From: a virus
IMG/VR virus record: IMGVR_UViG_2706795548_000001
Location: 1-29,763 of that record
Strand: one strand, 5' to 3'
DNA: 29,763 nt
Shown here: positions 1 to 29,763 of the stretch, piece after piece
Layout: the number at the start of each line of letters is the position of its first letter
Numbering within the stretch: position 1 is the first letter of the stretch
Position numbers and translations under genes: made by a program
The notes under the pieces: model-generated
Told to the model about the DNA's origin: nothing
Database searches by the model: none
What the model saw: the letters and a program-made list of their open reading frames with translations, nothing else

Positions 1-54
1 ATATAAATTGTTGGAGGGGTATAGTTAGGGAAATCAAGATGGAAAGATTTAAAA
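1..54. repeat. Left copy of inverted terminal repeat (54 bp perfect)
   Basis: 1..54 is the exact reverse complement of 29694..29747; looser similarity continues to about position 86. Confidence 0.95.
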
Positions 55-86
55 ATTTTAGCTTCAAAGTATATAATGGGGAAAAG
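28..86 (+). promoter_or_regulatory. Class B early promoter
   Basis: GGGAAATCAA-N6-AAGATTTAAAAA...TATATAATGGGGAAA; ATG 28 nt after start of TTTAAA box. Confidence 0.75.
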
Positions 87-333
87 AAAAATGGAAGCAA
101 AAGAGACAAAAAGGCAAAACAAAAAACAAGAGAAAAAAAAGGAAAAAATAGAAATAGTTGGGAATAAATTATTAAAAATGTACCATCAATTAGACAGGAT
201 GGAGGCGGAGATACTAGAGATACTTAAAGATGCTGATCCTGCTGAAATAGAACAAATTAGGAAGGATTTTATGTATACAAAATATTATTTAACCGGTATA
301 CACGCTGATGTGATTAGTTTTAAATATAAATAA
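76..333 (+). CDS. Hypothetical protein with basic N-terminus, terminal array
   Basis: 85-aa ORF behind class B promoter, followed by T-rich tract. Confidence 0.75.
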   Translation: MGKRKMEAKETKRQNKKQEKKKEKIEIVGNKLLKMYHQLDRMEAEILEILKDADPAEIEQIRKDFMYTKYYLTGIHADVISFKYK

Positions 334-420
334 TTTTTTCCTCTTTCTAATTTCTATTTTTTCTCATTTTTTATGTTTCTATCCTCATTTTTAATTTTTT
401 ATTTTGTAAATTAACTAAGA

Positions 421-441
421 TTATGGCTGTTTTTTCTCACA
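421..441 (+). terminator. Repeated T-rich intergenic motif, probable terminator
   Basis: TTATGGCTGTTTTTTCTCAC variant downstream of ORF 76..333. Confidence 0.45.
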
Positions 442-531
442 TTTGAGATAATATTTGTTTGATTTGAAAAATTCTAGATGCAATGTATAACGTTAATATG
501 GAAAATATAAATTGACAAACGGCAATAGGTA

Positions 532-590
532 ATGAATTCATTAAAGAAAGATTTAAAAAGTTAAAGTGTGAAGTATATAATGGGGAAAGG
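532..590 (+). promoter_or_regulatory. Class B early promoter
   Basis: ATGAATTCAT-N6-AAGATTTAAAAA...TATATAATGGGGAAA. Confidence 0.8.
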
Positions 591-918
591 AGAAATGGTA
601 AAGTTAAATGGCATTAAGTCAATCTTTTTCGGCGAGAAAGAAATTTTTTTAACATATAAGGATGTAAAAATTAGGATCCTAGAGAATGTCTACGGGGATA
701 TTGTTATATACCTTTTTTCAATGAAGGAGGTAGGAAAATTGGCTAAGTTATTTGATGAGTTTAACATGCCTTACCAAAAAATTGGGTATATGATAAGGAT
801 TGTGCGTGAACCGTATGAATTCGGTGTTGAAAGCTTTGAGGAATTAGCAGAGAAATTGAAATCAAAAAGATTTTTGTTACAATTCCTAAATGAAATTTTT
901 CCGCCAAATTTTCCGTGA
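580..918 (+). CDS. Hypothetical protein, terminal array
   Basis: Track start 568 (GTG); ATG 580 lies 28 nt after the TATA box as in sister promoters. Confidence 0.8.
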   Translation: MGKGEMVKLNGIKSIFFGEKEIFLTYKDVKIRILENVYGDIVIYLFSMKEVGKLAKLFDEFNMPYQKIGYMIRIVREPYEFGVESFEELAEKLKSKRFLLQFLNEIFPPNFP

Positions 919-993
919 AGTAATTATTTTTTTCTTAGGTTCCTAATTTGAAATTTTTTATTCCTTTTTTCCTTTTGTTTTCTCTTTCTCTTA

Positions 994-1017
994 TTTTTTT
1001 GGCTAATTTTTTTCACT
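994..1017 (+). terminator. Repeated T-rich intergenic motif
   Basis: TTTTTTTGGCTAATTTTTTTCACT. Confidence 0.55.
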
Positions 1018-1061
1018 TTTCAGATATTATTTGAACGATTTGAAAAATTTGATGAGAAGTA

Positions 1062-1082
1062 AAGATTTAAAAATGTTGGCAT
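1062..1082 (+). promoter_or_regulatory. Class A promoter
   Basis: AAGATTTAAAAATGTTGGCAT, identical to reverse complement of 28900..28920. Confidence 0.8.
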
Positions 1083-1098
1083 TTTGTGTTTCTTTGGC

Positions 1099-1773
1099 AT
1101 GAGCGATACACAAGTAAATCAAAACCCCAGTTTAATATACCCTGGTCCAATTTTTCAATTAAGGACCAGTTGGGTATACAAAATAATAATTGATGACCAG
1201 AAATATGCTATCGACTGCAGGCAATATGTAAGCCACAGTGGGTTGACAACAGAGGGATGCTATCAGATAGAGCTTAATAAATATAGGCAAATTAAATTAA
1301 GGCAAGTTAGAGGTTTATGGATTGAAATCGCCAAGAAAATGGAAGTTGATTCCGATTTCAAATTTACCAGAGAGAACTTAATTTTGCCACATGTATTTTT
1401 GAGGGCTTATGAGGATTTTCTGCAATATTTAATGCCTTACAAAAAGTACCTAGTTAAATTCAACAATTACGGTTTTACTGTTTATATCGCAAAGAAAGCC
1501 CCTGAACTAAAGCCAAAAAGTCCAACGATAACGCAAGGGAAATTAGAAATTTATAAGATGGAAGAAGTTCCATCGACAATAGAATTTGTACCATGGCAGT
1601 TGAACTTTTATGGACATTATGCTGTTGGAGATGTGAATTTGAAATTTGCTAAAGATGGTATACTAGTAAAAGTTGATGACGAGTTGACGATTAGAGCTTT
1701 AGGTTATAATCCAATATCTTTAGGACCTGGGATTTATCTCCTGGTTCACCCCCCAGAAAAGAGTAGAGATTAA
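1099..1773 (+). CDS. acrIIIB1: AcrIIIB1-like anti-CRISPR protein (SIRV2 gp48 family)
   Basis: CxxYxSxSGxTxEGCxQ...RQVRG block, LVKFNNY, QGKLEIY and C-terminal YLLVHP...D match SIRV2 gp48 as recalled; start moved from TTG 1084 to ATG 1099. Confidence 0.7.
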   Translation: MSDTQVNQNPSLIYPGPIFQLRTSWVYKIIIDDQKYAIDCRQYVSHSGLTTEGCYQIELNKYRQIKLRQVRGLWIEIAKKMEVDSDFKFTRENLILPHVFLRAYEDFLQYLMPYKKYLVKFNNYGFTVYIAKKAPELKPKSPTITQGKLEIYKMEEVPSTIEFVPWQLNFYGHYAVGDVNLKFAKDGILVKVDDELTIRALGYNPISLGPGIYLLVHPPEKSRD

Positions 1774-1887
1774 CAGTCAAAGTTATTTTTATTTGTTTTT
1801 GTGTTCCTATTTCTTTAGTTTGCTAATTTGAACCTTCAATGTATAATCGTAATATTTAACATATGAGTTATACAATCGTGATTCCTT

Positions 1888-1946
1888 ATGAATTCATTAT
1901 AGTAAGATTTAAATACTTAAGATTACAAGTATATATTGGGGAAATG
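1888..1946 (+). promoter_or_regulatory. Class B early promoter
   Basis: ATGAATTCAT-N6-AAGATTTAAATA; 1904..1942 matches reverse complement of 26690..26728 at 37/39. Confidence 0.8.
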
Positions 1947-2180
1947 GGAATGGAAAATCAAAACAAAATAAGTGATTTCAAAAGTTGTTTAAAGTTTTTT
2001 AATATACCAGATATGCCGTTTGAGGCATTAAGTTATTCGGAAAAAGAGTTGTACAACATTTGCTATAGGTTTTACAAAGCAGGCGACTTAGATTTCGACA
2101 GTGTTGATACTTCTGCATTAGATGCTGAAAATAAGAGAAAGTTATCTGAGTTAGTAAGCCAAATTTTAGATACATTTTAA
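1944..2180 (+). CDS. Hypothetical small protein
   Basis: Track start 1863 runs through the promoter; ATG 1944 or 1950 is the likely start. Confidence 0.75.
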   Translation: MGMENQNKISDFKSCLKFFNIPDMPFEALSYSEKELYNICYRFYKAGDLDFDSVDTSALDAENKRKLSELVSQILDTF

Positions 2181-2198
2181 CAAAGGGTGTAGGCTACT

Positions 2199-2375
2199 GT
2201 GAGAGTCGTAACATTTAAATTAGAGGAAACGTTGTTGGAACAATTAGACAGCCTTGCAATCAAATATCAATTAACAAGAAGTGAGATAATCAGAAAAGCC
2301 ATAGAAAAGCTGATAGAAGAAGAGAGAAGCAAAGAACAAATTCCAAAGGCAAGAGTCGAAAAGATTAGGCTTTAA
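2199..2375 (+). CDS. Ribbon-helix-helix (CopG-like) transcription regulator, 58 aa, not in ORF track
   Basis: Hand translation [58 protein letters not shown]; beta-strand plus RSEIIRKAI helix. Confidence 0.85.
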
Positions 2376-2383
2376 GTCATTTA

Positions 2384-2409
2384 TTTTTTTATGGTCTATT
2401 TTTTTCACT
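2384..2409 (+). terminator. Repeated T-rich intergenic motif
   Basis: TTTTTTTATGGTCTATTTTTTTCACT between convergent genes. Confidence 0.55.
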
Positions 2410-2435
2410 TTTGACATAATATTTCTATTTCTTTA

Positions 2436-2882
2436 TTATTTGTCTTTAGCATTCCTCTCTTTTTGCTTAAACATGTATTGCAATACTTTCCTTATTGTTT
2501 CGATATCAAGATTTAAAATTTCAAAATGTAAATAATAATATTTTCCAAACCTTCTCTGCATTTCTTTATAATCTATTTGTGTATTTGTTGCAATTAGTCG
2601 ATGATAATGTAATTTGTGTAATTTACCACGTTCAATAACTGAAAATATCTCTGCCTGGTATTTCGTTTTGATGTATTCTTTTGGCGGTAAGTATATCTCT
2701 CCATTTGTCGCTTTTGTCTTCCTTTTTCTCTTCTTTTTGCCTTTTTTTGTAGTTTCAGTCATTAGGTAGAGATATTTGAAATTTTCGACTTTGCTAAGAA
2801 AATTTCGCAGTTTCTCTACTGTAGACTCTGAGATATTGTATTTTATTACAATCTCTGCGATAATAAGGTCTTGATCTTCCAC
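2436..2882 (-). CDS. rep: HUH-superfamily Rep nicking protein (SIRV1 ORF119-like)
   Basis: HUH motif LHYH and catalytic YxxK motif (QYMFK); position next to SvtR-like and ssb genes. Confidence 0.8.
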   Translation of the reverse strand: MEDQDLIIAEIVIKYNISESTVEKLRNFLSKVENFKYLYLMTETTKKGKKKRKRKTKATNGEIYLPPKEYIKTKYQAEIFSVIERGKLHKLHYHRLIATNTQIDYKEMQRRFGKYYYLHFEILNLDIETIRKVLQYMFKQKERNAKDK

Positions 2883-2918
2883 AAGAAAAAAAGAGGTGAA
2901 AACAAAAAAAAGATTTCT

Positions 2919-3077
2919 TTATTTATCCGTTTCGTCTTCAGATTCTGGCAGTTGATCCACAAATTTCCTAATTAGATCATTTATTGTGATACCATGATTA
3001 ATACAGTATATTTTTAGCTTTTTATGTTGTTCTTTTGTAAGCCTTACTGATATTAATACCTTAGCTTCTCCGGACAT
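2919..3077 (-). CDS. svtR: SvtR-like RHH repressor, 52 aa, not in ORF track
   Basis: Hand translation MSGEAKVLISVRLTKEQHKKLKIYCINHGITINDLIRKFVDQLPESEDETDK; LKIYC resembles SvtR LKVYC; lies upstream of rep. Confidence 0.7.
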   Translation of the reverse strand: MSGEAKVLISVRLTKEQHKKLKIYCINHGITINDLIRKFVDQLPESEDETDK

Positions 3078-3154
3078 GGCGTTGTCACTTCTTGTATTAT
3101 TTGATTACATTTAAAAGCAGTAAAGATTTGGATAATACTAGTTACTATGATTTT

Positions 3155-3175
3155 AAGATTTAAAAATGTTGTCAT
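3155..3175 (+). promoter_or_regulatory. Class A promoter
   Basis: AAGATTTAAAAATGTTGTCAT; 3148..3178 is a perfect 31-bp inverted copy of 25296..25326. Confidence 0.8.
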
Positions 3176-3201
3176 CAAATCTTCATTTACGGTGTTTGGA
3201 A

Positions 3202-3483
3202 ATGAAAAACCTAACTCGGATGATCTCTGTCCGAGTTTCCAAGACACAATACCAGTTTTTTTTAATGTATAAGCAAGAATTAAAGGAAAAGTTGTTAAAA
3301 AAGGTGGGAGAAATGGAAAATATAAATATTAAATTGGACCCAACAAAAGATAAAGAAATTTATGACAATTTAATATCATTCAGAGTACCTTACCAATATT
3401 TCCAGAAAATTGAAGAGATAGCAGATAAAAATCAAGTGAAAATAAGTGATGTGATAAGAAATATTCTATTCAGTGGTGAATAA
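3202..3483 (+). CDS. Tandem RHH-like DNA-binding protein
   Basis: Two RHH-type strands (ISVRV, ISFRV), second followed by KISDVIRNIL helix; track start 3166 lies inside the promoter motif. Confidence 0.65.
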   Translation: MKNLTRMISVRVSKTQYQFFLMYKQELKEKLLKKVGEMENINIKLDPTKDKEIYDNLISFRVPYQYFQKIEEIADKNQVKISDVIRNILFSGE

Positions 3484-3484
3484 A

Positions 3485-3865
3485 ATGGCAACTTTGGAAG
3501 AAATTTTCAATGAATTAAGAGACAAAGCGAAACAAAGCGGAAAGCCGGCAACAAGAGTACTAAAGATCAAGGGGCTAAAAAGGTTAGTTATACAGTTGAA
3601 TGCTATACCCAATGGCAATAGTGTAAGATTTTCAATGACAGTACATAGTCAGAGAAACTACAAGAAACAGTTAGGAATTGTTGCGGGAGATGCAGATGAT
3701 TTTGCAATTATCGCTAAATTCTTGCAGAGTCATAAGGATCTATTGGATAAATATGTAAAATTTACAGTTACTAATAGCAATAATGAAGTTGAAGTAGATC
3801 TTGGAGAAGAAAATGAAGAGCCAAAGAAAGAGAGGAAAAAGAAAAACGTGGAGGATGAGTTCTAA
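3485..3865 (+). CDS. Rudiviral ssDNA-binding protein (SIRV2 gp17/ORF131 family)
   Basis: RVLKIKGLKRLVIQLNAIP...MTVHSQRNYKKQLG core with charged C-terminal tail; upstream of ATPase and nuclease. Confidence 0.85.
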   Translation: MATLEEIFNELRDKAKQSGKPATRVLKIKGLKRLVIQLNAIPNGNSVRFSMTVHSQRNYKKQLGIVAGDADDFAIIAKFLQSHKDLLDKYVKFTVTNSNNEVEVDLGEENEEPKKERKKKNVEDEF

Positions 3866-4138
3866 ATGTCGTTACTAGAAGAAAATCCGGATTTAAATAC
3901 AATTAAAGATGCAATAGAAAATCAATTTTACAGATATCATACGTCAAGACTTGATGTTGTACTATTGCCAATTAGCGATAACATGGGAATATTTTATACA
4001 ATTTATACTATTGAATATGCCGATATTGAAAATATAGCGTCAGTAGGTCTCGAAAAGGGAGTTTATTATTTCAACAAAGAAACAAAAAGCCTTAAAATCC
4101 AAATTGGCAGATTTGAAAAGCAAATCAACTTAAGTTAA
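3866..4138 (+). CDS. Hypothetical protein
   Basis: 90-aa ORF abutting the ssb stop codon. Confidence 0.75.
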   Translation: MSLLEENPDLNTIKDAIENQFYRYHTSRLDVVLLPISDNMGIFYTIYTIEYADIENIASVGLEKGVYYFNKETKSLKIQIGRFEKQINLS

Positions 4139-4142
4139 TATA

Positions 4143-4167
4143 TTTTTTTATGGCTAATTTTTCTCAT
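4143..4167 (+). terminator. Repeated T-rich intergenic motif
   Basis: TTTTTTTATGGCTAATTTTTCTCAT immediately after stop 4138. Confidence 0.6.
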
Positions 4168-4240
4168 TTTTGTTTTAATATTACTACTTCTCAATTTACA
4201 ATTGGCATATTTTTGTGGGTAGTCGAGAGATATACAACAG

Positions 4241-4268
4241 TCATATTCATAATATTAACCATATGCAT
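4241..4268. promoter_or_regulatory. Core-gene upstream block
   Basis: 26/28 identical to 12761..12788; 4235..4268 vs 12755..12788 is 32/34. Confidence 0.7.
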
Positions 4269-4317
4269 TTTGCAGGGTCACGATAGATTAAAAGATGTTT
4301 TCACCAAATAATTTATC

Positions 4318-5625
4318 GTGGCATCTCTAGATGAATTCAAAAAGTTATTTGAAGAGAATTCATTTATTTTTAATCCTAGAGATGAAAATCGAATTTTATA
4401 CTACATCTTCAGAAATACTAACATTCCAGAAGAAAAGAAAGCTAACGCATTAAAGGCATGGCATTTGGGGAATGACAACCAGTATTTCGAAATGTATAAA
4501 GCCTTCACTGACGAAATAAAATTTATATCTAAAATTGTGAAATTTAAAGAGAAAGGTGGAGAAATTGTTGCTTACTTTCAGAATGGTTTCACTGGGCGTT
4601 TTGATCCCAGGATGTTGGCGGATAACCCGGATGACGCTTATAATTTAATGCAATCCTACTTGTTAGTTAAAATCAAAAAGACGACTGATAGTTGGGAAAT
4701 TTACGATATTATCCCAGTCGAGCCTGCAAAAAATGTTGATGTTGCAAGACAACTGTTGCAATTTGTAGAGGCTGAGCATATGACATATGCCGTTTTACTA
4801 TATGCTTTTGGTTATGACGTGGAGAAGATGGATTCGAATGATGCACTGCTAACAATTCCAAGATTTTCCCCGCTTTTTGTCTCACCATATTCAAAAAGAA
4901 GATATAACGTCATAGAAATTTCCAATCCTGGGACTGGGAAAACTTCAATTTTTACAATACTACAAGAAGTTTTTAATTTCAGATACTATACTGAGCCACC
5001 AACTTATGCCAATTTAGTCTATGATGCGAGAAATAATGTCTACGGTGCGGTCTATCTTGCTAAGGGGCTAATCTTTGACGAAATTCAAACTTGGAAAGAT
5101 AACACAAACAAGAAAAATATGGATACAATAAATTCAACATTATCGACAGGAATTGAAAATTGTATTTGGACAAGGGGGGCAGGGACTGAAAGTAAATCCG
5201 CAACGATTCACAGATGTTTACCAATAATATATGCGGGAAATCCAATAACCATGACTTTAGATAAATTTGCCTCACCAGATGTTGAGGATTATTTGTCGAA
5301 ATATGAAATTTTTACTCCCGCAATATTAGATAGATTTCACTTAATCCAAGTTACGATAAAGAAAACTTACGATAAAATTGGAAGTAGGAGGGTTCTTTAT
5401 CCTTCAGTTTTGAAGGCTTTAGTTGATCTCTTGCAAGAAAAACTAAATCAACAGAATCATTTTGTAGATTGCCAAAATTTCTCATCAAGAAGATATGATC
5501 AGGCTGTCGACATTCAGTTGTTGTTGAGAACTCTGGATTTGCAAAATGATGAGATTGAGAAAGATCAAGATGCGTTTTGTTCAAGACTTCAGCAATATAT
5601 GCGATTTATGAATTTGATAGGGTGA
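4318..5625 (+). CDS. Lon-like AAA+ ATPase (SIRV2 gp18/ORF436 family)
   Basis: Walker A SNPGTGKT, Walker B LIFDE, AILDRF arginine-finger region. Confidence 0.88.
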   Translation: MASLDEFKKLFEENSFIFNPRDENRILYYIFRNTNIPEEKKANALKAWHLGNDNQYFEMYKAFTDEIKFISKIVKFKEKGGEIVAYFQNGFTGRFDPRMLADNPDDAYNLMQSYLLVKIKKTTDSWEIYDIIPVEPAKNVDVARQLLQFVEAEHMTYAVLLYAFGYDVEKMDSNDALLTIPRFSPLFVSPYSKRRYNVIEISNPGTGKTSIFTILQEVFNFRYYTEPPTYANLVYDARNNVYGAVYLAKGLIFDEIQTWKDNTNKKNMDTINSTLSTGIENCIWTRGAGTESKSATIHRCLPIIYAGNPITMTLDKFASPDVEDYLSKYEIFTPAILDRFHLIQVTIKKTYDKIGSRRVLYPSVLKALVDLLQEKLNQQNHFVDCQNFSSRRYDQAVDIQLLLRTLDLQNDEIEKDQDAFCSRLQQYMRFMNLIG

Positions 5626-6257
5626 TAGAGACGGTTTACGAAAATAGGATTAAAGAGAGTTTTAAGAAGCTTTATCCAGAAGATACGCTTTACCCGTCAG
5701 AAATTGGACACTGTCTAAGGCGTTCAATTTTGGCAAGAAGAATTGAACATACAAAAAATTTTGCAAATGAAGTTGTTGATTATGGATTAGCAATCCACGA
5801 AGATGTTGAAATTTATTTCAAAGAGAAACTTAGTTGCGAAGCTGAGAAATCAATTGAGTATGAAATTGAAGGTGTAAAAATTTCAGCAAGAGTTGATTTA
5901 TTGTGTGGAAGCGATTTGATTGAGTTAAAGACAGTCCCACATTTTATTCGTCAGCCTTATCAAAGCCATATCATACAAGTTTCACTTTATTATTATATAC
6001 TGTCACAATTGAATTATAAAATTGATAATGTCTATCTTATTTATATAAATAGGCAAAATTATGATGTTCAAGAATTTAAAATTCAAAAAGATCAACTTGA
6101 TCAAGGCTTGAAAAATGCAATAGACTTCATCAAAAATTACAAAAAATATAAAGACGAACAAAATATATTTAAAATCCCAATTGGGGACACAACATTTTGT
6201 AAAAATTGCGAATTTAAGAACATTTGCTATGGTTCAATTAATAATTTTTTAAAATGA
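5622..6257 (+). CDS. cas4: Cas4-like PD-(D/E)XK nuclease with Fe-S cysteines (SIRV2 gp19 family)
   Basis: YPSEIGHCLR, ARVDLL..IELKT, QVSLY and CKNCEFKNIC; GTGA overlap with ATPase stop gives start 5622. Confidence 0.9.
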   Translation: MIETVYENRIKESFKKLYPEDTLYPSEIGHCLRRSILARRIEHTKNFANEVVDYGLAIHEDVEIYFKEKLSCEAEKSIEYEIEGVKISARVDLLCGSDLIELKTVPHFIRQPYQSHIIQVSLYYYILSQLNYKIDNVYLIYINRQNYDVQEFKIQKDQLDQGLKNAIDFIKNYKKYKDEQNIFKIPIGDTTFCKNCEFKNICYGSINNFLK

Positions 6258-6325
6258 GTGTATGATTCTCTGGATTACTCTCAGAGTGCTATGCTTATAA
6301 ATTACATATTATTAAGTATATTATT

Positions 6326-6649
6326 ATGAAAGGTAAATTTGACGATTGGAATAAATATAGATCAGACGTTAATAAAATAATACTTGAGTATTTCAATAAA
6401 GTTGGCATAATGGCGACAACAAGAGCTTTATATTTCTCATTTGCGCAAAAAATATTAGCAATTGTTAGAAAGCAAAAAGATGAAAATCTTATTAATAAAT
6501 TAATCGAGGGGAATATTAAATATTACGCAATGGCATTTGATGCAAATGAAAAAGTATTGCGTGATATTGTAAAAATTATAATTTTAGCTAAAATTGTAAA
6601 AATGAACCCTGATGATATATTGAAAGAAGTATTAACGCAGAAATCGTGA
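6326..6649 (+). CDS. Major-capsid-protein paralogue (SIRV2 fold, lacking N-terminal arm)
   Basis: Aligns with C-terminal part of MCP: GIMATTRALYFSFAQKI vs GVTGPMRAIYQGYGLKV; EGNIKYYAMAFDAN vs AGLKAYYVSAFGAN. Confidence 0.7.
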   Translation: MKGKFDDWNKYRSDVNKIILEYFNKVGIMATTRALYFSFAQKILAIVRKQKDENLINKLIEGNIKYYAMAFDANEKVLRDIVKIIILAKIVKMNPDDILKEVLTQKS

Positions 6650-6665
6650 TAGTATCGCCGATACA

Positions 6666-6708
6666 CATATTCCTAATATTAATTATATGCATATTAAGCA
6701 TTCAATTT
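6666..6708. promoter_or_regulatory. Core-gene upstream block (MCP promoter)
   Basis: 6674..6708 matches 12770..12804 at 33/35. Confidence 0.75.
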
Positions 6709-6745
6709 TTATAAGCTATAAATTCAAATAACTAAATGACAAAAC

Positions 6746-7150
6746 ATGGCGAAAGGACACACACCTAGATCATTTGCACAAAGGTATAGTAAATGGAGTG
6801 CAAAATTCACTGCATTTAGTAATCCAACAGTTGCGTCAACGATACTGACTAATGTTGCACCTTCCGCACAAGGCAACTTCCAGACCAACGTAACTAAATT
6901 CACGTCAGTTAACGAACAAGTTTCGGCAGTATTAACACAATACGGAGTTACTGGACCTATGAGAGCAATTTATCAAGGCTACGGATTAAAAGTCGCAAGA
7001 GCTTTAAATAGGATCGGTGCCGGACCCGCTTTAACAAACATGATTGCAGGACTAAAGGCTTATTACGTTTCAGCGTTTGGCGCTAATCCAACAATTCTAG
7101 ATGCAGTAACTAACATCATAACCGGTTCACCTAACGGATACGTAAGCTAA
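6746..7150 (+). CDS. Major capsid protein (SIRV2 P134 family)
   Basis: 134 aa, MAKGHTPRSFAQRYSKW...IITGSPNGYVS, near-identical to the SIRV coat protein as recalled. Confidence 0.97.
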   Translation: MAKGHTPRSFAQRYSKWSAKFTAFSNPTVASTILTNVAPSAQGNFQTNVTKFTSVNEQVSAVLTQYGVTGPMRAIYQGYGLKVARALNRIGAGPALTNMIAGLKAYYVSAFGANPTILDAVTNIITGSPNGYVS

Positions 7151-7230
7151 ACTTAAAAGCTAATTTTCAATTTTTTTATCTTTTTCTACTTCTTGTTTTG
7201 CTTAAAAATGTAATCTTCAAACGTTAAATT

Positions 7231-7455
7231 ATGTTTGAAGAATATCTAAAGCAAAAAGGTTTTGAACCACATCATATTTCAATTTTAAAAGATTTCTTGA
7301 TTGAAATAAGAGAAGCGCTAAGCACAAATGTTAGCAATTATGATTTAGATGAAATTATAAATTCAATTGTTGAATATTTCGCAACAACATACAGATTACA
7401 AAAAGAAGATCTTTATCAACTTGTGAATGAGGCAATTGAGGACGGTGTTGTATGA
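7231..7455 (+). CDS. Small helical hypothetical protein
   Basis: 74-aa ORF abutting the glycosyltransferase start. Confidence 0.8.
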   Translation: MFEEYLKQKGFEPHHISILKDFLIEIREALSTNVSNYDLDEIINSIVEYFATTYRLQKEDLYQLVNEAIEDGVV

Positions 7456-8475
7456 ATGTCTAAGACGCTTATTTTGACGATGGGTTATGCCTCTGTAAAG
7501 AATGTCGCTGAAGATATCGCAAGTGTTGTCGGCAGTGCGACAGTTGATGTCGAACCAACTTTATACGTAAATAACGTCAACAAATTCGATAGACTTATTG
7601 TATTTGTCCCATTTACCCCACCTTTACTGAATAACTACTTGTTAGTCTATAACTATTTTCAGGGTGAGAAGTATTTTTACACAACAGTTGACGGAAAACC
7701 AGTTTTGCAGGCAACAAATGAGTATATTGCAAGAAATATAAAGTATATTCCAAATTCTCAATTCTCTGCTGAAAATTTGAAATCTGTAGGTTTAGATGTA
7801 GATATTCCAGTTTTTCATGGAATAAATTTTGACATAGTGAAAAAAGCTGAGCAATTAGTTCCAAAGTTAAGACAAAAATTAGACTTAGATTTTCCAGATA
7901 GCGTGAAAATTGGAGTAGTTACGGGAATGACAAAACGTAAAAATATCGATTTGTTTGTTGAAACAACTCGTTACTTAAATGAAAAAATGCCAGATGTTGC
8001 TAAAAATGTCCATTTCTTTGTAATTTCTCATGCTGATTTTCAAAAGTTAGAAGTACCACAAAATGTACACTTTGTTGCACAGTTTGGATATCAGTCCCGT
8101 GAAAGAGTATTCGCATTTTACGGTTCTATGGATTATGTATTTGTCCCATCTGGGTGTGAAGGATTTGGATTGCCAGTTTTAGAATCCATGGCAATGGGTA
8201 CGCCCGTCATACATATGGCTATCCCTCCATTTACTGAATTTACATCATGGCAGTGGAACTTTTTGTTTAAAGATGATGACGTTGAGGAATATTACGATAA
8301 AGATCATGGGCAAATTTGGAAAATTCACAGATTTACGCCAGAAAATGGGGCGTTAGCAATTGCAACTGCAGTCATGGCAACTGATAGGGAAGAAAGAAGT
8401 CGTCATTTAAAAGATTTAGCTAAAAAATATGATATTAAATTCCTATACAAAAGATTTTTAGAGGGTCTCGAATAA
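7456..8475 (+). CDS. GT-B glycosyltransferase, GT4-like (SIRV2 ORF335 family)
   Basis: PSGCEGFGLPVLESMAMGTPVI motif; KRKN donor-binding loop. Confidence 0.92.
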   Translation: MSKTLILTMGYASVKNVAEDIASVVGSATVDVEPTLYVNNVNKFDRLIVFVPFTPPLLNNYLLVYNYFQGEKYFYTTVDGKPVLQATNEYIARNIKYIPNSQFSAENLKSVGLDVDIPVFHGINFDIVKKAEQLVPKLRQKLDLDFPDSVKIGVVTGMTKRKNIDLFVETTRYLNEKMPDVAKNVHFFVISHADFQKLEVPQNVHFVAQFGYQSRERVFAFYGSMDYVFVPSGCEGFGLPVLESMAMGTPVIHMAIPPFTEFTSWQWNFLFKDDDVEEYYDKDHGQIWKIHRFTPENGALAIATAVMATDREERSRHLKDLAKKYDIKFLYKRFLEGLE

Positions 8476-9402
8476 TGCGTAAACAGTACAGGGTCCGGTT
8501 GCCCATGCGTAAACTTGTGACGGGTTATTAACTGAAAATTCTAAACTATCACCTGGTAAAATTGGGAAATTGTTGTAAAGTTTATTCCCAATGTAAACTA
8601 TGTAATTAGACAAGTTTTGAAGTATAATTTTTACAGTTTCTAACGCAGGTCCCGAATAAATTGGTTGCGGAGTTGTCGAAATTTGCAGTTGCAAACCCTG
8701 GATTGCAGGGGGGCTCATATAAAGCGTCAGCTTATTGATTGCGTTTGACAGTGAATTCATGGCTAAATAAATGTAAGCCAGTGCATAAAGCAGAGTGTCT
8801 GCAACTGAATAAATTGCCTTAGATAAACTTGTAGTTATTTGATTTGTTAATTTTGCAGTAACTAAATAGATATTTTCGTAAACATTTTGAATTAATTGTG
8901 GTAAATATAAGACTGGAGAAATTACAGTTTTTAATTGATTATCGACACCAATTACAACTTGATATAGGTTTTGATAAACATTTGAAATTTCTTGTTGTAA
9001 GGCGTTTTGAGTTTGTGTAACTGTCCCCGCAGTTAGCTTTGCAATTGCGTTATAAACGTCAGTTGGCATTTGTTCAATTGCATTATAAAGTTGCAATTGA
9101 CTGTTCAAAATTGATTGAATTTGTTGTATTGCAGACCCAACAAATCCTGCGATATAGATGGGGTCTTCTTCCGTTAACACTGGCTGACCTGAAACATAAA
9201 CTTCATTATAAAAATCTCCAACTAAAGCAGAAATTGTATTTGGTACATAAAGATTGCCGTTTTGGAATAATTGCCTATCGATTAATGATCCGCCAAAATA
9301 AATTGTTGATAGCGTTAGCACTGCAGTATTCCACATGGCAGACGTCAATCTCTGAAATGGACTTGCCAAAAGGCTACTGATTGAGGCATACTGAATACTC
9401 AT
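8458..9402 (-). CDS. Probable virion or fibre protein, paralogous to 13128..14906
   Basis: N-terminal LTSAMWNTAV, Q/N-rich helical middle, C-terminal ILQNLS..NNPSQV beta domain. Confidence 0.6.
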   Translation of the reverse strand: MSIQYASISSLLASPFQRLTSAMWNTAVLTLSTIYFGGSLIDRQLFQNGNLYVPNTISALVGDFYNEVYVSGQPVLTEEDPIYIAGFVGSAIQQIQSILNSQLQLYNAIEQMPTDVYNAIAKLTAGTVTQTQNALQQEISNVYQNLYQVVIGVDNQLKTVISPVLYLPQLIQNVYENIYLVTAKLTNQITTSLSKAIYSVADTLLYALAYIYLAMNSLSNAINKLTLYMSPPAIQGLQLQISTTPQPIYSGPALETVKIILQNLSNYIVYIGNKLYNNFPILPGDSLEFSVNNPSQVYAWATGPCTVYALFETL

Positions 9403-9448
9403 AGTTTAAATTTATGTGCTTATAAGCTTAAAAACATGACATTTAATT

Positions 9449-9787
9449 ATGAGCCTTGACAATATTTTCGGACCGGTTAGGTTTATTATCGACAAATTAA
9501 GAGAATTGGAAATGAGGGGAGAGGCTTATGGATTTTCTCAATATTTGTCGCAATCCATAATTTTACACAGAGTGACAGAAAATGGGGCGTTATACCAGAT
9601 ATTTATACCGTCATTCCCTTATTATTTTGAATTTCTTGTCGAAAAAGACCCAAAAACTATGGCATTGCAAATTTCGGATTATAGGATTGTTTATCCTGCA
9701 CCAGTAAAGATTTCAGATTCACAAATTATGAAAGAATTAATTCAAGATTATCTAACTATGCAATTAGGAGGGGGGCAAAATGAGTGA
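9449..9787 (+). CDS. Hypothetical protein
   Basis: 112-aa ORF in core region overlapping next start. Confidence 0.8.
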   Translation: MSLDNIFGPVRFIIDKLRELEMRGEAYGFSQYLSQSIILHRVTENGALYQIFIPSFPYYFEFLVEKDPKTMALQISDYRIVYPAPVKISDSQIMKELIQDYLTMQLGGGQNE

Positions 9788-10028
9788 CGTGACTTTCGTC
9801 CTTACTACAATTTCTACAACTACAACTGTGTTATTATCAATTATTACTCTTTACTATAAAATAAAACAAATGTTTCGTGAGGCAGTGAAAGAAATTGTAA
9901 AACAGGAATTGGACAATTTGGTAAAAGAGATTGCAAAAATAAAAGAAAAACAAGATGCACAACAAAAAGATATTGAATATTTAAAACAAGAAATTGAAGA
10001 AATAAAAAAGAAAGTTGAAAAATTATAG
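9780..10028 (+). CDS. Membrane-anchored coiled-coil protein
   Basis: Hydrophobic, Thr-rich N-terminus followed by K/E/Q heptads. Confidence 0.7.
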   Translation: MSDVTFVLTTISTTTTVLLSIITLYYKIKQMFREAVKEIVKQELDNLVKEIAKIKEKQDAQQKDIEYLKQEIEEIKKKVEKL

Positions 10029-10223
10029 TTATTTCGTGGTTTTTTCTCTTATTTCTTTCAATATTTTGATAACTTCTTGTGCCCTTTTGTACAATTCCGA
10101 TTTCCTAATATTTTCATCTTCAACTGTCGCTAATTCCAATGCGAGATTATCTAGGGCGACAAACAATTTGGCTGAAAATTCTTTGTCAAATTTTGGTTTT
10201 TTCTCTTCTAATTGTTCACTCAT
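10029..10223 (-). CDS. Small helical hypothetical protein
   Basis: 64 aa, start overlaps the GNAT gene stop. Confidence 0.75.
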   Translation of the reverse strand: MSEQLEEKKPKFDKEFSAKLFVALDNLALELATVEDENIRKSELYKRAQEVIKILKEIREKTTK

Positions 10224-10701
10224 TTTTTCTCACTTCAGCTTTTTTTTCGCTTACATTTAAATATTTTACGAATACCGGCGTATTTGTTCTTGGAGTATTA
10301 CCCACATATTCAAAACCTGCATTTTTATATAAGGCGTTTGAATGATTTGGAAAACCTAAAGTCCACAGTACTTCAATTCCATAAGATTTCAACAGGTCAG
10401 CAAGTTTTTCTAAAAATTCGACTAGATAATCTCCTGGGGCAGTTTTTGTCACTCTCCTAATAAAGTAAGATCTATCAATTGGAATTTTGTATTTTTCTGC
10501 AACGAAACGAAATGGAATTGAATCGTTAATCCATACGATAGCAACTATGAAATTTTCGCAAACGTATGCAAAATATTTCTGAATTTTTGATGCCCCTCCT
10601 CCATGTGGTATACCCTGAGCATGGTATTTTGCAATAAGCAGTCGTGCTAATTCAATATCTTTCTTGTCCTCTAATTCCACAATTTTACATTCTTCCGCCA
10701 T
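10216..10701 (-). CDS. GNAT-fold acyltransferase, possibly Mom-like
   Basis: FIRRV strand and NHSNALYKNAGFEYVG GNAT motif; ARLLIAKYH N-terminal helix. Confidence 0.7.
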   Translation of the reverse strand: MAEECKIVELEDKKDIELARLLIAKYHAQGIPHGGGASKIQKYFAYVCENFIVAIVWINDSIPFRFVAEKYKIPIDRSYFIRRVTKTAPGDYLVEFLEKLADLLKSYGIEVLWTLGFPNHSNALYKNAGFEYVGNTPRTNTPVFVKYLNVSEKKAEVRKNE

Positions 10702-10742
10702 ATCAAATATTATTATACAACATATGCTTTATAAGCAAATTG

Positions 10743-10940
10743 CTAATGATGAAAACAATGAGCCCAGAGGTCAACGAAAACTCCAGTTGAAACAATAAGA
10801 ACAATTACTGCAAATATTTTTTCTGTGACGTTGTCATTAGAAAAAATCATGATGATAGATAAGACAATTAGCAATAGTAAACCATACAAATCGTGAGTTT
10901 TCCCACGGCGAAAATAGTAAAACATGTCGCAGTCACGCAT
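10743..10940 (-). CDS. Small two-TM membrane protein
   Basis: Two hydrophobic stretches; start overlaps hjc stop. Confidence 0.65.
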   Translation of the reverse strand: MRDCDMFYYFRRGKTHDLYGLLLLIVLSIIMIFSNDNVTEKIFAVIVLIVSTGVFVDLWAHCFHH

Positions 10941-11280
10941 AGATGATCACCTCATCATCTTTATTTACAACTTTAAGTTTCCACTTTTTAGCTTTTTTGA
11001 AATATACTAATACTGCAGGTTTGCAATTACAGAAAGAGAACATTTCGCAAAAATTAAATAGTTTATCAATTTGGAATTTATCAATCTTTTTAGAAAGTTT
11101 TGAAGTTGACTTGACTTCAATCGCAAAAATTACACCATCTTTAGTCGCAATAATATCTGGCAAAGGTTGTTTACCAGCCCCCGAAACCGGAATTCTTGCA
11201 ACTTTATAACCTTCATTTTTTAGCAAATCTAGGGCTTTATATTCATAATATTTGCCAGAATTGTGGATATTAATCTCCAT
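10933..11280 (-). CDS. hjc: Holliday junction resolvase (archaeal Hjc family)
   Basis: GKYYE...RIPVSG...PDIIA...IEVKST motifs. Confidence 0.95.
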   Translation of the reverse strand: MEINIHNSGKYYEYKALDLLKNEGYKVARIPVSGAGKQPLPDIIATKDGVIFAIEVKSTSKLSKKIDKFQIDKLFNFCEMFSFCNCKPAVLVYFKKAKKWKLKVVNKDDEVIIYA

Positions 11281-11288
11281 GTTTTTTA

Positions 11289-12704
11289 TTATCTGTTAGC
11301 TATATTTTTAAAACCTTTATTGTAAAATATAGGTTTATAATTCTGCAAGTACACTTTCTTCTGATCAAGTTTTCTTTGCGTTTGTATTTTTCCAAGTCCC
11401 TGCAATTGTTCTCCAAGTTGTTGAGCAAATTTTAAATCTTCATCCGAAAGACCGTATAATTTCCATTTTTGTCTCCAATATTGCAAAAATTGATCATATG
11501 GTAATGTTCTTGGACCGGCGTTGTACGACAGATTGCCCTGGTATGTATATCTTGCCACTTGTAAAATCGCAGAGGCAACCATTTTTGCATACCAGACATT
11601 AGGATATTTCTTATTTACAATTTTTTGTATTCTTTCATATAATTCATAATTTGAAATATATGTTTCTGCATATTGAGAATTTGAAACATTTGTTGCTCCA
11701 GGTCCCAATTCTTGCAAGTGTTGTCCAAATATTTGACCGAAAACTGAAATTATTGCTCTCTCTGTCGCTAAAATTGCAGTTAATTGAATGTCGTTAAGAT
11801 TTTGATCAGTAGGGAATTCTGGCATCAGAATGTTGAAATCAAGAGGCGTAAGGTCTAAAATTACTCCAAGTGCTTGTGAGAAGTTTTGAATTTTTATATT
11901 GTTTGCTAGAGTTTGATAACCATTTTCTTCTGTGGAGAAGGCGGATCTATCAAGCCATGACACATCTAACGCCACACCGTTATCAATTATGTTGTTTATC
12001 AGTCCTAGGAATGCCAACAAATATTTCGCTAAGTCTGGTAAAGAATTGAAATATTGTTGTGACGTTGTGTTTTTCTGTTGTGCTAAACGTGATAATGTGT
12101 CAGATACTCCAGTATTTTGCACAAGTGAATAGAGATAATTGTCAACATCTGAAATTTGTGTCACTGCAACTCCAAGATTTTCAAATGTTGTAACAGTTAT
12201 TGCAGTTGGCGGATTAGCAAAATACGATTTTAATTTTTCACATGCCTGATTATTGAAAATTACTCCAGGGGCAGGGGCGTAAACTGAAGCATCAAATTGT
12301 GTTTCGTCAAATATTGCAATTTGATACAATGTTGAACAATTTTTAACATATTGATCATAAAGTGCAGTGTAATTGTTAAGAGCGTCAAGTGTTGAAGGTG
12401 GGCTTGAAATTCCTAAATTGAAAGTATATGATTGTGCAGTGTTTGGTATGAAATTGTTCAGTGCTGATGCAGAAAAATTGTTTATTGCATTTAAGAAGTT
12501 CTGCACAATTTGTGCGAAAGCAATTCCATAATTTGCATTCATGTAAGGCGGAACAGCAACATTTTCAAGTGAAGATGGTAAAGTACTTTCAATTCCTGCC
12601 GATAACATTGCCTTAAATGCGGGATAAACATTTTGATTGAAAATCTTATTGTAGAGATGATATTTCATTTGCGCTATTGACCTACTGCCTCTCCTTTTTG
12701 TCAT
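11289..12704 (-). CDS. Minor virion structural protein (SIRV2 ORF488-like)
   Basis: About 470 aa from ATG 12704 (track 12737); basic N-terminus with RSIAQ; C-terminal QYWRQKWKLYGLSDEDL helix. Confidence 0.7.
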   Translation of the reverse strand: MTKRRGSRSIAQMKYHLYNKIFNQNVYPAFKAMLSAGIESTLPSSLENVAVPPYMNANYGIAFAQIVQNFLNAINNFSASALNNFIPNTAQSYTFNLGISSPPSTLDALNNYTALYDQYVKNCSTLYQIAIFDETQFDASVYAPAPGVIFNNQACEKLKSYFANPPTAITVTTFENLGVAVTQISDVDNYLYSLVQNTGVSDTLSRLAQQKNTTSQQYFNSLPDLAKYLLAFLGLINNIIDNGVALDVSWLDRSAFSTEENGYQTLANNIKIQNFSQALGVILDLTPLDFNILMPEFPTDQNLNDIQLTAILATERAIISVFGQIFGQHLQELGPGATNVSNSQYAETYISNYELYERIQKIVNKKYPNVWYAKMVASAILQVARYTYQGNLSYNAGPRTLPYDQFLQYWRQKWKLYGLSDEDLKFAQQLGEQLQGLGKIQTQRKLDQKKVYLQNYKPIFYNKGFKNIANR

Positions 12705-12760
12705 GCCACATCTGTGTATTATTTCTCTTATTGTCATTTTTATTGCTCAATATTCAACAG

Positions 12761-12804
12761 TAATATTCATAATATTAATCATATGCATATTAAGCATTGA
12801 ATTT
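12761..12804. promoter_or_regulatory. Core-gene upstream block in divergent promoter
   Basis: TAATATTCATAATATTAATCATATGCATATTAAGCATT; shared with 4241, 6666 and 24694. Confidence 0.75.
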
Positions 12805-12842
12805 ATTTTAAGTTGTTACGACAAAATAGATAACGATAAAAA

Positions 12843-13082
12843 ATGTCAGCTAACCCATCTGGACCTCACGGTAAGAAAGTATCGGCAAGAGTCATCAAAG
12901 CCTTATTTGTCGGATCAACAATTGGAATATTTGGAGGTTTTGGATTATATTTACTTGCTGACGCAATAAACACATTAGCTCATACTACAGTTGTAGATCC
13001 TATTGGATTTCTACTCCTTGGATTTGGCGGTTCAATAGCAGGTGTAGTTGGCACAGAATTATCAAAAGATCTTGAAGAATAA
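12843..13082 (+). CDS. Small Gly-rich two-TM membrane protein
   Basis: 79 aa, two GxxxG-rich hydrophobic helices. Confidence 0.8.
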   Translation: MSANPSGPHGKKVSARVIKALFVGSTIGIFGGFGLYLLADAINTLAHTTVVDPIGFLLLGFGGSIAGVVGTELSKDLEE

Positions 13083-13127
13083 ATTCAAGATATGTTTTTT
13101 TAAACTCTTTTTCCTAATGTGAAAATT

Positions 13128-14906
13128 ATGAGTAATTTACCCTATCCTTTAAAGTATAAGCTTCCACTTCAATATTTGTCAGTGCAAGATTGGAATAATT
13201 TTGTAAATGACCTTCTTCTAGTTTATAATTCTCCAAGTAGACTTTTAGCACAATACTACTCAAGTGGAAATTTGCAAAATTTGAATGGAGTTTTTGCAAA
13301 AACTCTAAATGTTGTGCAACTTTATGTAAATGGTTATGAAGCGTTATACAATCTCAAGAAAGTACTTGCGTATACTTTCGGGGGCGTTCTCTCATATTAT
13401 ACAACTTACCCGCCAATTAATTTTTCGAATGTTGAGCAATTAACAAAATTGCCAAGTTTTTATGTGCAAAAATACAATATACCAGTTGCAAAATATAAAC
13501 AAATAGTCGAAACATTTAATTTCATATTTGAAAAACATTTACCGCAAATTACAAAAACTATGCAAGTGTTAATTCCAAAAATTGCATATAGATATCTGCC
13601 TGCTTCAATTGCGGGCGGAATGATAACAGTCTCTGGTTCTCAGACATTATCTCAAATTTTGCAAAACGAATTTGCAATTTCAGATTTTTCGACATGGAAA
13701 GGTGTAACAATTGAAAATTTAAGCAATAATAATGTCATTATTAATAATGCGATTGTATTAATGCCAAAGCAATGCTTAAAACTTTCTGCTTCTTCACCTT
13801 CAGAAGTTACAATTACTGCTCAACAACCTGCATTAATTTCAACATTATTAGAATTTGGAGGTATACGTATTACTGCCTATGCGATAACGATAACAAACAA
13901 TCAGTCCGATCCAACACCTTCCAATTTTCAACAACTCCTAACGCTTAATCTGTCTGGTATAATTTCTTCACCTTCACAATTGTTGAATTTACAATTCTGC
14001 CAGGACATAAATTGCAATACTCAATTATACGCATGGATTGAATATTATAGCAGTAATTTATCGACAGTCTATGTTTGGGTTTTAATACCTGGCGGTATAC
14101 CCGCAAATTCTTCAATAACGATATATATGTTTGTAACAAATACAATTCAATACCCTTACACTGGGATAAATGCATATTATAACACACAATACGATAACGG
14201 TGCAAACGTTTTTGACGCCTACATGAATTTCATGGGGTCTAGTCCGATACCTTCAAATTATCAATCCTATTCGAGTATTTCTGGATATCCAACATTTGTT
14301 GCAGAAAGTGGTACAACTCCTGGTTATTTATATACGTTTGATAACGTTGGCAGTAGTCATGTTGACGCTTATATATCAGCACCGAAATCTGCAAGAACCC
14401 CAGAAGTCTTTGAAGGAATGGCTTACTATGACGGTAGTGCAGATGCGCAAGGTATTATGTTCTTTGGTGAGGGATCGTCAGGGTTTGTAGCAAGTCCAAA
14501 TATTGCAAATGCATATGTTCTCTCAGATAGCTGGGAAGTTGCATGGGACCCGTATTATAATTATGCGTATATCAGTGGCGGATCGTCAAATGATAATACA
14601 TATAGCGAAAGTCTCTTTACGTCAGACGGTTACAATTTCTATCAGGCTATCGCAACGTCAAGTGAGATTATTTTTAACGGTGCAACAGCAAGTAATCCAA
14701 CTACTCCATACGCACAACTTAATATTCAAAATGTTGCTAGTTACAGTGGAACAATTACAGTTTATGGCAATGTCGTAGGAACAATTGATAGTTCTGGAGG
14801 TGCAACTCACTATGGTTACTGGTATTATCTAAGAGCAAGAGCATATCCGCCAAATGGAGTAATGCCGACAAATACACAACCTCAGAAGATTACTGTCTAC
14901 ATTTGA
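13128..14906 (+). CDS. Minor virion structural protein (SIRV2 ORF564-like) with DUF2341-like and beta-rich domains
   Basis: QYLSVQDWNNFV N-terminus; ITITNNQ..TP..FQQLL...LYAWIE...VYVWV domain; RARAYPPNGVMP terminus; precedes the largest gene. Confidence 0.7.
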   Translation: MSNLPYPLKYKLPLQYLSVQDWNNFVNDLLLVYNSPSRLLAQYYSSGNLQNLNGVFAKTLNVVQLYVNGYEALYNLKKVLAYTFGGVLSYYTTYPPINFSNVEQLTKLPSFYVQKYNIPVAKYKQIVETFNFIFEKHLPQITKTMQVLIPKIAYRYLPASIAGGMITVSGSQTLSQILQNEFAISDFSTWKGVTIENLSNNNVIINNAIVLMPKQCLKLSASSPSEVTITAQQPALISTLLEFGGIRITAYAITITNNQSDPTPSNFQQLLTLNLSGIISSPSQLLNLQFCQDINCNTQLYAWIEYYSSNLSTVYVWVLIPGGIPANSSITIYMFVTNTIQYPYTGINAYYNTQYDNGANVFDAYMNFMGSSPIPSNYQSYSSISGYPTFVAESGTTPGYLYTFDNVGSSHVDAYISAPKSARTPEVFEGMAYYDGSADAQGIMFFGEGSSGFVASPNIANAYVLSDSWEVAWDPYYNYAYISGGSSNDNTYSESLFTSDGYNFYQAIATSSEIIFNGATASNPTTPYAQLNIQNVASYSGTITVYGNVVGTIDSSGGATHYGYWYYLRARAYPPNGVMPTNTQPQKITVYI

Positions 14907-14915
14907 CGTAACACA

Positions 14916-14943
14916 ATTCTTATAATGTATATTATGAATATTA
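14916..14943. promoter_or_regulatory. Core-gene upstream block, reverse orientation
   Basis: 23/28 to reverse complement of 12761..12788. Confidence 0.55.
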
Positions 14944-15005
14944 TCATTCAATATTGTGCAGTAGAATAAATTATAACTGAGATTGTAAATCTTACATAGA
15001 TAGAA

Positions 15006-18000
15006 ATGAGCTTCCTAGTTTCGGGACTAGAGGCAGTGGAGACATTCTTCTCTGACGAACTTACTGCTCTGGAAAATTTTACAAACTTTTTAGCATCTGA
15101 TGTTGTTTCATTTTTTGAAACTGTTTCAACAGATGTACAAAATTTCATTTCATTTTTAGCAACTGCAATTAGCGATATTCCAACTTTTATTCAACAAGGC
15201 GTATCCTATTTTGTGCAAGTCCTTCAAAATGTATTTTCTAATGTTGCATCTGCAGTAGATGGATTTGAACAATATGTCGCAAACGCATTACAAGGATTTT
15301 TCCAAGATGTTGCAAATCTAATGCAAGGGTTTTTGAATGCAATCTATGGATTTTTCTCAAATATTGCAAACGGTCTTGCTAATTTTGTAAATGTTGCAGT
15401 CTCTAATTACATACAAGGGTTTGGGGCAGTGGGGACATATGTGGGGCAGGCAATTCCACAAATTATAAATCAAATTACTCCAATTGTCGCCCCTTATCTT
15501 CTTGCAAGGATTTTGCCAGATGCGGTTGAAAGATTGGGAGAAATACTACCTGGAATTGAAATTGATTTATCCCCAGTCGGTTTAGGTGGGAAATTTGAAA
15601 TTAAATTTGGGGAGATTGCGAAAATGATAGGTGAGCCAATCGCTGACCTCATGGAAGAGATCTCTGGCGAAATAATGTCGTCTTTCAAAGAATTTTTGAA
15701 AGAACCGTTTATTTCTGATTTCAAAATTACAATAAGGCAAATTTTCAATAGTATCGGACTTGGGGATTTACCATTTGCGGACCCATCATATCGTGAGATT
15801 ACGTCATGGGTAGGGGCAAGGTCATTTCAAGAATTGAAAGATCATCTAAGGGAGACACTATTGTTGACGGGATACCCGGCGTGGTTCACTGACGCATTTT
15901 TAGAACCGCCGGCTGACGATTACATACCAAGAAATCCACTGTTTAGACCAGTTGCAATTCGTGACGTGATTGCCGGTGTTGAATATGGTCTTCTGCCTTC
16001 ATCAGCAATTGAACAATATGCAGAAAATAATTTGATAACGAAAAAAACTGCAAAATTAATGTATGTAAATCAGAATTTGAGGTTATTTCAGCGTGTAGTT
16101 GAGGAAGGAATAAGAGGTTTTATCATTCAACCCGACAAGGCTTACGACTTAATGATGTCTGGAAAAGATCTTGCAGGGAAAGATCTATTTACAAAATATT
16201 TCGAAATTGAGTACCAATTTGCAACACAAAGATTCGCAAAGCAAATTCTCAGAGCGCTTTTGTCAAGAGCATTATCGAATTTTGGAAGACCTTATGTAGA
16301 TATAAAGTATTTAGCTAAGACAACTGACGAAATTTATAAGCAACTAAATCTGCCAAAAGAAATTTCGACATTGTTTGAACAAATGATTGCAGAATCTCAA
16401 TTAATACAGTACAACGAGTTAATTTTCACATTTTTGAGGTCAAAAGCTGAAAAGGGGATATTTAACCAGGCAGATGTAGAGAAATTGTTAAAAGATTATA
16501 ATTTTAACGTTAGTGAGTCACTTTACATTTTACAAAATTATGTAGATTTACTTATAACAACTGAAGAAATACAATTAATCACGCAAAAACTGCAGAATTT
16601 CTTTATATCGGATAAAGACGCAGAAAAAGAATTGAAAAATTTAAAAGTAAACGATAATTATGCAAAACTTTTGATTGAGAGATATTACAACTTACAATTA
16701 TCAAAAGAAAAAGCAAACGTATATCTATCACTGCTCAAAAAAGGATATTACAATAGCCATGAGGCAAAAACTGTATTCAAAGCACTTGGTTATCCAACAA
16801 GTGTAATTGAAGAATTGTTAGATTTATATTCTCAAGAAATTGAGACAGAATTACAGATAAAGACAATAGAACAGAAAGCCCAAATGTTCCTACTGAATGA
16901 ACAAGAGATTGATACTGAGCTGAAAAAATTACATGTCTCTGACGCACTTATTCAAGAAATTGCGACTGAATATCTTCAAATTCCATTTTTGAAACAACAA
17001 GTTGACGTTTATACATCTCTGGTCAAAAAGGGATATATAAATAGTGAAGAGGCAAGAAGGATATTTTCTGCACTTGGTTTTAAACAAACGACAATTGAAC
17101 AATTGATCCCGCTTTATACGCAAGAAATACAAGTCGAAACAACAATTTCAACATATAAAGCGCTATTGCAACATTTTCTAATTGATGAAAAGACCGCTGA
17201 GCAAGAATTGAAAAAATTGCATGTCTCTGACGCATTAATTAATGAACTGTTGACTGAATATTACCAAGTCCCATTAACTGAAAAAATATTCAATATTTAT
17301 CTTTCTCTTCTAGAGAAAGGATATACGACAGTGGATACAATTAGCAAAATCCTAGGGGCAAAAAATGTTAATGCAACTGCACTTGCAGAAATTGCAAACG
17401 CTTACAATTACGAAATTGAAATTGAAAACTCCATCAAATATATACAATCACTGTTGAGAAATTTACTAATTGATGATAAAACTGCAGAACAAGAATTGAA
17501 AAAATTAGGCATTTCTGATGTGCTGACGAAAGCAATAATTGCAGAATATACGCCAGTTTTAGTAAATGTAAAGTCTGTTGCGCAAACAATTATAGAAGGT
17601 GCAATTTATAATGTAGGTAAAGTCCCAATTTCTGTATCAAATGTTGTACCAGAACTGAAGAAGTTAAACATTCCAGACAATCAAATTAACGCACTAATTA
17701 GCGAAATTGAAACACAAGTTGCGTTAGAAATTTGGAAAAAATATTTACCTACACTTTCTGACATTAAAACTGCGCTGACTTATAATTATCCAGTCGATAA
17801 ATTATTGCAATTGTCTCTCATACCTGCAGAGCTATATAATCTGCATGCTGATTTGACTAGATATGAACTTATCGCAAAAGAAGTGCAAAGCTTAAAGTCG
17901 ACTTACGAAAAATTGCTAACTTATAATGTTACAAATCCACAATTAGAACAAATGCTAAGACAATATGGAATTAACGATCAATTGTTGCAAGTTTTACAAT

Positions 18001-18353
18001 TGCAAGCACAACTAGAGAAAATATTAACTGCTTATGAAGAACTGTATCTAACGCCGTCAAAAGTACTGTCGATTGCTGAATATGTTTCAAACCCAGATCA
18101 ATTAATTCAAAAAGTATTTAGAGAATATAATGTACCGTCAGACTTACAGAATGTCTACTTGGAATATGCAAAAAATAGAAGATTGAGGACATACATCAAT
18201 GAGATAATATCAACAATTTCACTACTATTTGAGAAACAGAAAATATCTCTAGACCAGGCATTGCAATATCTGCAACAATTCAAAAAATACGGTCTCACTG
18301 ACGAAGAAATTGAATTAATCAAATTAAATTGGCAATTGAGGAGTGCGTATTAA
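15006..18353 (+). CDS. Terminal fibre protein (SIRV2 P1070-like), 1115 aa
   Basis: Largest ORF, helical, 11-aa Phe periodicity at N-terminus and 96-aa internal repeats. Confidence 0.8.
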   Translation: MSFLVSGLEAVETFFSDELTALENFTNFLASDVVSFFETVSTDVQNFISFLATAISDIPTFIQQGVSYFVQVLQNVFSNVASAVDGFEQYVANALQGFFQDVANLMQGFLNAIYGFFSNIANGLANFVNVAVSNYIQGFGAVGTYVGQAIPQIINQITPIVAPYLLARILPDAVERLGEILPGIEIDLSPVGLGGKFEIKFGEIAKMIGEPIADLMEEISGEIMSSFKEFLKEPFISDFKITIRQIFNSIGLGDLPFADPSYREITSWVGARSFQELKDHLRETLLLTGYPAWFTDAFLEPPADDYIPRNPLFRPVAIRDVIAGVEYGLLPSSAIEQYAENNLITKKTAKLMYVNQNLRLFQRVVEEGIRGFIIQPDKAYDLMMSGKDLAGKDLFTKYFEIEYQFATQRFAKQILRALLSRALSNFGRPYVDIKYLAKTTDEIYKQLNLPKEISTLFEQMIAESQLIQYNELIFTFLRSKAEKGIFNQADVEKLLKDYNFNVSESLYILQNYVDLLITTEEIQLITQKLQNFFISDKDAEKELKNLKVNDNYAKLLIERYYNLQLSKEKANVYLSLLKKGYYNSHEAKTVFKALGYPTSVIEELLDLYSQEIETELQIKTIEQKAQMFLLNEQEIDTELKKLHVSDALIQEIATEYLQIPFLKQQVDVYTSLVKKGYINSEEARRIFSALGFKQTTIEQLIPLYTQEIQVETTISTYKALLQHFLIDEKTAEQELKKLHVSDALINELLTEYYQVPLTEKIFNIYLSLLEKGYTTVDTISKILGAKNVNATALAEIANAYNYEIEIENSIKYIQSLLRNLLIDDKTAEQELKKLGISDVLTKAIIAEYTPVLVNVKSVAQTIIEGAIYNVGKVPISVSNVVPELKKLNIPDNQINALISEIETQVALEIWKKYLPTLSDIKTALTYNYPVDKLLQLSLIPAELYNLHADLTRYELIAKEVQSLKSTYEKLLTYNVTNPQLEQMLRQYGINDQLLQVLQLQAQLEKILTAYEELYLTPSKVLSIAEYVSNPDQLIQKVFREYNVPSDLQNVYLEYAKNRRLRTYINEIISTISLLFEKQKISLDQALQYLQQFKKYGLTDEEIELIKLNWQLRSAY
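16633..17525 (+). repeat. 288-bp (96-aa) tandem coding repeats
   Basis: ELKxLxVxD motif codons at 16633, 16921, 17209 and 17497. Confidence 0.85.
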
Positions 18354-18354
18354 A

Positions 18355-19578
18355 ATGTCTTACGTAAGCAAATATTCCATAATTAGCTCATCTGCATGGA
18401 ATCAAATTGTACAAAATGCACAATTGATTAACAGTATGTTGCAACAAACATTAAATACGATACAACAACTCGGTAATATAAATGCACAAGTAAACTATTC
18501 AAATTACCAAACACAACAACAAAATGCAATAAATATAATACAAAATCTTTTTAATTTCTTGCAAAATCCAACAATAATAACTCCTACTCCAAATATTCCA
18601 ACTGCAAGTCCTGGAATGACATTAACTGCAAACATGATGAATTCAATGACAAATGCAATACAAGAATTGTATAATTCAATAATGCCAACACCTTTAACAG
18701 AAATTTCAGAGGTTTTTGGAGGAGATATTGTAACCTCAGATCACTGGAATAAAATTGTTAAAGCAATAAATAAGCTAAAAAACATATTTAATGTAATAAA
18801 TGTGTCATTGGAAAACAACAAATTTGTACTAACAGAACCATATGCATTTATAGATCCTGAGGCAGTAGTTTCTGAAATTACTGCAGAATTTCTTGTTAAA
18901 AATCATATTTTATACATATTTATATATAACCCGCCAGGGAAATCAGGTACATGGTATATTTTCTCTGGTACAGAAAAAATAGATAATATTTTTATCGGTG
19001 GCGGTGTTGTAAACTTTAGACCAAGTGATTGCATAAAAATACAAAATATGTACTTATATGTGCATAATAGCAATGTATACCCATATGGCAATTCAAAAAT
19101 AGAAAATATAACAATTGTAGGCGATTTTGTTTCAATAGAACCAACAGATAATTCAATAATAGAAAATGCGCTAATTGTTGGAGATAACGGTACAATATCG
19201 CCAGATAATAATGCAATAATAAAAAGCGCTATAATAATTGGGAACAATCCTGGTGTTTCGCCGACCAATAATTCAATAATAGGAAATATAACAATTGATG
19301 GCAATAGCGGTAATATAGTGACATGGGATAACGCAACAATTGGAAATATGTTAGTAATGGGAAACAATAACTATATAACTACATATGATTCATCAGCAAT
19401 TCAAAATCTTTTCGTATGTGGGGAACAAAATAAACTTAATATATATCCTTCATCTTCAGTCCCGGGTTCAGGTATTATAAATCTCTATTTGTGCAATTCT
19501 AACAATACTGTCGGTAGCGGAGTACAAAATATAATACAAAATTCCCCAATATGCCAAGTTGTTTGCGCTTCAAGTTAG
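18355..19578 (+). CDS. Beta-helix (20-aa repeat) fibre or adhesin-like protein
   Basis: Three lts..wN..v..i-like motifs, then about 8 twenty-residue IxNxxIxGxN repeats; ATG 18355 follows the previous stop. Confidence 0.7.
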   Translation: MSYVSKYSIISSSAWNQIVQNAQLINSMLQQTLNTIQQLGNINAQVNYSNYQTQQQNAINIIQNLFNFLQNPTIITPTPNIPTASPGMTLTANMMNSMTNAIQELYNSIMPTPLTEISEVFGGDIVTSDHWNKIVKAINKLKNIFNVINVSLENNKFVLTEPYAFIDPEAVVSEITAEFLVKNHILYIFIYNPPGKSGTWYIFSGTEKIDNIFIGGGVVNFRPSDCIKIQNMYLYVHNSNVYPYGNSKIENITIVGDFVSIEPTDNSIIENALIVGDNGTISPDNNAIIKSAIIIGNNPGVSPTNNSIIGNITIDGNSGNIVTWDNATIGNMLVMGNNNYITTYDSSAIQNLFVCGEQNKLNIYPSSSVPGSGIINLYLCNSNNTVGSGVQNIIQNSPICQVVCASS

Positions 19579-19596
19579 CGTAAATCTGCCTACAAC

Positions 19597-19624
19597 ATGC
19601 TTATATTAAATATTATGAATATTG
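19597..19624. promoter_or_regulatory. Core-gene upstream block, reverse orientation
   Basis: 23/28 to reverse complement of 12761..12788. Confidence 0.55.
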
Positions 19625-19669
19625 CTATTGCGTATTCTGCTTAAAAATGTCCACATTAGGGATTAAAAT

Positions 19670-20140
19670 ATGTTAGACAAATATTTCCACGACTTGGGTT
19701 GCGACTATTGGAATGAATATCCACATTCATACGGTCTTCTAAATGTCTACAACAAGACGATACAAATTGTAGGTGCAGATTGCGGATCATCAGCTTTGTA
19801 TTTTTTGTTGAGAGGCGCAAAATATGTAATTCAGTATGAAAAAGACCAACAACTAAGAGAAAAATGGAAAGAAGTTTGCACACATTTCGACATTTGTCAA
19901 AAGGCTGAGATGAGGAGTGAGTGGACTGGGCAGTATGACAATGTCGACATTTTCATTATGGATTGTGAGGGATGTGAAGAAATTCTAGATGTTTCTCAGC
20001 TAAAAAAGTATGAGCAATTCTGCGTGGCGGTTCACGATTGGACAAAAAACCGAATAGAATTGCTGAGAAAACTTGAAGGTTTGACATTTACATATGTTAC
20101 AGATGATGGTAGAGAAATTGTATTGTGCAAATTGAGGTGA
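19670..20140 (+). CDS. SAM-dependent methyltransferase (SIRV ORF158b-like, FkbM-like)
   Basis: Motif I VGADCGSSALYF; MDCEGCE. Confidence 0.85.
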   Translation: MLDKYFHDLGCDYWNEYPHSYGLLNVYNKTIQIVGADCGSSALYFLLRGAKYVIQYEKDQQLREKWKEVCTHFDICQKAEMRSEWTGQYDNVDIFIMDCEGCEEILDVSQLKKYEQFCVAVHDWTKNRIELLRKLEGLTFTYVTDDGREIVLCKLR

Positions 20141-20146
20141 GACAAA

Positions 20147-20845
20147 ATGAAAATTATTACATTTTGCGGGAATTGTAAATATTTAGATGAACTGGATTTT
20201 GATTATGTAGTTGTAGACAAAACATATAACGACATCTCACAAGAACAAATAGAGAAATTTAAAGATAAAATAATTTGGAATGAGACAAACTCTGGCGATA
20301 GGCAAATAAGAATTGCGAAAAATATACTAAAGGCGTTAGAAGTTGCAAAAAATTTAGATGATGATAAATTTGCAATTCTAGATAGCGACATTATTATGCC
20401 AAGGATTAGACAAATAACGACAGTCCCACTAATTCTATCGCTTTGTTATCCACTTTATTACGATTGGGCTGACGAAATTAGACCATTTTGTTCTGGAACA
20501 AATTACATATTTACAAAACAACAAATTTATGAATTAGAAAATGCATTTTCGCAATTCGTCAATAACAGAGATAAAATTACTGAAAAAGTTGATATATTTG
20601 TCCATAACAACATTCAACATCTTAATGTCTTTATTCCGCCGGTTTCACATTATATCAAAGACATAAAAGTATCATATGTAGTTGATCAATTGAAATTTTA
20701 TACATTTGACAAACCAGAACCCCCAAGAGCAAATGTTTACATTCCGCCAGGCAGGAATTATGGAAAAGGTATGTGGGTAACGTTTACGATTGACAATTTA
20801 GATCTCATTAGAAAGCATATTCCAGAACTTGTATTGGTGTTCTGA
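20147..20845 (+). CDS. GT-A-like glycosyltransferase
   Basis: VVVD strand and ILDSDI DxD motif; lies between MTase and GT4 genes. Confidence 0.65.
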   Translation: MKIITFCGNCKYLDELDFDYVVVDKTYNDISQEQIEKFKDKIIWNETNSGDRQIRIAKNILKALEVAKNLDDDKFAILDSDIIMPRIRQITTVPLILSLCYPLYYDWADEIRPFCSGTNYIFTKQQIYELENAFSQFVNNRDKITEKVDIFVHNNIQHLNVFIPPVSHYIKDIKVSYVVDQLKFYTFDKPEPPRANVYIPPGRNYGKGMWVTFTIDNLDLIRKHIPELVLVF

Positions 20846-20846
20846 G

Positions 20847-21905
20847 TTGATTATCTATTACGTTTACCCAATGCATCATGATGTGAGCTTTAAATTTGTT
20901 GCACAAGAACATATAAAAATGCTAAAAAGCAAGTATAAAGTTTACGATATCCCAGAATTGAATTTTTTTCAATTTACGCCGTATGGCAAACCGGTAACAT
21001 TTATCCATCCCTTTTTCTATGGGATGTTGAATTGGAATGATGTACAGTGGACATTTTTCAAAATGTACAGATCAAAAGTATCAAAGATTATAGGAGTAGA
21101 AGTTGCCGATAGCGATAGAATTGCGGAAAAGTACATCAACATTGCGAATTCTTGGGCTGACGCACTAGTTGTAAATTCCAAATGGTCTTATGACGCTTAC
21201 ATAAATTCAGGGCTTAAAATTCCAATTTTTATTGTACCCCACAATTACGATCCAAAACTTGAGGCTGACGATAAGCAACTTAAAGTTTCACCAGAAATTA
21301 AAAAAATTGAAGAGATAAAAAACGAAAAGAAGATTAAGATAATTCTATTTTTCTCATGGCATAGCGGTTATAGAAAGGGAGACGATTTATTTCAGAAGAT
21401 AGCAAGACAAGTACAAAAAGAAAGAAATGACGTATATTTTATTGTAAAAAGCGCAACTCCAAGACAAGATTTAATGGATTTGAAAATGTTCAATATAACT
21501 GGAGTAATTCCATTTGACGATATCGTCAAATTGTATAGGATTGCAGATCTTCTACTTTTGCCTTCAAGAGGCGGATCATTTGAGCTTAACGGTCTTGAAG
21601 CTTTAGTCTCTGGTATCCCTGTCGTTGCGCCAGATGAAGGACCCTGGACTGAATATTTCCCACCTTCACTGCGACATTTCTTAGCAAAAACTGTAAATCA
21701 TCCAATAGTTTTACCAGATAATCCAATTCATATCGGCAAAGGAGTAGAAATTTCAATTGATGACGCAGTAGAGAAAGCGCTTAGGATATTGGATAACATA
21801 GAAGAAGAAAAAGCAAAAGTGAAAAATGAAATTGAGTTTTTCCGCAATAACTACAGTTTTAACGCCGTAAAGCAAAAATTACTTAATGTAGTCGAAAAGT
21901 GTTGA
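20847..21905 (+). CDS. GT-B glycosyltransferase, GT4-like (SIRV2 ORF356 family)
   Basis: YPMHHDVSFKFVA, YRKGDD and PSRGGSFELNGLEALVSGIP; start uncertain (TTG 20829 or 20847). Confidence 0.9.
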   Translation: MIIYYVYPMHHDVSFKFVAQEHIKMLKSKYKVYDIPELNFFQFTPYGKPVTFIHPFFYGMLNWNDVQWTFFKMYRSKVSKIIGVEVADSDRIAEKYINIANSWADALVVNSKWSYDAYINSGLKIPIFIVPHNYDPKLEADDKQLKVSPEIKKIEEIKNEKKIKIILFFSWHSGYRKGDDLFQKIARQVQKERNDVYFIVKSATPRQDLMDLKMFNITGVIPFDDIVKLYRIADLLLLPSRGGSFELNGLEALVSGIPVVAPDEGPWTEYFPPSLRHFLAKTVNHPIVLPDNPIHIGKGVEISIDDAVEKALRILDNIEEEKAKVKNEIEFFRNNYSFNAVKQKLLNVVEKC

Positions 21906-22502
21906 ATTTTTTTGCATTAAATATTTGTAAATTTCATCAAACATTTGTTTAACTTTATCTGCCTCATAAAAATATCTGCGTTTTTCCATAAAATATCCGC
22001 CGACATCTAATGCGGGAAATTGATACCTTATCACAACTTTGAGATCATTCCAACCAGAAGCGCCTAAATACCACGCTTTATCTGGTTCAATTCTTCTAAA
22101 AAAATCGTCTAGAGTATAATCGTGAAGCCCTGGCGTGGCTGAGTAACCGTAAAAATATCTAAAACCGTTTTCTTTCAATTGATCTACAATTTCCAAATCA
22201 GAGTCAAGTGAATGAATTGGAACAATAAAAGTTATTAAACGTAAAACATCTAAATTTGCAATTTTCTCAACTTTTGTTAAAGGAGTATAATCTGGATATA
22301 ATGCAATCTTTATCTCTCTGATTTTTTTAACTAAAAGTTTGACATATTGAATATAAGCATTTGGTCCGCCATGAATTAAAAATTCTTTATCGTCAAAAAA
22401 TTCAGGGTAAATATACATATTTGGATAACGTATGTTGTACTTTCTCATAGTTTTAATGTGTGGACCTTTTGCAACTCCGACAATAGGGTAATTCTGAGAC
22501 AT
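21879..22502 (-). CDS. TGT/DpdA-like TIM-barrel transglycosylase homologue
   Basis: ALYPD, VPIH, FYGY, WYLG and ALDV elements in the order expected for the TGT barrel; no clear DSG motif. Confidence 0.5.
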   Translation of the reverse strand: MSQNYPIVGVAKGPHIKTMRKYNIRYPNMYIYPEFFDDKEFLIHGGPNAYIQYVKLLVKKIREIKIALYPDYTPLTKVEKIANLDVLRLITFIVPIHSLDSDLEIVDQLKENGFRYFYGYSATPGLHDYTLDDFFRRIEPDKAWYLGASGWNDLKVVIRYQFPALDVGGYFMEKRRYFYEADKVKQMFDEIYKYLMQKNSTLFDYIK

Positions 22503-22511
22503 AGTACATTC

Positions 22512-23765
22512 TTATTCTGGCGGTATTTCTTTAAATATCTCATCAACTGGAATACCTTGCATTTTTCTAATGACGTATGTCAGAATTCCAACAGTTGGTG
22601 GTATAAATATTGTTAAAATGTCGAAATATAGATTTCCAGTAAACATCTCTGACCTAAATTGTAAATTCACAAGTGAAGAGTACAAAACCATACTGGCAGT
22701 AAAAATTAGCACAATTGCAGATAATACCGCAGTCGGCAAAATTCTTCTGTCTTGCTTTATGAATTTCAAACTTGCAAACGCAACAATTAAATAATTCCAA
22801 AATATAAACCATAAATCGTCCACAATTAGGCTAACGTGGAATCCCAGATAATTCTCTATAAAATTGAAAATTTCTGCAATCGCAAAACTGACCAAAATTG
22901 AATTTGTCGGCGTGCCATTTTTAACATCTGCCAAGAAAGAAGGCAAAACTCTATCAAACGATAGTGCAAAGACAACTCTAGTTGTTGCCCCCGCATTTAT
23001 TAACGCATATAGCATATACCACGTTAGCGCAGATAATGCAACAATTTCTAAACTTAGATTTACGCCAACGATAGCTATCAAAATTGCAAATATTGCAGTC
23101 ACACTGTATGCAATAAAATACCCCGCAAGTAAACTTTTATTAATTTTTTGCATTTCACCTGCAAAATATGATGGAGAATTTATGAAAGCATATAAGGACA
23201 TTACAAAAAGCGCAGTCATAGTGAGAGTATTTGTATTTATCTCGAGTGTCGCAGGTAAAGTCACATGATTAAGATTAGTCGCAATCATAATTATAATACC
23301 AAGAATTTGGAATAACACTAGTCCAACAATTGCTTTAGCGTAATATTTCACTTTTGACGCTAACAAATAAATTAAGCCAATATAAACTGTTGTAACTGCA
23401 AATAGATCTAAATTTGATAAATAAAAGCGTATAAATTCTAGTGTCGCAAGTACTGGCATAGACATCCAAAATGACGTCAAAATTGCCATACCATTTATCA
23501 CACCGACAATTCCGCCAAAAGCTCTTGAAACATAAACATAATCTCCAGTAGATCTTGGAATTAATCTATTTAGCAAGTAGTAGTTTAGCATTAATGGAAT
23601 TCCTAAAACTGACGCTAAAAGAATTGCTAAAAATGCATCTGCGTGAATAAGAGAAAGGACATAGGCAACTGCCCCTGCGGGTCCTAAGAAAGCGAAATTT
23701 AACGAAAAAACATCCAATGGCTTAAATTCTTTAATTAATCCAGTTGACTGTCTTAGGAATTTCAT
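22512..23765 (-). CDS. APC-superfamily amino-acid permease
   Basis: FLRQSTGLIKE start, about 11-12 TM segments, FAGE and RVVFALSFDRVLP motifs. Confidence 0.88.
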   Translation of the reverse strand: MKFLRQSTGLIKEFKPLDVFSLNFAFLGPAGAVAYVLSLIHADAFLAILLASVLGIPLMLNYYLLNRLIPRSTGDYVYVSRAFGGIVGVINGMAILTSFWMSMPVLATLEFIRFYLSNLDLFAVTTVYIGLIYLLASKVKYYAKAIVGLVLFQILGIIIMIATNLNHVTLPATLEINTNTLTMTALFVMSLYAFINSPSYFAGEMQKINKSLLAGYFIAYSVTAIFAILIAIVGVNLSLEIVALSALTWYMLYALINAGATTRVVFALSFDRVLPSFLADVKNGTPTNSILVSFAIAEIFNFIENYLGFHVSLIVDDLWFIFWNYLIVAFASLKFIKQDRRILPTAVLSAIVLIFTASMVLYSSLVNLQFRSEMFTGNLYFDILTIFIPPTVGILTYVIRKMQGIPVDEIFKEIPPE

Positions 23766-23786
23766 ACCAATTTTACCGCCTGGAGT

Positions 23787-24635
23787 TTACATTTTTAAAC
23801 TTTTCTTCTTCTCCAGATACTTTCTAATAATTCCAGTATTTCTCCTTAATGCAGTATCAACAACTCCACATTTTCTATCAATATCTGGCTGAGTTATTGC
23901 ATATTTGTCTTGCTTAGCGAGAAAATACAAAATTGTAGTTGCAACAATTTTCGGGCTTTTCCCAGATAAAATGCCAGACTGCTCAATTTCTTTCGCAAAG
24001 TTAAGCGCTTTTTCTATTAATTCAGTTGGTAAACCAAGTCGTAAACCGCAACCTTTTATAAAATCTTCAACTGTAAAATTTGGAATTTTTTCGTCAAAAT
24101 TCTTTAAAACCTCAAAGTATGCCCCGATAAATCGCTTTGGTATGACCTTATATATCTTCCAAATTTTTTCAATATACTCGTCAAATGGCATCAAAATTCT
24201 CAATTTGCGATATGCCATATAGATAGAAACAAAGACAATAAGTTCAGAACCTAAGTATCTCAAATGTTTATTTTTCCACAACTTTTGCAAAATTCTACTT
24301 GCTTCTTGTGTTATAGTTTCATTACCTCCAATTTTTTGAACTGCCGTCGATAAAAATCTTAAAGCGTCAAGTAATGGCTTATTACTCACCGGATAAAGAC
24401 TTGAAATACTAACCTTTTTGGGTTTAATACCAACAGTCGGTAAAAACCCTGAATTAACAAAGACGTTTGGATTTATTGGAAAAGCTCTTGCCCTTTCCAC
24501 AAACTGCTCATTGTTGTAGGCTCTCCAGTCCATACCTTCATCTACAACTTTATCTTCTAGAACTTCTCCAGTCTCAGTACAAATATACTCTCCTCTTTCG
24601 GTATCAAACACGATTTTGTCAGATGGACAGTTCAT
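23787..24635 (-). CDS. tfb: Viral transcription initiation factor B (TFB/TFIIB) homologue
   Basis: CPSDKIVFDTERGEYICTETGEVLED..DWRAY ribbon and reader; two cyclin repeats with GKSP. Confidence 0.93.
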   Translation of the reverse strand: MNCPSDKIVFDTERGEYICTETGEVLEDKVVDEGMDWRAYNNEQFVERARAFPINPNVFVNSGFLPTVGIKPKKVSISSLYPVSNKPLLDALRFLSTAVQKIGGNETITQEASRILQKLWKNKHLRYLGSELIVFVSIYMAYRKLRILMPFDEYIEKIWKIYKVIPKRFIGAYFEVLKNFDEKIPNFTVEDFIKGCGLRLGLPTELIEKALNFAKEIEQSGILSGKSPKIVATTILYFLAKQDKYAITQPDIDRKCGVVDTALRRNTGIIRKYLEKKKSLKM

Positions 24636-24693
24636 ACGAAAATCTCAATTCGATTACATTTTTATTTCTTGCCAAGAACTACAATTTCAAACT

Positions 24694-24721
24694 TAATATT
24701 CAAAATATTATAAATATGCAT
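24694..24721. promoter_or_regulatory. Core-gene upstream block before tfb
   Basis: 24/28 identical to 12761..12788. Confidence 0.65.
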
Positions 24722-24763
24722 TGTTAGTTCAAATAAAGGCGATATAGAAATAGTATATCAAAA

Positions 24764-24789
24764 GTGAGAAAAATTAGGCATAAAAAATT
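24764..24789 (-). terminator. Repeated T-rich intergenic motif
   Basis: Reverse complement of GTGAGAAAAATTAGGCATAAAAAATT, adjoining stop 24788. Confidence 0.6.
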
Positions 24790-24931
24790 ATCCATATACA
24801 ATTTCTAAATAATGAAATAAAGCTTCACATTCTTCTGGATCAAGTTCTGCCTCTTCCAAAGCTAAGATAGTATCGGAACTGTAACCGTCAAGATTGTAAC
24901 CTTTTTGCTTTAAAACCGTCAAACAGTTCAT
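24788..24931 (-). CDS. 47-aa acidic protein downstream of acrIII-1, not in ORF track
   Basis: MNCLTVLKQKGYNLDGYSSDTILALEEAELDPEECEALFHYLEIVYG; GAGGTGA RBS overlapping the acrIII-1 stop. Confidence 0.75.
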   Translation of the reverse strand: MNCLTVLKQKGYNLDGYSSDTILALEEAELDPEECEALFHYLEIVYG

Positions 24932-24938
24932 GTTTACT

Positions 24939-25283
24939 TCACCTCACTCTTTCAATATAGTAAAGATCATATCCAATTTTTTGTAATTCATCTTCACTTT
25001 GAATTACATGCCCCTCTGGCAGTCTTTGCCTTAGCACAATCGCAATTGCGCTATCACCAACTTTGAAATAAATTGGAATTCTATTTGTCTCGACTGGCAT
25101 TCCTAATAAAGCAGACATAACACTGGCAGTTGCAGAATGCCCAATTGCCGAAATTACTTGTTGTGCATTATCTACAATATCTCTTGCCTCACTTATACTA
25201 ATTCTTTTTATTTTAAATTCTGCCTCATTATCTTGGATTGGGATAATTAAACTATTTAGGAGGTACAAGACCACTCGACTCAC
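24939..25283 (-). CDS. acrIII-1: AcrIII-1 viral ring nuclease (DUF1874, STIV B116 / SIRV1 gp29 family)
   Basis: 114 aa with signature AIGH, NR and QRLPEG residues. Confidence 0.9.
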   Translation of the reverse strand: MSRVVLYLLNSLIIPIQDNEAEFKIKRISISEARDIVDNAQQVISAIGHSATASVMSALLGMPVETNRIPIYFKVGDSAIAIVLRQRLPEGHVIQSEDELQKIGYDLYYIERVR

Positions 25284-25298
25284 CCTAAACGAAACTTG

Positions 25299-25319
25299 AT
25301 GACAACATTTTTAAATCTT
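25299..25319 (-). promoter_or_regulatory. Class A promoter
   Basis: AAGATTTAAAAATGTTGTCAT on minus strand before acrIII-1. Confidence 0.8.
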
Positions 25320-25323
25320 AAAA

Positions 25324-26166
25324 TCAAACAACTCTACAAAATTGCTTTTTCTTACATTCTCCAATTATATCTTCAAATTTAACACCGTCTATTTCTTCAT
25401 TATCGCCGTAATCTTGTAAAATTACTTTGTACATATTGTCTTCAACAACAAATTCAAAAACTTTGTAAAACCACGCCGTATGTCTTCCAGTATCGGCTTC
25501 TAGTGCTATCCAACCAATATTTGCCTCCCTCTTCCCTTCAAAGTCAACTATTTGTCTGCCTCTTGGAATAAATACTGCATTCTGCTTAAGTTTATTGTAT
25601 AAATCTAAATCATCATAATTGAAAATAAAAGTATCATGACCTAGAATTTTCCAATACACTTCCCATAACGCAAAGTGATCAATTATATCTGGCAAATCTA
25701 AGATATTGAAATTATCAATATTGACAACATAAGGATTTGCAATCTCAAATTTTTCAATTGAGCTCAACTTAGTTGCTAAATCGTTGGCAAATACTTTATT
25801 TAGTTTTGGACCATCAATAGTGTAATAATTGTAAAGTATAAGTCTATTATTGGAAATCACGCCATAAATCGTTGACTTATCGAATTTCCATAAAATGTAA
25901 TCAGTCACTATCATGTCTTGAACTGAAGGGGCATCTGGACCTCTTGGATGAGTATGCAAAACGGCATAAACGGTCTCTGGCATATACTTTTGCAAAGGAC
26001 TGAGATCTGCACTGCCTTTGTCCCCCTGGTAATAATCGGAGAACCACTCACCTAAAACAATTAGGTATTCCCTATCTGTAGACTTTGACTTTTGGTATAC
26101 ATCTTTCAAAAAATCTAAATTTTTAAAAATAGTAAGAACATTACTTCTGACTTTTGATCTAGACAT
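25324..26166 (-). CDS. JAB/JAMM (MPN+) zinc metallo-isopeptidase with C-terminal extension
   Basis: N-terminal REY glutamate and exact HxH-x7-S-x2-D motif (HTHPRGPDAPSVQD). Confidence 0.8.
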   Translation of the reverse strand: MSRSKVRSNVLTIFKNLDFLKDVYQKSKSTDREYLIVLGEWFSDYYQGDKGSADLSPLQKYMPETVYAVLHTHPRGPDAPSVQDMIVTDYILWKFDKSTIYGVISNNRLILYNYYTIDGPKLNKVFANDLATKLSSIEKFEIANPYVVNIDNFNILDLPDIIDHFALWEVYWKILGHDTFIFNYDDLDLYNKLKQNAVFIPRGRQIVDFEGKREANIGWIALEADTGRHTAWFYKVFEFVVEDNMYKVILQDYGDNEEIDGVKFEDIIGECKKKQFCRVV

Positions 26167-26187
26167 ATATCACCAATAAATCGTTAT

Positions 26188-26208
26188 ATGCCAACATTTA
26201 TCAAGATT
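26188..26208 (-). promoter_or_regulatory. Class A promoter variant
   Basis: TTGATAAATGTTGGCAT on minus strand, then GGTGA RBS. Confidence 0.6.
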
Positions 26209-26247
26209 TCACAGAAAATAAGAAATAGTAGAATTAATATTACGAAT

Positions 26248-26270
26248 GTGAAAAAAATAGTCCAAAAAAA
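26248..26270 (-). terminator. Repeated T-rich intergenic motif
   Basis: Overlaps a 27-bp direct repeat shared with 28968..28994. Confidence 0.5.
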
Positions 26271-26336
26271 TAAGTAAAAACAAAAATAGAGAGGTTAAAA
26301 GAAGGAAAGAGAAAAGAAGGAAAAGATAAAAAAAAG

Positions 26337-26681
26337 TTATTTTACCTTTATCCAACCTTTGTCAAAAGTAAAGACGTAAACTTCAATTTTTCCATCGTAC
26401 TCACTATAGTACGCCTCTGTTTCTTTTACAACAACTACCGGGTCAGTCTTAGGTATAATAATCTCAGTTGTGATTTCTTGTCTTTCGTCTTTTGAAATCG
26501 GAACTATGTCAGCGTCCCCAAACACAATTTTAACCCTATCATATAAGTCTTCTCTGAAATACTTCTCTATTTCTAACAAGTATTTTGCTTCTGGTTGCAT
26601 ATTTTTTGCCTCATTTAAGAGTTTTGCAATTTGATCTTCATTTAATTCTTCTACTTTTATTTCTTCTTTTTCTTGACTCAT
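26337..26681 (-). CDS. Hypothetical acidic beta-rich protein, terminal array
   Basis: ATG 26681 (track TTG 26696); IIPKTDPVVVV...YVFTFDKGW motif recalled from crenarchaeal filamentous viruses. Confidence 0.75.
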   Translation of the reverse strand: MSQEKEEIKVEELNEDQIAKLLNEAKNMQPEAKYLLEIEKYFREDLYDRVKIVFGDADIVPISKDERQEITTEIIIPKTDPVVVVKETEAYYSEYDGKIEVYVFTFDKGWIKVK

Positions 26682-26685
26682 TCTC

Positions 26686-26744
26686 CCACTCCTCAATATA
26701 TAGTTGTAATCTTAAGTATTTAAATCTTTCCACCATGAATTCAC
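26686..26744 (-). promoter_or_regulatory. Class B early promoter
   Basis: GTGAATTCAT-N6-AAGATTTAAATA. Confidence 0.8.
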
Positions 26745-26835
26745 TCAGAACCCCGTTTGCATATCTCATATTGTCAATATTAGCATTATACATTGTACAT
26801 TGAATTTAGCAAACAACAGAAATAGTATCTGTAAA

Positions 26836-26858
26836 ATGAAAAAAATTATTCAAAAAAA
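26836..26858 (-). terminator. Repeated T-rich intergenic motif
   Basis: Plus strand ATGAAAAAAATTATTCAAAAAAA. Confidence 0.5.
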
Positions 26859-26909
26859 TAAATAATGCAAAAAACAGAAGAAATAAGAAATAGAAAAGTG
26901 AAAAAAAGA

Positions 26910-27200
26910 TTAGGTTAAAGATTGATAAAGGATCTTTGCTATTTCTTCTCCCATTGGCGTTAACTCAACGTATCTCCTATACCGCCATGTCTCTTTAAAA
27001 AAGATCTTCTTGGTCTTTACTAAACCTTTACTCTCCAAACTTGTTGTATACTTGGATGTGCCGAATATTTCGTGTAACTCCCGGGTCCAAACTAACTGTT
27101 CCCCGTACCTAATTTTTGAATCGAGTAAAAAAATAAGAAGCATTTTTTCCTTATACGTTAATTCTGGTACCTTTTGCACTTCCATCACACTTACCACCAT
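26910..27200 (-). CDS. Winged helix-turn-helix protein (MarR/PadR-like)
   Basis: LESKGLVK...YVELTPMGEEIA wing and terminal helix pattern. Confidence 0.75.
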   Translation of the reverse strand: MVVSVMEVQKVPELTYKEKMLLIFLLDSKIRYGEQLVWTRELHEIFGTSKYTTSLESKGLVKTKKIFFKETWRYRRYVELTPMGEEIAKILYQSLT

Positions 27201-27248
27201 TATATATTTTAAACTGAGACTATTTAAATCTTCCTATCTTGAAATCAG
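27190..27248 (-). promoter_or_regulatory. Class B early promoter
   Basis: CTGATTTCAA-N6-AAGATTTAAATA; ATG 28 nt after TATA start. Confidence 0.75.
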
Positions 27249-27291
27249 TTGCAAGTAGTCAATTTGCACAACTTCAATTAAAATCTCAAAC

Positions 27292-27315
27292 TTGAGAAAA
27301 ATTAGGCAAAAAAAT
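27292..27315 (-). terminator. Repeated T-rich intergenic motif
   Basis: Plus strand TTGAGAAAAATTAGGCAAAAAAAT. Confidence 0.55.
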
Positions 27316-27378
27316 ATGCAATAAACAAAATGAGAGATTTAAAACAAAAGGTCTAAAAACAAAAAAATAGGGTAACTT

Positions 27379-27645
27379 TTATTCGAAAAGCAATTTGCCA
27401 AGAACTTCATCTGGGATTCTCATTACCGCCCAGAGTGATTTAACTCCTAACATGTAGTCACTGGTATATGTGCTATCTAGTAATTGACCATTTGAATCGT
27501 ACCAGTCCAAAAGTATATATTCGTCTTTGCCAGTTGGTTCAAGTATAATGCACTCCAGAACTTCTCCTTTGCGGTTCAACTTCCACACTACAATTTTCTT
27601 GTCTATATGTTGTTTCAAGTATTTGAAACTTTTTTTACGTGCCAT
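27379..27645 (-). CDS. Hypothetical 88-aa protein (paralogue of 27834..28100)
   Basis: 19/88 ungapped identities with its neighbour. Confidence 0.8.
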   Translation of the reverse strand: MARKKSFKYLKQHIDKKIVVWKLNRKGEVLECIILEPTGKDEYILLDWYDSNGQLLDSTYTSDYMLGVKSLWAVMRIPDEVLGKLLFE

Positions 27646-27648
27646 TTT

Positions 27649-27707
27649 TCTTTCCCCGTATTACTTTTCGTAACTGGAGTATTTAAATCTTTCCTTCATA
27701 AAATCAT
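27649..27707 (-). promoter_or_regulatory. Class B early promoter
   Basis: ATGATTTTAT-N6-AAGATTTAAATA. Confidence 0.75.
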
Positions 27708-27762
27708 GAAGTTTAACAGTTGAAAACGTAAATAGTTGCACAATAGAAATAGTATATCAAAA

Positions 27763-27787
27763 ATGAAAAAAATTAGGCAAAAAAATA
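27763..27787 (-). terminator. Repeated T-rich intergenic motif
   Basis: 27743..27785 matches 24744..24786 at 40/43. Confidence 0.55.
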
Positions 27788-27833
27788 GCTATCACAAATT
27801 ACAAGAAATAAAAAATGAGGAAAACGAAAAAAA

Positions 27834-28100
27834 TTATTCCCAGATCATCTCGCCTAAATCTTCTTCTGGTAATTCTTTTAATTCTGCAAATGAAGAAACT
27901 CCAAAGTATTTTAGTTCTGTTTTAGAACAATACTCAAACCACCCCTCATCATTAAAAAAGCAAACATAAACCGTTTTAGAATCCCCCTTGTCAAGTCGAA
28001 TTTCTACAAATTCCAACAACTTACAATTACCGTATTTGTAAACTGTTATTTTATTCTTTCCAATTTCTTTTATGTATTCAATCAACCCTTCTTTCACCAT
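27834..28100 (-). CDS. Hypothetical 88-aa protein (paralogue of 27379..27645)
   Basis: Shared GVxS...P.E.LG...E C-terminus. Confidence 0.8.
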   Translation of the reverse strand: MVKEGLIEYIKEIGKNKITVYKYGNCKLLEFVEIRLDKGDSKTVYVCFFNDEGWFEYCSKTELKYFGVSSFAELKELPEEDLGEMIWE

Positions 28101-28148
28101 ACTACTTTACGCAATCAGAGTATTTAAATCTTTCTTTAATGAAATCAC
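28090..28148 (-). promoter_or_regulatory. Class B early promoter
   Basis: GTGATTTCAT-N6-AAGATTTAAATA; 21 bp identical to 537..557. Confidence 0.8.
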
Positions 28149-28203
28149 TAAGATTATCTATCAACAACTAGAATTTTCAAACCATAGATTTAATATCTCT
28201 AGC

Positions 28204-28230
28204 ATGAGAAAAATTATGCATTAAAAAATT
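28204..28230 (-). terminator. Repeated T-rich intergenic motif
   Basis: Adjoins stop of 28229..28888. Confidence 0.55.
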
Positions 28231-28888
28231 ACAAAATTTTCATATTTAAAATCTTTGCAACATCTTTGTCAATTTGTTCCAAACTATCTTTAAAAAAGCA
28301 AGTAACATATCTCTTAATCTCAGGGGAATAGCATAATGTCGACTCTTTGAGCAAATTTGTTGTCACAGACATGTACATAATATCGTCTTTGTCTTTCTTC
28401 TCACCCATAGCAAAAAATCTGTATAAGTACCATTCTTCTAGTGTGCGGTCATACTTGCCAAATAATGGAAAGTGCCAAATTCTATACTTAAGATCTTCCC
28501 ACAATTCTGGATCTATTTCAGTTTTGTCACTTTGCTTTATTTTATCAACAACTTCGTCAAAATACAAAATAGCCAGGACTCTCTTTATTTTATATTGTGT
28601 AAGGACTACAGTTTTTGGTTTATTGTTCCAATAATAAACACTCACCATGTAGTAATACTTTGCATTATTTTCTAAATATGCATTAATCATTTTTTCAATA
28701 TTGATATTGAACAACGAAAAGAATATCATTTTCCTATATTCACTCTCTGGTTCCATATTTCTCAATTTTTTATCCTCATTATCAACATTAAAGGATTTTA
28801 TATCGTATGCAGAAAGATTTGGTTCATCAATTATTTTTTTAATTTCATTTTCGCTCAATTCGTTTGTTTCCAACTGATACCACCGCAT
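28229..28888 (-). CDS. Hypothetical 219-aa protein, terminal array
   Basis: Track ATG 28909 lies inside the class A motif; ATG 28888 is 28 nt after the TATA start. Confidence 0.8.
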   Translation of the reverse strand: MRWYQLETNELSENEIKKIIDEPNLSAYDIKSFNVDNEDKKLRNMEPESEYRKMIFFSLFNINIEKMINAYLENNAKYYYMVSVYYWNNKPKTVVLTQYKIKRVLAILYFDEVVDKIKQSDKTEIDPELWEDLKYRIWHFPLFGKYDRTLEEWYLYRFFAMGEKKDKDDIMYMSVTTNLLKESTLCYSPEIKRYVTCFFKDSLEQIDKDVAKILNMKIL

Positions 28889-28899
28889 CTCAAAACTTG

Positions 28900-28920
28900 A
28901 TGCCAACATTTTTAAATCTT
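28900..28920 (-). promoter_or_regulatory. Class A promoter
   Basis: AAGATTTAAAAATGTTGGCAT on minus strand. Confidence 0.8.
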
Positions 28921-28983
28921 TAATTCAGCCAAACTACATACTAATAGCTAAAATTTTAAAATTGTACAATTAATATTACGAAT

Positions 28984-29008
28984 GTGAAAAAAATCAGGCA
29001 TAAAAAAA
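28984..29008 (-). terminator. Repeated T-rich intergenic motif
   Basis: Plus strand GTGAAAAAAATCAGGCATAAAAAAA. Confidence 0.5.
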
Positions 29009-29062
29009 GATAACATGCAAACCAGAAAATTGAGCAAAAATTAGAGACAGGTTAAAAAAAGA

Positions 29063-29659
29063 TTAATATCTTGCGTAGTACATTAAATAAATCCCAGGGG
29101 GCAGACCAATACTATAACAACTATAGGTTATCATACTATCCTCCTTAATTACTATACCAACAACATCCGGCGGTGGCTCGGCATATATATATTGTTCAGC
29201 AATCCTTTCTGGAACTTGTATAATCTGGTACTTTCCAATTAAATCAAAAGTAGGATAGTGCGTTCTTTGATCTTCCATTTGCCCATTTTCGTTTCCGTCA
29301 ACGAATTTGCAGTTTGCTATTTTCATCAGGATCAATCTGAATTTACTGTATGTCCAATCCTCTACAAACACTTCACCAGGCATCCAGTCTTGGTAATTCT
29401 CCATGACTATCTTTGCAATACGCAGTGGGTTTTGATAAATGAAATCATGCTTTGAGCTAACGCCGAATTGTTGCAGTTGATATGACCTTACTTTATGTGG
29501 GTAGAAAACGTATACTTTGCCTTCTGGCGCTATTTCCCATTCCGATATTGGTCCCTCAGCAACTATATGCATCCTCTCAACTATCTGATCTCCCTTCTGC
29601 CCATATAAAAACAACTCTTTTTGATTTGCACCATGAATTCTCTTATACCAATATATCAT
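29063..29659 (-). CDS. Hypothetical 198-aa protein; C-terminus resembles AcrIIIB1-family tail
   Basis: IGLPPGIYLMYY vs ISLGPGIYLLVH in 1099..1773. Confidence 0.75.
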   Translation of the reverse strand: MIYWYKRIHGANQKELFLYGQKGDQIVERMHIVAEGPISEWEIAPEGKVYVFYPHKVRSYQLQQFGVSSKHDFIYQNPLRIAKIVMENYQDWMPGEVFVEDWTYSKFRLILMKIANCKFVDGNENGQMEDQRTHYPTFDLIGKYQIIQVPERIAEQYIYAEPPPDVVGIVIKEDSMITYSCYSIGLPPGIYLMYYARY

Positions 29660-29661
29660 AC

Positions 29662-29720
29662 CTTATCCCCATCTTACATTTTGAACTTTAAGCTTTTAAA
29701 TCTTTCCATCTTGATTTCCC
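29662..29720 (-). promoter_or_regulatory. Class B early promoter (overlaps right ITR)
   Basis: Mirror of 28..86; identical through the TATA box. Confidence 0.7.
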
Positions 29721-29747
29721 TAACTATACCCCTCCAACAATTTATAT
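29694..29747. repeat. Right copy of inverted terminal repeat
   Basis: Exact reverse complement of 1..54; 16 unpaired nt follow. Confidence 0.95.
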
Positions 29748-29763
29748 TATCCATATTATGTTT

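Follow-up and report, generated by a model that had tools for sequence, protein, structure and literature searches.

The genome of Acidianus rod-shaped virus 2 (ARV2, NC_029314), a rudivirus known from a metagenome only, carries small genes near both ends that are preceded by similar promoters, which raises the question whether these promoters are copies of one regulatory cassette and what function the palindrome upstream of them may have. The window analyzed here comprises 29,763 nucleotides and represents this entire genome. In a previous sequence-only reading, eight promoters (class B) had been described by the shared pattern RTGAWTTCAW-N6-AAGATTTAAAWA. When up to three mismatches were allowed, exactly eight matches were obtained, which are the eight that had been listed (28, 532 and 1888 on the plus strand; 26744, 27248, 27707, 28148 and 29720 on the minus strand), compared with 0.10 expected from shuffled controls and a shuffle maximum of 1. 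The sequence AAGATTTAAA occurs 14 times in the genome (0.64 expected). With positions numbered from the first A of AAGATTT, a TGAWWTCA core with at most one mismatch was located exactly at -15 in 8 of these 14 sites (binomial P ~1e-16), and five cores at this position are exact (binomial P 3e-14). No enrichment of the dyad was detected at other offsets across the 14 sites; as had been proposed, the core is always found at one offset, -15, in all eight promoters.

The cassette is composed of the dyad TGA-WW-TCA, 7 bp, the BRE/TATA sequence AAGATTTAAAWA, an A/T-rich proximal element, a pyrimidine-G (Y-G) initiator, a GGGG/GGTG leader and the start codon, in this order. The downstream block is kept at a fixed distance in 8/8 promoters (A/T-rich at +26 to +32, Y-G at +33/+34, G-run at +34 to +37), and the initiator distance of 28 nt given earlier is correct if the first A of AAGATTT is taken as the reference point. 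On either side of BRE/TATA all eight promoters share a conserved flank, with the dyad at -15 on one side and the block of proximal element and G-run at +26 to +37 on the other. Peaks of information content were obtained in three places only, namely TGA..TCA, BRE/TATA and the proximal element together with the G-run, while the stretches 5' of the dyad and between TATA and the proximal element are variable. All eight cassettes face inward and are located at most 2.0 kb from the left end or 3.1 kb from the right end.

The start codon is positioned at +45 to +48 in 12 of 12 promoters. An ATG at +32, inside the motif, is out of frame in three of the seven promoters that carry it, which argues for a transcript start at G +34. 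The A/T-rich proximal element and the pyrimidine-G initiator would direct transcription to begin with the G-run, whose first G is 30 nt past the first T of TATA, and the resulting leader of 11-14 nt would open with a Shine-Dalgarno-like GGGG, GGTG or GAGG. Four of the eight gene starts assigned earlier (76, 580 and, on the minus strand, 27200 and 28100) use the ATG inside the motif and had to be moved 15 nt downstream to the conserved starts 91, 595, 27185 and 28085. A search of RNA runs for the ARV2 sequence gave no match.

The core promoter itself would be of the host type and strong, with a purine-rich BRE and TTTAAAWA that host TBP, TFB and RNA polymerase could read upon entry of the DNA. 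The sequence RGAAAGATTTAAAWA is present in 8/8 sites, and from ATAG onward ~15 of 17 positions of the ARV2 BRE/TATA core (ATRGAAAGATTTAAATA) match the SIRV2-type consensus GAAATAGAAAGKTTTATATA. Sequence comparison therefore supports the view that the ARV2 BRE/TATA is the core that marks early and anti-defence genes of SIRV2. This promoter type was linked to early expression in SIRV2 in the study of Bhoobalan-Chitty et al. (2024, Nat Commun 15:3699), in which a regulatory motif was derived for ARV2 and used to predict anti-defence genes. All eight class-B genes (gp01, gp02, gp04, gp39, NORF, gp40, gp41 and gp43) are found in the tables of that study, six of them (gp01, gp02, gp39, gp40, gp41, gp43) as predicted anti-defence genes. 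Gp04 and NORF, an unannotated ORF without locus tag, are listed there as regulator-like associated genes ('ADa'). The proposal that the terminal genes are anti-defence or host-takeover candidates thus agrees with these tables for six genes, whereas gp04 and NORF are set apart as regulator-like. Since the same genome and all eight genes were already listed in 2024, the anti-defence reading of the ARV2 promoter set is not new.

The promoters in that study resemble the ARV2 cassettes in their strong BRE and TTTAWATA, their virus-specific conserved flanks, the small single genes and the location at rudivirus termini, and virus-specific (lineage-specific) flanking elements are described there for other viruses. 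The published list pools classes A and B of the sequence-only reading, as gp03, gp09 and gp42 appear in the same list. Among the table rows compared, none of the eight class-B genes carries the name of a known Acr; the Acr-named homologues in these rows follow class A promoters (gp03 AcrIIIB1, gp37 AcrIII-1). The ARV2 dyad is not discussed in the text of the study, which brings up inverted repeats in connection with SMV2 and a single metagenome-assembled genome only. New here are the recognition of the 8-bp dyad as an element in its own right that is confined to the virus genus, the four start codons shifted by 15 nt, and a gp04-gp05 operon of two genes, the second of which encodes a ribbon-helix-helix (RHH) protein of the aCcr1 type.

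At the left end, cassette 1 (28..90, +) is located inside the terminal inverted repeat and contains GGGAAATCAA at 28-37 (core 29-36, one mismatch), BRE/TATA at 44-55 and the proximal element, initiator and G-run at 70-81. It drives gp01 (AZ268_gp01, ADG.45; 91..333, +), an orphan of 80 aa from ATG 91 or 85 aa from 76, for which only a generic fold is predicted, a helical hairpin whose N-terminal helix is rich in Lys and Glu. In cassette 2 (532..594, +) the perfect palindrome ATGAATTCAT at 532-541 and BRE/TATA at 548-559 precede gp02 (ADG.44; 595..918, +; 107 aa from 595, or 112 aa from 580), which is without a Pfam family and matches phrog_20020 (function unknown). Cassette 3 (1888..1943, +) has the same perfect palindrome at 1888-1897, so that both exact copies claimed earlier were recovered, and BRE/TATA at 1904-1915. 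It drives the gp04-gp05 operon. Gp04 (AZ268_gp04, ADG.61; 1944..2180, +; 76-78 aa) has homologues in SSRV1 gp01, ARV3 gp03 and ARV1 gp37 with two invariant Cys, and no known fold was found by sequence. Gp05 (2199..2375, +) is a protein of 58 aa with an RHH fold of the CopG type that belongs to the aCcr1 family.

At the right end all cassettes and genes are on the minus strand. Cassette 4 (26682..26744; GTGAATTCAT at 26735-26744, BRE/TATA at 26717-26728) drives gp39 (ADG.05; 26337..26681; 114 aa), whose weak homologues in several SIRV genomes are close to the ends, and cassette 5 (27186..27248; CTGATTTCAA at 27239-27248, BRE/TATA at 27221-27232) drives NORF (ADG.46; 26910..27185; 91 aa). Cassette 6 (27646..27707) contains ATGATTTTAT at 27698-27707 (core with one mismatch), BRE/TATA at 27680-27691 and the proximal element AGTAATAC, a full GTAWTAC resembling the aCcr1-box; it precedes gp40 (ADG.47; 27379..27645; 88 aa), a paralogue of gp41 (phrog_20350). 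Gp41 (ADG.43; 27834..28085; 83 aa from TTG 28085) follows cassette 7 (28086..28148; GTGATTTCAT at 28139-28148, BRE/TATA at 28121-28132); its PHROG profile begins at the residue of TTG 28085, and ATG 28100 lies inside the promoter motif. Cassette 8 (29660..29720), inside the right terminal inverted repeat, has GGGAAATCAA at 29711-29720 and a BRE/TATA at 29693-29704 that ends with AAAG, and drives the orphan gp43 (ADG.50; 29063..29659; 198 aa). Of ten terminal proteins scanned, including all eight class-B proteins, nine were without a significant Pfam family, in line with the description of these genes as mostly orphan; class A gp09 gave RHH-type matches in PHROGs only. Taken together, these results support that one regulatory cassette is repeated eight times, each time ahead of a small terminal gene that is in most cases an orphan.

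The eight promoters do not count as independent observations. The outermost two are part of the 86-nt terminal inverted repeat, which the copy at 548 resembles; a stretch of 159 nt (77%) is common to the 1904/26728 pair, and a paralogous 93-nt pair is also found among the cassettes. From these relationships about five independent cassette lineages can be estimated in ARV2. As the cassettes are paralogous, part of their similarity is inherited rather than selected, and the dyad could be without a factor of its own, being kept through recent cassette duplication or through DNA shape or bendability in an extended promoter. Genome-wide the 8-mer is not enriched (13 vs 7.3 expected), as this explanation would have it. 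However, TGA and TCA hardly vary in 11-12 promoters of three viruses that are only ~80% identical overall, although the flanks of the dyad have diverged, and the centre flips between TT and AA with constant arms, as predicted by selection on a symmetric site and not by simple inheritance. We consider an origin without a dedicated factor quite unlikely.

Further evidence beyond ARV2 comes from four promoters in ARV3 and SSRV1. The same layout was found 5' of SSRV1 gp35 and of ARV3 gp02, gp03 and gp05, and the truncated SSRV1 gp37 promoter fits too; the dyad centre in these promoters is TT or AA, as in ARV2. The records of ARV3, SSRV1 and MRV1 end short of the genome termini. Across 11 sites the dyad pairs are complementary in 10-11, with AT, TT or AA at the centre, both orientations being present, and there is no symmetry at the outer positions. 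The inner 8 bp TGA-WW-TCA of the palindrome described before are thus a true dyad, whereas its 10-bp extent is not, as the outer positions are asymmetric. The copy in the terminal repeats had been regarded as a half match; instead, GGAAATCA differs at a single position from TGAAATCA, which represents TGATTTCA in the opposite orientation and is found unchanged in the ARV3 gp02 promoter. The occurrence of the centre in both orientations argues for symmetric recognition, and together with the strict 3+3 symmetry it makes a dimer bound at the dyad a reasonable proposal. In ARV1 the same BRE/TATA is preceded by another element (GCAATACAGAAAG) and not by the dyad, which argues that the dyad is lineage-specific; as judged from the promoters compared, it is specific to the genus Hoswirudivirus.

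Most archaeal repressors characterized so far bind over BRE/TATA or the start site, and archaeal sites just 5' of BRE often belong to activators. In ARV2 the operator does not overlap the core promoter: between the dyad and AAGATTT there are 7 bp, which leaves the dyad a few bp 5' of the purine-rich BRE, and its centre would be near -45 from the inferred transcript start. By this position, upstream of BRE and not over it, an activator and a repressor are equally possible. The dyad could therefore be an upstream activating site at ~-45, where a virion protein or a host regulator, Sta1-like or another one of the Sulfolobales, helps to recruit TFB and TBP and boosts immediate-early transcription. 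Host Sta1 activates SIRV1 promoters according to a review, and the dyad is kept across viruses of Acidianus, Saccharolobus and, by CRISPR spacer matches, Metallosphaera. In contrast, the BRE/TATA by itself comes close to the strongest consensus, so that activation seems unnecessary. The composite of dyad and BRE/TATA gave one match in 201 genomes vs four for the control (order of a Sulfolobales reference genome), which argues that it is not a host promoter type and that no host regulon has this layout, and ARV1, from the same hot-spring field, is devoid of the dyad. Activation through the dyad is therefore regarded as unlikely.

Two predicted DNA-binding proteins are encoded behind class-B cassettes, NORF and gp05. 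NORF is 52% identical to SSRV1 gp37 and 31% to ARV1 gp38, and based on a weak profile match to the winged-helix protein PH1061 it is a probable winged-helix regulator. The GTG start of gp05 is located 18 nt past the gp04 stop, with GGGTG before and a T-rich terminator after the gene, which suggests that gp05 is co-transcribed with gp04 from cassette 3. Gp05 matches the RHH family in Pfam (E 4.9e-9) and shares with cellular aCcr1 the DNA-reading strand MRVVTFKL and residues R2, K7 and R27. As NORF is winged-helix-like and gp04 is an 'ADa' gene co-transcribed with an aCcr1-type RHH gene, it is not likely that all eight class-B genes encode effectors. None of the candidate regulators could be linked to the dyad. 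The hairpin predicted for gp01 is generic, the family of NORF is tiny and half-sites 5 bp apart suit a winged-helix dimer poorly, while gp05 has a reading strand like that of aCcr1, whose site is AGTATTA/GTAWTAC.

The latter raises the alternative that the main operator is the downstream block (AGTATATAAT / AGTAATAC), to which gp05 or host aCcr1 would bind between TATA and the start site and repress as aCcr1 does at cdvA. Besides the family membership of gp05, aCcr1 boxes are indeed situated between TATA and the start codon, and the gp40 promoter carries a perfect AGTAATAC and the gp41 promoter AGTAGTAT at -8..-1 from the inferred transcript start. However, the strict box is perfect in gp40, near-perfect in gp41 and absent in the other six promoters; the full GTAWTAC is found in only one of the eight and in four places in the genome. 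The commoner form TATATAAT differs from AGTATTA, the aCcr1 homologue gp21 of SIRV2 showed no binding to the SIRV2 gp01 early promoter, and any strong promoter of the Sulfolobales should have an A/T-rich proximal element. A downstream operator is therefore very unlikely.

We thus favor as moderately probable that the eight copies, ~five of them independent, represent one early-gene cassette of ARV2 in which the dyad joins all eight promoters in one regulon, most likely as the binding site of a single symmetric dimer. The preferred role would be that a virus-encoded regulator shuts off the early genes in an Aca-like manner. Because the half-sites are only 5 bp apart, an RHH dimer or a forceps-type basic-helix protein would fit this compact site better than a classical winged-helix dimer.

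Close known systems include the regulon of the winged-helix protein Aca8 in SIRV2 and bacterial acr-aca operons, where one promoter is common to many anti-defence genes, as it is to the candidate genes of ARV2. A small DNA-binding protein, predicted in the case of ARV2, is expressed from the same promoter type, and early shut-off would be expected in both; ARV2 was grouped with viruses without Aca8 by Bhoobalan-Chitty et al. (2024). Both Aca-type operators and the ARV2 element are inverted repeats within a shared promoter region, but the latter is an 8-bp dyad 5' of BRE, whereas bacterial Aca operators are longer and overlap the core promoter. A virus-specific inverted repeat adjoining an early promoter is also shared with the leucine-zipper candidate SMV2 gp37, a small viral protein proposed as repressor in the same study. 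The SMV2 repeats overlap BRE, while the ARV2 dyad does not, and no similarity of ARV2 gp01, with its basic helix and hairpin, to L7H13_norf1, one sequence of the SMV2 gp37-type leucine-zipper family, was seen by eye. The RHH proteins aCcr1 and SIRV2 gp21 differ in the sequence of their site (GTA-W-TAC for the aCcr1-box vs TGA-WW-TCA for the dyad) and in its location, which is between TATA and the start codon and not upstream of BRE; they are similar in that one RHH dimer recognizes a palindrome of 7-8 bp, and in ARV2 a member of this family, gp05, is encoded inside a class-B operon.

At 29,763 bp, the window covers a complete linear virus record. Two of its open reading frames, at 3202..3483 (MKNLTRMISV...) and complement 26910..27185 (MEVQKVPELTY...), correspond exactly, in coordinates and sequence, to AZ268_gp09 and 'AZ268_NORF' as given by Bhoobalan-Chitty et al. 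(2024; Supplementary Data 1), and by these matches to the published table the window is identified as Acidianus rod-shaped virus 2 (ARV2, NC_029314), genus Hoswirudivirus, with the coordinates of that record. ARV2, a virus never grown in culture, is known from the assembly of a Pozzuoli metagenome; a search for RNA runs containing the sequence listed none. Database comparison placed two Italian rudiviruses, SSRV1 and MRV1, closest to it, with a core that is ~83% identical. The records of SSRV1, MRV1 and ARV3, a further relative, lack their termini.

A sequence-only reading of the genome had proposed that eight terminal genes (gp01, gp02, gp04, gp39, the untagged ORF NORF, gp40, gp41 and gp43) share an early promoter, class B, with a palindromic operator at a fixed position. 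When the full pattern was searched with up to three mismatches, eight copies were recovered exactly where they had been placed, against 0.10 expected. The AAGATTTAAA motif occurs 14 times in the window (0.64 expected), and at eight of these 14 sites TGAWWTCA, with at most one mismatch, lies exactly 15 nt upstream (P ~1e-16), while no enrichment of TGAWWTCA was detected at any other offset from the 14 sites. The other AAGATTTAAA sites include the second promoter class of that reading, class A (AAGATTTAAAAATGTTGKCATCAA; 1062, 3155, 25319 (-) and 28920 (-)). Some class B copies are related by descent: the two outermost lie within the 86-nt terminal inverted repeat, the promoters at 1904 and 26728 have 159 nt in common at 77%, and the promoter at 548 is similar to the terminal repeat. 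Given this kinship the copies would represent about five independent lineages, and conclusions were based on conserved versus diverged columns together with promoters of relatives. For this, the eight ARV2 sites and four promoters from relatives were aligned on AAGATTT. [quoted passage not shown] Class B very probably consists of true co-regulated promoters of the early/anti-defence type.

The symmetric element is real, and its dyad is limited to 8 bp, with no symmetry outside them. Among 11 independent sites, the T-A, G-C and A-T pairs of the dyad are complementary in 10, 10 and 11, respectively, and W-W, in any orientation (AT, TT or AA), occupies the centre. The terminal-repeat copy, which had been described as half-matching, carries GGAAATCA, which differs at one position from TGAAATCA. 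The latter mirrors TGATTTCA, the more frequent form, and is found exactly in the promoter of ARV3 gp02. Two mirror forms at one position are what a two-fold symmetric reader would predict, and a binding site for a symmetric protein dimer is the interpretation we favor, with reasonable though not high confidence. That the element is kept without any dedicated factor appears improbable.

Downstream of the core promoter the layout is equally constant. Counted from the first A of AAGATTT, all 12 promoters, including those of ARV3 and SSRV1, have a pyrimidine-G step at +33/+34 with GGGG, GGTG or GAGG beginning at +34; in each, an in-frame start codon follows at +45 to +48. An ATG at +32 is present in seven of the 12 and is out of frame in three of these seven. 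Since initiation at the A of this ATG would make use of a 5'-terminal AUG in the wrong frame, we infer that the transcript starts at G +34. This would place TTTAAAWA at -30..-23, the canonical distance in Sulfolobales promoters, and leave a leader of 11-14 nt, the first bases of which are Shine-Dalgarno-like. The block that had been taken for an initiator does contain one, and is best read as an A/T-rich proximal element followed by initiator and leader. The gene starts originally assigned at 76, 580, 27200 and 28100 probably need to be moved 15 nt downstream; NORF was also started at 27185 by Bhoobalan-Chitty et al. (2024), and the PHROG profile of gp41 begins at the residue encoded by TTG 28085.

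Early genes of SIRV2, including acrID1, acrIIIB1 and aca8, were described to have a common regulatory sequence around a strong BRE/TATA, from which a MEME/RSAT pipeline was built and run on ARV2 among others (Bhoobalan-Chitty et al., 2024; ARV2 in their Fig. 1D). All eight class B genes are included in the tables of that study, so that the main anti-defence inference of the sequence-only reading is already published for this same genome. Predicted anti-defence genes there are gp01 (ADG.45), gp02 (ADG.44), gp39 (ADG.05), gp40 (ADG.47), gp41 (ADG.43) and gp43 (ADG.50), gp04 (ADG.61) and NORF (ADG.46) are labelled 'ADa' (anti-defence-associated, regulator-like), and gp05 is a low-probability, co-transcribed entry; NORF has neither locus tag nor accession in the table. 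The class A genes gp03 (AcrIIIB1 homologue), gp09, gp42 and gp37 (AcrIII-1) are listed too. The text of that paper, logo figures aside, mentions inverted repeats in SMV2 and in one metagenome-assembled genome only, and does not mention any in ARV2. The class B feature is real and well described. The literature already reports it for this genome, together with its application to the nomination of anti-defence genes; what is new is the genus-specific 8-bp dyad, the correction of the start codons, and an operon, gp04-gp05, with an aCcr1-type cell-cycle regulator under an early promoter.

The class B layout was also found before SSRV1 gp35 and before ARV3 gp02, gp03 and gp05, and the upstream sequence remaining for SSRV1 gp37, at the very end of the record, matches its downstream half. 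The core in ARV2 closely resembles the consensus of SIRV2 type, GAAATAGAAAGKTTTATATA (Bhoobalan-Chitty et al., 2024). In ARV1, which comes from the same field, the BRE/TATA is the same, the element upstream of it is another one, GCAATACAGAAAG, and no dyad was found near the promoters; SIFV early promoters likewise have an upstream element of their own (ATCGAGA/TCGATAA type). On this comparison the dyad is specific to Hoswirudivirus and the BRE/TATA core general. Protein-based locus searches revealed no further relatives, and DNA-pattern scans of IMG/VR and metagenomes gave single chance matches, all without the class B downstream block. A host factor as the reader of the dyad is possible; a search of 201 genomes, from the order of a Sulfolobales reference genome, detected no host regulon with the dyad-N7-AAGATTTA arrangement (one match versus four for the control).

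Several other elements were noted. Class A promoters lie at 1061-1097, 3148-3178, 25296-25326 and 28881-28936, the first in front of gp03 (1099-1773). By eye, their ATGATTTTAAGATTTAAAAATG... agrees with the published SvtR consensus ATnnTTCAAnAnnnnnAAAATG in 11 of the 14 positions that are specified, at the same spacing, and their TGAWTTWA 8-mer, abutting the BRE, resembles the class B dyad moved ~7-8 bp closer. A TFB homologue (23787-24635 (-); Pfam TFIIB zinc ribbon E 1e-10, TFIIB repeat E 2e-10), also annotated in SSRV1, ARV3 and MRV1, may redirect transcription to non-early promoter classes. A ~40-nt block made up of a T-run, GGCTAATTTTTCTCAC and TTTT is repeated in both orientations behind many terminal genes (992-1032, 2386-2427, 4135-4186, 24745-24791, 26229-26270, 27287-27324 and 27747-27787), occurs also in SSRV1 and ARV3, and is probably a shared terminator module. 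The element ...CATATTCATAATATTAA.CATATGCAT... upstream of core genes (4230-4276, 12738-12791, 14916-14983 and 19589-19647), kept in ARV3 and SSRV1, probably represents a different, middle or late, promoter/operator class. gp40 (27379-27645 (-)) and gp41 (27834-28085 (-)) are paralogues of the same PHROG, 20350, with SSRV1 gp36 as a distant relative; they are the two class B genes with the proximal element AGTAATAC/AGTAGTAT instead of TATATAAT.

Of the functions that a dimer bound at the dyad could have, shut-off by a viral regulator is plausible, at somewhat below even chances, and an activator site is rather unlikely. Several viral proteins were considered as readers. The 91-aa NORF stands under a class B promoter and has 52% identity to SSRV1 gp37, annotated as a transcriptional regulator, and 31% to ARV1 gp38. 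A profile match to the winged-helix protein PH1061 (E 0.065) is its sole link to that fold, the single-sequence structure model was poor (pLDDT 48), and half-sites 5 bp apart are unsuited to a classical winged-helix dimer. Its family has three to four members; an exhaustive search returned, besides SSRV1 gp37, just a 100-aa protein from a contig of 1 kb and a spurious match. gp04 is present in ARV2, ARV3, SSRV1 and ARV1, behind class B in ARV2 and ARV3 and behind an ARV1-type early promoter in ARV1, the region being cut off by the record end in SSRV1. A ribbon-helix-helix (RHH) gene follows it in all three Hoswirudivirus records, and profile searches gave no PDB or Pfam match for gp04 itself.

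Two RHH proteins, the 52-aa gp07 (2919-3077) and the tandem-RHH gp09, are Hoswirudivirus-specific and well conserved. By analogy with MetJ and aCcr1 sites, one RHH dimer would fit the 8-bp dyad geometrically; neither gp07 nor gp09 is linked to class B specifically. For gp01, AlphaFold predicted a basic helix and a confident helical hairpin (pLDDT 94). A bZIP- or bHLH-like mode of binding to the CRE-like TGA..TCA was not supported, as Foldseek returned only generic hairpins (E > 0.5), and no homologues of gp01 were found.

gp05 belongs to the aCcr1 family of RHH proteins (Pfam RHH_1, E 4.9e-9), shares 62% identity with a cellular protein of Sulfolobales and has SIRV2 gp21 as a homologue. Because cellular aCcr1 has exactly the same DNA-reading strand, MRVVTFKL, gp05 should be specific for the aCcr1-box (AGTATTA / GTAWTAC). 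This identity, and the lack of binding of SIRV2 gp21 to the early promoter of SIRV2 gp01, make gp05 an unlikely binder of the dyad. A conserved aCcr1-box-like element was found in the divergent gp07/gp09 intergenic region (3125-3145), just upstream of the gp09 class A promoter, and at the loci of relatives (L009 ~1225-1240 and L011 ~895-910). It reads GGATAATACTAGT in ARV2 (minus strand AGTATTA), GGATAATACT in SSRV1 and GAGTAATACT in MRV1, and may be a target of gp05 or of host aCcr1.

Nearly all proteins of archaeal viruses are orphans, and shared early promoters are the best present handle on the anti-defence genes of these viruses. An 8-bp dyad, precisely placed and kept in three viruses of different hosts, offers a concrete candidate operator for the switch-off of the early regulon in viruses that lack Aca8, and SSRV1 and ARV3, cultivable relatives with the same element, make a test practical. 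If true, this would give one regulator-operator pair, usable as bait for guilt-by-association searches. Tentatively, we propose that the dyad may be the operator of a Hoswirudivirus-specific regulator (gp07, NORF, gp04 or gp09, less likely gp01). Archaeal viruses would then have, besides Aca8 of SIRV2, a second and unrelated Aca-like switch for early regulons, acting upstream of the BRE through TFB contact, not occlusion.

The gp04-gp05 pair forms a two-gene operon (1888-2400) with a class B promoter, a gap of 18 nt, GGGTG before the GTG start of gp05, and a T-rich terminator at ~2380-2400, and its order is kept in SSRV1 (gp01-gp02) and ARV3 (gp03-gp04). From this conserved arrangement, a homologue of the host cell-cycle regulator would be made from an early promoter in these viruses, whereas in SIRV2 the promoter of gp21 itself (gp20-gp21) was described as middle-late.

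Follow-up and report, generated by a model that had tools for sequence, protein, structure and literature searches.

Acidianus rod-shaped virus 2 (ARV2, a rudivirus, NC_029314), whose DNA is the window of 29,763 nucleotides analysed here, carries a strong promoter type, class A, which is probably a rudiviral promoter subtype with the RHH-ssb operon and the DUF1874 gene as its conserved clients. In ARV2, this promoter also stands ahead of a gene of the AcrIIIB1 family (gp03) and of an ORFan (gp42), and given the shared promoter, RHH-ssb, DUF1874, gp03, and gp42 are probably co-expressed. Because the conserved clients are RHH-ssb and DUF1874 and the equivalent promoter of SIRV2 stands on ssb, the motif is considered to mark a regulon and not anti-defence as such.

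The 21-mer of class A (AAGATTTAAAAATGTTGKCAT) occurs in four exact copies in ARV2, with 0.00 expected from 100 dinucleotide shuffles (Table 1). Its placement ahead of the AcrIIIB1-like gene, acrIII-1, the RHH-ssb operon, and the gene for a 219-aa protein, as proposed in the sequence-only reading, was hence reproduced and is not random. The 10-mer ATGTTGKCAT was observed five times against 0.28 expected; the fifth copy (26188-26197, minus strand) precedes the JAB gene and follows a weaker TATA box (TTGATAAA), where a variant of the promoter had indeed been proposed. Every copy is located 12-30 nt ahead of a start codon, and the one at 25299-25319 begins 4 nt past the JAB stop codon. Identity extends beyond the 21 nt between 3148-3178 and 25296-25326 (31 nt, perfect) and between 1056-1082 and 28900-28926 (27 nt at 96%).

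Table 1. Class A promoter copies and the genes discussed, in window coordinates.
Feature	Position	Strand	Remarks
Class A promoter copy, G variant	1062-1082	+	Exact 21-mer; gp03 ATG at 1099, 17 nt beyond the motif
gp03, AcrIIIB1-family protein, 224 aa	1099-1773	+	phrog_6092, 2.5e-71
Class A promoter copy, T variant	3155-3175	+	Exact 21-mer; gp09-gp10-gp11 operon, gp09 start 3202
gp09, RHH-type DNA-binding protein, 93 aa	3202-3483	+	Candidate autoregulator
gp10, ssDNA-binding protein (SIRV2 gp17 homologue)	3473-3865	+	Pfam PF21017, 1.4e-59
gp11, 90 aa, third gene of the class A operon	3866-4138	+	ORF begins directly past gp10
gp36, 47-aa acidic ORF, pADG.12	24788-24931	-	Downstream of acrIII-1; co-transcription predicted
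gp37 (acrIII-1), DUF1874/AcrIII-1-family ring-nuclease homologue	24939-25283	-	Pfam PF08960, 1.3e-30
Class A promoter copy, T variant	25299-25319	-	Exact 21-mer; gp37, start 25283/25274
gp38, JAB/JAMM-type metalloprotease candidate, 280 aa	25324-26166	-	phrog_19077 'protease', 8e-104
Variant JAB promoter	26188-26208	-	TTGATAAA + exact ATGTTGGCAT
wHTH-like ORF, unannotated, ADG.46 ('ADa' putative regulator)	26910-27185	-	Behind a class B promoter
gp42, ORFan, 219 aa from ATG	28229-28888	-	
Class A promoter copy, G variant	28900-28920	-	Exact 21-mer; gp42, start 28888 (ATG) or 28873 (TTG)

Three parts can be told apart in the 21-mer, namely AAAGA as a purine-rich BRE, TTTAAAAA as the TATA box, and TGTTGNCAT(CAA) as a proximal element. 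AAAGA and TTTAAAAA are found in all four exact copies, with TTGATAAA as the weaker counterpart in the JAB promoter. Judged from these parts, the motif forms the core of a strong promoter of archaeal type, in which BRE, TATA, and the proximal element are correctly spaced from the start codons; TGTTGNCAT(CAA) would sit 3′ of TATA and ahead of the transcription start, for which spacing rules predict a position about 12-14 nt past the motif. The BRE/TATA core, AAGATTTAAA, is common to class A and eight class B promoters and is shared by all twelve terminal gene cassettes of ARV2. Within the early regulatory sequence used genome-wide in ARV2, class A is a subclass marked by the added TGTTGNCAT(CAA).

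The conserved core of the class B promoters is TGAWTTCA, located upstream of TATA. In the sequence-only reading, an ATG-N4-CAT pseudo-palindrome in class A was regarded as an operator mirroring ATGAATTCAT of class B, so that one regulator would exert opposite effects depending on the position of its site, and class A would mark gp42 and the JAB gene as anti-defence genes. Both of the recognizable Acr homologues of ARV2 do carry class A, the cores TGTTGTCA and TGATTTCA agree at six of eight bases, AvtR is an example of a viral RHH protein able to activate as well as repress, and gp42 belongs to the variable terminal array and has been independently called an anti-defence gene. The generic ATG-N4-CAT pattern, however, occurs at chance level (24 observed, 25.0 ± 7.4 expected), and the mirroring is without statistical support: ATGAATTCAT occurs only twice in ARV2 (532 and 1888), and the A and T flanking the class B core are not conserved in ARV2 or its relatives. 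Furthermore, class A also drives an ssb operon that is conserved across rudiviruses, MRV1 has the class A promoter with no recognizable class B promoter or wHTH gene (although the genome ends may be missing from its record), and gp42 is without homologue or usable fold. We therefore regard this model as improbable. Also, no inverted repeat overlapping the class A promoter was found, only 3-bp arms with no significant palindrome, which is unusual for the operator of a dimeric RHH protein.

Conservation was evident in the relatives of ARV2. The RHH-ssb operon stands behind a class A promoter in four of four hoswirudiviruses; the 21-mer at 3155 is exact 5′ of SSRV1 gp05 and MRV1 gp04 and has three mismatches at ARV3 gp08, all of which are orthologues of gp09, and that at 25299 is exact 5′ of SSRV1 gp33 with one mismatch in the contig L034. 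A 30-nt block, GATTT(T/A)AAGATTTAAAAATGTTGTCATCAA, is even 100% conserved among ARV2 gp09 and gp37, SSRV1 gp05 and gp33, and MRV1 gp04, while the downstream 5′ UTR diverges and the genomes are only ~80-83% identical. Across these relatives, the conserved clients of class A are only the RHH-ssb operon and DUF1874. It could be argued that recent cassette shuffling or gene conversion produced the exact copies as by-products and that the class A/B split has no regulatory meaning; indeed, the terminal genes are organized as cassettes with homologous promoters and T-rich terminator blocks (families D1, D2, and D8-D10), and long inverted repeats (I1-I5) join both genome ends. Such an origin is nonetheless very improbable, as the orthologous positions of SSRV1, MRV1, and L034 show 100% conservation of the class A block while the neighbouring bases diverge, and a related form of the promoter is present in a different genus, both of which argue for purifying selection.

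This related form, AAGATATAAAAATGTCAT, is present in SIRV2 in seven copies, namely 5′ of ssb (gp17), an Arc/SvtR-like RHH gene (gp15), the AcrID1-family gene gp46, and, with one or two mismatches, 5′ of gp20, gp09, gp12, and gp36 (followed by the DUF1874 gene gp37). AAGATATAAAAATGTCAT of SIRV2 and AAGATTTAAAAATGTTGTCAT of ARV2, both 5′ of ssb, differ in one TATA-box base and in three bases (TTG) inserted after ATG, and TATA and ATGT are kept in the ssb promoters of other rudivirus genera. By this comparison, an older type of rudiviral promoter, with ATGTCAT (the SIRV1/2 'GTC' motif) after TATA, probably has its hoswirudivirus form in class A. Alternatively, the post-TATA element might be a part of the core promoter that is read by the basal machinery and sets promoter strength or TFB selectivity, with no repressor site; the TFB is possibly ARV2's own, encoded at 23787-24635 on the minus strand. 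In favour of this, ATGT directly follows TATA in ARV2 promoters outside class A (those of the TFB, the transporter, and the genes at 7231 and 19670) as well as on the ssb promoters of other genera, a TFB is encoded by four of four hoswirudiviruses, and the class A site is without palindrome. As a further lead, ATGTTGK fits the eukaryotic downstream TFIIB recognition consensus, RTDKKKK. No gene of SIRV2 is annotated as TFB, however, and SIRV2 has the related TATA-ATGTCAT promoters, so that the element appears independent of a viral TFB; furthermore, TGNCATCAA, the part specific to class A, is missing from the viral TFB's own promoter. A purely basal role is thus considered unlikely. The core genes of SIRV2 are described by Bhoobalan-Chitty et al. 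2024 (Nat Commun, PMC11065993) as having promoters that are not early. If class A corresponds to the GTC type of SIRV2, it may not be immediate-early.

In the regulon that we favour, the proximal element would be a candidate operator, at which a virus-encoded repressor would block the recruitment of RNA polymerase after an initial burst. As this repressor we tentatively propose, with somewhat less than even confidence, the RHH protein gp09, the best candidate: it is encoded first in the sole class A operon that all four relatives have kept. An RHH-ssb operon behind class A, as in the sequence-only reading, was confirmed, with the RHH gene gp09 first and the ssb gene gp10 next. Residues 56-89 of gp09 have CopG/Arc-like PHROG matches, its profile weakly matches the RHH protein ORF56 of pRN1 (E 0.15), and gp09 is kept upstream of ssb in several rudivirus genera. 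In the N-terminal half, an SVRVS strand pattern is present but no significant match, and comparison of this half with the C-terminal half in hhalign gave 14.7%. A tandem RHH in gp09, which this profile self-comparison does not support, could account for an asymmetric site. In PMC11065993, gp09 is listed as a putative regulator, ADG.48. As to the other genes of the operon, tblastn matches to gp10 occur in all the rudivirus genera that the phage collection covers, and gp11 has orthologues in SSRV1 (gp07) and MRV1 (gp06) and is followed by a T-rich terminator block (4136-4196). The wHTH-like ORF is identical in coordinates and sequence to an entry in Supplementary Data 1 of PMC11065993, bears a weak resemblance (E about 1) to PH1061, a wHTH protein, and has an orthologue in SSRV1 (gp37).

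Both anti-CRISPR homologues behind class A were assigned by family. The profile phrog_6092 is matched over its full length by gp03 (2.5e-71) and by SIRV2 gp48 (7.6e-93), the two proteins being 23% identical in BLASTP (E 1e-6), and gp03 is 49% identical to a region of AFV7 whose gene gp12 is listed as AcrIIIB1 in PMC11065993; gp03 is hence, by homology, a member of the AcrIIIB1 family. In gp37, residues 6-106 align with positions 1-100 of 101 of PF08960, and its true start is likely the second GTG (25274), which, as in SSRV1, follows a Shine-Dalgarno sequence (GGTGA). ATV gp06 is 52% identical to gp37 and keeps the stretch AIGHSATAS, found at residues ~46-54 of the latter; the catalytic histidine presumably lies in this GH(S)xTA stretch, as does His47 of SIRV1 gp29. 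The claim that class A precedes two recognizable Acrs therefore holds for family homology, but it is contested whether AcrIII-1 works as an Acr natively, the case in point being SIRV2 gp37 under its own promoter (PMC11065993). The neighbouring gp36 has homologues in SSRV1, SMV4, ARV1, and ATV, and pADG.12 as given in PMC11065993 includes members from SMV3/SMV4.

The JAB gene, DUF1874, and the 47-aa gene form a module that is also present in the bicaudavirus ATV, of which gp09 is 40% identical to gp38. The residues of the catalytic motif E...HxHx7SxxD in gp38 (E33, H71, H73, S81, and D84) are invariant in four homologues, while Pfam Prok-JAB is matched only weakly, at 14.6 bits where the cut-off is 25, and a PDB sequence search gave no match; the AF2 model was unusable (pLDDT 40), and the Atlas leads, all JAB-like or of the JAB clan, are below 0.9. 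Its promoter element is conserved at two of three orthologous loci, where the 10-mer is exact in L034 (ATGTTGTCAT) and reads ATGTTATCAC in SSRV1. The ORFan gp42, located in the variable terminal array, can alternatively start at TTG 28873 to give 214 aa, the form recorded in the protein collection. In 5.8 billion clusters and 1.84 billion representatives it stands alone in its family, it has no match in Pfam or PHROG, and it gave no usable fold (AF2 pLDDT 34; no result from Atlas). As a whole, the interpretation given in the sequence-only reading is supported in part. Of its two nominees, gp42 is independently listed as the singleton ADG.49, the JAB gene is absent from the anti-defence list of PMC11065993, and class A alone is not diagnostic of anti-defence. 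Both are plausible candidates for accessory or host-interaction genes.

The central idea is already known, since the same genome, logic, and nominees including gp42 were published in 2024 (PMC11065993). There, a conserved regulatory sequence of ARV2 was used to call anti-defence genes, namely gp03 (AcrIIIB1), gp37 (AcrIII-1), gp09, and gp42, together with gp01, gp02, gp04, gp39-gp41, gp43, and the wHTH ORF, and the ARV2 genes in its Supplementary Data 1 coincide with the AAGATTTAAA promoters. The two studies thus have in common a strong BRE/TATA promoter shared in ARV2 that nominates genes, but the text and supplementary tables of PMC11065993 neither split the TGTTGNCAT-proximal class from the upstream-TGAWTTCA class nor draw a connection between the motif and ssb-type promoters in other rudiviruses. 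The class A/B split, the conserved clients of class A, the SIRV2 equivalent, and the JAB-DUF1874-47-aa module are the additions made here.

Among known systems, the rudiviral 'GTC' promoters (Kessler et al. 2004, as summarized in the review PMC5569661), whose GTC motif downstream of TATA is virus-specific in SIRV1/2, likewise have a virus-specific element immediately 3′ of TATA; the two elements are presumably equivalent in position, and the G-variant copies of ARV2 (gp03, gp42, and JAB) differ in reading GGC where GTC would stand. RHH autorepressors occluding promoters are the rule in archaeal viruses, as exemplified by SvtR and AvtR, and AvtR (AFV6 gp29) is a single-chain tandem RHH that binds imperfect repeats as a monomer and both activates and represses (PMC5569661). 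Like AvtR and SvtR (SIRV1 gp08), which repress their own promoters, gp09 is a small RHH protein, but it has no sequence match to either, and a tandem RHH in it is putative. In the acr-aca operons of bacteriophages, Aca autorepresses the strong acr promoter. ARV2 differs from these in that the regulator candidate lies outside the operons of the Acr homologues, in that the site has no inverted repeat, and in that the regulon takes in a core replication operon; it resembles them in that a strong promoter stands on Acr-family genes, a conserved site overlaps the core promoter, and a small DNA-binding protein, gp09, would be made from the same promoter type as the first gene behind the copy at 3155.

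The 21-mer AAGATTTAAAAATGTTGKCAT, which the sequence-only reading had put forward as a shared promoter (class A, in which a BRE/TATA segment is followed by a proximal ATGTTG(G/T)CAT element), occurs in four exact copies in the window against 0.00 expected from dinucleotide shuffles, and a start codon is located 12-30 nt from every copy of the motif with the motif oriented towards it; the motif is thus real and is a promoter. The 10-mer ATGTTGKCAT itself was found in five copies versus 0.28 expected, the fifth being placed upstream of the JAB gene (gp38) after a weaker TATA, TTGATAAA. The motif is composed of a purine-rich BRE (AAAGA), the TATA box TTTAAAAA and then TGTTGNCAT(CAA); in its T variant, 31 perfect bases are common to the promoters of gp09 (an RHH protein) and gp37 (DUF1874/AcrIII-1), and in its G variant, 27 bases are common to those of gp03 (AcrIIIB1 family) and the ORFan gp42. 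The TATA centre in archaea usually lies near -26/-27, and the class A element would hence fall between TATA and the start, at roughly -23 to -8; transcription should begin ~12-14 nt after CAT. At three copies, furthermore, GGTG stands at a fixed distance downstream and is followed by 6-7 nt and the start codon, pointing to short leaders that carry a Shine-Dalgarno sequence. The corrected start of gp37 suggested here is GTG at 25274, as in SSRV1 gp33, and gp42, the form of which in the protein collection has 214 aa, possibly starts at TTG 28873. Indeed, a conserved GGGG/GGTG Shine-Dalgarno sequence indicates that starts are probably mis-set in several genes, namely gp37, perhaps gp42, and the three listed in the table. 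Also, MRV1 gp04 (L005 968-1252) is annotated with 72 aa, and the full RHH orthologue begins at 968 and has 95 aa.

The window holds a linear rudivirus genome that is nearly complete; its terminal inverted repeats measure 86 nt (1-86 versus 29662-29747, 88% complementary). Two entries for NC_029314 in Supplementary Data 1 of PMC11065993, complement(26910..27185) and 3202..3483, agree exactly with ORFs of the window, both in coordinates and in protein sequence, and the window is therefore Acidianus rod-shaped virus 2 (ARV2). The gp numbers were mapped via the same Supplementary Data 1 and homology, with gp38 placed by gene order and gp36 assigned to the 47-aa ORF because this ORF matches SMV4, like the pADG.12 family. 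Nearest to it among the records of the phage collection are SSRV1, MRV1 and ARV3, all of the genus Hoswirudivirus and with ~79-83% nucleotide identity to the window. The ARV2 genome is a metagenome assembly, and SSRV1 infects Saccharolobus solfataricus. At 19081-19340, we also noticed at least four tandem 60-nt (20-aa) repeats within the 411-aa gene that comes after the 1115-aa minor structural protein.

Among the relatives, the orthologous RHH-ssb operon has the 21-mer ahead of it without mismatch in SSRV1 and MRV1 and with three mismatches in ARV3, and the DUF1874 promoter has it exactly in SSRV1 and with one mismatch in L034, a contig that belongs to an assembly of Sulfuracidifex metallicus. 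At the class A sites of ARV2 gp09 and gp37, SSRV1 gp05 and gp33 and MRV1 gp04, a block of 30 nt shows 100% conservation, whereas the leader downstream diverges, which points to selection and not to recent copying. In SIRV2, a rudivirus of another genus, AAGATATAAAAATGTCAT is present in seven copies versus 0.04 expected. The ssb gene gp17, the Arc-like RHH gene gp15 and gp46 of the AcrID1 family each have an exact copy upstream; the copy of gp20 has a single mismatch, and those of gp09, gp12 and gp36 have two, the copy of gp36 (the gene ahead of DUF1874 gp37) lying at a distance of 21 nt. TATA and ATGT are also kept before ssb in SIRV9, SRV and SBRV1. According to a review (PMC5569661), a GTC motif specific to the virus follows TATA in most SIRV1/2 promoters, and class A is best read, as far as sequence comparison goes, as the version of this old SIRV GTC-type promoter found in hoswirudiviruses. 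A scan of IMG/VR for the 21-mer gave no matches, and a metagenome scan gave 21, none with protein similarity to the window, which look like chance or unrelated archaeal promoters. On the unrelated metagenome contigs L022 (1604-1624) and L023 (3920-3940), both of 42-43% GC, the same 21-mer, its match extending to 36 nt, stands before a signal-peptide-like ORF and is probably an unrelated archaeal BRE/TATA promoter.

When all upstream regions were compared, AAGATTTAAA was found to be common to 12 terminal genes, and class A is a subclass of this wider promoter set. Eight of the 12 (gp01, gp02, gp04, gp39, the wHTH ORF, gp40, gp41 and gp43) constitute class B, in which the shared core continues as TAC/AAG...TATATA-TGGGG and TGAWTTCA is positioned 7-8 nt ahead of the BRE. 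The promoter AAAGCTTTATATA of acrIIIB1 (gp48) and gp47 in SIRV2 is similar to class B of ARV2. In ARV2 and its relatives, the class B core reads TGAWTTCA(A/T)GA with varying flanking A and T, and it is also seen in the promoters of SSRV1 gp35 and of ARV3 gp02, gp03 and gp05. This core includes TTCAAnA, a part of the published SvtR consensus ATnnTTCAAnAnnnnnAAAATG, and a class B promoter also serves the co-transcribed CopG-type RHH gene gp05; an SvtR-like operator in class B is a weak lead. When SvtR/AvtR consensus sites were compared by eye with classes A and B, the matches were partial, such as TTCAAnA in class B, and too weak.

A T-rich block that is homologous among the genes (coding-strand consensus roughly TTTTTTTATGGCTAATTTTTTTCACTTTTGA.ATAATATT) lies 3' of each terminal gene and is probably a transcription terminator; the terminal genes would thus be promoter-ORF-terminator cassettes, and the block upstream of the JAB promoter or the gp42 promoter would be where the gene before it terminates. 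A third shared upstream block, ATATTCATAATATTAAT.ATATGCAT..., was noticed in both orientations ahead of core/structural genes.

Table. Positions of promoter motifs, shared blocks, gene modules and probable start codons (window coordinates unless a contig is named)
Feature	Position	Gene or remark
Class A 21-mer, exact	1062 (+)	gp03
Class A 21-mer, exact	3155 (+)	RHH-ssb operon (gp09, gp10)
Class A 21-mer, exact	25299 (-)	gp37
Class A 21-mer, exact	28900 (-)	gp42
ATGTTGKCAT, fifth copy	26188 (-)	JAB gene (gp38)
Class B core	532-541, 1888-1897, 26737-26746	
T-rich blocks	421-473, 985-1049, 2377-2441, 4136-4196, 24731-24786, 26215-26290, 26803-26878, 27259-27334, 27730-27805, 28171-28226, 28951-29026	3' of terminal genes
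Third upstream block	4241-4284, 6667-6708, 12761-12804, 14911-14959, 19592-19640, 24694-24722	ATPase, MCP, divergent pair 12737/12843, genes at 15006 and 19670, TFB
JAB-DUF1874-47 aa module	24788-26166 (-)	ARV2
JAB-DUF1874-47 aa module	L033 1583-4707	ATV
JAB-DUF1874-47 aa module	L034 348-1726	
JAB-DUF1874-47 aa module	L003 23113-24491	SSRV1
TFB homologue	23787-24635 (-)	282 aa
gp01 probable start	ATG at 91	ORF 76-333; Shine-Dalgarno
gp02 probable start	ATG ~12 nt after ATG at 580	ORF 568-918; Shine-Dalgarno
gp04 probable start	internal ATG just after 1947 (~1950)	ORF 1863-2180; Shine-Dalgarno

Archaeal viruses have many orphan genes and few known anti-defence proteins, and a common promoter is among the few means of finding them. 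The same logic has been stated for archaeal viruses by Bhoobalan-Chitty et al. (2024), with ARV2 as an example in Fig. 1D (PMC11065993). The ARV2 anti-defence genes listed there are gp01-gp05, gp09, gp36, gp37, gp39-gp43 and the unannotated wHTH ORF, among which gp03 is AcrIIIB1, gp37 AcrIII-1, gp09 the putative regulator ADG.48, gp42 the singleton family ADG.49 and gp36 pADG.12; the JAB gene is absent from this ARV2 list (PMC11065993). The list coincides with the genes having class A/B promoters and those co-transcribed from them, so that both classes fall under the regulatory sequence as published; the text and tables of that paper leave the two unseparated (PMC11065993). Linking the Acrs by a shared promoter and nominating gp42 is thus already known for the ARV2 genome, and the finding adds little as a discovery. 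What is added to the published work is the JAB nomination, the split into two subclasses, the SIRV GTC-type homology, the JAB-DUF1874-47 aa module and, further, a caution that the class A regulon takes in core replication genes.

gp37 is a DUF1874 protein (PF08960, 1.3e-30), gp10 is the rudiviral ssDNA-binding protein (PF21017, 1.4e-59), and gp03 and SIRV2 gp48 (AcrIIIB1) are both full-length matches to phrog_6092 with a pairwise identity of 23% (E 1e-6). The class A promoter does precede homologues of two Acrs, as had been claimed, but it also drives the ssb operon. Furthermore, it is reported to be doubtful whether DUF1874 serves as an Acr during native infection; its motif prevalence is 0.13, and the SIRV2 gene failed as an Acr under its native promoter (PMC11065993; also a preprint). 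The conserved clients of class A are the ssb operon, which is Rudiviridae-wide, and DUF1874, so that the promoter predicts co-expression and not anti-defence function, and promoter-based predictions should be read with this in mind. As an ORFan within a variable terminal array, gp42 is still a reasonable candidate for an accessory gene, and the promoter adds little beyond the published call. Only gp42 itself was retrieved by a word-indexed search and by exhaustive HMMER of 1.84 billion representatives; gp42 had no family match, and as for its fold, the single-sequence AF2 model (pLDDT 34) and the Atlas gave no usable match. As a separate observation, the C-termini of gp03 (1659-1745) and gp43/ADG.50 (29075-29161) are alike (...GI(L/V)(V/I)K.D...(S/G)L.PGIYL(L/M); BLASTP E 0.004, 29 aa), and these two proteins may be distant paralogues.

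The JAB gene had likewise been nominated through a variant of the class A promoter. Its 10-mer is exact in ARV2 and L034, and the 29 nt upstream of the element are identical between ARV2 and SSRV1; however, SSRV1 reads ATGTTATCAC, so that the variant status is only partly conserved. In terms of linkage, gene order is stronger evidence than the promoter element. The JAB gene, DUF1874 and a 47-aa acidic ORF lie side by side and in the same orientation in three hoswirudivirus-like genomes (ARV2, SSRV1 and L034), and the bicaudavirus ATV carries the same three genes together (gp09, JAB, 40% identity; gp06, 52%; gp05, 52%), with its JAB gene split by the transposase gp10 into gp11, the N-terminal part (phrog_24075), and gp09, the rest. 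This module would be compatible with a role shared with the ring nuclease. In the JAB protein, E33, H71, H73, S81 and D84 (E...HxHx7SxxD) are invariant in four homologues, and it matches phrog_19077, "protease", at 8e-104, with a Pfam score under threshold; a PDB sequence match was not found, and AF2 on the four-sequence alignment was unusable (pLDDT 40).

How the class A element might be read is a further question. It had been described as an ATG-N4-CAT pseudo-palindrome mirrored by a site in class B, with one regulator for both classes. The generic ATG-N4-CAT pattern is nonetheless at chance level in the window (24 observed versus 25.0 +/- 7.4 expected), and ATGAATTCAT of class B occurs only twice, while the cores TGTTGTCA and TGATTTCA are alike at 6/8 bases, which in AT-rich DNA is indistinguishable from chance. 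These mechanistic proposals appear mostly unsupported at the sequence level.

In a rival reading, the element would be read instead by the basal machinery, possibly by the viral TFB. Indeed, ATGT after TATA is frequent in non-class-A promoters of ARV2. SIRV2 has a related element but no annotated TFB gene, and this speaks against a need for a viral TFB. More specifically, TGTTGNCAT could be a downstream TFB-recognition element through which the viral TFB, instead of a repressor, selects the class A regulon (the ssb operon, the ring nuclease, the AcrIIIB1-like gene and gp42). The four viruses ARV2, SSRV1, MRV1 and ARV3, each encoding its own TFB, all have TGTTGNCAT conserved directly after TATA; this selection by TFB is considered very improbable and, if true, would represent a private transcription programme for a rudivirus. 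The promoter of the viral TFB gene reads AAGAAATAAAAATGTAATCG, with a ATATTTATAATATT block ahead, as upstream of core genes.

For control by a repressor, gp09 would be the best autorepressor candidate, because no other DNA-binding protein is expressed under class A and because all four relatives keep gp09 together with this promoter. gp09 has an RHH at its C-terminus and an SVRVS strand pattern in its N-terminal half, which suggests a second RHH but lacks statistical support (hhalign of the two halves, 14.7%), and sequence and profile searches gave no match between gp09 and AvtR/SvtR. Lying between TATA and the predicted start, the class A element is placed where a repressor would occlude the promoter, as SvtR and other RHH repressors do.

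Follow-up and report, generated by a model that had tools for sequence, protein, structure and literature searches.

According to the current view, archaeal viruses depend entirely on the TBP, TFB and RNA polymerase (RNAP) of their hosts, which they modulate by small repressors or activators. A general factor encoded by the virus itself would depart from this strategy. The gene at 23787..24635 on the minus strand, here called tfb, encodes a homologue of TFB/TFIIB and raises the question of what a virus might do with a general transcription factor of its own. The gene is part of an IMG/VR virus record that is complete at 29,763 bp and is referred to as the window. The virus is a rudivirus. Its nucleotide identity to Saccharolobus solfataricus rod-shaped virus 1 (SSRV1) and Metallosphaera rod-shaped virus 1 (MRV1) is approx. 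83% across 75-85% of the window's first 25 kb, and it was therefore assigned to the genus Hoswirudivirus. A search of the 29,763-bp record gave no TBP gene, and the viral genome encodes no RNAP of its own.

A TFB homologue in a Hoswirudivirus genome

The gene starts with ATG and encodes 282 aa followed by a stop codon. It was assigned by its open reading frame, Pfam, phrog_20431, an AlphaFold2 model and Foldseek. Pfam recognised a Zn_Ribbon_TF domain (PF08271) at residues 2-39 with 41.4 bits (cut-off 29) and a TFIIB repeat at residues 190-265 with 40.9 bits (cut-off 23.6). The first cyclin repeat (residues 86-181, 24093..24380, minus strand) had no Pfam match, although it was modelled with pLDDT values of 91-98 and could be mapped residue by residue to human TFIIB. 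While phrog_20431 covered residues 1-282 with 399 bits, the NCBIfam model of the cellular TFB, PRK00423, reached 105.4 bits and remained under its cut-off of 384. Judged by these profiles, the protein is a divergent member of the TFB/TFIIB family and not an equivalog. Viral residues 3-269 were aligned with residues 18-291 of human TFIIB. The AlphaFold2 model, which was built from 128 sequences (pLDDT 90, pTM 0.80), consists of a three-stranded ribbon (pLDDT 88-90) and two five-helix cyclin repeats with ten core helices. Foldseek matched it to TFIIB and TFB structures. Its core was superposed on TFBc of P. woesei from the TBP/TFB/DNA crystal structures with TM values of 0.82 (1AIS_B) and 0.81 (1D3U_B) and an rmsd of 2.4-2.9 Å. 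As modelled, the fold can confidently be described as TFB-like.

Orthologs are encoded by MRV1 (gp27, 77% identity), SSRV1 (gp30, 64%), a Logan metagenome contig (55%) and ARV3 (gp32, 45%). With a further fragment of 102 aa, the family comprises five full-length viral sequences and one fragment, and when 1.8 billion representative proteins were searched exhaustively, no more than one cluster was found at E <1e-30. The window's protein shares length, position, ribbon, linker deletion, helix-turn-helix (HTH) pattern and promoter with the putative TFBs of MRV1, SSRV1 and ARV3, and differs from them at HTH residues 260-261 and in the C-terminal tail. In all four genomes, tfb follows a glycosyltransferase gene near the right end. 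In the window it marks the boundary of the core module with the right-terminal array, where genes for AcrIII-1 (DUF1874) and a JAMM protein are located at 24939-25283 and 25324-26166, respectively. The genes of MRV1, SSRV1 and ARV3 carry the annotation 'putative transcription initiation factor B'. A transcription initiation factor was listed by Baquero et al. 2020 among the genes exclusive to Italian rudiviruses, and later papers restate that certain rod-shaped viruses encode a TFB. The family has thus already been annotated in three relatives, and published work names the gene without a domain or functional analysis. New here is the genome itself, the 29.8-kb IMG/VR record, which carries an ortholog of this known family. 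No TFB was found in ARV1 from the same Pozzuoli site, in SIRV2 or in the other rudiviruses of the collection, all of which contain the capsid gene. As so many rudiviruses do without it, tfb is a lineage-specific accessory.

The genomes of Sulfolobales encode TFB1 with a two-Cys ribbon, TFB2 with a four-Cys ribbon and the short TFB3 (approx. 182 aa; open frames of 182-208 aa), and Acidianus has a fourth, chromosomal paralog of 291 aa. A maximum-likelihood tree placed the five viral proteins in one clade with a support of 100/100 and a stem branch of 1.9 substitutions per site. Within the TFB1-type group, this clade was part of a polytomy with some metagenomic proteins, TFB1 and the Acidianus paralog, whereas TFB2 and the TFBs encoded by the Sulfolobales viruses YNP1 and YNP2 branched elsewhere. 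The viral gene would accordingly have derived from a TFB1-type lineage with a two-Cys ribbon and have become fixed in the genus Hoswirudivirus. The donor is not resolved by the tree; the 291-aa paralog of Acidianus was ruled out as a donor borne by a mobile genetic element because of its chromosomal housekeeping context. The metagenomic relatives P0024 and P0007 are on short contigs and were uninformative about the origin. One of these contigs has orphan neighbours at 357x coverage, and the other adjoins an Sso7d-like gene. Unlike TFB3, a truncated co-activator of 182-208 aa, the viral TFB with its 282 aa has both cyclin repeats and the HTH. The YNP1 and YNP2 proteins and those of related IMG/VR contigs resemble it in being virus-encoded and in having a TFB1-like ribbon segment. 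They are a separate lineage, however, with a ribbon that lacks any Cys and with a core, linker and HTH that are TFB2-like and largely canonical.

The divergence of the family could also mean that a host gene was captured and is now decaying or serves outside transcription, for example as a cyclin-fold scaffold. The low PRK00423 score, the first repeat missed by Pfam and the long stem branch would all fit this explanation, which we still regard as highly improbable. Five viruses whose hosts belong to three genera have an intact open reading frame, synteny and promoter are conserved, and the residues for RNAP, TBP and DNA contacts are kept. Furthermore, the dN/dS values of viral pairs, determined by the method of Nei and Gojobori, were 0.14-0.32 overall. 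Together with the intact frames, they led to the rejection of a pseudogene. Five full-length orthologs plus a fragment, this selection and the fully supported clade likewise indicate that tfb is not a chance resemblance. By region, dN/dS was 0.03-0.12 for the ribbon, 0.12-0.37 for cyclin repeat 1, 0.17-0.46 for cyclin repeat 2 and 0.16-0.49 for the HTH, values that are rough since the regions are short. The ribbon is the most constrained part of the protein. The TFB1 proteins of Saccharolobus and Acidianus are still 90% identical, in contrast to the rapid divergence of the viral ones.

Ribbon, reader, linker and cyclin repeats

The zinc ribbon (residues 1-35, 24531..24635, minus strand) is of the TFB1 type according to alignments and the model and contains two Cys only, C3 and C19. 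Cys positions two and four are occupied by D6 and T22, and the resulting pattern C-P-x-D ... C-T-E-T is that of Sulfolobales TFB1. Residues 1-35 are 66-80% identical to host TFBs at the amino acid level, compared to 18-27% for the cyclin repeats and the HTH. The sequence-only reading had stated that the ribbon follows Sulfolobales TFB1 including its degenerate Cys pattern, and the identity of C3, D6, C19 and T22 bears this out. For a measure along the whole protein, positions with at least 60% agreement in 123 cellular homologues were considered and were counted as kept if the same residue was present in at least 4/5 viral orthologs. The ribbon and B-reader (residues 1-50) kept 16/18 of these positions, and the end of the reader loop with the linker (residues 51-85) only 1/7. 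Compared with host genes, the ribbon had pS values of 0.63-0.83. Synonymous sites are thus saturated, so that the likeness was kept by long-term selection, and a host gene as the source of the ribbon by recent transfer or recombination was rejected. The strong purifying selection on the ribbon appears to be for fitting the host RNAP, and docking to RNAP is probably retained as a consequence.

[quoted passage not shown] The viral counterparts are D36-W37-R38 and R48-A49-R50-A51-F52. Viral proteins have D/E-W-R and R-x-R at the same 12-residue spacing as mjTFB and keep the Trp and three Arg, residues required for the stimulation of initiation, whereas F, K or E takes the place of the Gly. In mjTFB, full activity was obtained with the wild-type residue only at this loop Gly (PMC3025549).

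The B-linker (residues 53-85, 24381..24479, minus strand; pLDDT 61-79) is remodelled according to the alignments. Relative to every cellular paralog aligned, approx. 19-20 residues are deleted that correspond to the B-linker helix, and a short low-confidence helix at residues 77-80 is all that the model leaves in the linker. The cellular strand GLSTxI has become GFLPT, which is invariant in the viral clade as part of the motif NSGFLPT...KPK. It had been proposed from the sequence that reader and linker are both divergent. This applies to the linker with its missing helix, but only in part to the reader, where the spacing of W37, R38, R48 and R50 is exact and the Gly alone is lost.

In cellular TFBs, the B-linker helix is required for efficient promoter opening, and its deletion together with the lost Gly of the reader is an argument for a dominant-negative TFB. 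Such a protein would compete with TFB1 for the RNAP dock and/or for TBP-TATA, and its complexes could not open DNA without the B-linker helix, which would shut down host and perhaps viral early transcription late in infection. That the ribbon is the best-conserved part would suit a competitor, and repression of the host RNAP by archaeal viruses is known through other means, e.g. ATV RIP. An inert plug, however, would not need W37, R38, R48 and R50 near the active site, nor the invariant NSGFLPT. The TFB2 of P. furiosus shows lowered but not abolished activity despite its divergent reader and linker, and the virus depends on the same RNAP for its own genes, for which this model offers no escape route. 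We consider a dominant-negative function unlikely.

The core of the protein keeps some of the residues for contacts to TBP. R143 aligns with human R169 and is invariant in the viral orthologs, and K167 aligns with human K188 and is kept in 4/5 of them. In human TFIIB, R169E abolishes TBP-TATA binding, and K188 was described in the same work (PMC6004067). The conserved Thr of cyclin repeat 1 that contacts the second TBP glutamate (PMC7221094; human T176) is replaced by P150 in the window's protein, and the viral orthologs have Pro or Ser at this position. Y127-L128 stand in place of human G153-R154, whose loop reads BREd (PMC4529316). The loss of this GR loop was rejected as a virus-specific trait, as host TFB2 lacks it as well. 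The second repeat (helices 1'-3', residues 182-246, 23898..24092, minus strand; Pfam TFIIB repeat) was modelled with pLDDT values of 94-98. Cellular-consensus positions were kept at 10/27 in cyclin repeat 1 and at 7/15 in cyclin repeat 2. From these residues and from the ribbon we infer that the viral TFB can bind both TBP and RNAP. As the RNAP-facing and the TBP/DNA-facing ends are both under selection, it would be a bridging factor and not a simple decoy or a decaying gene: the conserved core argues against a pure RNAP decoy, and the conserved ribbon argues against a pure promoter blocker.

Recognition helix and viral promoters

The HTH of the second repeat reads the BRE (PMC13502027; PMC4581349). 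In the viral protein it comprises residues 247-270 (23826..23897, minus strand), and the model keeps its fold, whereas the recognition helix is altered (GVVDTALRRNT instead of the cellular GVTEVTVRNRY). Residues 248-266 read TQPDIDRKCGVVDTALRRN, exactly the string given by the sequence-only reading, and the 123 cellular homologues have the consensus TQxEIAxxxGVTEVTxRNRY. Only 3/12 cellular-consensus positions were kept in at least 4/5 orthologs, and 6/12 were lost in all viral orthologs. TFB1, TFB2 and the Acidianus paralog share the motif (T/S)(E/Q)VT(I/V)RNRY without exception, and the YNP-virus TFBs retain most of it. The claim that the canonical TQxEVAxxAGVTEVTVRNRY is replaced was correct in that the viral helix deviates from a motif that never varies among the host paralogs. 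'Rewritten' is accurate for positions 260-262 and 265-267, but not for T248, Q249, I252, V258 and R264, which the window's protein retains.

The six rudiviral helices read VVDTALRRNT, VTASALRMNT, VTGAGLRKNA, VSDGAIRKNK, VTVIGLREQI and ITESALRKNT. They share a new pattern of the (A/G)LRxN type, i.e. a small residue, Leu/Ile, Arg, any residue and Asn, and the pattern with its Asn is present in 5/6 of them. By alignment to human TFIIB, T261 corresponds to human V283 and R264 to human R286. We take V283 and R286 to be BRE contacts, and position 261 thus matches a base contact. The contacts were reportedly described by Lagrange in 1998 and by Tsai and Sigler in 2000. R264 is unchanged in all viral sequences, while positions 260-261 are hypervariable among the orthologs. 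Over the HTH, viral orthologs are 33-75% identical, compared to 24/24 residues between the TFB1 proteins of Saccharolobus and Acidianus. The new pattern and the invariant R264 are taken to be something other than random decay; the variation at 260-261 between close relatives could reflect relaxed constraint and not a new specificity. The loss of canonical HTH residues and of the BREd loop is also in line with a dominant-negative protein. The conserved key Arg of the recognition helix and the conserved main TBP-contact Arg temper both this and a sigma-like reading.

Overall, the viral TFB is approx. 29% identical to Sulfolobales TFB1. Both have the two-Cys ribbon, the WR and RxR of the B-reader, two cyclin repeats, the HTH fold and the TBP-contact Arg. 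Unlike TFB1, the viral protein has neither the N-terminal extension nor the B-linker helix, and its GR loop, YR motif and VTVRNRY motif are replaced.

The putative promoter of tfb (24659..24672, minus strand) consists of GCAAGA followed by AATAAAAA and ends 23 nt before the ATG in a leaderless arrangement. The element, after which TGTAATC follows, is conserved in SSRV1 and MRV1, occurs as a variant in ARV3 and resembles the promoters of core genes. It is compatible with the preference of the host TFB for 'G at -6, A at -3' cited in PMC11065993. A 28-bp block, TAATATTCAAAATATTATAAATATGCAT, lies at 24694..24721 on the plus strand, 59-86 nt upstream of tfb, and is common to five core-gene promoters, namely those of the ATPase, the capsid, the 482-aa/79-aa pair, the fibre and the methyltransferase. 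Its copies are at 4241, 6665, 12761 and 24694 on the plus strand and at 14916 and 19597 on the minus strand, with 23-28/28 matches. The shared block is compatible with co-regulation of tfb with the core genes and with positive feedback.

Genes in the terminal regions have a different promoter with a GAAAGA-TTTAAA motif, and AAGATTTAAA was counted 14 times in contrast to 0.9 expected. The early viral promoter of the GAAAGATTTAAA type is found, for example, upstream of 26910-27200. The motif matches the strong BRE-TATA promoter of early and anti-defence genes in SIRV2 (PMC11065993) and is not present at the tfb promoter. An early switch by the viral TFB fits poorly with a gene that has a core-type promoter with the 28-bp block and is located outside the terminal early cassettes. 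Co-regulation with core and not with early genes would again suit a dominant-negative protein that acts late.

Whether promoters of TFB-encoding viruses differ was examined by comparing orthologous core promoters of four TFB-positive and two TFB-negative rudiviruses and by k-mer counts, a set of few and related genomes. Core promoters in Hoswirudivirus often have the form T-rich-GC-TTAWAAA. GCTTAWAAA was found 7, 5 and 4 times in the window, SSRV1 and MRV1 with 1.2-1.9 expected, an approx. 3-4x over-representation. It was found once in ARV3 (1.7 expected), not at all in ARV1 (0.7 expected) and once in SIRV2 (3.6 expected). The enrichment in these three TFB-positive genomes, which ARV3 does not show, is a weak lead. 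It was not counted as a new BRE, since the three enriched genomes are approx. 83% identical and thus non-independent, and since GC-TATA promoters are present in the TFB-less SIRV2 and ARV1 as well. No clean BRE specific to the viral TFB was found among the core promoters of the six rudiviruses or by the k-mer counts. The orthologous core genes of TFB-less rudiviruses are behind promoters that are likewise without a consensus BRE. As these viruses express them nonetheless, the viral TFB would be an accessory and not a requirement.

The 28-bp block could also stand for an adaptor that works independently of the BRE. The HTH would no longer read sequence in this case, and the viral TFB would be recruited by a viral DNA-binding protein on the block and then recruit RNAP itself. 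The block is orientation-independent and precedes six core promoters, one of which is that of tfb, the base-facing positions 260-261 are hypervariable, several RHH/HTH regulators are encoded by the virus, and the recruitment of TBP or TFB by archaeal activators has precedents, e.g. Ptr2 and TFB-RF1. Still, the conservation of R264 and (A/G)LRxN suggests that DNA contact persists, the partner protein is hypothetical, and the block could equally be the operator of a repressor. We rate a pure adaptor as quite improbable; it also overlaps with an alternative initiation factor.

Proposed role in viral transcription

That tfb encodes a functional, virus-adapted TFB paralog which serves as an accessory alternative initiation factor for viral promoters is the reading that we favour, with belief and doubt in about equal measure. 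It is the most likely reading given the residues kept in the reader and the precedents of other second TFBs. Sulfolobus TFB2 has its own regulon and exerts positive feedback on its own gene, and P. furiosus TFB2, with divergent reader and linker, gives weak but real initiation that is rescued by TFE. On this model, the conserved ribbon and B-reader would dock on the host RNAP in place of TFB1, and the two cyclin repeats would bind host TBP on TATA boxes, as the virus has no TBP. The altered HTH and the missing BREd loop may relax or change the reading upstream and downstream of TATA. The polymerase would thereby be channelled to viral promoters with poor host-type BREs, i.e. those of core and structural genes and of tfb itself. 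A viral DNA-binding protein at the shared 28-bp block may help, and host TFE may compensate for the absent B-linker helix. The viral TFB would act as an accessory booster or bias and not as an essential switch. Against an alternative initiation factor stand the deletion of the B-linker helix, the replaced Gly of the B-reader and the Pro/Ser at the TBP-contact Thr, as well as the fact that no promoter element is clearly specific to TFB-encoding viruses and that most rudiviruses have no TFB.

In concept, the viral protein is comparable to the alternative TFB paralogs of cells, in which a second TFB directs a subset of promoters. It lacks the GR loop like host TFB2 and has a divergent reader and linker like P. 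furiosus TFB2. The cellular paralogs differ from it in that they all keep the canonical recognition helix and the B-linker helix, and Sulfolobus TFB2 differs in its four-Cys ribbon and in its place in the tree, where the viral clade is outside the TFB2 group.

The sequence-only reading was essentially right about the structure. A sigma-like switch or a dominant-negative protein, as it suggested, are plausible candidate functions, and a shut-off of CRISPR transcription is a speculative one. In the stronger form of the sigma-like idea, the viral TFB would truly determine promoter specificity and be an archaeal counterpart to the sigma factors of phages. It would keep the interfaces for host RNAP and TBP, read a different upstream element or be recruited via the 28-bp block, and divert the polymerase from TFB1-dependent promoters to viral core genes. 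We regard this as possible but rather doubtful. Phage sigma factors and the TFIIB-like proteins of giant viruses are functional analogues, as virus-encoded initiation factors that could retarget a multisubunit RNAP. The second HTH of TFB/TFIIB on the BRE has its structural analogue in sigma region 4 at the -35 element, although the viral TFB has no sequence relationship to sigma factors beyond the proposed deep homology. Many TFIIB homologues of giant viruses are contained in BFVD. Giant viruses carry their own RNAP and often their own TBP, whereas the TFB of a rudivirus without either would retarget the host enzyme.

The value of the finding is tempered by a gene family that is already annotated and mentioned in several papers. 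Still, the viral TFB would be a natural separation-of-function variant of TFB/TFIIB in which the interfaces for polymerase and TBP are kept, the DNA-reading helix is changed and the B-linker helix is missing. Its study could show what BRE reading and the B-linker each contribute when promoters are chosen and DNA is opened, in a relative of the eukaryotic Pol II system. The predictions are directly testable, as SSRV1 and MRV1 can be grown on tractable hosts. If the viral TFB proves to be a true promoter-specificity factor, this would be the first virus to reprogram a eukaryote-like basal transcription machinery via a replaced general factor.

Gene neighbourhood of the viral TFB

The tfb gene (23787-24635, minus strand) is directly preceded by a STIV B116-like/DUF1874 gene of the AcrIII-1 ring-nuclease family (24939-25283; 106 bits). 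Next to it, 25324-26166 encodes a protein of 280 aa that carries an HxH...S..D motif of the JAMM type and matches the PHROG annotation 'protease'. Downstream of tfb lies an amino-acid permease gene (22512-23765; phrog_8289), whose putative promoter, a purine-rich BRE followed by TTTAAAAA, is located at 23792-23805 within the last tfb codons. The permease gene and a 207-aa gene (region 21879-23765) are shared with SSRV1 but missing from MRV1 and ARV3, in which a glycosyltransferase gene directly adjoins tfb.

Promoter motifs of terminal and core genes

The motif AAGATTTAAA was found at 14 sites in the window compared to 0.9 expected. Most of them lie inside 1-3200 and 25200-29700, and the motif marks the terminal gene cassettes. 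It agrees with the consensus that has been reported for early and anti-defence promoters in SIRV2. The core-gene promoters of Hoswirudivirus (6326-19670 in the window) contain an A-rich TATA element (GC-TTAWAAA-TGT), whereas in ARV1 and SIRV2, rudiviruses without a TFB, the orthologous promoters have a T-rich TATA element (TTTATTTWTGTC).

TBP and TFB genes of Sulfolobales genomes

In four Sulfolobales genomes, ATG, GTG and TTG are all missing from the TBP frame ahead of the first TBP repeat (L116:1459-2049, L117:1201-1791, L118:1456-2055 and L119:1204-1788). Starting at the first of these codons would shorten TBP by about 27 residues, and its start codon in these genomes is probably ATT or ATA. 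Acidianus genomes encode a fourth TFB paralog of 291-294 aa with TFB1-type ribbon, short linker and canonical HTH (L125:8856-9740 in an A. hospitalis MAG; also in the compared sequences L003 and L004). Its genomic setting is chromosomal and housekeeping. Searches of Saccharolobus, Stygiolobus and Aramenus genomes did not find this paralog.

TFBs of other viruses and of a possible mobile element

A 5.6 kb metagenome contig with 357x coverage (L123:1-5597) encodes the TFB1-type TFB P0024, the flanking genes of which had no Pfam or phage matches; the contig may be another mobile element bringing its own TFB. Three further TFBs, those encoded by the Sulfolobales viruses YNP1 and YNP2 and by one IMG/VR contig (L083:4155-5177, L086:5998-7002 and L084:5998-7008), look chimeric. 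They resemble TFB2 in the linker, cyclin 1 (KRxx...LYYSCQ) and the HTH, while the ribbon segment is TFB1-like (IFDxERGEYxDTETGEV) with zero cysteines. Thus, the TFB1-type ribbon is present in both of two independent viral TFB lineages.
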